From assembly GCA_000934665.2 (NCBI GenBank), contig JYFJ02001981.1, positions 1-64,000 on the forward strand: a stretch of 64,000 nt of DNA, given 5' to 3'. The notes below the pieces were generated by a model. The model did no database searches, was not told the origin of the DNA, and saw nothing but the letters and a program-made list of their open reading frames with translations. Source of the stretch: Catajapyx aquilonaris. Lineage: Eukaryota. The position numbers and the translations under genes were made by a program. Positions 1-64,000 of this stretch are shown one piece after another (the first letter of the stretch is position 1; each line of letters begins with the position of its first letter).

Positions 1-809
1 TCATGTTTTTGTCACCCAATACAAGGTCCTAAAAGGATGCTGCATCTGGTAGTTATGGAAACCCTGCGAAATGGACCACCACCGGGGTGGGTCATCGCGG
101 CTCCACGTCCAGATATGATCAGAAGTGTCCAAAGAACAAGTGTACCGAGTTTCATACTTTTGTCACAAAATGCAAAGTTCAACCCCTTAGCACCCGGACT
201 ATAATAGAAATGTTTTAAATAGTTAAACAGTTTTTATGCCGATAAGTGGTAGCATATAGTAATAAAAATTCAAACGTCAGTTTAAAATTAGTGCTTAAAA
301 TGTTATTGAGAGTGATAGACCGTTACCATTCACTCGTCACTCTTCGGAATAATAAATATTACTTATGACGGATTTTTTTTGGCCCTTTAGGAGGGGCTGG
401 CAAAAACATCCAGTAAGTTGTGTTATTATCGAAGTGAAAGAAATAAAAATGCATATGACCCGGTATATGTGTATGGCTGCTCTGGATGACTGTGCTGTCA
501 TTTTGTATTGAATCGAAAAAAAATAATACCCTCATCACACAGGCCATTTGAGGTGGCAAAATGGGGGAAAAGAAGTTAATTTTTTACACTCGTCTTTTCA
601 AAGGTCCACCACCAACAGCGTATTATATGGTGATTCCCCATATCGCAAATGTCCCAAAGGACTGCCAAATGATATGAGACAGTATACAATCTTTTTACAG
701 TTTTTTCTTGCAAAGGACCTCCCGCCACCATGAATTTGTTCCGGATTACTATTCAGGGCAACTCACTATTTTAAAAAGTCCAACATGATGCCAATTTATT
801 ATCTTTCTA

Positions 810-1233
810 CAGGGTGTATCTGAACTCAGTGCCCCGACGTATATGACTGCCTTCCTAGCCACCAGAGGATCGATTTAAGTATAGGAGTCATATGTCTGGG
901 CAGCCTCATTACTGAGATACACTCTTGAGCGATTTTTGCCTAATCGCTCCTTCTGACTTTTAAATAGAATTTTCTGGTGTAACTAGCCAAAGAGGCCTTA
1001 CCACCTGTGGGCAACAAACCAACAAAGTCCGGCCCCCAGACCTTCCAGAGCCTTCTGACTGGGGGAGGGTTTGATGGGTGGCCTAACCGACAGGATATTT
1101 TGTACTACATGTTTGCGGCCAATTATCTCCGTAATGAGGGTGCCCAGACATGTGACTCCTATACTTAAATCGATCCTCTGGTGGCTAGGAAGGCAGTCAT
1201 ATACGTCGGGGCACTGAGTTCAGATACACCCTG
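810..1233. mobile_element. Tc1/mariner-type MITE (424 bp) upstream of T1
   Basis: ~110 bp near-perfect terminal inverted repeats (CAGGGTGTATCTGAACTCAGTGCCCCGACG... at 810; reverse complement ending 1233), flanked by TA at 808-809 and 1234-1235; no ORF. Confidence 0.85.
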
Positions 1234-1328
1234 TATAACTCCACGAAACAAGGGAGACTTTCATAACGACACACTTCATATACTGTATATGCTAAGTATG
1301 CCTACGTGATGTCAGAGATGCAGATAAT

Positions 1329-1393
1329 GTGATGGGACAGATGCTCTGTGACACACCATGAAAAGGCGTGATGCTATAATTATATGATAAAGG
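1329..1393 (+). promoter_or_regulatory. Conserved upstream block shared by T1/T2/T3, with GATA-type site
   Basis: GTGA.GGGACA.ATG...TGTGA.ACA...GAAAAGGCGTGA followed by TGATAA recurs at 1329-1393, 4518-4577 and 11663-11719, each within ~100-210 bp upstream of the paralogue ATG. Function is inferred. Confidence 0.45.
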
Positions 1394-1540
1394 CTACTCA
1401 ATGCTATAGAGCTCACCATGACTGTGAAGTCTCCCCAACGTCCTCATGCAACGTTCACAAAGACGCAATCCAGACCACAATAAGTAATACTGGAAGCAGC
1501 TCCTAGTAATACTACATAAGAGAAGAGCTAAATCATCAAT

Positions 1541-3565
1541 ATGAAACACTTTTTCCATGTGGGATCCAAAATTGCACAGGTACGAAATTACGAGTATGTT
1601 TCTATTACTGTAGTTACGATATTATTGCTTTCTTTATAAGCTTAAATCGATCACTTTCATTTTGGACGCTGTTTATGTTGAAACTATTATAAAGAAAGCC
1701 TTCTGAACATCTGTACGATACATCAATATTATATTAGTGACTACATCAATCTTCACTGATACGTACAAGTGAGAAATACTTTTTCATATTGAACAGATTC
1801 TTACAGCAGTTGCATCATGTCTGGGTCAGGTGTGCGGAGGGGCTGTTCTGGCTTACACTGCTTCAGCAGCACCTTCTCTGATAGTCACTTCCAACACGAC
1901 ATCTAACCCAATGATCATAAATGAGACAGAAGTTGCATGGATTAGTAAGTTGCTGCTTCATTCCTTGTGAATGTGTAAGTGAACAAGTGAAGTGAAGTGT
2001 ATTCAAACTTTACGCCTACAGGTGGCATTGTTCCCATTGGTGCCATCATTGGCAGCATCCTTGGGTCACACCTGCTAGAAATTTTGGGCCGGAGGAGGTG
2101 CATCCTGTGGGTGACAGCTCCTGTCTTCCTCGTTGGATGGATCTTGGTCTCTGCGGCTTACCGTGTGGTCATGATGTATGCGGGCCGAATGCTCACCGGA
2201 TTCGGTTTTGGCCTGTCCATCTCAGCTGCACCCATGATGATCGTGGAGACGGCCGAGGTGTCCATGAGGGGATACTTGGGAGCCCTGCCTCAGGTGATGG
2301 CCAGTATGGGAATCCTCTACAGTTACGCTGCGGGCGTAGCCTTGGATTGGTCCTGGTTGGGTTGGGTCAGCGGGGCAACAGCAATCCCTTACTTCCTCTT
2401 GATGCTGATGGTGCCCGAGTCTCCTGTGTGGTTGCTGTCTCACCGGGGAAGAGAGGAGGCTGTGGAAGCACTCACTTGGCTCAGAGGTGGGCACAGTCAA
2501 GGTGCTGAGAAGGAAGTCAGCGTCATGCAGAGCACAACCGAGGTCAACAATTCTTCCAGTGGACCGGCGTTGCTTCTTCTTAGACAGCTGCCATATCTCA
2601 AGCCTTTCCTGATCGCCATTGGTCTCATGATCTTCCAGCAACTGTCGGGGATAACTGTTGTCATATTTAACATAGTAACAATATTCCAGGTTGGTATTGC
2701 ACGCGGTTATACACTGCTCATAATTCAGAATTTCCTCATTTTCAATTTCCTTTTGATGGGGCTGTCGGGCCACATTGGTTATAGCAAATGTTGTAGGGAT
2801 CGTGTACTGCATTTGGTGATTTGTAAATAGGACGCTCATAATATTATCAGTGTCTTCTTATCAGACTTGCGTGATTTCAAAAATTACCTGTAATATTATA
2901 GGCTCACAGCCCCACACATTCTTCGCGTTATTACTGGTGCGTAGAAAATCTTCTCAGCCAATATTCTCTACTTTTGATTTCAGAATGCCGAAAGTTCTTT
3001 ACATCCTCAATTTGCAACTGCGTTGGTCGGACTAGTTCAATTAATTGCCACGATTGGAGGCGCGGTGTTGGTGGACCGGGTTGGAAGACGTCCACTGCTA
3101 ACCATATCTTCCTTCTTCATGGCTGTGTCCATGTCTGTGCTGGGTGGCTTCTTCTACATGAATGAATACAGCAAGAACACTCTAGGATGGCTGCCTGCCG
3201 TCATCCTGATCGTGTACGTGATCGCCTTCTCCATAGGATATGGACCTTTGGCATGGCTGGTAGCAGCTGAATTACTGCCCTTCGAGATCAGGACTGCGGT
3301 CAGTCCCTTGGCTGTTGCAGTCAACTGGATCTGTGTCTTTGGCGTAACTTTCTCATTCACGTCACTCGTTAGTAGTATACACCAATACGGTGCATTTTGG
3401 CTTTACGGTGCAATGGCTGCGGTGGGGGTACCTTTCAGTTTATTTTGCGTGCCAGAAACTAAGGGACTCGGGCATGACGACATCAAAAGAATCTTTCATG
3501 GATCACCCCCAGTGGAACACCAAAACGAGGGAGAAATACTGCCAACTACGGTGCCAACACATTGA
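1541..3565 (+). CDS. T1: MFS sugar-porter, facilitated trehalose transporter Tret1-like (478 aa)
   Basis: join(1541..1579,1797..1944,2022..2689,2984..3565); GT-AG introns of phase 0/1/0, open frame. Motifs GRRR, ETAEVSMRG, PESP, QQLSG, DRVGRR, GYGPLAW, PETKG; about 12 hydrophobic segments; AATAAA at 3729. Confidence 0.93.
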
Positions 3566-3878
3566 TTGGCATCGTTATCCTATCGTCATCTCTTGCATGC
3601 TCACAAAATGTATATGTGATGCGTGTCATTATGATAGTATGCTAAACTTGTTATAACTTTTACAGTGCTGCAGTACTACTGTACTGTTGTGGCGAGCAGT
3701 TATTGCTTCCCCCTTGTATACTGCACAGAATAAAGAATATAATATAATGAAGTTTCCAGTAGCCACAAAGTAGCTTAATATTCAGTTATTGTAACATCCT
3801 CGTTTGGCTAAAAAAAAATTAATGGCCAAAGCCTATTTATTTCGATCCCGTACGAGTATATCGGCCATATTATGTTAA

Positions 3879-3994
3879 CCTCCTGAGACCTGATGTGCAA
3901 TATACTGGACATCAGCAAAAAAAGGCGTCAATTTCAGTTGACACCTTTTCATTTTTGCTGATGTCCAATATATTGGACATCAGGTCTCAGGAGG
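3879..3994. mobile_element. piggyBac-like palindromic MITE (116 bp)
   Basis: TTAA(3875-78)|CCTCCTGAGACCTGATGT...ACATCAGGTCTCAGGAGG|TTAA(3995-98); almost the whole element is one inverted repeat. Confidence 0.75.
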
Positions 3995-4677
3995 TTAAAT
4001 AACGTCACAATAACATCGGTTTGGGGGTACACAAATCCGTCGTAAATGAATATTTGGCCATTTAATGCTTGATTTAATGGGGACCTTATTACCGAGGCCC
4101 TAGCTCCGGCAATGTATTGTACGGTATGTCATATGTTGCAGATCACCCTGTCGTACCGCCCTATGGAATGTCGGATGAATCGAATGCTGGCCATCCAAGA
4201 CGTAGCACTCTCTGGCGGTGGTATAGTTGCTCGTCGTTCATGACCCTCCAGACAATAACAATTCACAGCAGCAGATGCACTTCGCCCATAAAACCAACTA
4301 CACTACATATTAATGATATTATACCAACATAGCCTAATACGTGTAAATGAGTAAGGTCCATGAAACTGAATTTTAAACACTGGTCTAACCGCTCTCAATA
4401 ATTTATCTCCATATAGGGACCTTCGTAACTCCATGAAGCAAGGGTAAACTTGCAAACACATAACTTACCTCATATCTGCTAAGTGTCCCGATATGATATG
4501 TCAGGGAGGCAGATAAAGTGAAGGGACATATGCTTTGTGATACATGATGAAAAGGCGTGATGACCTTTTGATAAGAGATTCACTGACTATGTACTACTGG
4601 ATCCCATATGCACAATGTACTCTCACAACGTGCCCGACGGATCAAACCAGCCCACATTATAAGCTGAAACCATCAAC

Positions 4678-7023
4678 ATGAAGTACATTTTCCGTGTAGG
4701 ATCCAAATATGCGCAGGTACATTGTTATTTCTGATACAATATCTTTGTCATGTCCACTAAACTCTAACAAGTAAGCTTCCAACATCAAGTACGGTACATA
4801 ATATGCCGGCTTTCATCACTATTTTGTTACAAACTGGAAGCCACATTTTTACTGTCTTGTTACATCATGACGGTTACTTGGAATGTTGTCACCTACATTA
4901 TTTTATATGCCTGAAATTGCATGATAGGCTTATTGAACATCTGACATAAATCAATAATATTAGTGACTGTACGTAATTATCTTCACTGTTACAAGTAAGC
5001 AATACTTTATTTTTCACTTGAAATAAGCAGATTCTTACAGCAGTTGCAGCCTGCCTGGGCCAGGTGTGCGGAGGGTCTGTTCTGGCTTACACTTCTTCAG
5101 CAGGACCTTCTCTGATGGACACTTCCGACACGGCATCTAACCCAATGATCATAGATACGCCACAGGTTGACTGGATTAGTAAGTTGCTCAAGTCTCATTC
5201 CTGTAATTTATACATAAGTGAAGTGCAGCATACTCAACTGTCTGTGAGATAATCTTGACACTGGCAATACTACCATCTATTCAGTCACCAAAGACTGATT
5301 GTTATGAGAAGTTTAGTTCAATAGAGTTGTTGCATAGCTTATAATAAAATAAGCTGCCAGTATTGATATCAGTGGACAGCTATCCAGAAAGTCATCAGGC
5401 GAGCGACAGGCGTTCAATGGTGTTATACATTGAGACATCCACTGTCACTCTTTAATAATGAGAGATGCATTGTTTCCAGGTAGCATTGTTCCCATTGGTG
5501 CCGTAGTTGGCAGCATTGTTGGGTCACACCTGTTGGAAATTTTGGGCCGAAGGAGGTGCATCCTGTGGGTGACAACTCCTGTCTTCCTCGTTGGATGGAT
5601 ATTGGTCTCTGCAGCTGTACACTTGGCCATGATGTATGTGGGCCGACTGCTCACCGGATTTGGCCTAGGTCTGTCCATCTCAGCAGCGCCCATGATGGTC
5701 GTGGAGACGGCCGAGGTGTCCATGAGGGGATATTTGGGATCCCTGCCTCAGGTGATGACCACGTTAGGAGTCCTTTACAGTTATGGCGCCGGCGCTGCTT
5801 TGGATTGGTCCTGGTTGGGTTGGGTGAGCGGGGCAACAGCAATCCCTTACTTCCTCTTGATGCTGATGGTGCCCGAGTCTCCTGTGTGGTTGCTGTCTCA
5901 CCGGGGAAGAGAGGAGGCTCTGGAGGCGCTGACTTGGCTCAGAGGTGGAGACAGTCAAGGCGCTGAGAAGGAAGTCAGCGCCATCCAGAGCAGCGCAACC
6001 GAGGCCAACAGTTCTTCCAGTGGACCGGCGTTGCTGCTTCTTCGACAGCTACCGTACCTCAAGCCTTTCTTGATCGCCGTTGGTCTCATGTTCTTCCAGC
6101 AACTGTCGGGGATCTGTGCTGTTATATTTAACACCGTAACAATATTCCAGGTAGGTAACCCTCAGTTACTTATGGGCATAATACAGGAATCCCATTCACT
6201 GTAATTTCCTTATGATGGGGGTGGTAACATTGGGTAGAAAATAAAGTTGTAATTTTCATCATCTATACGCTTGAATGTAACTATTATTTGTAAATAAGAT
6301 ATTATGCTCAACGTCTTCTTGTCAAACCTGCTCGGGTTTCAAACATTAGGCCTACTGTTCGTATTACGCCCATACATTCATCATGCTATGACTGATGTGT
6401 AAAAAATCTTCTTAACTAATATTAGTTACCTATGATTTCAGGATGCAAAAAGTTCTTTAGATCCTCACATTTCCACTGTTTTGGTCGGACTAGTTCAATT
6501 AATTGCCACGATTGGAGGCGCGGTGTTGGTGGAGCGGGTTGGAAGACGTCCACTGCTGACCATATCTTCATTCTTCATGGCTGTGTCCATGTCTGTTCTG
6601 GGTGGCTTCTTCTACATGAATGAATACAGCAAGAACGCTCCAGGATGGCTGCCTATCGTCAGCCTGATCGTGTACATGATTGCCTTCTCCATTGGATATG
6701 GGCCTTTGGCATGGCTCGTAGGAGCTGAATTACTGCCCTACGAGATCATGACTGCCGTTAATCCCTTGGCTGTTGCAGTCAACTGGGGCTGTGTCTTTGG
6801 CGTGACCTTCTCATTCAATTCACTTGTTAACAGCATACACCAATACGGTGCATTTTGGCTTTATGGTGCAGTGGCTGTAGCAGGCGTACCTTTCAGTTAC
6901 TTTTGCGTGCCAGAAACGAAGGGACTCTCGCATGACGATATCAAGAGAATTTTTCATGGATCTCCTCCACCGGATCACTCAAATGAGGGAGAAATATTTC
7001 CAACTACGGTGCCAAAATATTGA
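4678..7023 (+). CDS. T2: Tret1-like sugar porter (479 aa)
   Basis: join(4678..4716,5031..5178,5480..6150,6442..7023); exon 1 MKYIFRVGSKYAQ; same intron positions and SP motifs as T1; AATAAA at 7202. Confidence 0.93.
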
Positions 7024-8863
7024 ATGGCATTTTTATCATCATCATCTCTTGTATATTTTCATAATATATTATCTGTGATGCATACCTACTGTATATAAGT
7101 GTACTTATGTATCGGCGTGTTATAACGTTTATAATTCTGCTGTAGCACTACTGCATTGTGATGTGACAGTTATATTACCAATTTTATATTGGCCTCAAGC
7201 TAATAAATAATATTCAGACTACTTTTCAAAAGCATAATTTATGAAACTGCATTCCTTGCACCCAAAAATAATGTCATGAAATACAGGTGATCCCACAAGA
7301 AAGAACCTACTCTTACAGAAATTTCACTTGATTGTCTGACGATCACTGACCACAAAGTCTGGGTAACGTGTAGCATTACATGATAGACACTTTCTCTTTC
7401 TCTAGAATTTAGCGTGTATGTAGAGGGAATAATGGAGCTCCAGTGATTTATTTAAAAATAAAATTTCAGAACTGATGCTGCTGACAAATAGAGGCAAGTT
7501 CTTCGGTAGATCCACTGGTCACGAGTCATGCAGCACGGCACTAGGGATGGGAGTTTTTCCGCCTCACTAGCTAAGGCCTAATGAATTTCATAAGGAAGCA
7601 TTCGAGATTAGAGCCTACTAGTGATGTATTGAAATTTCACACCAAAAGTGATGACTGTGGGAGTGGCTCAAGCCCTCAAGTTCCCAACGTACTCTACCAC
7701 CTATCAAAGAATGTTCATGTTAAAAGTATCCTGGAGCTTTGCAACCACCAAAATTATCGGCAGCCAATGTGTACAAACCTCAGAGTAGGGAATATAATGG
7801 TATATACAAACCTTTACTCTGTCCGGCAGAGCTGTTAGTGTAAAATTCCGTAAACATTCGTTTTTGATATGTCTGGAACTCTGGAAGGTACCTGCAGCAC
7901 CAATGGCCACTTTCAAGAATATCAACTCAGAAAGAAGTGAAACTACAGTCCCACGACACCGGCAGTACACAGTACAGTATGTGGCTGATATAAAGTCACT
8001 TATAGGCTATCATAGGTGTAGGCCTACTTATTGGTTGTTTTCCACTCCTGTAAGTAAGAAAAAAAATGGAGAAGCAAGATACCCATGAGTAGCATATACT
8101 CTTTATTACCAGAAAAGAAACATGTGGAGTGGAGAACAATGTTCCAATTTGCATGTTGCCTATTCACCTCTGTACGCAGCTCCTTTAGTACCAATGTTCT
8201 ATGTATCGTAGATAACGGTTGTCATAAATGAAATATTGATCCTCTCACATTGATTAAAACTGCTCCTTGCCTATACTGTAATGACAAGGCAGTGCAATTT
8301 ATAATTATACTGGCAATAACACCTGTGCTTTTTGGTGGATGCCTTGTACAAAAAATTACATATCGGCGGTGTTATCTTTACCTGATTTCGCACTGTTCAT
8401 AAGGCAGAAGGATCTTATCGCAATCCGTTCAAAGTGTATCTCCCTTGAGCACAAAGTAATATCTGGTAATATGCTCTACAACGTCGGATATTTCTGCTGA
8501 GAGCAAAATGGAATTTTTTCAGAATGCCATTGTTACAGTTACCTAGTTTTTAATTACTGTAATACATTCAACTTCAAAGGCATAATATACAGTATAGTAA
8601 GTTTTGTGATAGTGTGGTACCACACTGATTCTCGTCTCTAAAGATATGTCTATAATAGGTCCTGATGAGTACAAACGTAATATTTGGAATTTTTGATAAC
8701 GCATAGGTAGCGTCAACATAATATTGCGTCAATCGTGTAAACCAAAAAGCAATAATATGGAGCTTACAATATTCAGCAAGACAAATCAGAGACAAATGTA
8801 CCCTCATCAAAATAGGTTATGTAAATGGAAAAGATGGTGCACTCGGATGAGCATCCTGACTGT

Positions 8864-9162
8864 GGGTGATAGCTTTCATCTTTATGGTTATTATTCCGGC
8901 TAATAATCCGAACAGAGGGACTTTGACCTTCGTCCAGGTAAGTTATATCGCACGGACCTTTATTTTATTTTTTTACCAGGATATGTCGGACCTTTGTACG
9001 AAGAGCTCCGGTATGCGGGCGGGGTTGAGGGATGGGAGAGAACGTGCAAGGTGGAATAAGTCATTTATATCCCATTTTGTGAGTTTCCCGTGTGGTTAGT
9101 CTTAAGGGATCCCACCCGAGACGAAGCCAGACACGACCCAACTCTGTACGAGTTGAAAGGGA
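8864..9162 (-). mobile_element. 5'-truncated copy of SINE family 1
   Basis: CCACCCGAGACGAAGCCAGA..GACCCAACTCTG.ACGAG matches the core of the SINEs at 22745, 37104 and 47590; GGACCTTTATT and GGGTGATAGCTTTCA match the 3' part of the 47590 copy; tRNA head absent. Confidence 0.65.
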
Positions 9163-11321
9163 AATCATGTAGCCTACCAATTTACTGTAATTTTATGCAA
9201 CAAAAAGAAGATAGTCGCATTGTTATAATTGTTATAATTTTATTGTGCAATTGTTGCATTGAAGTACCGTAATACACAGAGATGGACTCATTAGAGATTA
9301 GACAACAAAATAATATAACCTGGAACCACAATAAGATTGCATCAGATAAAAATGTACGCACGTACCTTATCATATGCGAAACTCTTTCGGTACGATGTCA
9401 CTTGCCTCGATACTTGTAAACACCTGATTACTGTATAGGAACATGTTAGTATGTTTGTACAGTACATCATCACTAAAGGAAAACCTTATAAAGCACTTCC
9501 TCTCCCCTCCTTCTGAGGGCGTTTGGCTCTAAGAAATCATGTTGAAAGAATTTTCTTCAAAAACTATAACACACAGCGATATGAATAGTCCAGGTCTTTA
9601 GCTATACTCACTACTACGCACAACCACTGTGTCGGTCGGACATTGTCGAACTGTCGCCATATATTTTCAGCCTACATAGTATTTCTTTGTATACTGTATT
9701 ATTTATTCCCTCCAGCATACAAAGACATGTAATCACCCTCACTTGTTGAGTCTGGAGAACCGAATGGATAATAGTCTACTGTAGTCTACAATGCGGTGAG
9801 TCAGGACCTCATGAAGTTGGATCAGATGCATCTTGAAATGTCGTCATTCAAAATGATTAACCGACAGGGGATTTCAGACACTTTTTGTCCAGATGATAAT
9901 ACCGTAGCCTACTACATGACCGGTAAAGTCAATGTTCAGCCTCTTATCAACATGCGCGCAAGTTATACAGTCTTGGGGAAATCACATATTTACCTAATTC
10001 AGATAGCTAGAGTGTCTAATCATGCACACTGCGATTGTTTAGATTGCACAGCAGCTTAAACCGGATTTTGCCAACTGAGTGGGGAAGTCTGTGATGTAAT
10101 GCAAGATCAATGAGTTCAGATTCAGTTTAATCATGTCGATATCTCATCGACCAAACCAGACAGCTCACAAATGATTTTTTTTTGCCTTATGCACAAAAAG
10201 GACAAAAAAAAAATCCAAGTGTTCTTATTTTTAGATGTTTCGTTTTCCACCATAGGAGTGATAGACATAATAATTTCAATGTGTTAGCAGCACAATCAAT
10301 CATCTAAGAGTAAGCAATATGTCTTTCTCTTTATTACACGCTGCGTAATTAATTTTGTCGCATAACATGCCTGATTTATTCGAGCAGGAACTCACATAAC
10401 TTCCAAGTAGCTGAATCCGAAGATTTTACCTTACCCGAGGCCGCTTAGACGACATGGGAAAGCCTTGTTTGTGTTTCAGTCAACCAGATAGCACACATTT
10501 CCTACTGATAGGGTTTATCAGTGATGAACCATAAGATAACCTACTATAATGTTTGTTATTTAAAAAAAACTACACTTCATTATGAACAAATGAACTCACA
10601 TTAAACTGGGAATGGTCTTTCCTGCTAAAGTCACAGTACACCATCTTCTGGTGTATCTTCAACCTGGATATAAATGTCGTCACATTTTTGACCACCTCTA
10701 AATAAGGAACAAAGAGGGAGACTGCTGAATGGGCAGAAGGGGTCTGCGCACAGGTAACTCTGGGACGGTCTTGGTACTAGTCCTATAGAATTAATCCTTC
10801 AGATTATCTAATGAGATCCGGCCTTGTACCCCATGCTATTGGCCGATTCGAAGGACAAGATAGTACAGTACAAGAACTGCCCCTGGTACGCCCGTGGGTA
10901 GCCTTCGTAAATGAGAATTTCCGAATATTCATTTACAAGCTCAATCAGTTATTAGCTCTTGGCTCCATATGTATTGATGCTGGAATCAAAGAGTTATAGT
11001 AAAATTGTCCAGTTTATTTCAATTTTATAAATATTGTACAGTACCCTACATGTCGCCAGTTCAAGATAAAATAGGCGAATAATATACCGTACTTTACAGC
11101 ACCAAATTCGGCAAATTGCATACCTGCTGTACTACCATAATTATACGAGCACATACGAGTCTGAAACTCTAATTATCCACACTGAGGACATTATAATTAT
11201 CTTCGCGGAAGGAATTTATGGTATATTATGTTACTCTAGTCTTCCTTGTCCAAGTAAACTCGATCAACCGAAACTAACATAACATACAAAAATCATGCCT
11301 ATATTAACAATGGGTAGAATC

Positions 11322-11436
11322 TTGGTAGAATATATTTTCGTCACACAGCTAGTTACTGCTAACTTAGCAGTTCCATTGTTGGCAATGGTACTGCTAAGTT
11401 AGCAATTAACTAGCAGTGGGACGAAAATTCCACCAA
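11322..11436. repeat. ~115 bp imperfect palindrome (probably a decayed MITE) upstream of T3
   Basis: Left arm TTGGTAGAA..TTTTCGTCACACAGCTAGTTACTGCTAACTTAGCAGTTCCATTG is the reverse complement of right arm CAATGGTACTGCTAAGTTAGCAATTAACTAGCAGTGGGACGAAAATTCCACCAA, with a 4-nt loop; no clear TSD. Confidence 0.7.
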
Positions 11437-11851
11437 ATATGATTAAAAATTGTATAGAAGCATTATGCTGGCAGACCTTGGGCACCCGGATGACGTATAA
11501 AAATGTGATAATTTTTTTGTGGGATTTTCCCTTTGTCATATGGAGGGAACGTCTCGTTGGAACCTCCCAGCCCTTGTCTGATTGGCTCCCATCAGGCCTG
11601 TCTGCAAGGCAAAGTGCAGTACCAGTACGTAATGGTCAATATGTGTCAGGGAAGTCGATACGGTGAAGGTACAGATGTGTGATACACGACGAAAAAGCGT
11701 GACGGAATGATGATAAGAGAGTTTACGGGCTATTTAATGCCTGATCCCATGTGAAGTCTTCCACAACATACCCGTACAACGGACGGACACGGCGAGGTGG
11801 AGCAATCCTGCCTCCGATCATTCAACATCTCAGAGAGTGATGGACACCAAC

Positions 11852-14499
11852 ATGAAGTCCCGTTTCGTTGTGGGATCCAAATTTGCTCAGGTACTTGTTT
11901 ATTCGTGTAGTAATTTCTTCCTGTCATGTCTAGTTAATTGCGCCTGCAGTTTCTTTGATATCCACACAACTTCATTTCAATCCTAGACAATACCTATTGT
12001 CTAAGATGTCAATATGTCCTTTTATTAGCAACTTACATAATATTTGAGACGCATATTAGTTACTGGTGTGAAATCTTTCAAATTTTCGGAACCTGTTTGT
12101 TACCATACACTGGTTCTGAAATGTTATCCAACAGAATAATACCAGCAGTCTTCTCCTGCATACATTCATAAATAGTACTGTATTATTCACATTATAAAGG
12201 CTCATTCACACAGGCCGTCGACGGTTTTGGTTTTAGTTTTGGTTTTGGTTTTGGTTTTGGTTTTGGACCAATCAGAGCGGGCCCTCACTGTAACCATGAC
12301 GCGTTGTTTACGTGAGGGCCCGTTCTGATTGGTCCAAAACCAAAACTAAAACCAAAACCGTCGACGGCCTGTGTGAATGAGCCTTAAGTCAGTGTATCAT
12401 AACAGTTACTTTGTCATAACTTTGTTGACTTGCTATTCCCCACATAATCATTTCTGAAATTGTGCGAAAGGATCAATGTTCGTGATTATGCTTATCTCTT
12501 CAACTGCAAATAAGCACTATGCTCTAGACACATTTGTTTCTTTTCAAATAAACAGATCCTGACTGCAGTTGCAGCATGCCTGGGCCAAGTGTGCGCAGGG
12601 ACTGTCCTGACTTACACATCTTCAGCAGGACCTTCACTGAAAGCCACATCTAACACGACATCTAACCCAATGATTATTACAGATACAGAAGTTTCGTGGA
12701 TTGGTAAGTTGTTATCGACTCCTTGTATATGAAATTAAAGTGAAAATATGGGCGAAAAACATTGACCTGAAACATTGAGATATCCACTGATTTAGTGCAT
12801 TGCTTATAGGTAGCCTTGTTCCCGTGGGTGCCATAGTTGGCAGCATTCTTGGGTCACACCTGCTGGAAATTCTGGGTCGGAGGAGGTGCATCTTGTGGGT
12901 GACAGTTCCTGCCTTTCTCGTGGGATGGATCTTGGTCTCTGCGGCCTTCCATGTGGCAATGATGTATGCTGGCCGACTGCTCACTGGATTCAGTGTTGGT
13001 CTGTCCATCTCAGCTGCACCCATGATGGTCGTGGAGACGGCCGAAGTGTCCATGAGGGGATACTTGGGAGCCCTGCCTCAGGTGATGGCCAGTGTGGGAA
13101 TCCTCTACAGTTACGCTGCAGGCGTAGCCTTGGATTGGTCCTGGTTGGGTTGGGTCAGCGGGGCAACAGCAATCCCTTACTTCCTCTTCATGCTGATTGT
13201 GCCCGAGTCTCCTGTGTGGTTGCTGTCGCACCTGGGAAGAGAGGAGGCTCTGGAGGCGCTGACTTGGCTCAGAGGTGGGGACAGTCAAGGTGCTGAGAAA
13301 GAAGTCAACGCCATAGAGTGCAGTGCATCCCGAACCAGTATTGCCAACAGTGGACCAGCTTTGCTGCTTCTTCGCCGATTACCATTCCTCAAAGCCTTCT
13401 TGGTCGGTCTTGGTCTCATGATCTTCCAGCAACTGACGGGCATCAACGCTATCAGATTTTTCACCGTGACAATATTCCAGGTTGGTGTTGTTCACGAGTC
13501 ATTTACAAAATGCACAATACTCAGGCTTACTAGTTACTACTTGGTTACTACAGTACAATTATTTGAATATCTACGCGGACTAATTAATAAAATTGCTTAG
13601 CAAAGATTGCAATTTTGTGCCGGATGTAGCACAATTATTGAGATCACGTTTACATTGGTGGGCATTTTGCTGTCTCTCGCCCCTGTGGATTCATGTTCAT
13701 TACTGTACAGTACTACCATACAAACCAAAATAAGATTAGAACAATCTTATACTGACGCTATATGCAACCACCAAGCTCTATATCACGGGTTTTCCCTAAC
13801 CTTCTCCATGATCAAGTGCTGAGGGTGGTAAAGATAGGATACGCATGTGAAATATTATTAGACATGTAGGCAAAAAAACCCCTGTTTAACATGTCTCTCT
13901 AACTCATTGAAATACCATTGCCATTTCAGGATGCTGGAAGTTCTTTGGATCCTCACATTGCGAGTGTTTTGATCGGACTAGTTCAACTAATAGCCACGAT
14001 TGGAGCAGGAGGATTGGTGGAACGGGTTGGAAGACGTCCACTGCTGACCATATCTTCATTCTTCATGGCTGTGTCCATGTCTGTTCTGGGTGGCTTTTTC
14101 TACATGAATGAATACAGCAAGAACGCTCCAGGATGGCTGCCTATCGTCAGCATGGTGGTGTACGTGATCGCCTTCTCCATAGGATATGGACCTTTGGCAT
14201 GGCTGGTAGCAGCTGAATTGCTGCCCTTCGAGATCATGACTGCAGTTAATCCCTTGGCTGTTGCAGTCAACTGGGGCTGTGTCTTTGGCGTGACTTTCTC
14301 GTTCACATCACTCGTTAAAAGCATACACCAATACGGTGCGTTCTGGCTCTTTGGGGCAGTGGCTGCAGTGGGAGTACCTTTCAGTTTCTTTTGCGTGCCA
14401 GAAACTAAGGGGCTCACGCCTGACGATATCAGAAGAATCTTCAGACAACCGTCAACAAAGGAGGGTGAAATACTGCCAACGAGGCTGCCAAAATATTAA
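11852..14499 (+). CDS. T3: Tret1-like sugar porter (475 aa)
   Basis: join(11852..11890,12556..12703,12810..13480,13930..14499); exon 1 MKSRFVVGSKFAQ (an in-frame upstream ATG at 11840 is possible); QQLTGIN, PESP, PETKG. Confidence 0.93.
12198..12384. mobile_element. PIF/Harbinger-like palindromic MITE (187 bp) in T3 intron 1
   Basis: TAA|AGGCTCATTCACACAGGCCGTCGACGG...CCGTCGACGGCCTGTGTGAATGAGCCT|TAA; 3-bp TAA TSD; arms carry (RGTTTT)n, 7 units left and 4 units right. Confidence 0.75.
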
Positions 14500-15314
14500 C
14501 TCGAGTCATACACATCACGATCTCATGTTCATTTGTATTATACCTGTCATTATTCACTTGTAAATCTCATAATTCACATGTAAATCTCATTTCACCATTT
14601 AAACAGTATTGCCCTGTACATTGTTGAAAGATTGTTCTGCAATGTTGTACTATAAGTCCTCCTCACTTGCTTCTGTATATTGAATGACTTTGTAGAATAA
14701 TAAATTATAGCACTTCTTTTTAGACGACTTCTTTAAATACAAGACATTTTCCCTTTATAACCAGAGGCAATTCCTTCTCCTTTCAATTCCCACGCACACT
14801 GTGTCCGGATGTATACCGGTATGTATTGCAGGGGGGTGAGCATGATTGTGTTTCGTTATAGGGAACATTATTTTGAGGTCGATGGTTAAATGTGTGTACG
14901 AGGAAGGCTAAATTCGTAATATACAGGATGAAGGGAAACTCGCGGACAATCGCCAGGTAGACTGATAGTACTCGTAAAACTAATGTAGGGACGTGCAATT
15001 AGTTTAGGGCTCCGTTGAGTAGTTAATGCGTACGGCGCAGTAAAAGTTTCGTGACGTCACATCCGTGCCGCCCGTATTGGCAACATATTGTGCAAGTGGA
15101 AACTGGATATAAGCCGTAGAGTCCAGAGCAAGTGGTTCTTGCTTGCACTTCGTGTCTTTTGCCCAAGGTTCGTAATTTCCTGTCAGTTTATCGTTGTTAT
15201 TCGGTTTTTGCTATGGCTTGTGACCTTATATTTTAAACTTTAGGCCTATAAAATTATTCTAGCTTTTTAATTTTCTGTAATATTATCCTCCATACGTCCG
15301 ACAAAGTAAATTTT

Positions 15315-15412
15315 GTGCCTATTTGAGGTTTTTTCGTGCCTATTTAAGTGTCTATTTGTGGGGGTTTTCGGGCCTATTTCGGGGTTTTTTCGTGCCTAAA
15401 AATCCGGACTCC
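15315..15412. repeat. Short GTGCCTATTT-type repeats, likely subterminal repeats of a DNA transposon end
   Basis: Five spaced G(T/G)G(C/T)CTA(T/A) units ending AAAAATCCGGACTCCC; matching other end not found. Confidence 0.35.
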
Positions 15413-16752
15413 CGTGATGTCTCATAATGACTCAAAAGTTGCATTATATGGTTCTGACCTGATGTTGCAATTTACCACACCTTTTGCAGCTATAAACTAT
15501 ATCCATGTTGTAAATCATTTATGCCACCATGATCTGTTCCGAAGTCGCCGCAATTTCCAAGTTTTACCAAATACGTGGATTATAGGAAGTAAACTCTGGG
15601 CAACTGAGAAGGTGTCATATGGTGTCCAAAGCCTAGTTACTCGTGAAGATAATGGTCTTAAAACACAAGATATAATATATCCTGGCAGACATGATTCCCT
15701 CCTCGCATCATTTCGATGCACAGTATAAACGTTCCTAAATGATAGAAGTAAACTATGAAGTAAACAAATTATCCCGTGGGTTTCCAACAATAATTTACAT
15801 CCACCATCCAGATTAGTGCCCCTACTAATAGTTCAATTACAATGTTTTGCGCTTACGAGTAGTCTACATACACTGGCGGCAGGATGTTTCACTAAGAAGG
15901 GCCCTTTATACGTGTGTGAAAGAGGAACATAAACAATTATTACAAATTGATTGATTTGTGTAATTGTATACTATTCTGTCAAGTGTGTGCCTCTCTTCGT
16001 GACCTTGCCCATTATAAAACAAAGTGTTATCTTGCCGCTTATTTACACTGCGATATCATTAGGTGTAGCAGGCGATGCAAATGCCGTGAGCTGTACAGTG
16101 TAGAGTACAGTACTCGCGACATTAGGGGTTGGGATGCTGTTAACCCCATCAACAAGGCTGCAGAGACCAGACGACACCTTTACATAAAGTGGCCCTCTGG
16201 TGCTTATGAGCTCGCCCTAGATGCATAGAAGTTATTCTGAATAGTTATGACACATCCTGAAAGAAGAAACGAATCCTGCAATTTTTTGTGGATATAAAAA
16301 GCACCTTACAACAATATTATATACGACAGCAGTTTACCACATAGGACCATCACACCTTTGCTTTTGGTAAAGAGTAGAGATGTAATAGCTTTCAAGCACC
16401 TCACCAGTCGCATCACTATAATCTTTGAAAACCAGATCTTAAAATCACATACCCAATTTCATGTCGAGAAAAAATATCTTTATAGAGGTGATCGGCTCAG
16501 AAATTACCCAGATAGCGAACTGCATAACATGTGAAAGTCCGAATGGGTATATCAGTGATATAGCCGAGATGACAGAAGGTGGAGTGGCCATGTAGCCACT
16601 AGCCAGGGCAGAAAAACCTGTGCGTAAACGATCGAGATAAGAATATTGCGAGACAATCTGTCCCATATCGAATAAAATAATGGATCACAACTCTGCGGCA
16701 ACTCTAATAAGTTCGGAGAGCAGCTGACACGGATTCTTCTCAGCTCATCACC

Positions 16753-18578
16753 ATGAAGATAGCTTTAAGACTTGGACCAAAACTAGCTCAGGTTCAATAT
16801 TTGCTAATAATTTCGAATTTTTAAAAATCACATTTCAAATGCAGGTATATTGCCATTATATACCACCAATCAATGTTATACATTTTCTACATTCCCAGAT
16901 ACTGACAGCTACAGCAGTCTGCTTTGGTCCATTATGCGGAGGACTCTCTGTAGGATACACATCTGCAGCTTTGCCATCCATGCAAAATGGCACGTCTATA
17001 ACCGTAACAGACGGTGATGCTTCGTGGATAGGTATAAGTGCATAGGCTTTGATTTCTCAGTGTTAATAGTTAATCAATAGTGGGGCGGAGAACTCGATAA
17101 TAATGTTTTGACTCACGAGAGGCTTTCTCTCTCATTTTTTTTTGATGTAATAAATTTACCGATTTACATTATTCTGCATCTTGCAGGAGGCCTTTTCCCA
17201 ATGGGTGGATTGATTGGGAACTTCCTAGCATTGCCCATGCTCTCCATCCTGGGGCCGAGACGGTGCATACTGTGCATAATATCCCCAGCATTTGCCAGTG
17301 GGTGGATTATGATTTCGGCAGCTGTGAATTTAGCCATGATATTCGCCGGTCGAGTTCTGGTAGGAATTGGGTTCGGCATGGCTGTTACAGCTTCTTCCAT
17401 TATGGTGATGGAAACATCTCAAGCGTCGCTGAGAGGATACCTGGGATCACTCACCCAGATGCTGATGAACGTGGGTGTCCTCCTGAGCTACATCATGGGC
17501 GCATGGTTGAACTGGCAATGGCTGGGATGGGCCAGCCTGGTCCTCTCTGTCATCCCTTACTTTATGTTGATGCTGATTGTCCCCGAGTCTCCAGTGTGGC
17601 TACTCTCGCACCGTGACCGACAGCAGGCACTGGACGCACTCATCTGGCTCAGAGGCGGAAACGTAGTGTTGGCTGAGGAGGAACTCACATCTGTCGAACT
17701 TCATGTGTCAGAACATAGCAAAATGTCGTTTGCTGCGTTTGCTCAATCCATAGCGCTACTTCGGAAGAGGACATATTTCAAGATTTTTCTGATTGTTGCT
17801 GGTCTCATGATCGTCCAGCAAATGTCGGGCGGAGTTACTATATCCTTCTACACAGTCAAGATTTTCCAGGTTGGTATCACACGTTACTGCAACTCATGCC
17901 AGTGTTAAAGTCGAGGGGTAACTCTGTATAGGGATATAGGTATGCATAATTAATAATTACCATTCCCCCACCTAGTACGCTGGAAGTACTTTGGATCCCC
18001 ATGTTGCGACCATCCTGGTTGGAATTGTGCAGTTTGCAGCAACCGTCGGAGGCACCTCACTGGTCGAACGAGCCGGAAGACGTCCGCTTCTCCTGACTTC
18101 TGCATCCATCATGGCTGCATCCATGGCCGTCCTAGGAGCCTACTTCTACATGCAAGAGGACGGGAGCAACCCCCCGGGATGGCTGCCTATGCTTAGCATG
18201 ATGGTGCTCTTCGCAGCTTCATCCGTGGGCTATGCGCCGCTCGGGTGGATGATGGCTGCCGAATTGCTACCCGTTGAAGTGATAAGTGCCGTCAATCCAT
18301 TGGCAGCAGCAATTAATTCCATTGCAGTTTTTATTGTTACGTACACCTTCCAGGGAATGAAGGATTCCATCCATTTGTACGGTACTTTCTGGTTCTATGG
18401 TGGGATAGCATTTATGGGAATAATCTTCACTTTCTTTTGTGTTCCGGAAACAAAGGGGCTCACGCGTGAAGAGATTAGACGTATATTCTTTGGAGATGAA
18501 CAAAAACAAAGTAATGGTACTAGTATACAACATGGACAGGCTCACGTTATGTATAATGGTGGTAAAGAAGTAGCATGA
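16753..18578 (+). CDS. T4: Tret1-like sugar porter (485 aa)
   Basis: join(16753..16791,16899..17031,17187..17869,17976..18578); exon 1 MKIALRLGPKLAQ (weak donor GTTCAA); SP motifs with divergent QQMSGGV. Confidence 0.9.
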
Positions 18579-19194
18579 GCATAATAACAACCTTTAGTTA
18601 GACACAAGAATATGTCTCTGCCATTGGGTCATATTACCATAATTCATATTACAATATACCTAGCCTACATGTAAATACAAATAAATACTTGTAAATAGTG
18701 TACATTGCTTCAGATATTACTATGAAAAAAATCATATCGCGACTGCAGGCCGTACCCTGCAACAATAGTAATCTCATCTTTGAATACGAGTGTGTACTTA
18801 AAATCCTCCTTTAAAATTTACAATTATAAAATATTCAGTGTTTTATAATGTGAACTTGTGGTGCTTCCTCTCAAAAATGCTTTGGGCAATGATGTCTGGT
18901 GTGTCCAAACATCAGTGTCCTACTGTGCCTTACCAAGGTGAAAATATGGTATATCCTTGTTAAGGGAGGGATAAAGAGAATTTGGGAGTAAAATCTTGGC
19001 TAACTGAATGCTGTTATGGAAGAACGTTGTAGGCCTAAGTGTCATTTTGGCTGTTTTGAGTTGACACTGTAGAAACGTAGCAAATGACCAGCTGGTTCGA
19101 ACGGTATAGTCCACCCAACGCTATCCGTTGATTTAGCCGAGAAAAATCCGGACATTCCAGCAAGAGTGGATTCACTTTGCATGGGATTCATTCG

Positions 19195-19652
19195 GTACAA
19201 ATGAAAGCACCCCAGCAGGTTCACTTCTCTCAACTTTACAGGAGAAGCAAACAACACATTTCATTTCCGGCGGATAAAAGCAATTTACGTCCAAACTTTC
19301 CAGTCTCCATATCTTTACACAGTCTATTATTTGTCACAAGGAGCTTTCTTCCGCACATTCTGAATGTCTTCGACGTCTTTTCAGTTATTGCAAGATGCAC
19401 TCTCTTGCCTGAAAGTGTTCTATTTCATGAAGTTGCCGTTTCCATACAAGTACACGACCACTCTATTCATTGACGCCCCTTCATAAGCAGAACATAATAT
19501 GCCAACCAATATCTCCATTTTCAAGAAAGATATGGTATATGCTTTGGATGCTTTCATTCTCATAGATTCAATTATTACACGAGCTATTATTTTATGATAA
19601 CAAGTAGGAAAATATTGATATGATATCCCAATGATAATCTGGAACAACAATT
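19195..19652. repeat. ~460 bp segment repeated in inverted orientation at ~32660-33160
   Basis: For example ATCTCCATTTTCAAGAAA/GCCCCTTCATAAGCAGAACATAAT here vs ATTATGTTCTGCTTATGAAAGGGCGTC/TTTCTCAAAAATGGAGAT at ~32790-32850; GCGGATAAAAGCAATTTAC vs GTAAATTGCTTTTATCCGC. Confidence 0.85.
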
Positions 19653-20168
19653 GCCAAAATTGAAGAAGTAGTGAAGACAGGATCGAGTTTAAATATATCG
19701 ATATTTTATCGATTCCAACGTGAAATAATTTATAAAACACGCAATAAAATAGAATGAACAGAGATGTGCGCAATTTGAATTTTGTGTCACCCAATTACAA
19801 GGAACCTTGTTACCTATGGAGTAAACTTTTTGTTATTGATTATATTGTGTACGACGGTAATGTACAATTTCCACCATAATTTGCGCTATTACAGTACAAC
19901 AAATAAGAATTTTTTGTTGTGCTGTAAACATTCACGGTTATTCTCTTTGCATGAACCCTTTTGTTTCTGTTGCAGAAAGTGACAATATGACAGCCACCGT
20001 ATACATCTGGAAAATATCAAATAAATGTCAAAGCTGCATAGGCCAACGGAATGACTATAAAAATGAAACAGAAAACTACTAAAACTTAGAGATTGGTTTA
20101 TTTACACTGTACATAACGTCAAATATAGTGTATTTCGAAATTTAAAAACGAATGGTTCGTCCTTTTTG

Positions 20169-22058
20169 TCACTGATATTTTGCCTCACTATCCTCGCAAT
20201 TACTACCATTTCTTTCCTTTCTAAAAAATATTTTTCTGATTTCTTCCCTTGTCAAACCCTTAGTTTCTGGAACACACGTAAAACTAAAAGCAATACATAT
20301 TAAACCAAATGCAGCATAAAACCAGAAGGCGCCGTATGAATGAATACTAACTTCTAAGGACTGGAAGGTAACCGTAACGAGGAAAGCTGATAACGTGTTA
20401 ATTCCAGCAGCTATTGGGTTGACAGCACCCATGATTTCAATGGGCAATAACTCTCCCGACAACAACCAAGCTAAAGGCCCGTACCCGACTGAAAAGGAAA
20501 TACACGAAACTATTACACAAAGAAGAGGAACCCATCCAGGAAACTGATTGTCGCAGTTTTCTTTCACATAGAAATAGGCCCCTAATAGAGCCATGGATAG
20601 GGTCATGAAGACAGAAGAAACTATCAGAAGTGGCCGGCGACCAGCTCTTTCCACCAATGTGATACCACCAAATGCCGAGAAAAACATTACAGCGCCAACC
20701 ACAATTGTCGCGATGTGAGGTTCCAGTGAGCTCCCAGCCTCCTGAATAAAGAGTGATCTTGTGTTAGTGTACAGTAGCCTACAGACGATAACACCGTAAC
20801 ACCGTGAATTATGCTGAACCTCAGTGTCAGTAACGAGAAGAGTTTTCTCGAGTTAATATAATAATTATTGGTTTGTGTTCCAAATAATTACTTTGTACGG
20901 ACCTGGAAGAGGCTGACGGTGAAAGAGCCCACAGCACCAATGCCAGTAAATTGCTGCAGGATCATGATGCCCGTTACTATCAAAAAGATCTTCATGTAGG
21001 GATTCTTTCGAAGAAGACAGATGGCTTGTAAAAATGACAGAGTGCTATCTTCTGACACACGTCCTTCAATGTCAGCAAGCTCCTCTTCGGCCATGTTCGT
21101 GTCTCCTCCTCTGAGCCACGTCATTGCCTCCAGAGCTTCTTGCCGTCCATGGTTAGACAGCAACCACACCGGAGACTCGGGTACCAGCAGCACGCAAATG
21201 AAATAAGGAACCACTGGTACCAGGCTGGCCCATCCCAGCCAGAACCAGTCCAACCATGCACCCATGATGTAACTCAGAAAGATGCCGAACGTCATCATGA
21301 GCTGTGTCAGTGATCCCAGGTATCCCCTCAGAGAGGCTTGAGAGGTTTCCATCATCATAATAGGAGCCGCGGTGACAGCGAGCCCCATTCCCATGCCTCC
21401 CAGGATTCGTCCCGTGTACATCATGGCGATGTGGACGGCGGTGCTGACAAGAATCCATCCAACTGTAAACAAGGGTGCTATTGCATACAGCATGTACCCG
21501 CGTCGACCAATTCTGGAGAGCAGTGCAGGTGCCAATATCTCTCCAAATAAGGCCCCCAGGGGATAAAGTCCCGCTTAAAATCAAATGTCAAGGTTAATGA
21601 ATTTTGCACAATATCAACGATGGTATGTAGTTCATACGAGTAGATATCCGGATAATACTGAATTACTTACCTATCCACGAAGCTTCAATATCTGTTACAG
21701 TGAAAGAGGGGAATGTCGCATTGTCAGAGCCTGCCTTCTGTAGGGAAGGAAGCGCAGTTGCAGTGTACACTGAACCGAGACCTCCAACCAGTGGGGACAG
21801 AGAAACAACAATGGCTGTTGCTATCTGCAGGTTCAATATTTTTATGAAAGTTATTAAAGAAAAGTGTGTATTATAGGAAATTTTCTTTGGGTTTTTGTAC
21901 GAAGTGTATAGGATATTCTGCGCTATTCATAGTAGTGTTTGGTGCATCATCTATATGTACAAAACCTTCTGAGAAGCTAAACTTATGTGCAGCTTATGTC
22001 TAGAGTAAATAAATCTTCTGACCTGATTAAATGATCCGCCGAAGAGAATTCTTCTCAT
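20169..22058 (-). CDS. T5: Tret1-like sugar porter, inverted copy (477 aa)
   Basis: complement(join(20169..20741,20903..21573,21671..21824,22023..22058)); exon 1 MRRILFGGSFNQ; GT-AG introns, intact frame. Confidence 0.92.
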
Positions 22059-22744
22059 TTTGACGATTTCCAGATTTAAACTGGCAAGGGACACTTCCCG
22101 AGTGAGTATACTTTATACAGTGATGTATTTACATGCATGAGCTACGTGATAGCTTCGTAACCAATAGGAACTTTCTGATTAACCTGTTATTATCGATCAA
22201 TCTTCAATGATATATCTCATCGATGGTACATACGTACCAACTGACACGCTGCAATATTGCCATGCATTATCATGCAACATCGCAATCATAAGTAGTTTTG
22301 AGATATTTTTTTACTTATTTATACTTTTTACTTTTATTATTGTTATTGTCCGACTACTACAGTATTAGCATTAGTGAAACAAACACTTGCAGCCATATTT
22401 GCTCTTCACTTAGATGCGTGGTAAAGATAGAGTGCAGATGTTTAGTAACTTATAACGGTAGTAATTTATATGTGCAAGCAATATTGTCAGCCTTATTAAG
22501 CAGTATTATCAATGCTTGGTAAGATTCAATAAGTGCCTTGGAATATAAAAAAATATGTGGTACGAGGACCAGAGTACTAGCCTATGTTAACATCAAGAGC
22601 TCTTGTTAACATACAATGCGGCAGGCTCGAATTGTCAGACAGTTAATGTATGTTTCTTATAGTCTTCATGGGGTGGAGTGAAAAAAAAAGTGTTCCGAAC
22701 TTCCATACAAATTTCGCCTTCCATCCCTATTGGTCAAAGCCAGT

Positions 22745-23102
22745 AGGGAGACGTAGTGGCGTTGCGGTAACGTATGCGCCTACGGATGTTAAGGTCCCGG
22801 GTTCGATCCCAACCCGGAATTCCCCCCTTCATCTCGTGCAGAGTTGGGCCATCTCTGGCTTCGTCTCGGGTGGAATTTCCATAGACTAATTCACCCGGGG
22901 GCGTTCACAAAAGGACATTAGCAACGACATTGCACTGCACTTTGCACATCCCCTCATGTCATCCTGCCCGTGGGCCCGGGCGATTCGCTCAAGGTTAAGT
23001 TCCAGTATTGTACTGCATTGTACTTCAAGTGTATAATAAAGGTACGTGCGCCATACCTGATACGGTCTAGCACTACCCGGATCATCATCATCACCATCAT
23101 CA
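22745..23102 (+). mobile_element. SINE family 1 (tRNA-Arg(ACG)-like head), full length, (ATC)n tail
   Basis: A-box-like TGGCGTTGCGG, B box GGTTCGATCCC, CTACGGA anticodon-loop remnant; 18-bp TSD CTATTGGTCAAAGCCAGT at 22727-22744 and 23103-23120. Confidence 0.9.
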
Positions 23103-23863
23103 CTATTGGTCAAAGCCAGTGCTATCAGTTCTCGTCTACCAATCTTCTCAAAAAATGTGCCCATCAAGTTACATGCCACTTGCAGACAACGTGATCAACG
23201 AACATCGCATAAAGAGTGGTCCAACTCCTTTGTAACACCGGTATATGTAAACGAGGGAAGATGATACTGATTCCAGTTACATTTTACGTTTGGAACACTT
23301 TTTTTTACTCCACCCCATGAAGACTATATACGCAAGAAACATGAAGTGTCTGACGATTCGAGCTGCCGCATTGCATGTTAACATACTATATACTCTTATC
23401 GTGGTACTATATTTTCAAATAATCCAAGGCAACACTTATTAAAACTGATCAATAGTATTGATAACACTGCTAAATCAGGCTGACAATATTGCTACATATA
23501 ACTTACTTTAAACATCTGCACTACTATATCTTTACCGTGCATCTCAGAGAAGAGAAATGATGGCTGCAAGTGTTTGTTTTTCTCGCATGCTCATAGTATA
23601 GTTAGAAAATAACAATATTTGCGTAAAAATATCTCAAAACTACTTATGATGGCGATGTTGCATGAGCATGACAATGCATGACAATAATTGCAGCGTGTCA
23701 GTTGGTACGTACCATCGATGAGATATATCACTGAAGATTAATCAGAAAGTTCCGATTGGTTACTAAGCTATATCACGGAGCTCGCGTGCAGGTAAATGCC
23801 CTGTGTAGAGTACTCACTTGCGAAGTGTCCCTTGCCAGTTTAAATCCGCTGGAAATCGTTAAA

Positions 23864-25753
23864 ATGAGAAGAATACTCTTCGGCGGATCATTTAATCAGG
23901 TCAGAATATTTATTTACTCCAGACATAAGCTGCACATTAGTTTAGCTTCTCAGACGGTTTTGTACATATAGATGATGCCCCTCCTAATTAGACTACTATA
24001 TGAATAGCGCAGAATATCCTATACACTTCGCACAAAAACCCAACGAAAAGTTCCTATAATAACACTATGATCCCCCTTCTTTAATGACTTTCATAAAATA
24101 ATATTGAACCCACAGATTGCAACAGCCATTGCTGTTTCTCTGGCCCCACTAGTTGGAGGCCTCGGTACAGTGTACAGTGCAACTGCGCTTCCTTCCTTAC
24201 AGAAGGCAGGCTCTGACAATGCGACATTCCCATCTTTCACCGTAACGGATGCTGACGGTTCGTGGATAGGTGAGCAATTCGGTATTTCGGATATCAATGC
24301 ACTGCATATCCTCATTAATATTGCTCAAAATTCATTAACGTTCGCATTTTATTTGAAGCGGCACTTTTTCCCCTGGGGGCCTTATTTGGAGAGATATTGG
24401 CACCTGCACTGCTCTCCAGAATTGGTCGACGCGGGTGCATGCTGTATGCAATAGCACCCTTATTTACCGTTGGATGGATTCTTGTCAGCACCGCCGTACA
24501 CATCGCCATGATGTACACGGGACGAATACTGGGAGGCATGGGAATGGGGCTCGCTGTCACCGCGGCTCCTATTATGATGATGGAGACATCTCAAGCCTCG
24601 CTGAGGGGATACCTGGGATCACTGACCAACCTCATGATGACGTTCGGCATCTTTCTGAGTTACATCATGGGTGCATGGTTGGACTGGTTCTGGCTGGGAT
24701 GGGCCAGCCTGGTACCCGTGGTTCCTTATTTCATTTGCGTGCTGCTGGTACCCGAGTCTCCGGTGTGGTTGCTGTCGAACCGTGGACGGCAAGAAGCCCT
24801 GGAGGTAATGACGTGGCTCAGAGGAGGAGACACGAACATGGCCGAAGAGGAGCTTGCTGACATTGAAGGACGTGTGTCAGAAGACAACACTCTTACAATT
24901 TTACAAGCCATCTGTCTTCTTCGAAAGAATCCCTACCTGAAGATCTTTTTGACAGTAACGGGCCTCATGATCTTGCAGCAATTTACTGGCATTGGTGTTG
25001 TGGGCTATTTCACCGTCAACATCTTCCAGGTCGGTACAAAGTGATTATTTTGAACACAAACCTATAATTATTATTGACTCGAGAAAACTCTTCTCGTTTA
25101 TACTGACACTGAGATTCAGCATAATTCACTGTGTTACCGTTGTGCTGTACCGTACTAACACAAGATCACTCTTTATTCAGGATGCCGGGAGCTCACTGGA
25201 ACCTCACATCGCGACAATTGTGGTTGGCTCTGTACAGTTTTTCGCAACATTTGGAGGCATCGCTTTGGTGGAAAGAGCTGGTCGCCGGCCACTTCTGATA
25301 GTTTCTTGTGTCTTCATGGCCCTAGCCATGGCTCTATTAGGGGCATATTTCTATGTGAAAGAAAACTGCGACAATCAGTTTCCTGGATGGGTACCTATTC
25401 TTTGTGTAATAGTTTGGTGTATTGCCTTTTCAGTCGGGTACGGGCCTTTAGCTTGGTTGTTGTCGGGAGAGTTATTGCCCATTGAAATCATGGGTGCTGT
25501 CAACCCAATAGCTGCTGGAATTAACACGTTATCAGCTTTCCTCGTTACTGTTACCTTCCAGTCCTTAAAAGTTAGCATTCATTCATACGGCGCCTTTTGG
25601 TTTTATTCTGCATTTGGTTTAATAGGTATTGCTTTTAGTTTTACCTGTGTTCCAGAAACTAAGGGTTTGACAAGGGAAGAAATCAGAAAAATATTTTTTA
25701 GAAAGGAAAGCAATGGTAGTAATTGCGAGGATAGTGAGGCAAAATATCAGTGA
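23864..25753 (+). CDS. T6: Tret1-like sugar porter (477 aa)
   Basis: join(23864..23899,24116..24269,24359..25029,25181..25753); exon sizes identical to T5; AATAAA at 25821. Confidence 0.93.
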
Positions 25754-26636
25754 CAAAAAAGATGAAGCCTGTGGTTTTTAAATTTCGAAATACACTATAT
25801 TTTATATTATGTACAGTGTAAATAAACAAATTTCTAAGTTTTTAGTAGTTTTCTGTTTCATTTTTATAGCCATTCCGTTGGCCTAATGCAGCCCTGACAT
25901 TTATTTGATATTTTCCGGATGTGTACTGGTGGCTGTCATATTGTCACTTTCTGCATCAGAAACGAAAGGGCCCAGGCAAAGAAAATAAACGTGAATTGCC
26001 CTATTACAGTACTGTAATAACGCAAATTATGGCGGAAATTGTACATTACTTTCGTACACAATAACTTATAATCTAAAAGTTTGATCCATAGGTAAACAAT
26101 CTTCTTTGTCGGTAATTGGGGTGACAAAAAATTCAAATTGCGCACATTTCTGACCATTCCATTCTATTACGTTTTTCATAAATGAGCTCACATTAGAATC
26201 TATAAAATATCTCAGATACTGATTTACACTCGATCCTGTCATCACTATACCCCTTCAATTTTGGCAGCGAGTTACACCCATCGTTGAGAATCCCATAATA
26301 AGTTTTGTAAGTGTACGCCGATTTACTGCATAATTCCACGTACAGTGCAACTTGCAGGTCAGTCACGGGGGAAAAGTGGAAATGAGCGTCCACAAGAATT
26401 TCTTAAAACCACTATTGTACAAATGTACAAATGAACACAGTACGTCACGATCTTGAAATTCAGTTTCTCAACCGGTACTTTGGAGGCGCCACTTCACTGT
26501 CTGAAAGATAAAGGCATGGGGATCGACAATGTATTCCTAGCTGTGTCTTCAGCTATGAAGTACCTTATACGCACGTAACTGTAAGGTCTCCAACTTCCAA
26601 ATTCGACTTCTCCTTAGGCACTTGAATTTCATCATT

Positions 26637-29600
26637 ATGAGAAGAATCCTCTGTGGTGGATCTTTTAATCAGGTTAGATATTTTGTTCATTCCTAACAGA
26701 AGTCTCACATTCCCTTAGCAGACTAAGTCACACTGTGCTTGTTTATGTGTTAAGATTTCATGTAAACACATTAAAATCTGTATGCCTATAACACTGCAAT
26801 TACAAGTTTAAATGTGTTTTGTGGAGCGACTTTATCGGTGTTTTGCAAGTGATGTTATAAAATTCATAAATGTGATGGCAGCCCATTTACTAGGAAAAGG
26901 CTTAAAGCAGCACATGATTGTGGTCATATAGTTGCTGGCAAATTAAGCAGAATTTGCTGGCAGTTATGCCATCATGAACAATAAGTTCCATGGATAAAAA
27001 AAGCCTGAGACGAGTGTCCTTGAAGGTGTATGTTCATAGGTGTTTATAGTGGCACTTGCAACACAAGACCTTTAGCCCATAGTAAAACACTGTCTTACCA
27101 CATGACATATTTCGCCTTTGGCGCCAGTATAGATCTATTAGCTGTTTCCAGGAATCAATGACCACTGCACATGTCCATGCCCATGATGCATGTGATGAGA
27201 GACACATGTCATAACGACGCCCACAGGACATGCAATTTTAGCGCATTAATGTCCATTAATCATAAGTGCAAAAGAATCATCCTGTACTTGACCTTAATGT
27301 CTCATATCTGTTTTATCAGTTCACTTCGCTAAGCTCCGAGCTAAATACACACTCTGGCTCTTCTGTCAGAATCTCATATGTCAATATACTGTATTTCAAG
27401 GCACAGGAACTTACTGCAGTTGACTCCGGATAAAACAGCCTCGGCTGTAACAGACTGATTTCCGCGGTGTTATGTGCGGAGTCTACTGTAGTAGGTATAT
27501 CATTTCTGATGGTGTAAATCTACCAGCATGGACAAAGATTTTAGCACATAGCATTTTAAACATGAAAATATTTGCAGCATTGAATCCAACAAATGAGAAC
27601 TACTTGTTGTAGGAAATTCAAAAACCAATCTTTCAGGACACTGATACTGTATCATTACTATCATTCTGTAAACATCTCCGACACTATTACCGTGAAAGGA
27701 TGGTGGCCATGGGAAAGTAAGTCATTTACCTAGCTTCATATCAGTCGTGCATGTGTATTTCCCTTCTTCTAATCATCAATGGGTGCAACATGGAGGTCAC
27801 TATAAATGATAAGAGAGCTTCGGATTATGCCGTAAATAATAATAATCATTATGGGCACTACTTGGAGATAACTAAATTACATGCTGTACAATTACGCGTG
27901 TATAAGAATAATTGGTGAAGTTCAATGGTTTCGTCCCATGATCCGCTGATAGTAATCACTTGCGTGCAAGATGTTCCCATTAAAATTTTAGTAGTTAGAA
28001 ATTTTTGGGCACTAAGCTGCTTATTATAAGAGGTTACGTTTTCGGTCACTTTTAGTAGATATTAAAAGTATTATCTGATAATATTAGGCCGAACTTAAAC
28101 TATCCTAGCTCTGACTGGAAAATATTTCCGATTAGACACGTCCTCCTATTAGCTTTAGGAATAATTTTCTTTTTGAATCCCAGATAGCAACAGCTACAGC
28201 AGTTTGTTTGGGTCCACTGGCAGGAGGCATCGCTTTGGGATACACGTCCACTGCCCTGCCCTCGCTCCAGGATGTAAATTCAACTTCGCATTTCAGCGTA
28301 ACCAAAAGTGACGGCGCATGGATAGGTAAGTGATGGCTGCCTTAGACAAACTGAACAATGATGTTGCATTACGATGCAGTGTAGCAGGGAGGAATTAATT
28401 CCGGCGGTCGATTACAACAGAGTCCATCATAATTATGTAATGTGCTTATTCCTTCACTTATACGCGTACCGCTTGTAAACCAAATGACAGAAATAACTAC
28501 CATTTCAGGAGGACTTTTTCCTTTAGCAGCCGTCTGCGGGGAGCTCATGGCACCGTCCATGCTCATGAAAATTGGACGTCGACGGTGTATGCTGTATGCC
28601 ATAGCCCCTTTATTCACCTTAGGATGGATTCTCATTTCGGCCTCTGTCCACATCGCTATGATGTACATGGGACGAATACTGGGAGGCATAGGAATGGGCC
28701 TTGCTGTTACATCGGCTCCTATTATGGTGATGGAGACATCTCAAGCCTCGCTGAGGGGATACCTGGGGTCACTGACCCAACTCATGATGACATTTGGTAT
28801 CCTCCTGAGCTACATCATGGGCGCATGGTTGGACTGGTTCTGGCTGGGATGGGCCAGTCTGGTACCCGTGGTCCCATATTTCATTTGCGTGCTTCTAGTA
28901 CCTGAGTCTCCAGTGTGGTTGCTGTGCAACCATGGACGGCAAGAAGCCCTGGAGGCAATGACCTGGCTCAGAGGAGGAGACACGAAGATGGCCGAAGAGG
29001 AGCTTGCTGACATTGAAGTGCGCGTGTCAGAAGACAATACTCTGTCCTTCAGTCAAGCCGTTAAGCTTCTCCGGAAGAAGCCGTATCTGAAGGTGTTCTT
29101 GATAGTAGCGGGTATCATGGCGCTTCAACAGCTTTCTGGTGTCAATGCTGTAACCTTTTACACGGTTGACATCTTCCAGGTTGGTCAACATGATCCAATA
29201 ATTGTTTTATATACACTTGTTTTGTTTATCTCCGTAATGTATATTATCTAAACTTCTAAATCAAATGACGCAATATTTGTGCTGCAATTAGTGAAAAGTT
29301 TCTGTAACAATTTTTACGGCATTTTTTGTACCATGATGCACATGCTGTATGATTTGTCCCTAAAATAGTCCCACTCTTTATTCAGGATGCTGGTAGTTCA
29401 CTGGAACCTCACATTGCGACAATTGTGGTTGGCGCTGTTCAGTTTTTCGCAACATTTGGAGGCATCGCTTTGGTGGAAAGAGCTGGTAGACGACCCCTCC
29501 TGATCATTTCCGCATTTTTCATGGTCCTACCTATGGCTACCTTGGGGGCATACTTCTACGTGAAAGAAAATTGTGATTATCAGCTCCCCGGATGGTTACC

Positions 29601-29955
29601 TCTTCTTTGTATAGTGGTAATATTTACATCATTTTCATTTGGATACGGGCCGTTGCCCTGGTTCATGGCAGCGGAGTTGTTGCCCACTGAAATCATGAGT
29701 GCTGTAAATCCCCTAGCTGCCGCAATTAATACGTTTGCAGCATTTATCGTTGCTGTTTCCTTCGACTCCTTAAATCGTACTGTTCGACCATACGGCGCCT
29801 TCTGGATATACGCGTCTATTGATTTAATAGGTGTCATCTTTAGTTTCTTGTGTGTTCCTGAAACTAAAGGCAGGTCTCGTGAAGAGATCAGGACGCTCTT
29901 CTTTGGAAATAAAGCAAGCAGAAATAATTATGGGGTTGGTGAAACAAAGCAATAG
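26637..29955 (+). CDS. T7: Tret1-like sugar porter (472 aa)
   Basis: join(26637..26672,28184..28325,28509..29179,29386..29955); exon 1 MRRILCGGSFNQ identified by similarity to T5/T6; QQLSGVN, GYGPLPW, PETKG. Confidence 0.92.
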
Positions 29956-31027
29956 TTGAAAACCAACCGCAGGAAAACTATTCGGTTGTGATCAAGTTTA
30001 TTACATTACACTTATGGGAGAAGTTGGTGGCTTGTTTGAGTTTGGCGATTTTGTGCCTTTGACTACTTGTTCGATGAACACACTATTCATCGCAAACTTT
30101 GAACCTCGCATCAGATGGCTTGCAAATTAATTCTTCTACACACACAGGCAACACGGGAGTAATACAGAACGATTGAAAACGAGTAGTATACCATTCGTAT
30201 TATTTTTTAAAATATTGCTATATCATGAAAACCGCTTCATATAATCGGATCGCTTTTTAGAATAAAACTACCGTAGTGACGTGCATTATATAACATTAGG
30301 TTACTTCATATTATTTTGTTGTGGATAAAATCTCTCTCATATATACACTACTTACAAAATACAGTAAAACCTGTCTCTATCGGACTCTTTCTCTCCAAAT
30401 GCATTTCCGTACATATCATAGGTTCCGTAGCCGTCCGTTGTACAGTACTTTTGGTGGTGGATTGCCTAAAACCGGAGATTATGGACGCAACCCGTGGAAA
30501 GCGACAATCACTACCAAATTCACATCAGGATTGGGTTCTCCATAAGCTGTTTGCTGGGATAAACAATGCCCTGTTTCTTCACTTAGGCCTACACCTCTTT
30601 TGAACTAAGTACTTAGAGTGTTTGACAAAAATACATGAAAGATCTTTCATAAAAATCATGCAAAAATTACGTAAGGGACACGATCGACTCATTCAGCATT
30701 TAATAAAGGTTTTCTCAGGCGTCAGTGTAATATTGTTCCGATTATCTCAAACATATATCCTGTCCCGAAATGCAAAGATTATGCGTCTTGCTATACCCCG
30801 CTTTATACTATTTGTAAAACTACTTGTAAAACTATTTGTAAACAGAGCTTTTCCATTTTAATCATAATTAGAAAGAAGAGTCCTCCTCATTAAGAAGATG
30901 GTTAAAGTTTACTGTAACACATATTCAATAAATTGTAAGTACTGTAATAAACTGTTTTCTAAAATAAACTAAGCTTTCGTTTTACCTTATGGCGCTGTAT
31001 TTTATTCTCCTCATTTCTTAGCCTTAA

Positions 31028-31790
31028 AGGAAGGGTTCAGTGATTTTGCATGTTGGGCTTCAAAGATCAAGGTAGACTCCCTGATTCCAAAAATGTGGTC
31101 AGTTTTTAAATATGACGCCGCATAAGCAAATGCTGTTAGGTGAAAGTCAATCTCCGCTACTAGTGTATTCGATACGGTAAGCGTACAGCTAGCGCCACCC
31201 GCGGAGATCCCAGTAACGTGCCAGGGCTGGCATTGGCTTACCCGCGAAGTCAATTTTTGAACTAGGAATAAGTGGATGAATCACTTGGCCCTTCCTTCGA
31301 CGCCGTCACATGCAGCCAAGATGTGGGCAATGTATTCCTCCCCTCTCTCTCCGGATTATGATTATACCTCGCGACACTACCCGCCTTGGTAAGTCTCGAG
31401 CTGATACGGAAGTATCCCGTCGTGGCCATCACTCTGTGACATGGTCCGACCACTGGCACCGCTCTCTCCCACTCTGCCTCCCCTTCTCATCCTCCCCTGC
31501 ATTCCCATGGCCCTTGGCACCCGGGGCGGGTTCCGCTCGGGTCGAAAACACAAAAACCTGGCTTGCACATGGTTTGTCGCTATGGAGGCGGACATCTTGG
31601 TTGTATGTGGGATCTTCCATCGCTGCCGCTAGAGGGAACCCGTGTTCGGCGCTGATTTTCAAAAAAATCAACTTTGACTTGAAATTTTACGCTTGTGGTG
31701 CATTTGCTACCAAAACGGACCGGATATTCAGAATCAGAGAGTCCTGCTCGATTTTTGAAGCTCAACATGCAAAATCACTGAACCCTTCCT
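31028..31790. mobile_element. Kolobok-like non-autonomous DNA transposon (763 bp)
   Basis: TTAA|AGGAAGGGTTCAGTGATTTTGCATGTTG...CAACATGCAAAATCACTGAACCCTTCCT|TTAA; imperfect TIR extends ~100 bp; AGG...CCT termini with a TTAA TSD fit Kolobok. Confidence 0.75.
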
Positions 31791-34249
31791 TTAAAAGCAT
31801 TATTATTACTCGTTAATTATAAGTAGTTCATCACAGCGCAATTATACGACTTCAACTGACAAAATTATTTTCAAACTTGAACAAAATGTTCAATTATTTC
31901 AATTTTTGCGTTAATGTCGTTATTTTATCGTTTTAAAGCCCTAATATTTTAATGACACGTTCGAACTGCGATCTAATATTCCTCGTGACATATGTTGCCA
32001 TGTTTAGCCTAAAATTGCCGTGAAAATCTTAGAACGTGTTTCTTAATGACACCTTATTTAGCCGAGCTTCTTATTTCCACCCTCGCCTGGAATTAGCATA
32101 TTTTCTGCCCTTATCCAGGAAATTTTGAAGAATAGCGACTTGCTTATGAATATGATCCTTTAACAGGTATAAGTTAAAATATAAGTAAGAATAAATAAAT
32201 AAATAAACCAGTTGAATGGCCTGTGAATAGAGTTTGGATCTACATTCACCCTGGTGACAGACCGACCCGACATACATTTCACGTGTGATTCGAAGGTGCT
32301 GTCGTCTAAAAAATGGTACCGACACCATGTCCGCCTTACCAGCAATAATTGCGTGTTTTGTAAAGCAAGAGACCGCAATTAGGGTACGTGTATGCATGTT
32401 CGTTTATGTTGGAAAATGTGAGTGCATATTTGCATGTGCATGTGGTGATCATTACAGATGCACGTGATTTCAAAGTCATTCGTTGATATCTCTGGTAACT
32501 TTAGCCACTTGTAGCACCGTAAAACACAAAAAAACCAACCCTTGAATAGCAACATGTCCGGAACTCATGGAAAAATCCATCTCAGTGGTGATTGCCATGG
32601 TCTGCCGGGAGACGCTGATAAATATTATTGTCGTATCTAATATTTCTCAAACATATACGCAAGTTGTTGTTCCTGATTATCAGTGGGTTATCATATCAAT
32701 ATTTTCCTATTTGTTATCATAAAATAATAGCTCATATAATAATTGAATCTTATGAGAATGAAAACATCCCAAACTATATATACTATAATATATTTCTCAA
32801 AAATGGAGATATTGGTTGGAATAATTATGTTCTGCTTATGAAAGGGCGTCAATGAATAGCGTGATCGTATATACTAATTCTTACTGTATATGGAAACGGC
32901 AACTTCAGTTCATGAAGTAGAACACTTTCAGAACTTTCAGAACCAACAACTTAAAACACGTCAAAGACATTCATAATGTGCTGAAGAAAGCTCCTGGTGA
33001 CAAATAATAGACTGTGTAAGCTGTAAAGATATGAAGACTGGAAAGTTTGGAAGTAAATTGCTTTTATCCGCCAGAAATGAAATGTGTTGTTTGCCCAGTC
33101 TCCTGTAAAGTTGAGAGCAACGTTGAGAGAAGTGAACGTATGGGTGCTTTCATTGCACCAAATTAATCATTCAAATGATGATGATCATCAGCATCTTCAC
33201 GGCGTTTCCCAAACAGATATGGGATTGCCAGCGGATATTGAGGAGGATGTCCCCAATATCCTCGTATGACCAAATGCATATACAAAAATAATAATCTGAA
33301 GCCTGGTCAGGTACTCGCAGATAATAAACGGAAAATGATAAGTCTGTAAATTCTGCAGAATTATCTTGAATTTCTTAAAGCCCCACAAAATATCAGGTTT
33401 GTCTATAGTAACCAGTAAGGTACTTTGCTTTAATTGGACTCTTCACATAACTTGAATGCCTTCCGAAGCTCAAGCTCCATTTGTGGGCTAGGTTCTTCGG
33501 AGTGATTTCAAGTTTTGTTAACAGTCGCATATGGAACCAAGCATGCAGAAGGCCATAAAATAAGTCCATTGGCAATATTGCACCTCCTCATGATTGGGGC
33601 AGTGGTCATTTACCTACCAAACCTAATGAATGACCGTTAAGTTTAGAAAATTATAGAATTGTAAACCAAAAAATCTCACGTATGTATAATACACAGAGTA
33701 TTATTCCAATACTGACTACTGCTTCTGCCATAACTACGTTGTTAGTTGATGTTATGTGAAAGTCTTGAAAGCATACAGACCTAAACGCCATGAAGATATT
33801 AAATTGTCTCCGATAATCTAGCTGACCAAACCGCAGAACTAATCCATGCGGATCCACTGCAGAATACCTATATATTTAACACAAAATATACACAGTAATT
33901 ATATGTTCACCATGTGTTATTCAACCAGCAGTATTGCAGTCAACACTTGGAATTTCCCTCGGAAACAATGCCGTAACTTAAGCAGACAGCACATGCTGGA
34001 TGATAATCTAATCAAAAAAGGGTACATTCAGATTTTTCTCCCTTATCAGTAATAGAAATCTCCAAACCCAATAGATAGCGTAACCTTTTAGCTCGCGAGT
34101 TCATTTTAGATAGAGACAAGTGGGTGGTACTCTATACTTAAAGTCGTGTAAACCACGACTCCTCATAAAGAAAAAGAACTAGCATCTACAGCACGAAGTT
34201 CAGTCTCATATAGCACCGAGGATATTACAATACCAAAACAACAGAAGGG

Positions 34250-36617
34250 ATGTTACTCAAGCTAAATATAGGATCGACAGCGGCACAGGTAATTCATTCT
34301 CTCACTGTGACAGTCGACAATCACTGATGTGTCTTTTATTCAGTTAGCTGTAGAAAAATCAAGTTATTATATTATTATAAGATACTATTTGTATTAACAG
34401 CATCGAATATCAGTGATCGGTGTCATTCAAAACTTGTGTTGTTGTACGCATGTGTGCTGGGCCTAGTCCAGCGAATGTCTAAAGATGCTTCAGAAAGATA
34501 CCTTATAGGAGGTGCAAACATCTGCAAAAACCTCAGCATCGAACAAGGTACCGATAAATTGTACTGACAGAGGCGTATATCAAAGATAACTGAGACCAAC
34601 CCTAGTCTATTCGCTGCATCCAGAGTCAGTTAGTCGTGTAATAATTACTTAACAATATATTGATAAATCATAATAATTGGGTCTATAATCACCTGAAGAG
34701 TCATATTCAAAATGCGACGTCCGGAAAAAGTAATGTATACATGTATTTGTACGTTACTCCCTAAATATAATATTACAAGACTGAATCTCTTCCAAAGGTC
34801 CTGACATGTTTCACGGTATGCATGGCCACGTTCGTCGCAGGTACAGTTATGGGATTCACCTCCCCGGCTCTACCCCAGCTACAAGCAAAGTCAACATCCG
34901 ACCACTCAACCTTATCCAACGTTTCAGACGCTGACGCTGCCTGGATTGGTAGGATTACCATCGCTTGTTAACACGCTTGTTAATCTTAATTTTGACCAAA
35001 ATGTGACTCTAAATAGTTCTGCCTTTCAGGTGTTTATTTGCAATTCTAACTTTACTCCTATATAAACAGCAGGAAAGACTGACTTTTCATCCGCTGTCAT
35101 GTAGGCTAATTTCTTTTCCAGTAAGCCTGTGCCCTCTGGGTGCCCTCTGTGGAAGCCTTCTGGCGTCGCCTATGCTGTCCACGATTGGCAGGCGTCGGTG
35201 CCACTTATGGGTCACGGCTCCGACGTTTGTAGCGTCTTGGGTGCTGGTGTCCGGTGCCGTCCACATAGCCATGATGTACGTGGGACGATTTTTGGGTGGA
35301 CTGGGAATGGGAATAGCCTTAACAGCAGCACCCATCATGATCATCGAAACAGCTGACGTGTCCCTGCGAGGATACTTGGGGTCACTACCGCAGACTTTTG
35401 CAACGGCTGGTACCCTCTACAGCTCCGTTTTGGGGATTTGGTTGGGTTGGTCTCCGTTGGGATGGGTGTGCCTTGTCCCCGTGGTTCCTTATGTGATCTG
35501 CCTCCTTCTGGTGCCTGATTCTCCAGTGTGGTTGCTGTCCAATCGGGGACGGCAGGAAGCACTGGAGGCGCTTACGTGGCTTAGAGGTGGAGATGTCCAG
35601 TTGGCTGAGGAGCGGCTTAGTGCCATGGAGAAAGAAAAAGAATCAACCAAAGATGAGAAGACTCCAACCTACAAGGACAGTTTTGCTCTGTTGAAAAAGG
35701 CTCCATACCTGAAGGCTTTCCTCATTGTCGTTGGTCTGATGATGTTGCAGCAACTCTCTGGCATCACATCTTTACTGTTTTACACCGTTCCAATCTTCCA
35801 GGTTGGTTAATAGTTAATTTGTTAATGCACGGAAGCATAAACCGGACCTTGAAACTACATCCCTTGAATAAAATACTCACTCGTGGTCAATTAACTATTA
35901 TGCCCAGTGCATAACCAGTATGAGTTCTCGTCATATCTATTGCATGCAGAAGTACTCTGCTCTTGGCAGTAGTTCTACTGAAATACTATTCAATAGCTCT
36001 TTTGTTGACTTTAGGCTAACGATGGACATTATTCTCCTCCTTAGGTAGCTGGAAGTTCCCTGGAACCATATGTAGCCGGTGCCATAGTTGGTGTTGTGGC
36101 CACCCTGGCACCTCTGATAGGCACCCTTTTGGTCGAGCGTGCTGGTCGACGGCTGCTTCTGACCCTGTCTGCGTCAGTCATGACAGTGGCCTTAGCAGGG
36201 CTCGGGACTTACTTCTACCTAAAGGACCACGGTTCAGCTCCACCGGGATGGCTGCCTCTTCTCTTCATGGCTGTGGAAATAATCTCTTTCGCATCCGGAT
36301 GGGGGCCTCTGGTCTGGTTGGTGGGGGCAGAACTGCTGCCCTACGAAATCATGAGCATTGCCAATCCCATTGCCGTTTCGTTGAATTCTGGATGCGTTTT
36401 TCTAATAACATTCACCTTTAAGTCATTACAGAAGGCTATTAGGTCATACGGACTCTTCTGGTTGTACGGTTCAATTGCATTAGTATGTGTGCCTTTCAGT
36501 TTATTTATCGCTCCGGAAACAAAAGGTCTGACGTCGGAGGAAATCCGGGCCATATTTTTCGGGCCTGAGCTGAAGAATATTCAGAGTGATAAGTCAACCG
36601 TAAAGGAAACTGTTTGA
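34250..36617 (+). CDS. T8: Tret1-like sugar porter (480 aa)
   Basis: join(34250..34288,34798..34948,35122..35801,36045..36617); exon 1 MLLKLNIGSTAAQ; PDSP, QQLSGIT, GWGPLVW, PETKG. Confidence 0.9.
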
Positions 36618-37103
36618 CGACAGTTTGTGAGCAGCAATGAGTTGTACATGATCAAGTTGGTGTATTTATAGTACAGCATGTAGGAGTATTTTGTGAATGA
36701 CTCTGATACGAGGTGTGATGTTTCAGGTCAAAAAACTCCCAAATGTAAAGTATAACAAGTATGTAAAGAAACTTGCATCTCTGTTTGGCGTGGAGAACTC
36801 GGCAGTGAGGAATAATTTTTCAGTAAAAATGACACTGCCAAACTTGCAATATACTGTATTTAATTGTGGGCACCTTGCTCCCGACAAAGTAAACAGACGA
36901 TATACAGTAATAATTATGATCCTGCGTGTTTTGTAGAATTTTGGTTGTGTAACCACAGCATCCCTTATGTGGCGCATCAACATACTGCTGAAGGGTTTGT
37001 GGGGATACTCGTATCGTACATAGAATGCCCACATTTAAGAGGAATTTTAAACTGTGGTCATTTCAAAAACTCTGAATGTTGTCCTTCTCAATGACGCAAA
37101 CCG

Positions 37104-37463
37104 ACGGGGAGACGGAGTGGCGCCGCGGTAACGCGCGCGCCCACGGAAGTTAAGGTCCCGGGTTCAATCCCCACCCGGGGTTCCCACCTTCTTTCGTGCA
37201 GAGTTGGGCCATCTCTGGCTTCGTTTCGGGTGGCAATTTCCGATAGACTAAGCCACCCGGGGAGTTCACAAAATGACGATTAGAGACATTGCACTTGCAC
37301 TTTGCACATCCCCTCCCAGTTCTCCCACCCACCCTTGGAGTACACTAATTAAGATTCTTCTTAAACTCGCTCCAAAAACAAATTCCAATGGTGGTAACCC
37401 ACCCCCCCTAAGGAGTAGCATAACTCCCCCCGTGGGGTAATGAAAAGAAGAAAAAAAAGAAAA
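37104..37463 (+). mobile_element. SINE family 1, full length, different 3' module and A-rich tail
   Basis: Same head and core as the 22745 copy; B box GGTTCAATCCC; 14-bp TSD AATGACGCAAACCG at 37090-37103 and 37464-37477. Confidence 0.9.
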
Positions 37464-38199
37464 AATGACGCAAACCGCACTTTTAGTTCTGGGTCGGAAA
37501 CATCCGGACACTCTGTATTATAAGAGATAATAACAATCGATGTTTTTTATGGCTTGGGTTTTCACAGTTACTTTCATGTGCAGGCTGTTGATGTGAAGCG
37601 TGCAGTGCTAGACATATTAGCAGTCCCTAAATGTTTATTTTTCGGCATTGGCAAGCAAATATTCCACTTCGTTAGCACTTCAAGGTACAGTACAGTATAC
37701 AGTAGACGCAGATTAATAACTCAAGTAATGTAATGATCTACATTCTACAACAATGGGAATCATGTTTACTACTAGGCCTACGCTAAAGGTGGCGTAGGAA
37801 ATCTAATGCCGTACTAGTATAGCACCATTTTCCTAGCGACAATGTTATTAAATTACTTCTCACCAATTTTAATATTATTAAAATTGCATAACTCTTGTAT
37901 CGGTATAAAATGCCTTTATATAGTATTAATGGAGGCTAACCCCTAAAATCGGGTTGACTGTAGACAGATCACTAGGCTGCGGACGATAGAAAACAAGATC
38001 ACCTTTAGATAAAATCATGTTTTCTAAGTCGAGAGATGGATGTAGATAAGGATACAAGTGTCGGCACTTGAATGTCGCCAATGCCAACCGTGATGAGGTG
38101 ATTCACATGTAGACCTGCGTGCAACACTACAGTGTGAGTGTGTGACAGTATCCACCTCAGGTCAACCGAAAGACCCGGACAACACTTGCCTTCACAGAT

Positions 38200-41100
38200 A
38201 TGTTATTCAAAGTGGAATCCAACACTGCACAAGTAAGGTGTTCCATTTATAATAATTATTTATGAATCATGATTAAACATTTGCGTAACAAATTGAACAA
38301 TGGCATATTTTTAAAAATAAATAGAAAGTGATTAGCTAGTTTGATGAATTGGTTTTTTAAATTAGCCATATACCAAAATTATTCATGAACCAAAGGTTTT
38401 AGGCAAGAAGAAATCAGAGCTTTTAGTTTCCATAATGTAATTATCATTTTCACGTGGATAAATAAGAGAAAATCGTATATTTTAACAAGGTGAAGTGGAA
38501 GCTGAATAACTAACAGTAAGGACTTTGAAGTGTGTTTGAAGCTCTAAAAGGAAATAGCCCCATTTAATGCCAGTTTATTTATTTGTGTGTATCATTGCAT
38601 CATTTGAAATTTGTAATAACCGAGAAGAAAAAGAATAACTCTTGCATCCAAACATTACCATTAGGAATTTTGGGATCGCCTATACACTTTGTTAACAAAA
38701 AGACACATATCTTGAAATATATCATTTCATTATAATAAAAATAATATCTGTACATAATATATCAGTTCTCTTTGCAACAGGCATTGCCATTATACCTTTT
38801 GGTAAAGTAATAAGTATTGGATTTATGTACCGATACTGCGATTATCGACAATCACTGATGTTAAACTTTAAGGCTGCCTTAGAATACTGATATAGTGATA
38901 GTATATACGGGTTTCGGGGGCTATCGGGTAACAGTACGTCATTGGTGTGATAAACGGGTGACAACATACAGTAATGGTTACAAGGCAATATTGAAGCAAT
39001 GCTTTCATTTTATAAGCTATAGATTCTTGCAATCTTGCGGCCTGAGAAGTGAGCATGCGTGGGAAGAACGTGAATTAACAGCAAATGTGCCCTATTCTTT
39101 AATGAATCGTAATACTTAAAAAAAGTCTACCATATTTCCATACATTGTCTCACAGTCGTTGAATTTATTGATCTCAGGACTATATTATCTTCCACCGATA
39201 TTCTACCGATATTTATTGTTAATGCTGCAAATATTTTCTCAACAAGATGAGTCAGAACTTATTATCCTATCACCGTACTCATTTGTCCAATACAAGTCGA
39301 AAATGCAGGGGCGAGGAATTTAGAAAAGCCAACTGATAAGTTATTTAGACTTATATACTTGGCCAACTCGGACCTAGCGGGATATTCACCTGGAGTTCTA
39401 ACTCACCAGAGATCACATGCGTCATAATGTACCGAAAATGAGAGAACGATCTGACGCCATCGTTTCTTTCATTGTTGCTTTTTTGTTGACACTGTTTACT
39501 CATATTGTTCTATGAGGGTATTTCCATGGAAACCTTGATGACGTCAGATCGTTGTCTCATTTTCCGTACATTACATGTCTGCAAACGTAATGTACACCTA
39601 AAAACCATTTAATAATATCCCCGCCCTTTCCTTGCTGTCATAATGAAAAGTGCAATCATTAATCCGCCGGTGCTCTAATTTCGTGTTCAAGATACTGACT
39701 GCAACTGCTGCCTGCATGGGTACGTTTGTCGGTGGTACAGTTTTAGGATACACCTCATCCGCCTTGCCTTCGCTTCAGGGAAACACAACTTCTAATATCA
39801 GATTCAGCGTTTCAGATTATGAAGCTGATTGGATAGGTAAGTTTATTGAGATTTATATGAAGCACAGCGAAAGTATGACAGCCTTGGAATATTATGTGCA
39901 GTGTAGCCTACCTATTTGGTGCTTCTTTTTCGTCACTTTCTAGGAAGCCTATCTCCAGTGGGGGCCCTCTGCGGAAGCCTCCTGGCGTCGCCTGTGCTGT
40001 CCATGATTGGCAGGCGTCGGTGCCACTTATGGGTGACAGCTCCAGTGTTTGTCGCCTCGTGGTTGCTGATTGCTTCTGCAGTCCACATAGACATGCTGTA
40101 CGTGGGACGCGTTCTGGGCGGTGCAGGACTGGGTCTGTCCTTAACAGCGGCGCCAATCATGGTGGTCGAAACCGCCCAGGTCTCCATGAGAGGGTACCTG
40201 GGAGCACTCACGCAAATATTAAACACGGTCGGGATCCTGTACTGCTACATCCTGGGCGTCTGGCTGGATTGGTCCTGGTTGGCATGGGCAAGTCTGGTGA
40301 CCGTGGTTCCATACGCCGTCCTAATGCTCCTAGTGCCGGATTCACCAGTGTGGTTGCTGTCCAATCGGGGACGCCAGGAAGCACTGGAATCGCTTACTTG
40401 GTTGAGAGGTGGAGATGTCCAGTTGGCTGAGCAGGAGCTTAGTGTCATGGAGAAAGAATCGACCGAAGAGGAGGTCAACCCTTCATACAGGGAGAGTTTT
40501 GCACTGATGCCACAGGCTCCATACCTCAAGGCTTTCCTCATCGTTGTCTGTCTGATGCTATTCCAACAACTCTCAGGAATCACCGCTGTACTTTTTTACA
40601 CCGTGGATATATTCGAGGTTGGTCTATCACAATACGAGGATAAGAGAATATTGTGTGTCTGAATATAAGTAGGGTGTGCTGCATGCTTCCACTCATAAAA
40701 ATAATTCATAAAGGGGTGTACATATTAATTAGTTAGACATGGAGGAGGACCAAAAGGGGCCGAAAATCAGCATGAAGTCCTACTAAGGATGTTTGAGTTA
40801 ATAGTAATTTTTTTCCCCGCAGGCAGCTGGAAGTGACTTGGAACCCCATATCGCCACCATTATAGTTGGTATCATGGCAACACTAGGAACCATCGGAGGC
40901 ACACTGTTGGTAGAACGTGCTGGTCGACGTCCACTTCTGACCACGTCGTCATCAATCATGACATTGTCCTTGGTGGTGTTAGGAATTTACTTCTACATGA
41001 AAGACCACGGGCCAACTCCTCCGGGATGGCTGCCTCTCCTCTGTTTAACAACTGAAATAATCGGATTTTCCATTGGCTACGGGCCTCTGGTCTGGTCGGT

Positions 41101-41389
41101 GGGAGCCGAATTGCTGCCCTGCGAAATCATGAATATTGCCAATCCGATTGCAACCGCACTGAATTCCGGAGGAGTATTCCTGGCAACCTTTACTTTCAAA
41201 TCATTGTGCAAAGCTATTCAACCATACGGCGTGTTCTGGCTGTACGGGTCCGTAGCCTTATTAAGCGTGCCTTTCAGTTTCTTTTGCGTTCCAGAAACGA
41301 GAGGGCTCACATCTGAGGACATCCGGGACATATTTTTTGGAAAACGTGAGAAAAATGTGAAAAGTGAGAAATCTCTAAATATTATCTGA
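38200..41389 (+). CDS. T9: Tret1-like sugar porter (472 aa)
   Basis: join(38200..38232,39692..39836,39944..40617,40823..41389); exon 1 MLFKVESNTAQ|GTAAGG is the least certain part; closest to T8. Confidence 0.88.
39425..39573. mobile_element. MITE-like element (149 bp) in T9 intron 1
   Basis: 37-bp inverted repeats TAATGTACCGAAAATGAGAGAACGATCTGACGCCATC / GATGACGTCAGATCGTTGTCTCATTTTCCGTACATTA (3 mismatches); TSD ambiguous (the outer TA may be the TSD). Confidence 0.65.
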
Positions 41390-42858
41390 CAATATTATAC
41401 TCCTATTTTTATTCCTCATTTTTAATTCATCATAAAAAGGATCGTTGTGTAGCATTATTTTCGCCAATGGGTCGAAGAAGAGTGCTTGGTCCAATAATGC
41501 TGTGAATGCAAAATCCTCCATACAGAGCTAGACATTGCCAAATTCCTCCCTAAATGGGATGAATTACGGTACTGTACATTTCTCCAAAACATGCACCGTT
41601 TCGATTGAGTTGGGGTGAGGGCAACAATGTCTACGTGCCGCAGGATGCTTGTAGCCAACTGTTTATCAGTGTCGTAACATGCCTCTGCATCTCCACTTTA
41701 GTACTGGTTTTTGGCCAAGAAAAACGCAGGAGGTTGCAAGGATATATGATACTTGTATGCATAATGGTGATAGGCATAAAAAATCACCAATCCCACACAT
41801 TGGCTCTATGCTGTTGAAATATTTCCGATACTCATGCCACATTCAATCGCAGGTTGATATTAATTTTCTGGTGTCAATAAAATATATTGTGAGCTGTATC
41901 AAAATGAAACAAACTGGTAAATTATACTCCAAACTATTATTTATGCCTAATAATAAACTTCACGTTCCATAAGTTTATAGCAAAATATATTCTACCTTTA
42001 ACTTTCCCCAGACTTTCCCTCTTCACTTGACAAATTGAAAACGTGAAGTGACATGTTCAAAGTATAATGTGAGCTTCTTAGGCTGCATTTTCCTTGACAT
42101 TTTCCCTGCAAGGCCACAACGCCAATCTGTGATACATTTGTATGAGAAAAGCACCTGATTAGTAAATGTCACAACAAGAGTAATCTGTTCTTGTAATCAC
42201 GCTATCCAATCATTGCGTCACTATTATCGACCTCACAAGCCACATGCAGCCTAGTCCATGATGCTTCACGTAATCTAAAATGATTACCGATAAATCTTCT
42301 TGCGTCCTTTTCCCATTTTCCTCCATTAAAGATTAACTGTGGATGTGTAACAAGTAGTTTTTTGAAACTGCAACCTTGAATCAGTAGTCTTCTATGAACC
42401 AGCGCATAAACTTACAAACTCCATATGCAAAAATGTCAGAATTGTATATCTCACTGAATGCATCGGAACCTGCTGCCGATGTTTGCTGCCGATGTTTCAT
42501 GAATAGAAAGACGTGGACTGTGCACCTCATTGTAGCCTACATTATAACTTACTTACAGTCTAATACATTATTAGTAAACATTAAATTGCCTAGCTCTGTA
42601 ACCTGCTGCACTCGGGCACAATAACTAAGCATGGGTTTTAATTGATGAATATGGATTCTAGGAGCAATACTGTACACTGCAGGTGATAAAATGGATATGG
42701 GCGTTGGTGAATAGAGGTAGTAAGGTATAATGTGTTATCAGTCTGGTGGAGTGGGTCAGGTTAGGCAACAACAAGCCTCCATTTCGTGCTCATACAAGCC
42801 AAGAAGTACTACTCTCTACTTTGTAGTAAGATACATGGCATTCATTCCTTGACGCACC

Positions 42859-45263
42859 ATGAAGCTACCTTTTAACTTCGGGGCAACAGCTGCCCAGGTA
42901 AGTTTATATTTTGTATGCTTGGTACTCTCATCACTCTTCATGAACTGCCACTCCACAGTAACAGTATAATCTAGACTTTAGAGTACACATCAAAATATAT
43001 CTTACACATAGGCCTACATGTCAATGTGGACTTTACCATTTATTTGCGTTACATAAAATAATATGCACTACAATAATAATTATGAAATGCTACAAGGCTG
43101 ACCCACAGTACTTTCCATACAATAAGGATGTAAATTAATTAGAGAGAACGTCGGAGGAGCATGTGCGCCAAGGACAAAGCATCTCAATGCGACAAGTTGA
43201 GAGACTTTCACAAGTATAGAGGTAGCTGAAAATAATAGTAGTGACAGTCATTATCCATAATCATACTGTAACACATTATGAGTAGCCTAGTTAGTTGGGA
43301 TCACGGCAACAGAAATGATAATATTGCACAAAATAAACGCGATGACAGGTATTTTAAAACATTGTGTACTATTCTGTGCACTGTAAAGTTGAACTAATGG
43401 CTAATAACTGATAAATATTAACGTAATCATAAGGTATTCATCAGGGTGGGAAAAACCCAATCGTTGATTAGGACAGAGGTTATCTAACTGATAATTCCAT
43501 TAGTGTGTATCAAAAAGTTTACCGCTAAATGCTAAGCCATTGACTAACCACCTTGACATTATTTTGAAAGACTTGCAAGTTTTAAAAAATCCAAACTGCG
43601 GAGCCATGGGATACTTATCAATGGATATATAGATCGATGAGGCCTCACTTTCTCCCTTTGGAAAATCATGGCAGCGGGATGAATAGCATCAAAGTAATGT
43701 CCATTAAAAATATTTTCCCATTCCCAGTCGCTGACAGCAGTGGCAGCATGCTTGGGGATGGTTTGCGCAGGTGCAGTGCTGGGATACACTTCTTCAGCGC
43801 TGCCATCAATGCAGAACTCCACCATAACATCGCACATGGCTTTTGAAGTCACCGATATGGACGGCGACTGGATAGGTATTACTTGACGACAATCCTTGAC
43901 TTATTTGAGCGTGCAGCTAAGACCAGACCATAATGATGTCTTGATTTATTTTTAGGTGGACTCCTGCCTCTTGGAGCTCTAGGTGGAAGTCTTCTTGGAG
44001 GACCTATAATGGCTGTTGTGGGTCGAAAGAAGACAATGGTACTGATAATAGCGCCCATTTTCACCATTGGTTGGATCCTAGTTTCTGCCTCTGTCCACAT
44101 AGCCATGATGTTTGTAGGTCGTTTCTTGGGAGGTTTTGCCGTGGGCCTGTCCATTACTTCATCACCCATGATGGTCGTGGAGACAGCGCAAGTTTCTCTC
44201 AGAGGCTACCTCGGGGCTATGCCGCAGATAATGGTGACAATCGGCATCCTCTTAAGCTACTCGTTGGGTGCGGGCCTGGATTGGGTCTGGCTAGGATGGG
44301 CCAGCCTCATCATGGTCGTTCCTTACGTTCTTCTGCTGCTCCTGGTGCCAGAGTCTCCGGTGTGGTTGCTGACCCACAGAGGACAGCAGGAAGCCTTGGA
44401 AGCCCTCACTTGGTTGAGAGGTGGAAACGAAGAGGTGGCTAACCAGGAACTAATGGCCATCCAGGAAGGTATGAATGAAGCCAAAGGCTCATCGGACGGA
44501 AACGCTGCTCAACTTCTACGGCAACTACCCTACTTTAAGGCCTTCATGGTCGTCATCGGACTAATGCTTTTCCAGCAGCTATCAGGAGTCAACGCAGTTA
44601 TATTTTACACCGTTATCATATTTAAGGTTTGAAAGCTGCACCATCCAAATCCAATGGTAGGCATGACCTAACACCTGCCATATATTTCAGGAAACCAACA
44701 GTGGCATTGATCCCAACGTGGCCACCATCCTTATTGGTATCATTCAAGTTCTGGCTACCGTAGCAGGTACAGCTTTGATAGAGAGGGCAGGAAGACGGCC
44801 TCTCCTGACCGCCTCCTCACTTTTCATGGCCGTGTCCGCGGCCATGATGGGAGGATTCTTCTTCATGAAGGATCACAATGGCGACGGTTCTCAGGGATGG
44901 CTGCCTCTTCTGAGCATGGCCGTGTACATCATCGCATTTTCCATTGGGTACGGCCCCTTGGCCTGGTTGTGCGGTGTTGAGTTATTGCCATTTGAAATCA
45001 TGAGTATTGTCAATCCCGTGGCGACTGCTATCAACTGGGGATGTGTGTTTCTCGTTACATTCACCTTTAAATCGCTGCAAGCTGCCATAACGACATATGG
45101 TGCATTTTGGCTGTTTGCTGCAGTGGCCGCAGTAGGAGTGCCTTTCAGCTTTTTCTGTGTTCCTGAGACTAAAGGGCTTACACCGGACGAGATCAGAAGT
45201 CTCTTTCGCGGTTCTAATTCAAAGAAAAATGCTTCATACAATGGAGACTTAGAAAAATATTGA
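42859..45263 (+). CDS. T10: Tret1-like sugar porter (476 aa)
   Basis: join(42859..42897,43728..43875,43956..44626,44691..45263); exon 1 MKLPFNFGATAAQ; most canonical pocket motifs (PQ, QQLSGVN, IQV, GPLAW, NW). Confidence 0.93.
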
Positions 45264-46311
45264 GAAAGTATGACCGTTGTTAATATGATATTCTTGTTGT
45301 TGTATTGTTGTTACCGTGTACAGATTGCAGACTCTTGAATGGTTATTATTATTCATGTCACAAAATTATATTTTTGCATTTGGAATGGATATACAAAAAT
45401 CACTGTGGTTTGTATTTGTAACCAACTTTTGTACTGTCTTGGTTAAATGAATAAGTTAAATTTATTCAATCGAACTTTGTAAAAAAATCCGAAATGAATG
45501 ACTCTTGTAGAAAAGTACCGCAAAGAAGAGTTTCTTTACACTTGTTCCTGCAAAACACATTCTCAGCTACAGTTTGAGCCAAATCCATTAGGAAAGAAAA
45601 TGAATGACTACCAGAGTAATGAATGTAAATAATATTCACCAGAAAAGCTCATCACGAGAGGTAACCAATTATTAACTTACATTAACTCATTAAGAAAAAC
45701 TGTACAGCTTGTCTCATATCCTAGCCCTAATGGTTAGGCTAAAGCTCATGTATAGTGTCATTCAGTCACGATCAATCCAACATGACTGGATAGGGGTATA
45801 GAGGAATACCGAGGAATACTGTTATTTCTTGATTAACCGAACGTCCAATTTAATGAGAAACATCAAGCCCAAAAAGCTAATCTGGTCTTTATACATATTG
45901 CATGTGTCCAGCAGGTTGATTATTATATTTAAACTATAACTGTAAGTGAGAATTGGCTTCTTCCCATATCTTCTCTCTACTCTGGAACTGAGAACTTGAG
46001 CAGTGTACCCATAATATCATAATATGGAAGCATTATTTTCTTATTAGGCTTATTAGGCGTATTTATTTATTGATCGTTTCAACCAGAGAATGGTCCTCAC
46101 TTCCCTAGTTGTAGCACTCAATTATTATGAAATCGTTATACTAAGAATAGAGACATCACTATATCGAATGCATAAGATCCATATGACATCACAGCTTTTC
46201 CCAAACATTGAAGTGTCAGCGGATAATGAAAATGTATTATTTCGGTAGCTTACAAAACTCACAACTATATAGACAACGGATTGCTATTATGTGTACAGTA
46301 CAGTATATTAC

Positions 46312-46538
46312 CGAAGCAGGTTGGCATAGTGGATAGGGCGTCCGACTGCTAATCGGGAGGTCCTAGGTTCGAATCCCGGGGCCGGCAACCTTGACCGTGG
46401 TTTTCTGTGGATTTCCACGGTCTTTCTAGGATAATTCCAGGGTCGCTTCCGTATAATAGGCCACAGCCGCTTCCTTCCTTCCCTATCCTTGGAGGTTGAA
46501 AGGCAATGCTGGGCCAACCTCCTTAATATCAATTATAA
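46312..46538 (+). mobile_element. SINE family 2 (tRNA-derived)
   Basis: A box TGGCATAGTGG, B box GGTTCGAATCC, body GGTTTTCTGTGGATTTCC...TAGGCCACAGCCGCTTCCTTCC; 15-bp TSD AGTACAGTATATTAC at 46297-46311 and 46539-46553. Confidence 0.88.
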
Positions 46539-46996
46539 AGTACAGTATATTACATTGTATACTACCTACTACTATACTAGTACTCATATAGGAGAGACTG
46601 GGGCACAGTGGACCACGGGGCACAGTGGACCTTTCCATTTTAAAAATCGAAAAAGCCGCCAAATTTTTTTCATCTGGTACCTCGTGAAACAAGTCACTGC
46701 CATGCTCCTGCCAACATGGCTGGCAACGGCTAGCGATCGATCGATCGATAGATATCCAGCGAAATCGATTTGAAGATAAGTGAAGTAAATTACTAACCCA
46801 CAGTTTAAATGCCACTTCAGGCGTAGCTGTTGGGCATGAGCCTGAAATCTTGTGGAATAGTGCCGCCCTTTGTCCATGAATACCGGAAGTTTGGTAAGCC
46901 TAACTTGCAATCGAAGTTACAATCATAGCATTATGTCAGTTGCTGCTGTCCGGGGCACAGTGGTCCAGTCGTTTGCGGGGCACAGTGGTCCATGTA

Positions 46997-47209
46997 CAGT
47001 CGGCTCAAGGAGTAAGTTGCCAGACCCCTAACCTAGAAATTAGCCTCCAACAGAGGTGCTGCCTAGGGGAGTGAGATTTATTGTATCAGGGGGAAGCAGC
47101 ACCTCTGTTCTTCCCCTTGATACAATAAATCTCACTCCCCTAGGCAGCACCTCTGTTGGAGGCTAATTTCTAGGTTAGGGGTCTGGCAACTTACTCCTTG
47201 AGCCGACTG
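46997..47209. mobile_element. Tc1/mariner-type fold-back MITE (213 bp), nested
   Basis: TA|CAGTCGGCTCAAGGAGTAAG...CTTACTCCTTGAGCCGACTG|TA; ~99-bp near-perfect arms with a short loop. Confidence 0.88.
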
Positions 47210-47589
47210 TACCACCCTGAAATGCACACTGTGTCCCGAAATGAACAGCTGTAAAAAATGTGAGACAATTATTTTAAAAATGTGAGTTAGGTAGAAAAAA
47301 GGGGCAAAACTGCTATGTTGACACAGTCCTCAAAATGAACAGCTGTAAAAAAAATGTTAGGCAATGAAAATAAACTTCTTGTGTGAATTGGGGGTCCCAA
47401 TCACTTCCGGACCACTGTGTCCTACCTATCGGGGTACAGTGGACCATTTGCAGGGGGTCGCTTCTAAATTTTTTTTAAAGCCAAAAGGATGGCACTGCCT
47501 GTGAATATAGTAATGACTTATATTACCAAGGAGTATCTCCACCATGCCTGAAAATATTGGGTGTGTAGGTATAACAGGTAGGTAAATAA

Positions 47590-47922
47590 TAATAATAATT
47601 GGTTGGGTAATGCTTTCACCCTATCGGGGTTTATTGCATGGACCTTTATTTATTTGTTGTGTACATTGGAGCCTTTATACGTATCGCCCGGGCCCACGGG
47701 CAGGATGACAGGAGGGGATGTGCAAGTGCAGTGCATCTGACGTGTGGCCATTTTTAGTGAGCTCCCCCGGGTGGTTTAGTCTGTAGGAAATACCACCCGA
47801 GACGAAGCCAGAGGTGACCGACCTCTGCACGAGATGAAGGGGGTGTCCCCGGGCTGGGATCGAACCCGGGACCTTAACATCCGTGGGCGCGCACGTTACC
47901 GCGGCGCCACTCCGTCTCCCCT
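47590..47922 (-). mobile_element. SINE family 1, full length, (ATT)n tail, nested
   Basis: Reverse-complement head and core match the 22745 and 37104 copies; 13-bp TSD GGTAGGTAAATAA at 47577-47589 and 47923-47935. Confidence 0.9.
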
Positions 47923-48569
47923 GGTAGGTAAATAAAAATTCAAATGGGCAAAAGTGGTCCACTGTGCCCCGGTCTCCCCTATTCTTCAAAATACTTATAA
48001 CTTACTAAGAAGCAAGTTGGCAGTAAATTTTCATCGATGTAAGACATATGGTTTTTTCTAGGTTTGCAAGACATGATAATATTCTTGGATTATTAATAAG
48101 TAGGTTATGCAGCACCAAAATGTTGGCAAGAACACAATAGAGATAAGATAGCAATTCCGGCTAATGAATGATATTTATTCTGGTAACTAAAAACATATTA
48201 TATAGGTGACCCTTAAAAACTCGTCACACTTTGTCATGAAATTCGCAGTTGATAAATGGTTATTGACTATAGGTAGCGCTCGTTCAAAGCGTGGTCTAGT
48301 AGTGTCGCAAATGTTTACAGTGTTATATAACATAGCGGTAGTATATTGAGTTCTTGCCAGCATTTCGATAGTCTCACATGGTCGTGGCGGTGCCAGAGAG
48401 GAGAGGAGAGGGGGAAGCACGGAGGGAAGGCGTGAATCAGTATGGATATGGGGTGCACTCCTGTTGCATATGTCTGCTCACGTGTGCAACACACCACAAA
48501 ATCTCAGCCCCATTCAAAGCCTGTCACAGTGCACGGAGATCTCACTTCAGTTCAAGACCTTCCACAGAG

Positions 48570-51500
48570 ATGTTTAGAGTAGGAGCCAAGGTTGCCCAGG
48601 TGAGTCGTTCCTTCTGTTCTCTTATGCAACATCCTTGGGACCTGACACTTTTTGGGATTCAGAATTTTTCGTACCCAACTTCGGAATATTTGTAGGCTAC
48701 TGTACAAGTACATTATTTTGCATTTATAAAATGGGACAGCTTTGGGATGAGACCTAAGCCTAACCACGATATCCATTTGCATTTAATTAGAATAGAGGTT
48801 ATGCATAAACTCTGAAGGTTATTAAATGTTTAATTATTCTGTATATTTCGTACAGATTTAGCTAATGACGCTATCCATGTTACACTCACATTGAACTTTG
48901 TATTTGTGGCGTGTCACGGCAGCCCTAATTTTTTCCGATTTTGGGATTTCGGATAAATGATTCTCAGCCTGTACACACGGTTTTTTTAAAAAAATACTGT
49001 GTGGGTGTGAAGATGGGTGTGTGTGTGTCGGTGTGTAGGAGCAAGGAACTTTTGCACCAGTTCAATGGACTTATCCCACAGATTCAAATTATCGTCTGGC
49101 GTACTCTCATAAATATTTGCATATAGTATGCGGCATACGCCCACTGTGAAGACGCACACAAAAGAATCAGATGTCAAATATGATCAGTCATAACCAGACT
49201 GATCCAGGCTTGAACATGCTGTGGAATAATCCTGTTATGATACCGATACCAACATATCAAGCTGTAGAATTGTAGATACTACGATCATTTCCGCACCAGT
49301 ATTGTAAATGTCACGTTACAGGTCCAATGTCATTAGTCTCATTACTCTCCTTGATGTCACATGATATAGCCCACAACTCCAGACAGGAGATAATACGGTT
49401 TTTTCGGTGCTGTGATTATCCATTCAAGTTCGCTGATAGTGACTATTTCTTACGCAACCCTGGCACGACAACATATTTTAGAAAATCAAGGACGAATCTT
49501 AATTATGTAAACAGCGTGGAAAAAAATTAGTTTCCCTCTCGAAAACAACTTCCATATGGCCATGTCTGGTACTTCACGTCAACCAAATTCCCAAAATTCC
49601 AGTCAAGTAGGTTTATTATTACGGTATGTCAACAACATACTTTTACCAGAAATGGTGAAATATTCACTATTTTGTTTTTATAACATGTAAAATATACGTC
49701 GTACACGTATCATTCCTGGGTTGGGTGATACCATATTCATCTTGTTATATATTAATGTCTTCAGCCCATAAGAACAAATTACATTTTGTCCCCCTTTGTG
49801 TCAATCAAATTTTCACTTCAAAACTCAAAACTTCAAAAGGAGACAGAAATATTGCCAGCTGATACAACATTACCAGGCCTGCGTTCAGCTGCTTACTAGT
49901 TGTTTACATTGTATGATTGTACGTTTTGTGTATGTGTTCATATCATTTATATCATATTCATCCCTTTCATTAACCTCTGCGTGGCCTGACCATCCACCAG
50001 AGTGTCATTTTGTAGGTCATACGAGGGGGACAGGGGCAACCTGTACTCCGCTGGCTACCCCTCTATGGGATTATTTTGCCGTGAAGTAAATGATGATGGT
50101 GATGATGATACAACATTACTAATAAATTGGTAAGAGTCAATGTTTTTATAATAACTGGAGATAAATATTCATAACTTCATCCTCAGGAAAACATGATGCA
50201 CTCTCCCAAAATATGATGCCATGCTGTTGCACATTATGATCGCAAATTCGCAATAATATTACAAATCTAACACGTACTTTTGAAAATCAGTACTGATCAA
50301 TAGTTAGTATTTTTAAAGGTATAAAACCTGACTTACATTTCACGACTCTCTCAACAGAAAATGCAATCATAAAAATAATTAAACTGTCACTACGACTTGC
50401 GTAATACGACGGTCGAATTTATAGTTCGGAATGAGGTTCAAAATAGTCTATTTCGTCACAGTATTTGGCAAAAGCTGAGAATTACTGTAGTGATAATATG
50501 TATACTGCAATATACAATGATGCAATTCCCAAATATTCCATGGATTTTATTGCAATAATGATTCCTCTGCTTCGTACTGCAAAATACTCCAGGGCCCGAT
50601 GATCACTTTTTATTAGTCCAACTTATGGAAATTGATTCAATCTTCCGCTACACCAACGTCAGTTTGTCATTAATCGCATCGCGCCAGCTAATTTTAAAAA
50701 TATTAGCCTTGCACTACATGGCGTAAATATTGTGACCTTTGATAAAGGGATTAAAGGCGCATCATATAGTCCTTATACCAGTGTGCAATACGTAATTATA
50801 CGCATATCCATAATAAATGGACAATATTCTCTGAAATAGCCCTACCACAGAAAACCCCATCATAGTAAGTCGTCTATGCTACTCATCATGAGATCAAAAT
50901 GTGAAACCCAACCATATCGAACCAGGGACGCGTACTTTACCTCAAAGGTACTACGCCTCTCTCACCATAAATACTAAATGCGGTTCAAGTACTAAAATGA
51001 TCCGATTATCCCAATTGGTATGCCAGTATGCCACTATGTTTATTCATGTAGTCAGAATTAATAAACTAGATCCAGCACATGAGGCGAACGTCACGAGTTG
51101 ATATAACCTAACCAAAAATTATCCACAGATATGGACAGCCACAGCAGCTTGCTTAGGACTGCTTGTGGCAGGCACAGTCTTGGGATACACTTCTTTTGCA
51201 ATACCTTCTCTACTGGAATACAGCGCTGCAAATGGGACACTAACGGTCAGTCCCGAGGAAACAGCCTGGATCGGTACGTTCAAGTCATTTTTATTTAGGC
51301 CTACCACTTCCAAAGAGTCCTCTACTTGCTCTGACTCTTCCATGAACCAAACAACCAAAATAATATGTTTTTCCAATCATGTTTAGGAAGTCTCGTCCCA
51401 CTCGGAGCCCTTTTTGGAAGCCTCTTTGGGGGACTCATACTGTCCATTGTTGGCCGTAGAAGAACCATGCTGCTGATCATCGCCCCCGTTTTTACCGTGG

Positions 51501-52712
51501 GGTGGATATTGGTGGCGGCCGCAGTCCATTTGTCCATGATATACATTGGACGTCTGGTGGGAGGTCTCGGCGTGGGCCTAGGAATAACATCGGCGGCCAT
51601 CATGGTGATGGAGACTTCCCAGGTGTCTCTCAGGGGCTACCTGGGTGCGCTGCCTCAAATCATGATTGTCACAGGCATATTGCTCAGCTACATCGTGGGT
51701 GCCTTCGTGGACTGGTCCTGGCTGGCTTGGATCAGCCTCACCACTGTGATTCCTTACGTGCTGTTACTGCTGCCTGTGCCCGAATCTCCAGTATGGCTGC
51801 TGTCGCACAGGGGACGAGAGCAGGCATTGGAATCTCTGACCTGGTTGAGAGGTGGGGACACGCAGGTGGCTGACCAGGAGCTGACTGCACTGGAAGAAGG
51901 AGTGTCTGAAGCCAAAACCTCCTCTGGGCATCCCATCTTCCTTCTGAGGCAGTTGCCCTACCTGAAGGCCTTCCTGGTGGCCATCGGCCTCATGCTTTTC
52001 CAGCAGATGACCGGAGTCAACGCTGTGGTGTTTTACACCGTTCAGATATTCCAGGTTGGTCCAATCATAAATTTCTCCAGGTCTATTACACTATTTTGAC
52101 CATTTTTTATAATGGCAGGACTCTGGAAGCAACATGGACCCCAATGTTGCGACTATTGTGGTTGGAGCCGGGATAGTTCTGGCAACCCTTGTGGGAGCGG
52201 TTTTGGTGGAGCGAGCTGGACGACGTCCACTGCTGACTATCTCTTCCTTGTTTCAAGCAGTGTCCATGGCTGCCTTAGGAGCATACTTCTACATGAAGGA
52301 GAATGGGTCTGATCCTCCAGGCTGGTTGCCTCTTCTCAGTATGGCTTTGTACGTCATCTTCTTCTCCATTGGATATGGACCTTTGGCGTGGTTGGTGGCG
52401 GCAGAGATACTACCCGTCGAGATTATGAGTGCTGTGAATCCCATTGCTATCGCAATTAATTGGGGATGTGTCTTCTACACTACATTTACCTTCATATTGA
52501 TTGTAAATAGCATAAACACATATGGAGCCTTCTGGTTGTATGGTTCTGTGGCTCTGCTAGGTGTTTTATTCAGTTTCTTTTGCGTACCTGAGACTAAAGG
52601 CCTGACACCTGATCAAATCAGGAAGATCTTTTATGGAGATAAATCAAAGACCGACGTTGTTAATCAAGGGGGATTGCTTGACAAAGATAAATGCAAAGAA
52701 GACATTTGTTGA
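48570..52712 (+). CDS. T11: Tret1-like sugar porter (478 aa)
   Basis: join(48570..48599,51129..51273,51387..52054,52119..52712); exon 1 MFRVGAKVAQ|GTGAGT with Inr-like TCAGTT at 48547; QQMTGVN, PETKG. Confidence 0.91.
48621..48971. mobile_element. pogo/Tigger4(Zombi)-like MITE remnant in T11 intron 1
   Basis: Right end TTTCGGATAAATGATTCTCAGCCTG|TA and ordered internal blocks TTGGGACC, GGAATATTTG, GGGATGAGACCTAAGCCTAACCACGA, CTGAAGGT, TTGTGGCGT resemble the Tigger4 deletion-derivative consensus as I recall it; left TIR eroded. Confidence 0.55.
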
Positions 52713-53559
52713 AAGGGTGTCATTTTGTACCGCAGGCGTTTTAAGATCTTTTTACTGTACTTTTGTATGTAAATATATACATGTCCTACTCATTTCAGTT
52801 GCGTACTTTCATACAGCAGCTATAAAAGCAATTCACGGAAGAGCTATTTCCTTACTGCACGCTATCAGGCAAGTTATACTGTATATGTGCAGTCGTCAAC
52901 AGGTATTCATTTCACACAACTTTCCATATACATAAATATGAGCGTGCACCACGCGTACGTAAATCACAAACAGAATGAAAGCTCCCACATTACAGGGCAT
53001 TTTGCTGCAGACATTAACATCAAGAGAGCATTTTTCAGAAAAATTATATCGCCCATTTAACGACGACAGCGCAAAATTATCCGGGCCGCAGCTGCTCTCG
53101 TGCCCGACACACAAGCGATGGCTTCAGGCAGGCCATTGTTGTGAATACAATTACAAACGTCGCAGTTACACGCTCCGACTGACACAGTTCGGTGAGATAA
53201 GCCCACATTCTGGCTCATTCTCTCTCTCATTTGCTTCAAAGTGTGCGGAGCGACAGGTGGCACCCAGACTAAGGGGGGGTCCCTGCCCTGCCCCAACACG
53301 TGTTTACCCTATACACCGCTTTTCCCCCCGGCCGTGAATTCCTCTCTCACATCGATCCGTGCATTCCTCATCCAGCCTATTCCTTCTACCTTCCATCACA
53401 CTAAATCTCCTTCCCACAAGATGCTCCTCTAACGAAGAATCATGGCTTAAAATATGCACCGCGTGTCAGTCACATATTCGTCTGCGGTCAACGATGTCTG
53501 ATGGTGCCCTGGCAATTAGGTTGAAATGCACGTATCCGGTGTTATGTATACGGTATAGG

Positions 53560-53935
53560 TACGGGTTGGGGGTACACGCCGACGCATTCGTGAGAGGAGG
53601 CGCCCCCCCCCCCCCCCCCCCCCCCNCCCCCTGCCTCTCCACAGCCGAAAATCCGTCGTCGCGAGCGTCCCGGACTGAATCAGTCGTTCAGAGACACGCT
53701 GCCGAGCCAACGGCGTCGGCAGCGTCGGCGGCGTTGGAACCACGCCGCCGGCACCACCGGCACGTGACCGGTCCATCACCTGCATGCCCAGGTCGGTCTG
53801 CAGTACTTCTAACATATTACCAAGCCGTACCCTGCCGAGTACATGTGTGCAACGGGCCATGCATGCATATTTACATTCTGGTTGATACGCATGGTATTCA
53901 TTCAGAGCCGTGTGGTCTTCTCTAGAAAGTGTACG
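53560..53935 (+). promoter_or_regulatory. Candidate ETHR promoter and non-coding first exon
   Basis: CpG-rich stretch, arthropod Inr-like ATCAGTC at 53679-53685, strong donor CG|GTAAGT at 53936, ~2.9 kb upstream of the receptor ATG. Inference only. Confidence 0.35.
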
Positions 53936-54447
53936 GTAAGTAGGGCGAAAGTGCGGGAAGACAGTAATTACGTTGAACCCAATGAAACCGTAAGCGGTAC
54001 TTACCAAGATCTTAAAGGGCCTCCAATCCCAACGGCACTGAAAAGAGGAAAAACCGCGTTAAAATGTATGTAATCTACGAAGTACGGAGCTAATTAAGGC
54101 GTACGTGAAGTGATATAACCAGAGTTATTCGTGTACCGGTACTTTTAATGTCAACAACATTACGATAGTGTAGGTATCATACCTTCAGTTTCCATCCACA
54201 ATATGTAAACATTCATTTAAAGCTGAGTCAGCCTATTCTGGAACCTCCTCTTCAGGTAACAGTCAGTAGTCCTAAAATATGTTCATTATTATTTTATTTA
54301 AACTATTAATGTACGCAAAACAAAATGTAAAATTAAATCTTATTAGAAAAAGCCATAAAAATCTGAACATAACTTTTTAGTTTTTTAACGTTTTTAGTTG
54401 TAGCCTTTTTAAAGTGCTTGAATCCAAGCTATAGATGCTTCCAATCA

Positions 54448-54449
<2 letters not shown>

Positions 54450-54523
<74 letters not shown>
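54450..54523. repeat. (AAT)n microsatellite
   Basis: About 24 perfect AAT units. Confidence 0.97.
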
Positions 54524-54524
<1 letters not shown>

Positions 54525-55493
54525 TCCTCATCTTTCAACTCTGTTTACTCGCTTTTCCTTGCTGACGGGCTTTTGCTGATGGAAAGAAAGAGGAAGCCCA
54601 ACAAATCCCCCCCAAGCATCCCTAGTAATTCATATTAGCTCTTTCCACATGGAAAATCCCCATCCCAATCAAGGATCGACTTCTCGGTACCACAGACTCA
54701 GAACGTCTTTCCCTGAGGCCACAGTTCTGTCCACCACAACGTATCCGCGATATGAAATGATATTACCTGCACAGCCCCCATCCAGGAACTAGCTTTTCCT
54801 CTCTCTATCCATCAGCAGTTGCTGAATGGAATGGGAGAGCTCTAGGAATATTGGCTGAACCCATGCTGATTTGCTGCTTTTCCTTATGCCAGGGAAATGA
54901 AGGTTCTAAGCCCTCCCTAAATCTCCGTGGAGGATCGCTATTGATGAGATCTAGGACCAAGTGGAATTTACGGGTCACATGCCTCTGGTTCTGTCTCTGT
55001 CATTTTGAAAACCTATGCGAATTGTTTTCGCTTGGCAGGCTTTGAACGCCCAAGTGAACACATTTGCACGTTTTTTTTCCCCGCCCTCGGAGAATGAACC
55101 TTATGGAATTAAATCAATTGCAGTCTCAGCCTAGACTGTCACCTTTTTTTGTGTGTGTTAAGTGACAACTCCGCCGCTTCCGCCAAGCGACCCATGCATA
55201 AGTTACGAGTTTATTTATACCCAGGGACTGAATCGATATTATCTTGCTGCTGTTGTAATACAAGTGCAACTTGAGACCATTACGACACCTTGTAGCGGAC
55301 ATGTATTATTCCCCCCCCCNCCGCGTGTATAGCTGATCGGGGCTAACGGTGGGCCATGGTGCTCAGTTAAATAATTTACAGGATAGTGAGAGAGTGCACT
55401 CTGGCAGTTTAAAACTGCAAGATACTGTTTACCTATTACAGTAAATTTTCGCCAGAGTAATGTTTTCGTTCTTGCGGCTTTCATCTAATAAAT

Positions 55494-55530
55494 CCTTCAG
55501 AGGAAGGCAGTAGACGTCGAAACGCTGAGG
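55494..55530 (+). other. Degenerate minimal hammerhead-ribozyme-like motif (possible Penelope-like element remnant)
   Basis: CCTT-CAGAGGA-A-GGC-agtagac-GTC-GAAA-CG-CT-GAGG follows the stem I/CUGANGA/stem II/GAAA/UH/stem I' layout, with two core mismatches. Confidence 0.35.
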
Positions 55531-56229
55531 CGCAATACCGAACACTTTATCCTGGGAGGTGATAACCCATGCACCTCTTTTGAGTAGCGGGATTACTGTC
55601 GTTTAGGGGCAAGCACTACACTATTAGGATAGACGAGGCCTATATGCGTAATAGTTTTAATTAAATTCATATTCAACAAACAATAATATTTGACAGCAAT
55701 TATCGATTGAAATTTATCTTCCTTCCTACTCTGAATATTTTGAATTTCATGTTCCATGACACACGCAGTATAAACCTGAAAGAGAGCTCTCCTCGTGTTC
55801 TGGAAATCCCAATCACTGTAGCCCCAATTCAATTCCACTCCGTCCAATTATAATATGCGTAGCCTTCCTTTCAGCTCCATGCTGTATTGTGACATTTGAA
55901 CTTAACCTGACATAATTTTTTTTCGTTAATTCCACGTGCATTTTTCATTCTCACTGCCTGAATTAATTTTAGCATCAAATCCGTGCCTAGATGTGCCCAT
56001 CACTTATTCGCGTAATGAGCTCCACATCAGTCTGAATAAGGGTCGGACTTGATTATTCCTGGATCCATTTCCTGCTCCGAGTATGCAATCCACGTTAACA
56101 TGTGCTATACATTCTAGTGCCCTTCACTATAGCCCTCCTGATAATAATTCATCCCCAGGTTCTCTGCCAGATGTCCAATATCTTCCACCAGAAACAGACT
56201 AGTTCCAAGTAGCTCCACTTTGAAAGAAG

Positions 56230-56231
<2 letters not shown>

Positions 56232-56317
<86 letters not shown>

Positions 56318-56318
56318 T
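56232..56318. repeat. (TTA)n microsatellite
   Basis: About 29 perfect units; source of the poly-Leu ORF 56220..56456. Confidence 0.97.
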
Positions 56319-56843
56319 AGGCAAAGGCCGCCGCGCCGATCTACTTGCTATTCCCAAAAGCAGGTTGTCAGAATGCCTAGTCGCTGGATTCAAACTATAG
56401 GGCCGCTTTTTGTCAATTTTCGAGAATTAGTGTATAGTAAACAATACGTATTATGACAAAAGAACTGAACGAGCAGCACACAACAGTCCGGTATACAGCA
56501 CGTGAGTTTGTAAGGGAAGTACACAAAGTATATTGTCCGCGCGGGTTCACAGGCAAAATGACGCGGTAAAAATGCATGAGAGGTTCGTCATGTGCTCATG
56601 AAAACGCATATTGTGCAATGCGGCTGCTAGGCACAAAATGTAGGATGAAAGTGGGTTTATATGTGCTCGACCCCACGTAGGAAATTCCGTTTGAGAAGCT
56701 TCCAGATCTGAACCAGGATTTTTCCAACCAAACGTAATCTCAACCGGATTTTGGTCAAATTGAGTGCCATCGAGTTGGCAGGTCCATTCCGTCGGTGTGA
56801 AAACGGTGACGATGACGGGGAAGCGCAATAACAAGTTACGACG

Positions 56844-59800
56844 ATGGGTGCTGGTGTTGATTCCAGGAGCGACTTAGGGGATGGCATGAGCGGCAACTGG
56901 AGCGTGGACGAGGGGGAGGGTGCGGCGGAGAAGAACAGCGAGGTCAGCGAGGTCAGCAGTGGCCACGTCCTGCCCTTGTACCTCCGTGTGGGTGCAGCCG
57001 TCCTCACAGCCCTTCTCTTGGGGCTGGGCGTGGTGGGAAACCTCCTGGTGCCCATGGTCATCATCAAGAGCAAGGACATGAGGACCTCCACTAACATCTA
57101 CCTGATCAACCTCAGCCTCGCTGATCTCCTCGTCTTGCTTGTCTGTACTCCCACTCTCTTCTTGGAAGTCGCCAAGCATCCGGATGTCTGGCTACTTGGA
57201 CCTCATATGTGTGAGTACCCTCTTAATTCTCAAACTCCAATGGCTCAAAATATTTAAAACGTAAACGAACATATGTGTTAGAACATGCGAATTAGGAACG
57301 TACTCATACAGTGCTTGAGACACTTTCATCAACAATGCGCTGTTATACCTACTGCATCTAAAAACAAAAGGATGAAAATTCGCTTCGAAGGGCCGTCACA
57401 CTTCCTCGATCAATTCTTTGGTATGTCCTTGAAGTCCTTCGGGAACTCCTGAAATAATGGTCCGCCTCCTCACAACACGGCAGCGAGAGTAACATCAAAA
57501 GTGAGAGTCCCGAAAAGACAATATTTTTCAAAAGGAGCACACTATACGTTTGTCTCCTTCTCTATACCATCTCCCAAACACTTGATTTAAACCTAGGGCA
57601 CATACCGGTATATCAATACGCGTATAAACATCCCTGTACAGTAGTACGGATAGTATGGCAGGTCCATCAATGTTCAGCAGGCTTTCCCGAAACTCCCCGA
57701 TGCGCACTATAATGGTCGTCAAAAAATTTTAATGCTTCAAAAATGGGATTGTTTATTACTCACAGCATAGTTCAGTAATGAAAAATCAATTGCAACTTAA
57801 CTCACACTGACAATAAAGTACGCTACTGAAAAGTAAGGATATATTCATGGATATGAAAAATTGCATTTTTTTTCTACCTCCCAGCTCAAAAGACCTACTT
57901 CTCTGCTAATGACTACCCGCTTAATTCATCTTTTATGCAGGCTATTAGTTAACTCTATATGCCACAGTTCCATTTGTATAATGTTTCTACCTCTCAGGTT
58001 CCCCCTTTTTTCACCGCCTTTGAAACCAATGTTCCCATTACAAACATGTATAGATATGGGTACGCTCGGCACGGATTGCAATCAATCGAATAGGGTTTCC
58101 CATCTGGTGCCTAGCCTTGCGTGGGGGCACAAGCGGGGAATTTAATAAGAGTTTTTTTTTTTTGGGGGGGGGGGGGGGAGCCTCCCCATCACCCTCTAAC
58201 TCTCTTGAAGGCTTTCCCATTCTTCCGCGCCATTTCTCACCTCATTTGGGTGTCGCTAGCTGTCTCTTGTCAAGCCGAGCGTCTTGCGTCTTGACATTCA
58301 CGAGATGAATGGTGCTTGCTGGAAAAGCTGGACCACCACTCCTTTGCGTGCACGCTGACGGAATTTATTGCACGCTTCGTCATCTTCGCAACCGCCTTTT
58401 GTATTCGGATGCATAAGCTTTTGTTGACTGAAACAATGCCAGAGTGTTTTCAGGGTGCGTCTTTCTTCCAAGTGGAAAGGAGCTGTCTCGCTTTAGAAGA
58501 AAGAGTTGTCCAAAATGTCGCAGGGGTTTGGGAACTTTCGATTTTAAGTGTCGCAAACTGGAGTGCGACTGTTGAGTATCAAGTTGCAAAACTAATTCTG
58601 GCGACGAATGAGCAATGTGGATGGAAAATTCTGGTACGCATTTTGCAAGCTATATCAAATTCATTAATTTGCAACGTTATCAGAGCATGAAATATTATAC
58701 TATGAATTGCTCCTATTATATAATCCGGTTAATAACTTTGAAAGTTTCGCTTACGACCATACAACAACGGCTGCGGCATGTTGTGTAGGAATGTGATTTA
58801 GAGCGTAAGTTATAATTCACATTGGCGAAGATTTTCTTATTGTCCATTTATTCTCCGGAATTGGTTACCATAAAGCTGTCTCCTTCTCTACTCGCTCGGG
58901 AATCATTTTGCGGGCGGAAATGCCAGCAATATTGTCGGTGTATAGGTTTAAAAAAAAATCAGAGCGTATACGACCGAGATTCAGCTAAACTCTGTCTTAA
59001 CTGTCACTGGATTTTATTACTGACTTAGACTTGATCGGCATAATCTGCTCGGAAATGGAATTCTGGATAAATGGAAAAGTCCAACAAAAAGGAGGCATAA
59101 GACTTTCCTTTCTTTCAACTGAAAGTCAGACCAAAATGTCTCTGAGCGTTATTCATGTCATGCTGGGCTAAACTGCAAAGGCATGGATAATTGCTCGTCA
59201 ACCCACTTTGTTATTGGTTATAGCGGTAACTCCTGTACACCATTCGTGAGTTAATGAAATAGCCGAGTCAAAATAAATGGTTGCATCAAATCCACCCGTG
59301 TCCTATCTATGAAAAACAACTATTGCTGACCACTGCTTGCAACACTTTAAAGCGTACAATATGTTGGTTCATCAGGCAAGATGGTACCATACGTGGAGCT
59401 ATTGGTGGTTCACGCCTCTGTGCTGACCATCTTGGCCATCAGCCTGGAGAGATACTACGCCATCTGCCAGCCTCTGAAAGCCTCGTACGTGTGTACCAAG
59501 GGCCGTGCTATGGGCACCTGCGCCGGTGCCTGGTTGTCCGCAGCCCTGGTGAGCAGCCCCATTCTGGGCATCTCTGAGCTACGCGAGGAGGAGGACGCGG
59601 AGACTGGTGCCCCCGTGGCCGCCTGCCTGATGATGGCCACCAGCGTCCTGGCCGTCCTCTACTTCGTGCTGATCATTGCCGTGTTCTTCCTGCTGCCCCT
59701 GGTGGTCCTGGTAGTCCTCTACAGCGTGATGGCGCGCCAGCTGGTGGTCGACGCTGCAGCAGCCGCCGCCAGCAAGGGCGCTCCGTCAGTCGGGAGCCAC

Positions 59801-60475
59801 GAGCACCAGGCGCGCGCGCGACGACAGGTGGTGCTGATGCTGGGCACCGTGGTGGCCGCCTTCTTCCTCTGCCTCACCCCTTTCAGATGCCTCACTCTCT
59901 GGATCCTCTTCGCACCGCCTCACCATACCCAGGCCCTTAGCGACGAGACCTACTACAACATCCTCTACTTCTGCCGTCTCATGGCCTACCTCAACTCCGC
60001 CATCAACCCCTTGCTGTACAACCTCATGAGCTCCAAGTTTAGAAACGGATTCAGGAAACTCTGCGGAGTGCCAAAGTACGTTGACAAATTGTTTTCCATG
60101 GACAAGTCCATGGAAGTGTGGCCGTACTTTCAATGCAACTAGGGGGTTGTAATTTGTAATGACAAAGAATTGCTCTCCGTTAGACGTGAGAGGGCGTTGC
60201 TCCTTCGTCGGCGCGGTGGCAACAACACGGTGTCACTGACGTCTTCGGCGTGCGGAGGCAGCGGCGGAAGCGGAAGCGCGCTGCTCAGCCGTTCCTCGGA
60301 CGCGTCATGGCGCTCCAGCACCACTGCCTCCACGGACGGGTCCAGGGGATCACTTCGGCACCAGCACTCCCTGCCTTCCACGCCATGTACTCCCCCCTTC
60401 AAAAAGATACATCCTCAGCTGGCCATGGCCAGGTATCTCAGCGGTGTGGGAAGGCATCCCGAGGTCTTCCTCTAA
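56844..60475 (+). CDS. ETHR: Ecdysis-triggering hormone receptor-like class A GPCR (~452 aa; C-terminal half ETHR-A-like)
   Basis: join(56844..57210,59376..60075,60184..60475); phase 1 and phase 2 GT-AG introns preserve the frame. KDMRTSTNIYLINLSLADLLVLLVCTPT, MCKMVPYVEL..HASVLTILAISLERYYAICQPLKASYVCTKGRA, RARRQVVLMLG and LYFCRLMAYLNSAINPLLYNLMSSKFR closely follow arthropod ETHR. Start codon could also be 56882 or 56887-region ATGs in the same frame (ORF shows M...M). Confidence 0.88.
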
Positions 60476-62993
60476 GAATCTGGCACTCCAAGTTCTGACG
60501 TCCAAACATCCATTCCTTTAGAGACCTGATTGCTTCTGCATTCATGATAACAATAATTCTCATACACCGTGTTTTCCTATATAGTATAATTTACAATTCT
60601 CTCATCGTGCTATGTAAAGGCAATGGCATATTTTCTTCCGGCTTTAGTTTCGACGTCATTACTTGCTGCATTTTCATATCAGTAGTAATGGTGCATATCT
60701 TCAGGGATTAAAGATTTCCCAAGTAAGTCGTTGTCGAATTTTATGTCCTACACCAACATCTTCAGCTCCCTGTGTTTATTCAAGCTCAAATCTGGCACAA
60801 TGATTTACCATTACCCTGTAGCTATTGTCAAGGAGGTTTATTCGAAGAGACACACATGGTGCTAGATGATAAATGGGAAGAGGTATATTTTTGGGAGGCA
60901 ATCCAAGCCATTTTGAAAATTTATAAAGCTCTACTATTTACCGTGTTTATTTTATATTGATCCTTTTCACTATGGACCCATGGAAGATAATTATTTTCTG
61001 TACTGAGGTGATTTACTTAGTCAAAAATATTGTACCTTGTCAGTTGATCATGATACTGTTCTTCTACCAGGTACCACTCTATGATTACCCAACTGTTACT
61101 TTCGTGAATTGCAAATTCCACGCCATTTTAAGGGGCACTATTCACCTGGGGAACACCGGGCCCATTATCATCAGAGTCCTACAGTAATTACGTTATAATT
61201 ACGTCCTACTTGGTTTTTTTAAAAATGCTGGGAACGAGGCCTCTCTACCTATTTCCCCGGGATGAAAGGTCCCCTAATGTTGTACATAATTTTTTCTCTG
61301 CAGGTTTTTCCCCTGCTAGAGAAAATGAACCTTACATATACATGTAGCATTTCTATGTGCAAGTCAAGCCTGAGGAGCGACGATCCAGAAAAAAGCAGCT
61401 CATCATTCAAGCTATGAAATGTCCCATTCTGTCAACGAACTCTGTTTGTCCATTCAGTGCGGACGTAACATATAGGTTCTGGGCGCCTCTCCTTCAGGCA
61501 GGTGATTTGTATGTCTCACATATGCGTGAGTGCGAGTGAGCGATAGACTCAGCGTGTGTGAGCGCTGGAACATGTGAAGGGAGGATAAAACTTTGCACAA
61601 ATTGGGATACTCTTCCCTTCAGCATGCTTATTTCCGACTCAGGGCCGTTTGGGATCGATTTGGGAAGTGACGGGGGTGAATGAGCAAAATCCGTACCAAG
61701 TGTACAGTACGTTTTGTACAATACAATGTGATACTTACAATGTATGGGATGGCCCTACGAGCCTTTCTCTTGTATATAACGTATGATATTCACTCTGGCT
61801 ATGGGTTGGTTATTTGGGTGGGTGACTGTCCTTATCCGAAACCATCACCAGGGTGTGACTGCTGTGTTGACTGCTCATTACGTCTAACTGTATATGTATA
61901 TTATCCTCCACTGAACGTGTTGTGTACCGCATATTTTATAGTCTAAACTCTAAACTGTATCTCAGCTGGCAAAAGTGTTGGGATCAGGCTGAGTACGAAT
62001 TGACAATAATATTGTACCTATATATATGAACTTTTCGAATTCAAATGGGATACGGCTCAAGGCCGGATTTCTATTTTTCTGTCAACATTAACGTTTCTAA
62101 AATATGAAATGTGTTTTAAAAATCGATTACCCTTTATATGAAGCTACGCACTGACGAAATCTCTCCGGACCACAATCAAAGAAGATGAGCTTATACCAAG
62201 AGATATACGTACACTATATTTCCATAAACACTTTAAATTCGTGGAAAGCTTAAGCCCTATTACAAACAAGTACTTTTATATGATCGGTATTAACAAATTG
62301 AACTTGTGCAATTTTATGCAAGAGCAATGCTTAACATGGAATTCCGATCGATTACATTCGCACCGATACAACTGGGAATGAGCAGGAATAGTTGCTTACG
62401 CCATCATGCTCATGTCAGCCACATCAACATGCACGAATTACTAGTGTTAAAAAACCTATAACATGGCATAATATCGTCAAACCAACATTGCCAGCTGGGA
62501 TAGACACAATAAATAATTGGAGGAAAACGACGGTTGTTGTACTCTCTGTAACGTTTCTTCCCACATGACTGTATAATATTGTAAGGCCTTCACGCATCTT
62601 CGAGGCGGTCTGATCTGAGATTATAGACGTAATTATGTCTAGTCATGATTGTGACACGTCAGAATCGTCTTGTACATGTAGAGAGCTATAGGGTTAAACG
62701 TAACATTTATGTTCACACATCACAGGCGGTAATAAAAACGCTAGGGCGGAGGCGCGAGAGGAGGCTACACTTGTAAGGTGGTATACGTACGGTCAACTCA
62801 TGCTGTATGATTCATGTATGCGAAGACATGCACATTTTATTTTGTAGAAAAAAAATGCAGGTAGACTTGTTGTTTCTAAGTAAACTTTAACATTATTTTG
62901 TGTTATCAGCAGATCGACAGGTTACTAATTGATGCAGAGAGGTCATAATGTCACGTACTATAGAAGACAAATGCGGAAGGCAAGCTTGTTAAG

Positions 62994-63145
62994 CAAGGGG
63001 GTAATCACTCGACTGAAAAGTGTACACCGGAGTACCAAATTCAAGGAGTACCAAGGAGTACCGAGGAGTACCAAGGAGTACCAAAGGAGTACCGAAGAGT
63101 ACCACTGCAGGTGTACACCGGAGTACCGAAGTGATTACCCCCTTG
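62994..63145. mobile_element. P-element-like MITE (152 bp) with internal 10-bp tandem repeats
   Basis: 15-bp TIR CAAGGGGGTAATCAC / GTGATTACCCCCTTG; 8-bp TSD TTGTTAAG at 62986-62993 and 63146-63153; internal GGAGTACC(A/G)A repeats. Confidence 0.8.
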
Positions 63146-64000
63146 TTGTTAAGAGAAGCCATATAAGCAATCGTTGGCATGAAATAATTTCAATAGCTAT
63201 CTAATTAATAATTACACTTGACTGGAATGTTCATTTCTCTGCACTTTCCTGTATTCAAATATGGATCGTCGGGTGATTTTGCCGGGATATTCTCTATCAC
63301 GTTCTGTATATTGTTAGATGAGATGAGCTTAAAACAGACTATTTTAAAGCGTGCTGTAGTTGTGGTACCGGTATGTAAAGTATGGGCTTAAAATTACGAT
63401 TTCGACGCAATATCCTATTAGCTAAGCTTAAATACCGGTATACTATGCCATTTGACCACATCTCGCCTCTGTCTAATCTAAATCATGTAAAAAATACATT
63501 TCAGATTAATATTTCACAGTGTATGTTCCCTCTATCAAAAGAAGATCTAGTCGATCATTCGCAAAATCATTATTTTTTCGATATCAGCTTTGACACAAAT
63601 ATACAATATCATGCATTTATATGTCACCCACATGAAATCATGCAGTTTGCTAAAAATCAGTTAATGTCACTCTTATCATCTTACACTCATCTGTTTTAGC
63701 GAGCCTATCAAGCTATACGAAGATTCACCCTTTTTCTGTCTCTCCTGACCTGCCTTCGCGTGCTGGACAATAATAAGGCCATTCCGCCCTTGCAGCTCCC
63801 AAAAGTCTCTTTTAAGCACATAACGTACAATACTACATCTACCCTAGCTAATGTGTGAGGGCGTCAGGTTAGTACGTACAGGGGAGGACACTCAACCTTT
63901 CTATCCTCCTCACCCTGTGACCCTTCCTCCAACAGAAAAAAATAGATTAAATGTCTGTTCCATTGCTAACTGCAATTTACAGACCACCACAAATCCTCTC

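Follow-up and report, generated by a model that had tools for sequence, protein, structure and literature searches.

Among the closest described systems are the glucosinolate transporters (PaGTRs) of the flea beetle Phyllotreta armoraciae, 21 Tret1-like sugar porters reported to form a clade specific to that species (Yang et al. 2021, PMC8113468). For the fall armyworm, Spodoptera frugiperda, 86 SLC2 genes have been reported, frequently in tandem clusters (PMC12829187). Tret1 itself, the facilitated trehalose transporter of insects, represented here by proteins from Drosophila, Hermetia and Chilo (P0002-P0005 and P0130), belongs to the same Pfam family as the array that we describe, is about 40% identical to it, and has PESP and PETKG in common with it. 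Identity between paralogues is wide both in the array (48-92%) and among the PaGTRs (31-93% in that report), and both carry the expectation that duplicated sugar porters gain glycosides or other new substrates. The PaGTRs are a proven precedent for such a change of substrate.

The window is a 64,000-nucleotide stretch of a Catajapyx aquilonaris contig (JYFJ02001981.1, positions 1 to 64,000). Positions 1541-52712 form a 51-kb locus of 11 intact multi-exon sugar-porter genes (PF00083), T1 to T11. Each gene has three large coding exons, joined at canonical GT-AG sites and uninterrupted by stop codons. The locus begins at the start codon (ATG) of T1, whose conserved first exon has 13 codons, and ends with the last base of the T11 stop codon. 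A tblastn search of the window with the 11 proteins as queries detected no further fragment or pseudogene beyond the exons of T1-T11. For T4, T7 and T11, two pattern scans failed to locate a first coding exon, and the ones assigned to T5 and T6 are tentative. Neighbours on the DNA are also neighbours in the tree (T1-3, T4, T5-7, T8-9, T10 and T11). The genes are as follows, with residues given at the equivalent GLUT1 positions.

T1, 1541..3565, plus strand: exon 1 at 1541-1579 (MKHFFHVGSKIAQ), exons at 1797-1944, 2022-2689 and 2984-3565; T at the N288 site (2654-2656), Q at the N317 site, W at the W412 site; R400 position at 3290-3292 (plus strand) is AGG, Arg, in this copy alone of the array
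T2, 4678..7023, plus strand: exon 1 at 4678-4716, exons at 5031-5178, 5480-6150 and 6442-7023; C at the N288 site (TGT, 6115-6117), Met at the R400 position; 84% identical to T1
T3, 11852..14499, plus strand: exon 1 at 11852-11890, exons at 12556-12703, 12810-13480 and 13930-14499; N288, Q317 and W412 retained, Arg at the F291 position
T4, 16899..18578, plus strand: exons at 16899-17031, 17187-17869 and 17976-18578; I287G, N288V, F379S, G384A, W412S, L at 375, Ile at the R400 position
T5, 20169..21824, minus strand (inverted, head-to-head with T6): exons at 21824-21671, 21573-20903 and 20741-20169, tentative exon 1 at 22396-22361; G at the N288 site, M at the N317 site, S at 375, S at the Y292 site, T at the W412 site
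T6, 24116..25753, plus strand: exons at 24116-24269, 24359-25029 and 25181-25753, tentative exon 1 at 23560-23595; Q161N (AAC, 24628-24630), G at the N288 site, W at 375, T at the W412 site; 92% identical to T5 with dS 0.10, the youngest pair
T7, 28184..29955, plus strand: exons at 28184-28325, 28509-29179 and 29386-29955; N288 and Q317 retained, T at the W412 site, I at 375
T8, 34250..36617, plus strand: exon 1 at 34250-34288, exons at 34798-34948, 35122-35801 and 36045-36617; T at the N288 site, A at the N317 site, S at the W412 site, Glu at 375 in TM10 (GAA, 36276-36278); PDSP
T9, 38200..41389, plus strand: exon 1 at 38200-38232, exons at 39692-39836, 39944-40617 and 40823-41389; derived pocket as in T8 (T, A, S and Glu, the last at 41054-41056); PETRG
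T10, 42859..45263, plus strand: exon 1 at 42859-42897, exons at 43728-43875, 43956-44626 and 44691-45263; family-typical pocket, equal to its sister protein P0115 at 18 out of 19 pocket sites compared
T11, 51129..52712, plus strand: exons at 51129-51273, 51387-52054 and 52119-52712; family-typical pocket save Ile at the N317 site (ATA, 52173-52175)

A Pfam scan covering exons B and C of T1 (not exon A with TM1) matched Sugar_tr at profile positions 54-299 with 138.2 bits and 291-452 with 124.5 bits, respectively, against a cut-off of 22.3; the other ten copies were aligned to T1. Sequence matches in the PDB comprised GlcP, STP6, GLUT1/3/5/7 and XylE, the named best matches having E values between 1e-27 and 1e-14. 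The 12-TM two-half fold was matched by alignment to full-length XylE and to GLUT1, GLUT3 and XylE chains over TM2-TM12, and a hydropathy scan gave ten segments, two of them of double length. The motifs that we take to be the signature of the sugar-porter family were all present: GRR/K after TM2 (GPRR in T4, GRKK in T10), E-x6-R after TM4, PESPR, QQxSGxN, ERxGRR after TM8 and PETKG. The sequence-only reading had called the scaffold motifs nearly fixed, and this was borne out: L[TI]WLRGG occurs in all 11 copies, and PESP, ER[AV]GRR and PETKG vary only as PDSP in T8 and T9, DRVGRR in T1 and PETRG in T9. T1-T11 are thus members of the MFS sugar-porter family (PF00083; TC 2.A.1.1; SLC2 or 'Tret1-like') with predicted transport activity. 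Thr occupies the position in T1 that corresponds to XylE D27, presumably the proton-coupling residue, which fits facilitated diffusion.

In a tree of 57 rows (quick search, SH-aLRT support only), T1-T11 formed one clade with an SH-aLRT of 99, and the array label needed one change, compared with 10.2 in shuffles. The sister of the array was an unnamed protein (P0115) with 48% identity to T10. Within a comparison library of one representative per 50% cluster, from which close relatives of the source species were apparently absent, the Tret1-like sugar porters of the array are monophyletic, and their expansion is restricted to one lineage. We considered T1-T11 as Tret1 orthologues and rejected this assignment: the Tret1-named proteins formed a separate clade (support 100) with the array outside it, and the pocket signature differed. 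That signature (T161, G164, N165, N317 and T/A415) denotes the residues seen in the named proteins here rather than a published definition. At these positions Tret1 has T at 161, where the array has Q (N in T6); G at 164, where the array varies; N at 165, where the array has mostly T or S; N at 317, where the array has Q or, in some copies, A, M or I; and T (A in Chilo) at 415, where the array has V or A. T10, T11 and T1-3 resemble Tret1 in QQxSGxN, in F379, S380, G384 and W388, and in N411-W412; W412 is absent from T4-T9.

Pocket residues were mapped by alignment to Escherichia coli XylE and by aligning T10 exon B with HMMER to the GLUT1 chain 5eqg, the latter placing Q161, Q282, Q283, N288, F291 and Y292 directly. 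N317, equivalent to XylE N325, and the offsets from TM8 to TM11 were derived from the XylE alignment, GLUT1 ranges and GLUT1 numbering. For TM1, two alignments lay four columns apart; we chose the pairing of GG..Y with GG..Y, which leaves positions 26 and 30 less certain than any other. Equivalences between XylE and GLUT1 positions follow Table 5 of PMC3853582.

The residues listed earlier for the array were reproduced throughout. From T1 to T11, the N288 site reads T, C, N, V, G, G, N, T, T, N, N, and the N317 site reads Q, Q, Q, Q, M, Q, Q, A, A, Q, I in the XylE alignment. N411 is present in 11 out of 11 copies and is followed at the W412 site by W, W, W, S, T, T, T, S, S, W, W; Q161 is replaced, by N, in T6 only. 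The Glu residues reported in TM10 of T8 and T9 lie at the position of XylE Y379 (GLUT1 375), not at E380. These varying positions are described as sugar-contact or gate sites of XylE and GLUT1 (PMC3853582, PMC9867014, PMC4412407), and their usual strong conservation was also confirmed, with N288 at 87% and W412 at 89% in the nearest 45 family members. Compared with GLUT1, GLUT3 and XylE, the array keeps Q161, Q282, Q283, W388 and N411, as well as G384 in 10 out of 11 copies, whereas N288 is kept in 4 out of 11, N317 has become Q, A, M or I, E380 has become S or A, N415 has become V or A, W412 is lost in 6 out of 11 and R400 in 10 out of 11. At the heart of the sugar site, Q161, Q282, Q283, W388 and N411 are essentially unchanged (all but Q161 without exception), so that a hexose-like moiety may still be bound by many copies.

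The changes are concentrated in the T4-T9 clade, in which Ser or Thr replaces W412, with further changes at N288 (G, V, T), Q317 (A, M), 375 (E, S, W, L, I) and 291, mostly to smaller residues; alteration is greatest in T4 together with T5 and T6, and T11 and T1-T3 are nearly family-typical. The pocket residue volume was 218-539 cubic angstroms less in T4-T9 than in T10. Position 375 probably faces the cavity, judging from its helix register one turn from F379, and position 291 may do so according to a docking list in PMC9867014.

The sequence-only reading had called the pocket hypervariable, a term that our counts did not sustain: within the array, pocket sites were as variable as the average column (2.33 versus 2.30 mean steps, p=0.46). 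Among 45 outgroup units, picked by score against a profile built from the array and mostly of unknown taxon, the pocket was about twice as conserved as average (7.67 versus 16.4 steps). Compared with control sites matched on outgroup conservation, the 21 pocket sites of the array carried 49 rather than 26.7 changes, an excess of about 1.8-fold (p=0.0002-0.0008). The excess persisted without the six sites that the earlier reader had flagged (33 versus 20.4, p=0.016) and for 14 crystallographic XylE sites (27 versus 15.0, p=0.008); the polar hydrogen-bonding set of eight sites alone showed none (10 versus 7.9, p=0.31). By this measure, the predicted central sugar-binding cavity has lost in the array the extra conservation seen in the rest of the family. 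Changes were counted by fewest-changes parsimony, in independent pairs and with likelihood models that sum over ancestors.

An excess of this kind over controls of equal conservation could indicate continuing diversifying (positive) selection that keeps the pocket hypervariable in the style of chemoreceptor or immune arrays, with each copy tuned to its own solute. Codon models pointed the other way. They gave no excess of nonsynonymous change at the pocket, an outcome that the sequence-only reading had itself named as counting against its proposal: omega was 0.30 for pocket codons and 0.27 elsewhere (LRT 0.65, p=0.42), and a positive-selection class added nothing for the array genes (M2a versus M1a, LRT 0.86, p=0.65). 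M2a did place sites 288, 291, 317 and 375 in classes with omega of 1 or above (posterior 0.98-1.00), but its class with omega above 1 comprised 0.3% of sites and contained no pocket site. Five independent gene pairs showed pocket differences at 29/105 codons versus 586/2199 elsewhere (p=0.82). Only the T5/T6 pair had a pocket excess (5/21 versus 34/444 codons, p=0.019 uncorrected), which was lost after correction for five pairs; two of its differing pocket codons, CAG/AAC and ATG/CAG, involve two-nucleotide changes, and its pN/pS was 1.49 in the pocket, a value not shown to exceed 1, versus 0.37 elsewhere. Diversifying selection as a continuing process therefore seems unlikely to us. The M0 likelihood (-11907.70) agreed with that of IQ-TREE (-11907.6965), and branch lengths in the site models were held proportional to M0. 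The deep branches are synonymously saturated, with a tree length of 8.7 per codon and dS values exceeding 1.5 from one subclade to another, so the site models are weak for old episodic selection.

Alternatively, the copies could be redundant and under generally relaxed constraint, the pocket differences being neutral drift in genes that carry the same sugar or are decaying. Pairwise dN/dS in the array ranged from 0.07 to 0.40 and was higher in young pairs (0.35-0.40) than in old pairs (0.15-0.25), and the variable pocket sites fell in a neutral-like class, both as this alternative would predict. Yet all 11 genes are intact despite the synonymous divergence between subclades, and with an M0 omega of 0.27 the array is under purifying selection overall. 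Near-fixed scaffold motifs and the four invariant contact residues also argue against general relaxation, as does the restriction of the excess to the pocket when sites of equal family-wide conservation are compared. Moreover, replacements of W by S or T, N by G and Y by E at contact positions are unlikely to spare binding, given that N288C, N317A, W412A and W412L are reported to reduce transport by GLUT1 (PMC4412407, PMC9867014). We consider redundancy with drift improbable.

The explanation that we favour, and hold to be probable, is that the array expanded in tandem within one lineage and that constraint on the pocket was released or shifted, so that copies probably differ in substrate range. 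Repeated local duplication in one arthropod lineage would have given rise to the 11 intact paralogues, the transporter scaffold being kept under overall purifying selection. Constraint on the pocket would have been released, or shifted episodically, after duplication, rather than replaced by continuing diversifying selection. In T4-T9, the change of W412 to Ser or Thr, together with mostly smaller lining residues, may have produced wider or chemically different cavities, and such copies, as putative uniporters working by facilitated diffusion, may transport different solutes: other sugars, disaccharides, polyols or glycosides. That different copies differ in what they bind is, on the residues described above, very likely.

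A separate observation, absent from the sequence-only reading, concerns a scaffold residue on the intracellular side. In the E-x6-R motif after TM10 (E393...R400 in GLUT1, E397...R404 in XylE), Glu is present in all 11 copies and Arg is gone from ten, its position being occupied by Met in nine, Ile in one and Arg in T1. Among relatives, 165 out of 178 sampled units have Arg or Lys there and none (0/178) has Met. The adjoining PMY motif reads PMM or PIM in 11 out of 11 copies, Tyr having given way to Met. In the aligned proteins, the departure from E-x6-R is a single residue, a real difference that leaves the array within the family.

The sequence-only reading had also allowed for sensors, and we found nothing to support that suggestion in the C-terminal tails, which are short: about 25-45 residues follow PETKG in 11 out of 11 copies, and none has the long cytoplasmic signalling tail that we take to define Snf3/Rgt2-type sensors. 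Non-transporting sensors (transceptors) among the copies could account for Met or Ile at the R400 position in ten copies and for PMM or PIM throughout, in that GLUT1 R400 mutants are reported to lose transport, with a suggested arrest facing inward (PMC4412407). Yet the array retains its other salt-bridge motifs (GRR, the N-half E-x6-R, ERxGRR and PETKG), and T1 has Arg at the R400 position; we regard sensors as very improbable. Since ten copies have lost an Arg whose mutation impairs GLUT1, normal alternating-access transport by them is not assured. A bolder proposal combines both sets of changes. T4-T9, with the W412 'floor' lost, the lining shrunk and an acidic residue in T8 and T9, would have been re-purposed for bulky glycosides, disaccharides or charged sugar derivatives, and the array-wide changes of the R400-type Arg and the PMY Tyr to Met would have rewired the intracellular gate that normally keeps sugar porters outward-facing, resulting in an unusual gating cycle or receptor-like behaviour. 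We think this speculative and doubtful.

Under the favoured explanation of tandem expansion with released or shifted constraint, the locus spans, within 51 kb, a natural gradient of pockets, family-typical in T10 and strongly altered in T4, T5, T6 and T8, which makes it handy for studying which residues of the pocket determine the substrate range of arthropod SLC2 carriers. The replacement of Arg at the R400 position in ten out of 11 copies (by Met, once by Ile) likewise offers a naturally occurring test of the intracellular salt-bridge gate, which is mutated in human GLUT1 deficiency.

The diverged-pocket pattern is not special to this window. In annotations from the beetles Asbolus and Abscondita, multiple units of the same family are fused, and the pocket positions that vary in the array also vary between adjacent units: units 1 and 2 of P0108 are 74% identical and differ at 10 out of 19 pocket sites, and pocket differences between tandem neighbours in these annotations are as large as in the array, or larger. 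These insect SLC2/TRET clusters arose by independent expansion in other lineages, and Met at the R400 position sets the array apart from every unit sampled. Apart from its pocket series and R400 position, the array is an ordinary case of a well-known process in arthropods, in which Tret1-like sugar porters multiply in tandem and diverge; this is a known way of diversifying sugar and glycoside transport and not a new kind of system.

The window is eukaryotic DNA of arthropod type. We delimited the 11 genes (T1 to T11) from stop-to-stop frames and then set their exon limits with the help of splice signals and conserved peptide anchors. The stop-to-stop frames revealed three large coding pieces that recur across the window (a slash marks the exon end):

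TM1 exon, in each of the 11 genes, ending one base into a codon, ...TGGAT[TA][AG]/GT
TM2-TM7 exon (exon B), ~670 bases, in 11 genes, ending ...TTCCAG/GT (AAG or GAG in two copies)
TM8-TM12 exon (exon C), the last exon, about 570-600 bases, in 11 genes

Every junction was GT-AG, and the joined frames were open in 11 out of 11 genes, spanning 460-472 codons without the first exon. A 13-codon first exon (M..GSKxAQ/GT and variants) is kept 5' of T1, T2, T3, T8, T9 and T10; that of T1 starts at 1541, where the sequence-only reading had begun the array. The first exons of T5 and T6 are tentative candidates, and a search upstream of T4, T7 and T11 settled on none. T5 is inverted relative to T6, the two lying head-to-head ~2.2 kb apart (20169-25753). 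Searching the window with the 11 proteins by tblastn yielded no fragments or pseudogenes besides the array exons.

A repeat some 150-190 bases long with a tRNA-like GGTTCGATCCC box, probably a tRNA-derived SINE, occurs three times in the intergenic spacers of the array, and we noted other features between and beyond the genes:

about 22740-22890 (+), 37095-37290 (+) and 47780-47960 (-), copies of the repeat with the tRNA-like box
46316-46387 (+), tRNA-Ser (GCT) predicted by ARAGORN, between T10 and T11
54435-54638 and 56114-56347, long microsatellites of the AAT/AAC type, whose frames translate as poly-Asn or poly-Leu
~53.6 kb and ~55.4 kb, the two single N bases of the window, giving X in translated frames
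about 56832-57257 and 59381-60142 (+), gene for a rhodopsin-type GPCR (131 bits to Pfam 7tm_1), just 3' of the array

The best named relatives of the GPCR, at 56-59% identity, were 'thyrotropin-releasing hormone receptor-like' proteins and ecdysis-triggering-hormone receptors from cockroach, mayfly and termite. Its 59% identity to the cockroach and mayfly proteins fits an arthropod source.

Pfam Sugar_tr matched exons B and C of T1 at 138 and 124 bits, respectively (cut-off 22.3), and sequence matches in the PDB were GlcP, STP6, GLUT5, GLUT7, GLUT1, GLUT3 and XylE. A word-based search returned full-length relatives at ~41% identity at best, Tret1-named proteins of Drosophila and springtails, and an exhaustive profile search returned 20,452 relatives at E <= 0.001. 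The top profile matches were long annotations of fused genes, each matching over 2-7 stretches, and three of the five looked up came from beetles (Asbolus, Abscondita). Among these top matches, P0108, P0109 and P0111 (1080-2367 residues, 3-7 transporter stretches) are tandem Tret1-like genes of Asbolus and Abscondita that automatic annotation has merged. The closest single-unit relative was an unnamed protein, P0115 (48% identity to T10). In the tree, the array formed a single clade (SH-aLRT 99) with P0115 as its sister, and Tret1-named proteins formed their own clade (support 100). The order T10, T11, (T3,(T1,T2)), ((T8,T9),(T4,(T7,(T5,T6)))) parallels the physical order of the copies along the window; some caution applies to this tree, which came from a quick search with one long outgroup row. 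Tret1-named proteins differ from the array at positions 161, 164, 165, 317 and 415 (GLUT1 numbering throughout), which, judged by sequence, makes the array Tret1-like rather than Tret1.

Pocket residues were numbered by aligning the 11 joined proteins with E. coli K-12 xylE. Aligning T10 exon B to GLUT1 chain 5eqg (492 residues) in HMMER placed pocket residues directly, fixing Q161, I164, V165, I168, Q282, Q283, I287, N288, F291, Y292 and Y293. N317 we take to be XylE N325, from GLUT1 alignment ranges and the usual numbering. On this mapping to XylE, all residues listed in the sequence-only reading were present in the 11 proteins, and the scaffold motifs were nearly fixed, as it had stated. 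The Glu of T8 and T9 falls at XylE Y379 (GLUT1 375), one helical turn outward from F379, and not at E380. Table 5 of PMC3853582 gives the XylE/GLUT1 pairs F24/F26, Q168/Q161, I171/I164, Q288/Q282, Q289/Q283, N294/N288, Y298/Y292, F383/F379, G388/G384, W392/W388, Q415/N411 and W416/W412, and the xylose site described there includes N325 (TM8).

That reading had proposed a hypervariable substrate pocket. We set two site lists from the literature ahead of testing, namely 21 sites, taken from GLUT1 crystal or docking passages of PMC9867014 with the flagged position 375 added, and 14 crystallographic XylE sites (from PMC3853582), and counted the minimum number of changes that the tree requires at each column within the array. 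Pocket columns averaged 2.33 changes versus 2.30 at other gap-free columns (21 sites; one-sided p=0.46) and 2.13 at hydrophobic-segment columns (p=0.34); the 14-site list gave 1.93 versus 2.31 (p=0.77). Four pocket sites were invariant (Q282, Q283, W388, N411), and four changed once each (161, 379, 380, 384). Across five phylogenetically independent pairs (T1/T2, T5/T6, T8/T9, T10/T11, T4/T7), amino acids differed at 29 out of 105 pocket codons versus 586 out of 2199 elsewhere (Fisher p=0.82). A purpose-written codon model, which matched the IQ-TREE M0 likelihood (-11907.70 versus -11907.6965), put omega at 0.299 in the pocket and at 0.268 in the remaining codons (LRT 0.65, p=0.42). M2a did not improve on M1a (LRT 0.86, p=0.65), and its class with omega>1 comprised 0.3% of sites, none of them in the pocket. 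Thus, the pocket has no excess of nonsynonymous change, the signal by which the reading had proposed to be judged, and the strong form of the claim fails.

What is NEVERTHELESS unusual is how the array's pocket changes compare with those at family-conserved control columns. In the 45 best-scoring non-array units, pocket columns were much better conserved than the average column, with 7.67 versus 16.4 changes (p<1e-4). Against control columns matched to pocket columns in outgroup conservation, the 21 sites showed 49 changes in the array versus 26.7 +/- 5.8 expected (p=0.0002; p=0.0008 in a repeat). The excess persisted without position 375 (44 versus 24.9, p=0.002), without the six sites flagged beforehand (33 versus 20.4, p=0.016) and with the 14-site crystal list (27 versus 15.0, p=0.008); the eight polar hydrogen-bonding sites alone showed none (10 versus 7.9, p=0.31). 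Among the 82 columns at least 80% conserved in outgroups, N288 (deviating in 7 out of 11 copies, with 5 states) and W412 (6 out of 11) were among the largest multi-state departures; Y293 departs too (replaced by N in the pair T1/T2 and by F in T3, T5 and T6), as do some non-pocket columns. The array pocket changes more than matched controls and as much as the average column; it has therefore lost its special conservation, yet evolves no faster than other parts of the protein.

The T10 pocket equals that of P0115 at 18 out of 19 compared sites and agrees with several more distant unnamed relatives at key positions, which marks T10 as the family-typical state. Copies T4-T9 share the loss of W412, replaced by Ser (TCC/TCT) or Thr (ACG), and have smaller residues at several lining positions; summed across the 21 pocket sites, their residue volumes fall 218 to 539 cubic angstroms short of the T10 total. 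T8 and T9 additionally have a Glu codon (GAA) within TM10, and their N317 site is Ala.

The youngest duplication, T5/T6 (92% identity, dS 0.10), was unique among the pairs in its pocket-specific excess of replacements: 5 out of 21 pocket codons differed (26, 161, 292, 317, 375) versus 34 out of 444 others (binomial p=0.019), or 4 out of 14 on the crystal list (p=0.019), both values being uncorrected for five pairs. Two of these pocket codons differ by two nucleotides each, and differences between the genes are scattered along their length. The pN/pS ratio was 1.49 in the pocket, where the true value may still be 1 or below, and 0.37 elsewhere. These data are suggestive of selection for different pockets in T5 and T6.

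One scaffold departure, absent from the sequence-only reading, lies near the intracellular salt-bridge gate, at the Arg that ends the E-x6-R motif following TM10 (GLUT1 R400, XylE R404). Arg is found only in T1, nine copies having Met and T4 Ile:

3290-3292, AGG (T1)
18282-18284, ATA (T4)
6748-6750, 14236-14238, 20432-20430, 25490-25492, 29695-29697, 36351-36353, 41129-41131, 45000-45002 and 52425-52427, ATG

Non-array units had Arg or Lys here in 165 out of 178 cases and Met in 0 out of 178; P0115 has Arg. Near the same gate, 11 out of 11 copies have Met in place of the Tyr in the PMY motif that precedes E146; of the 45 outgroup units, 91% have Tyr there. PMC4412407 places R400 with Q397, E146 and R92 in an inter-domain hydrogen-bond set of outward-facing GLUT1, reports reduced activity of R400L and R400C, and cites the suggestion that mutation of E329, E393 and R400 arrests GLUT1 facing inward. 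We speculate that a hydrophobic Met-Met contact might replace the polar one in array copies.

For comparison, we examined neighbouring units in fused arthropod annotations (17 pairs from 15 proteins) and bacterial P0030. Across the 17 pairs, neighbouring units often differed at the pocket at least as much as their overall identity predicts: units 1 and 2 of P0108, at 74% identity, differ at 10 out of 19 pocket sites versus 5.0 expected, and other pairs, such as those of P0134 and P0113, showed fewer differences than expected. Summed over all array pairs, there were 430 pocket differences versus 450.9 expected at the average-site rate. Of the earlier interpretation, the hypervariable pocket falls and a sensor role is unsupported; what stands is that the copies, judging from their residues, very probably do not all handle one solute and are not simply carriers of trehalose or glucose. 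Import of glucosinolates and iridoid glucosides has evolved in species-specific Tret1-like expansions (PMC8113468), and PMC12829187 describes SLC2 repertoires that are very large and clustered in tandem. The array is a further case of this already known kind, a Tret1-like tandem expansion.
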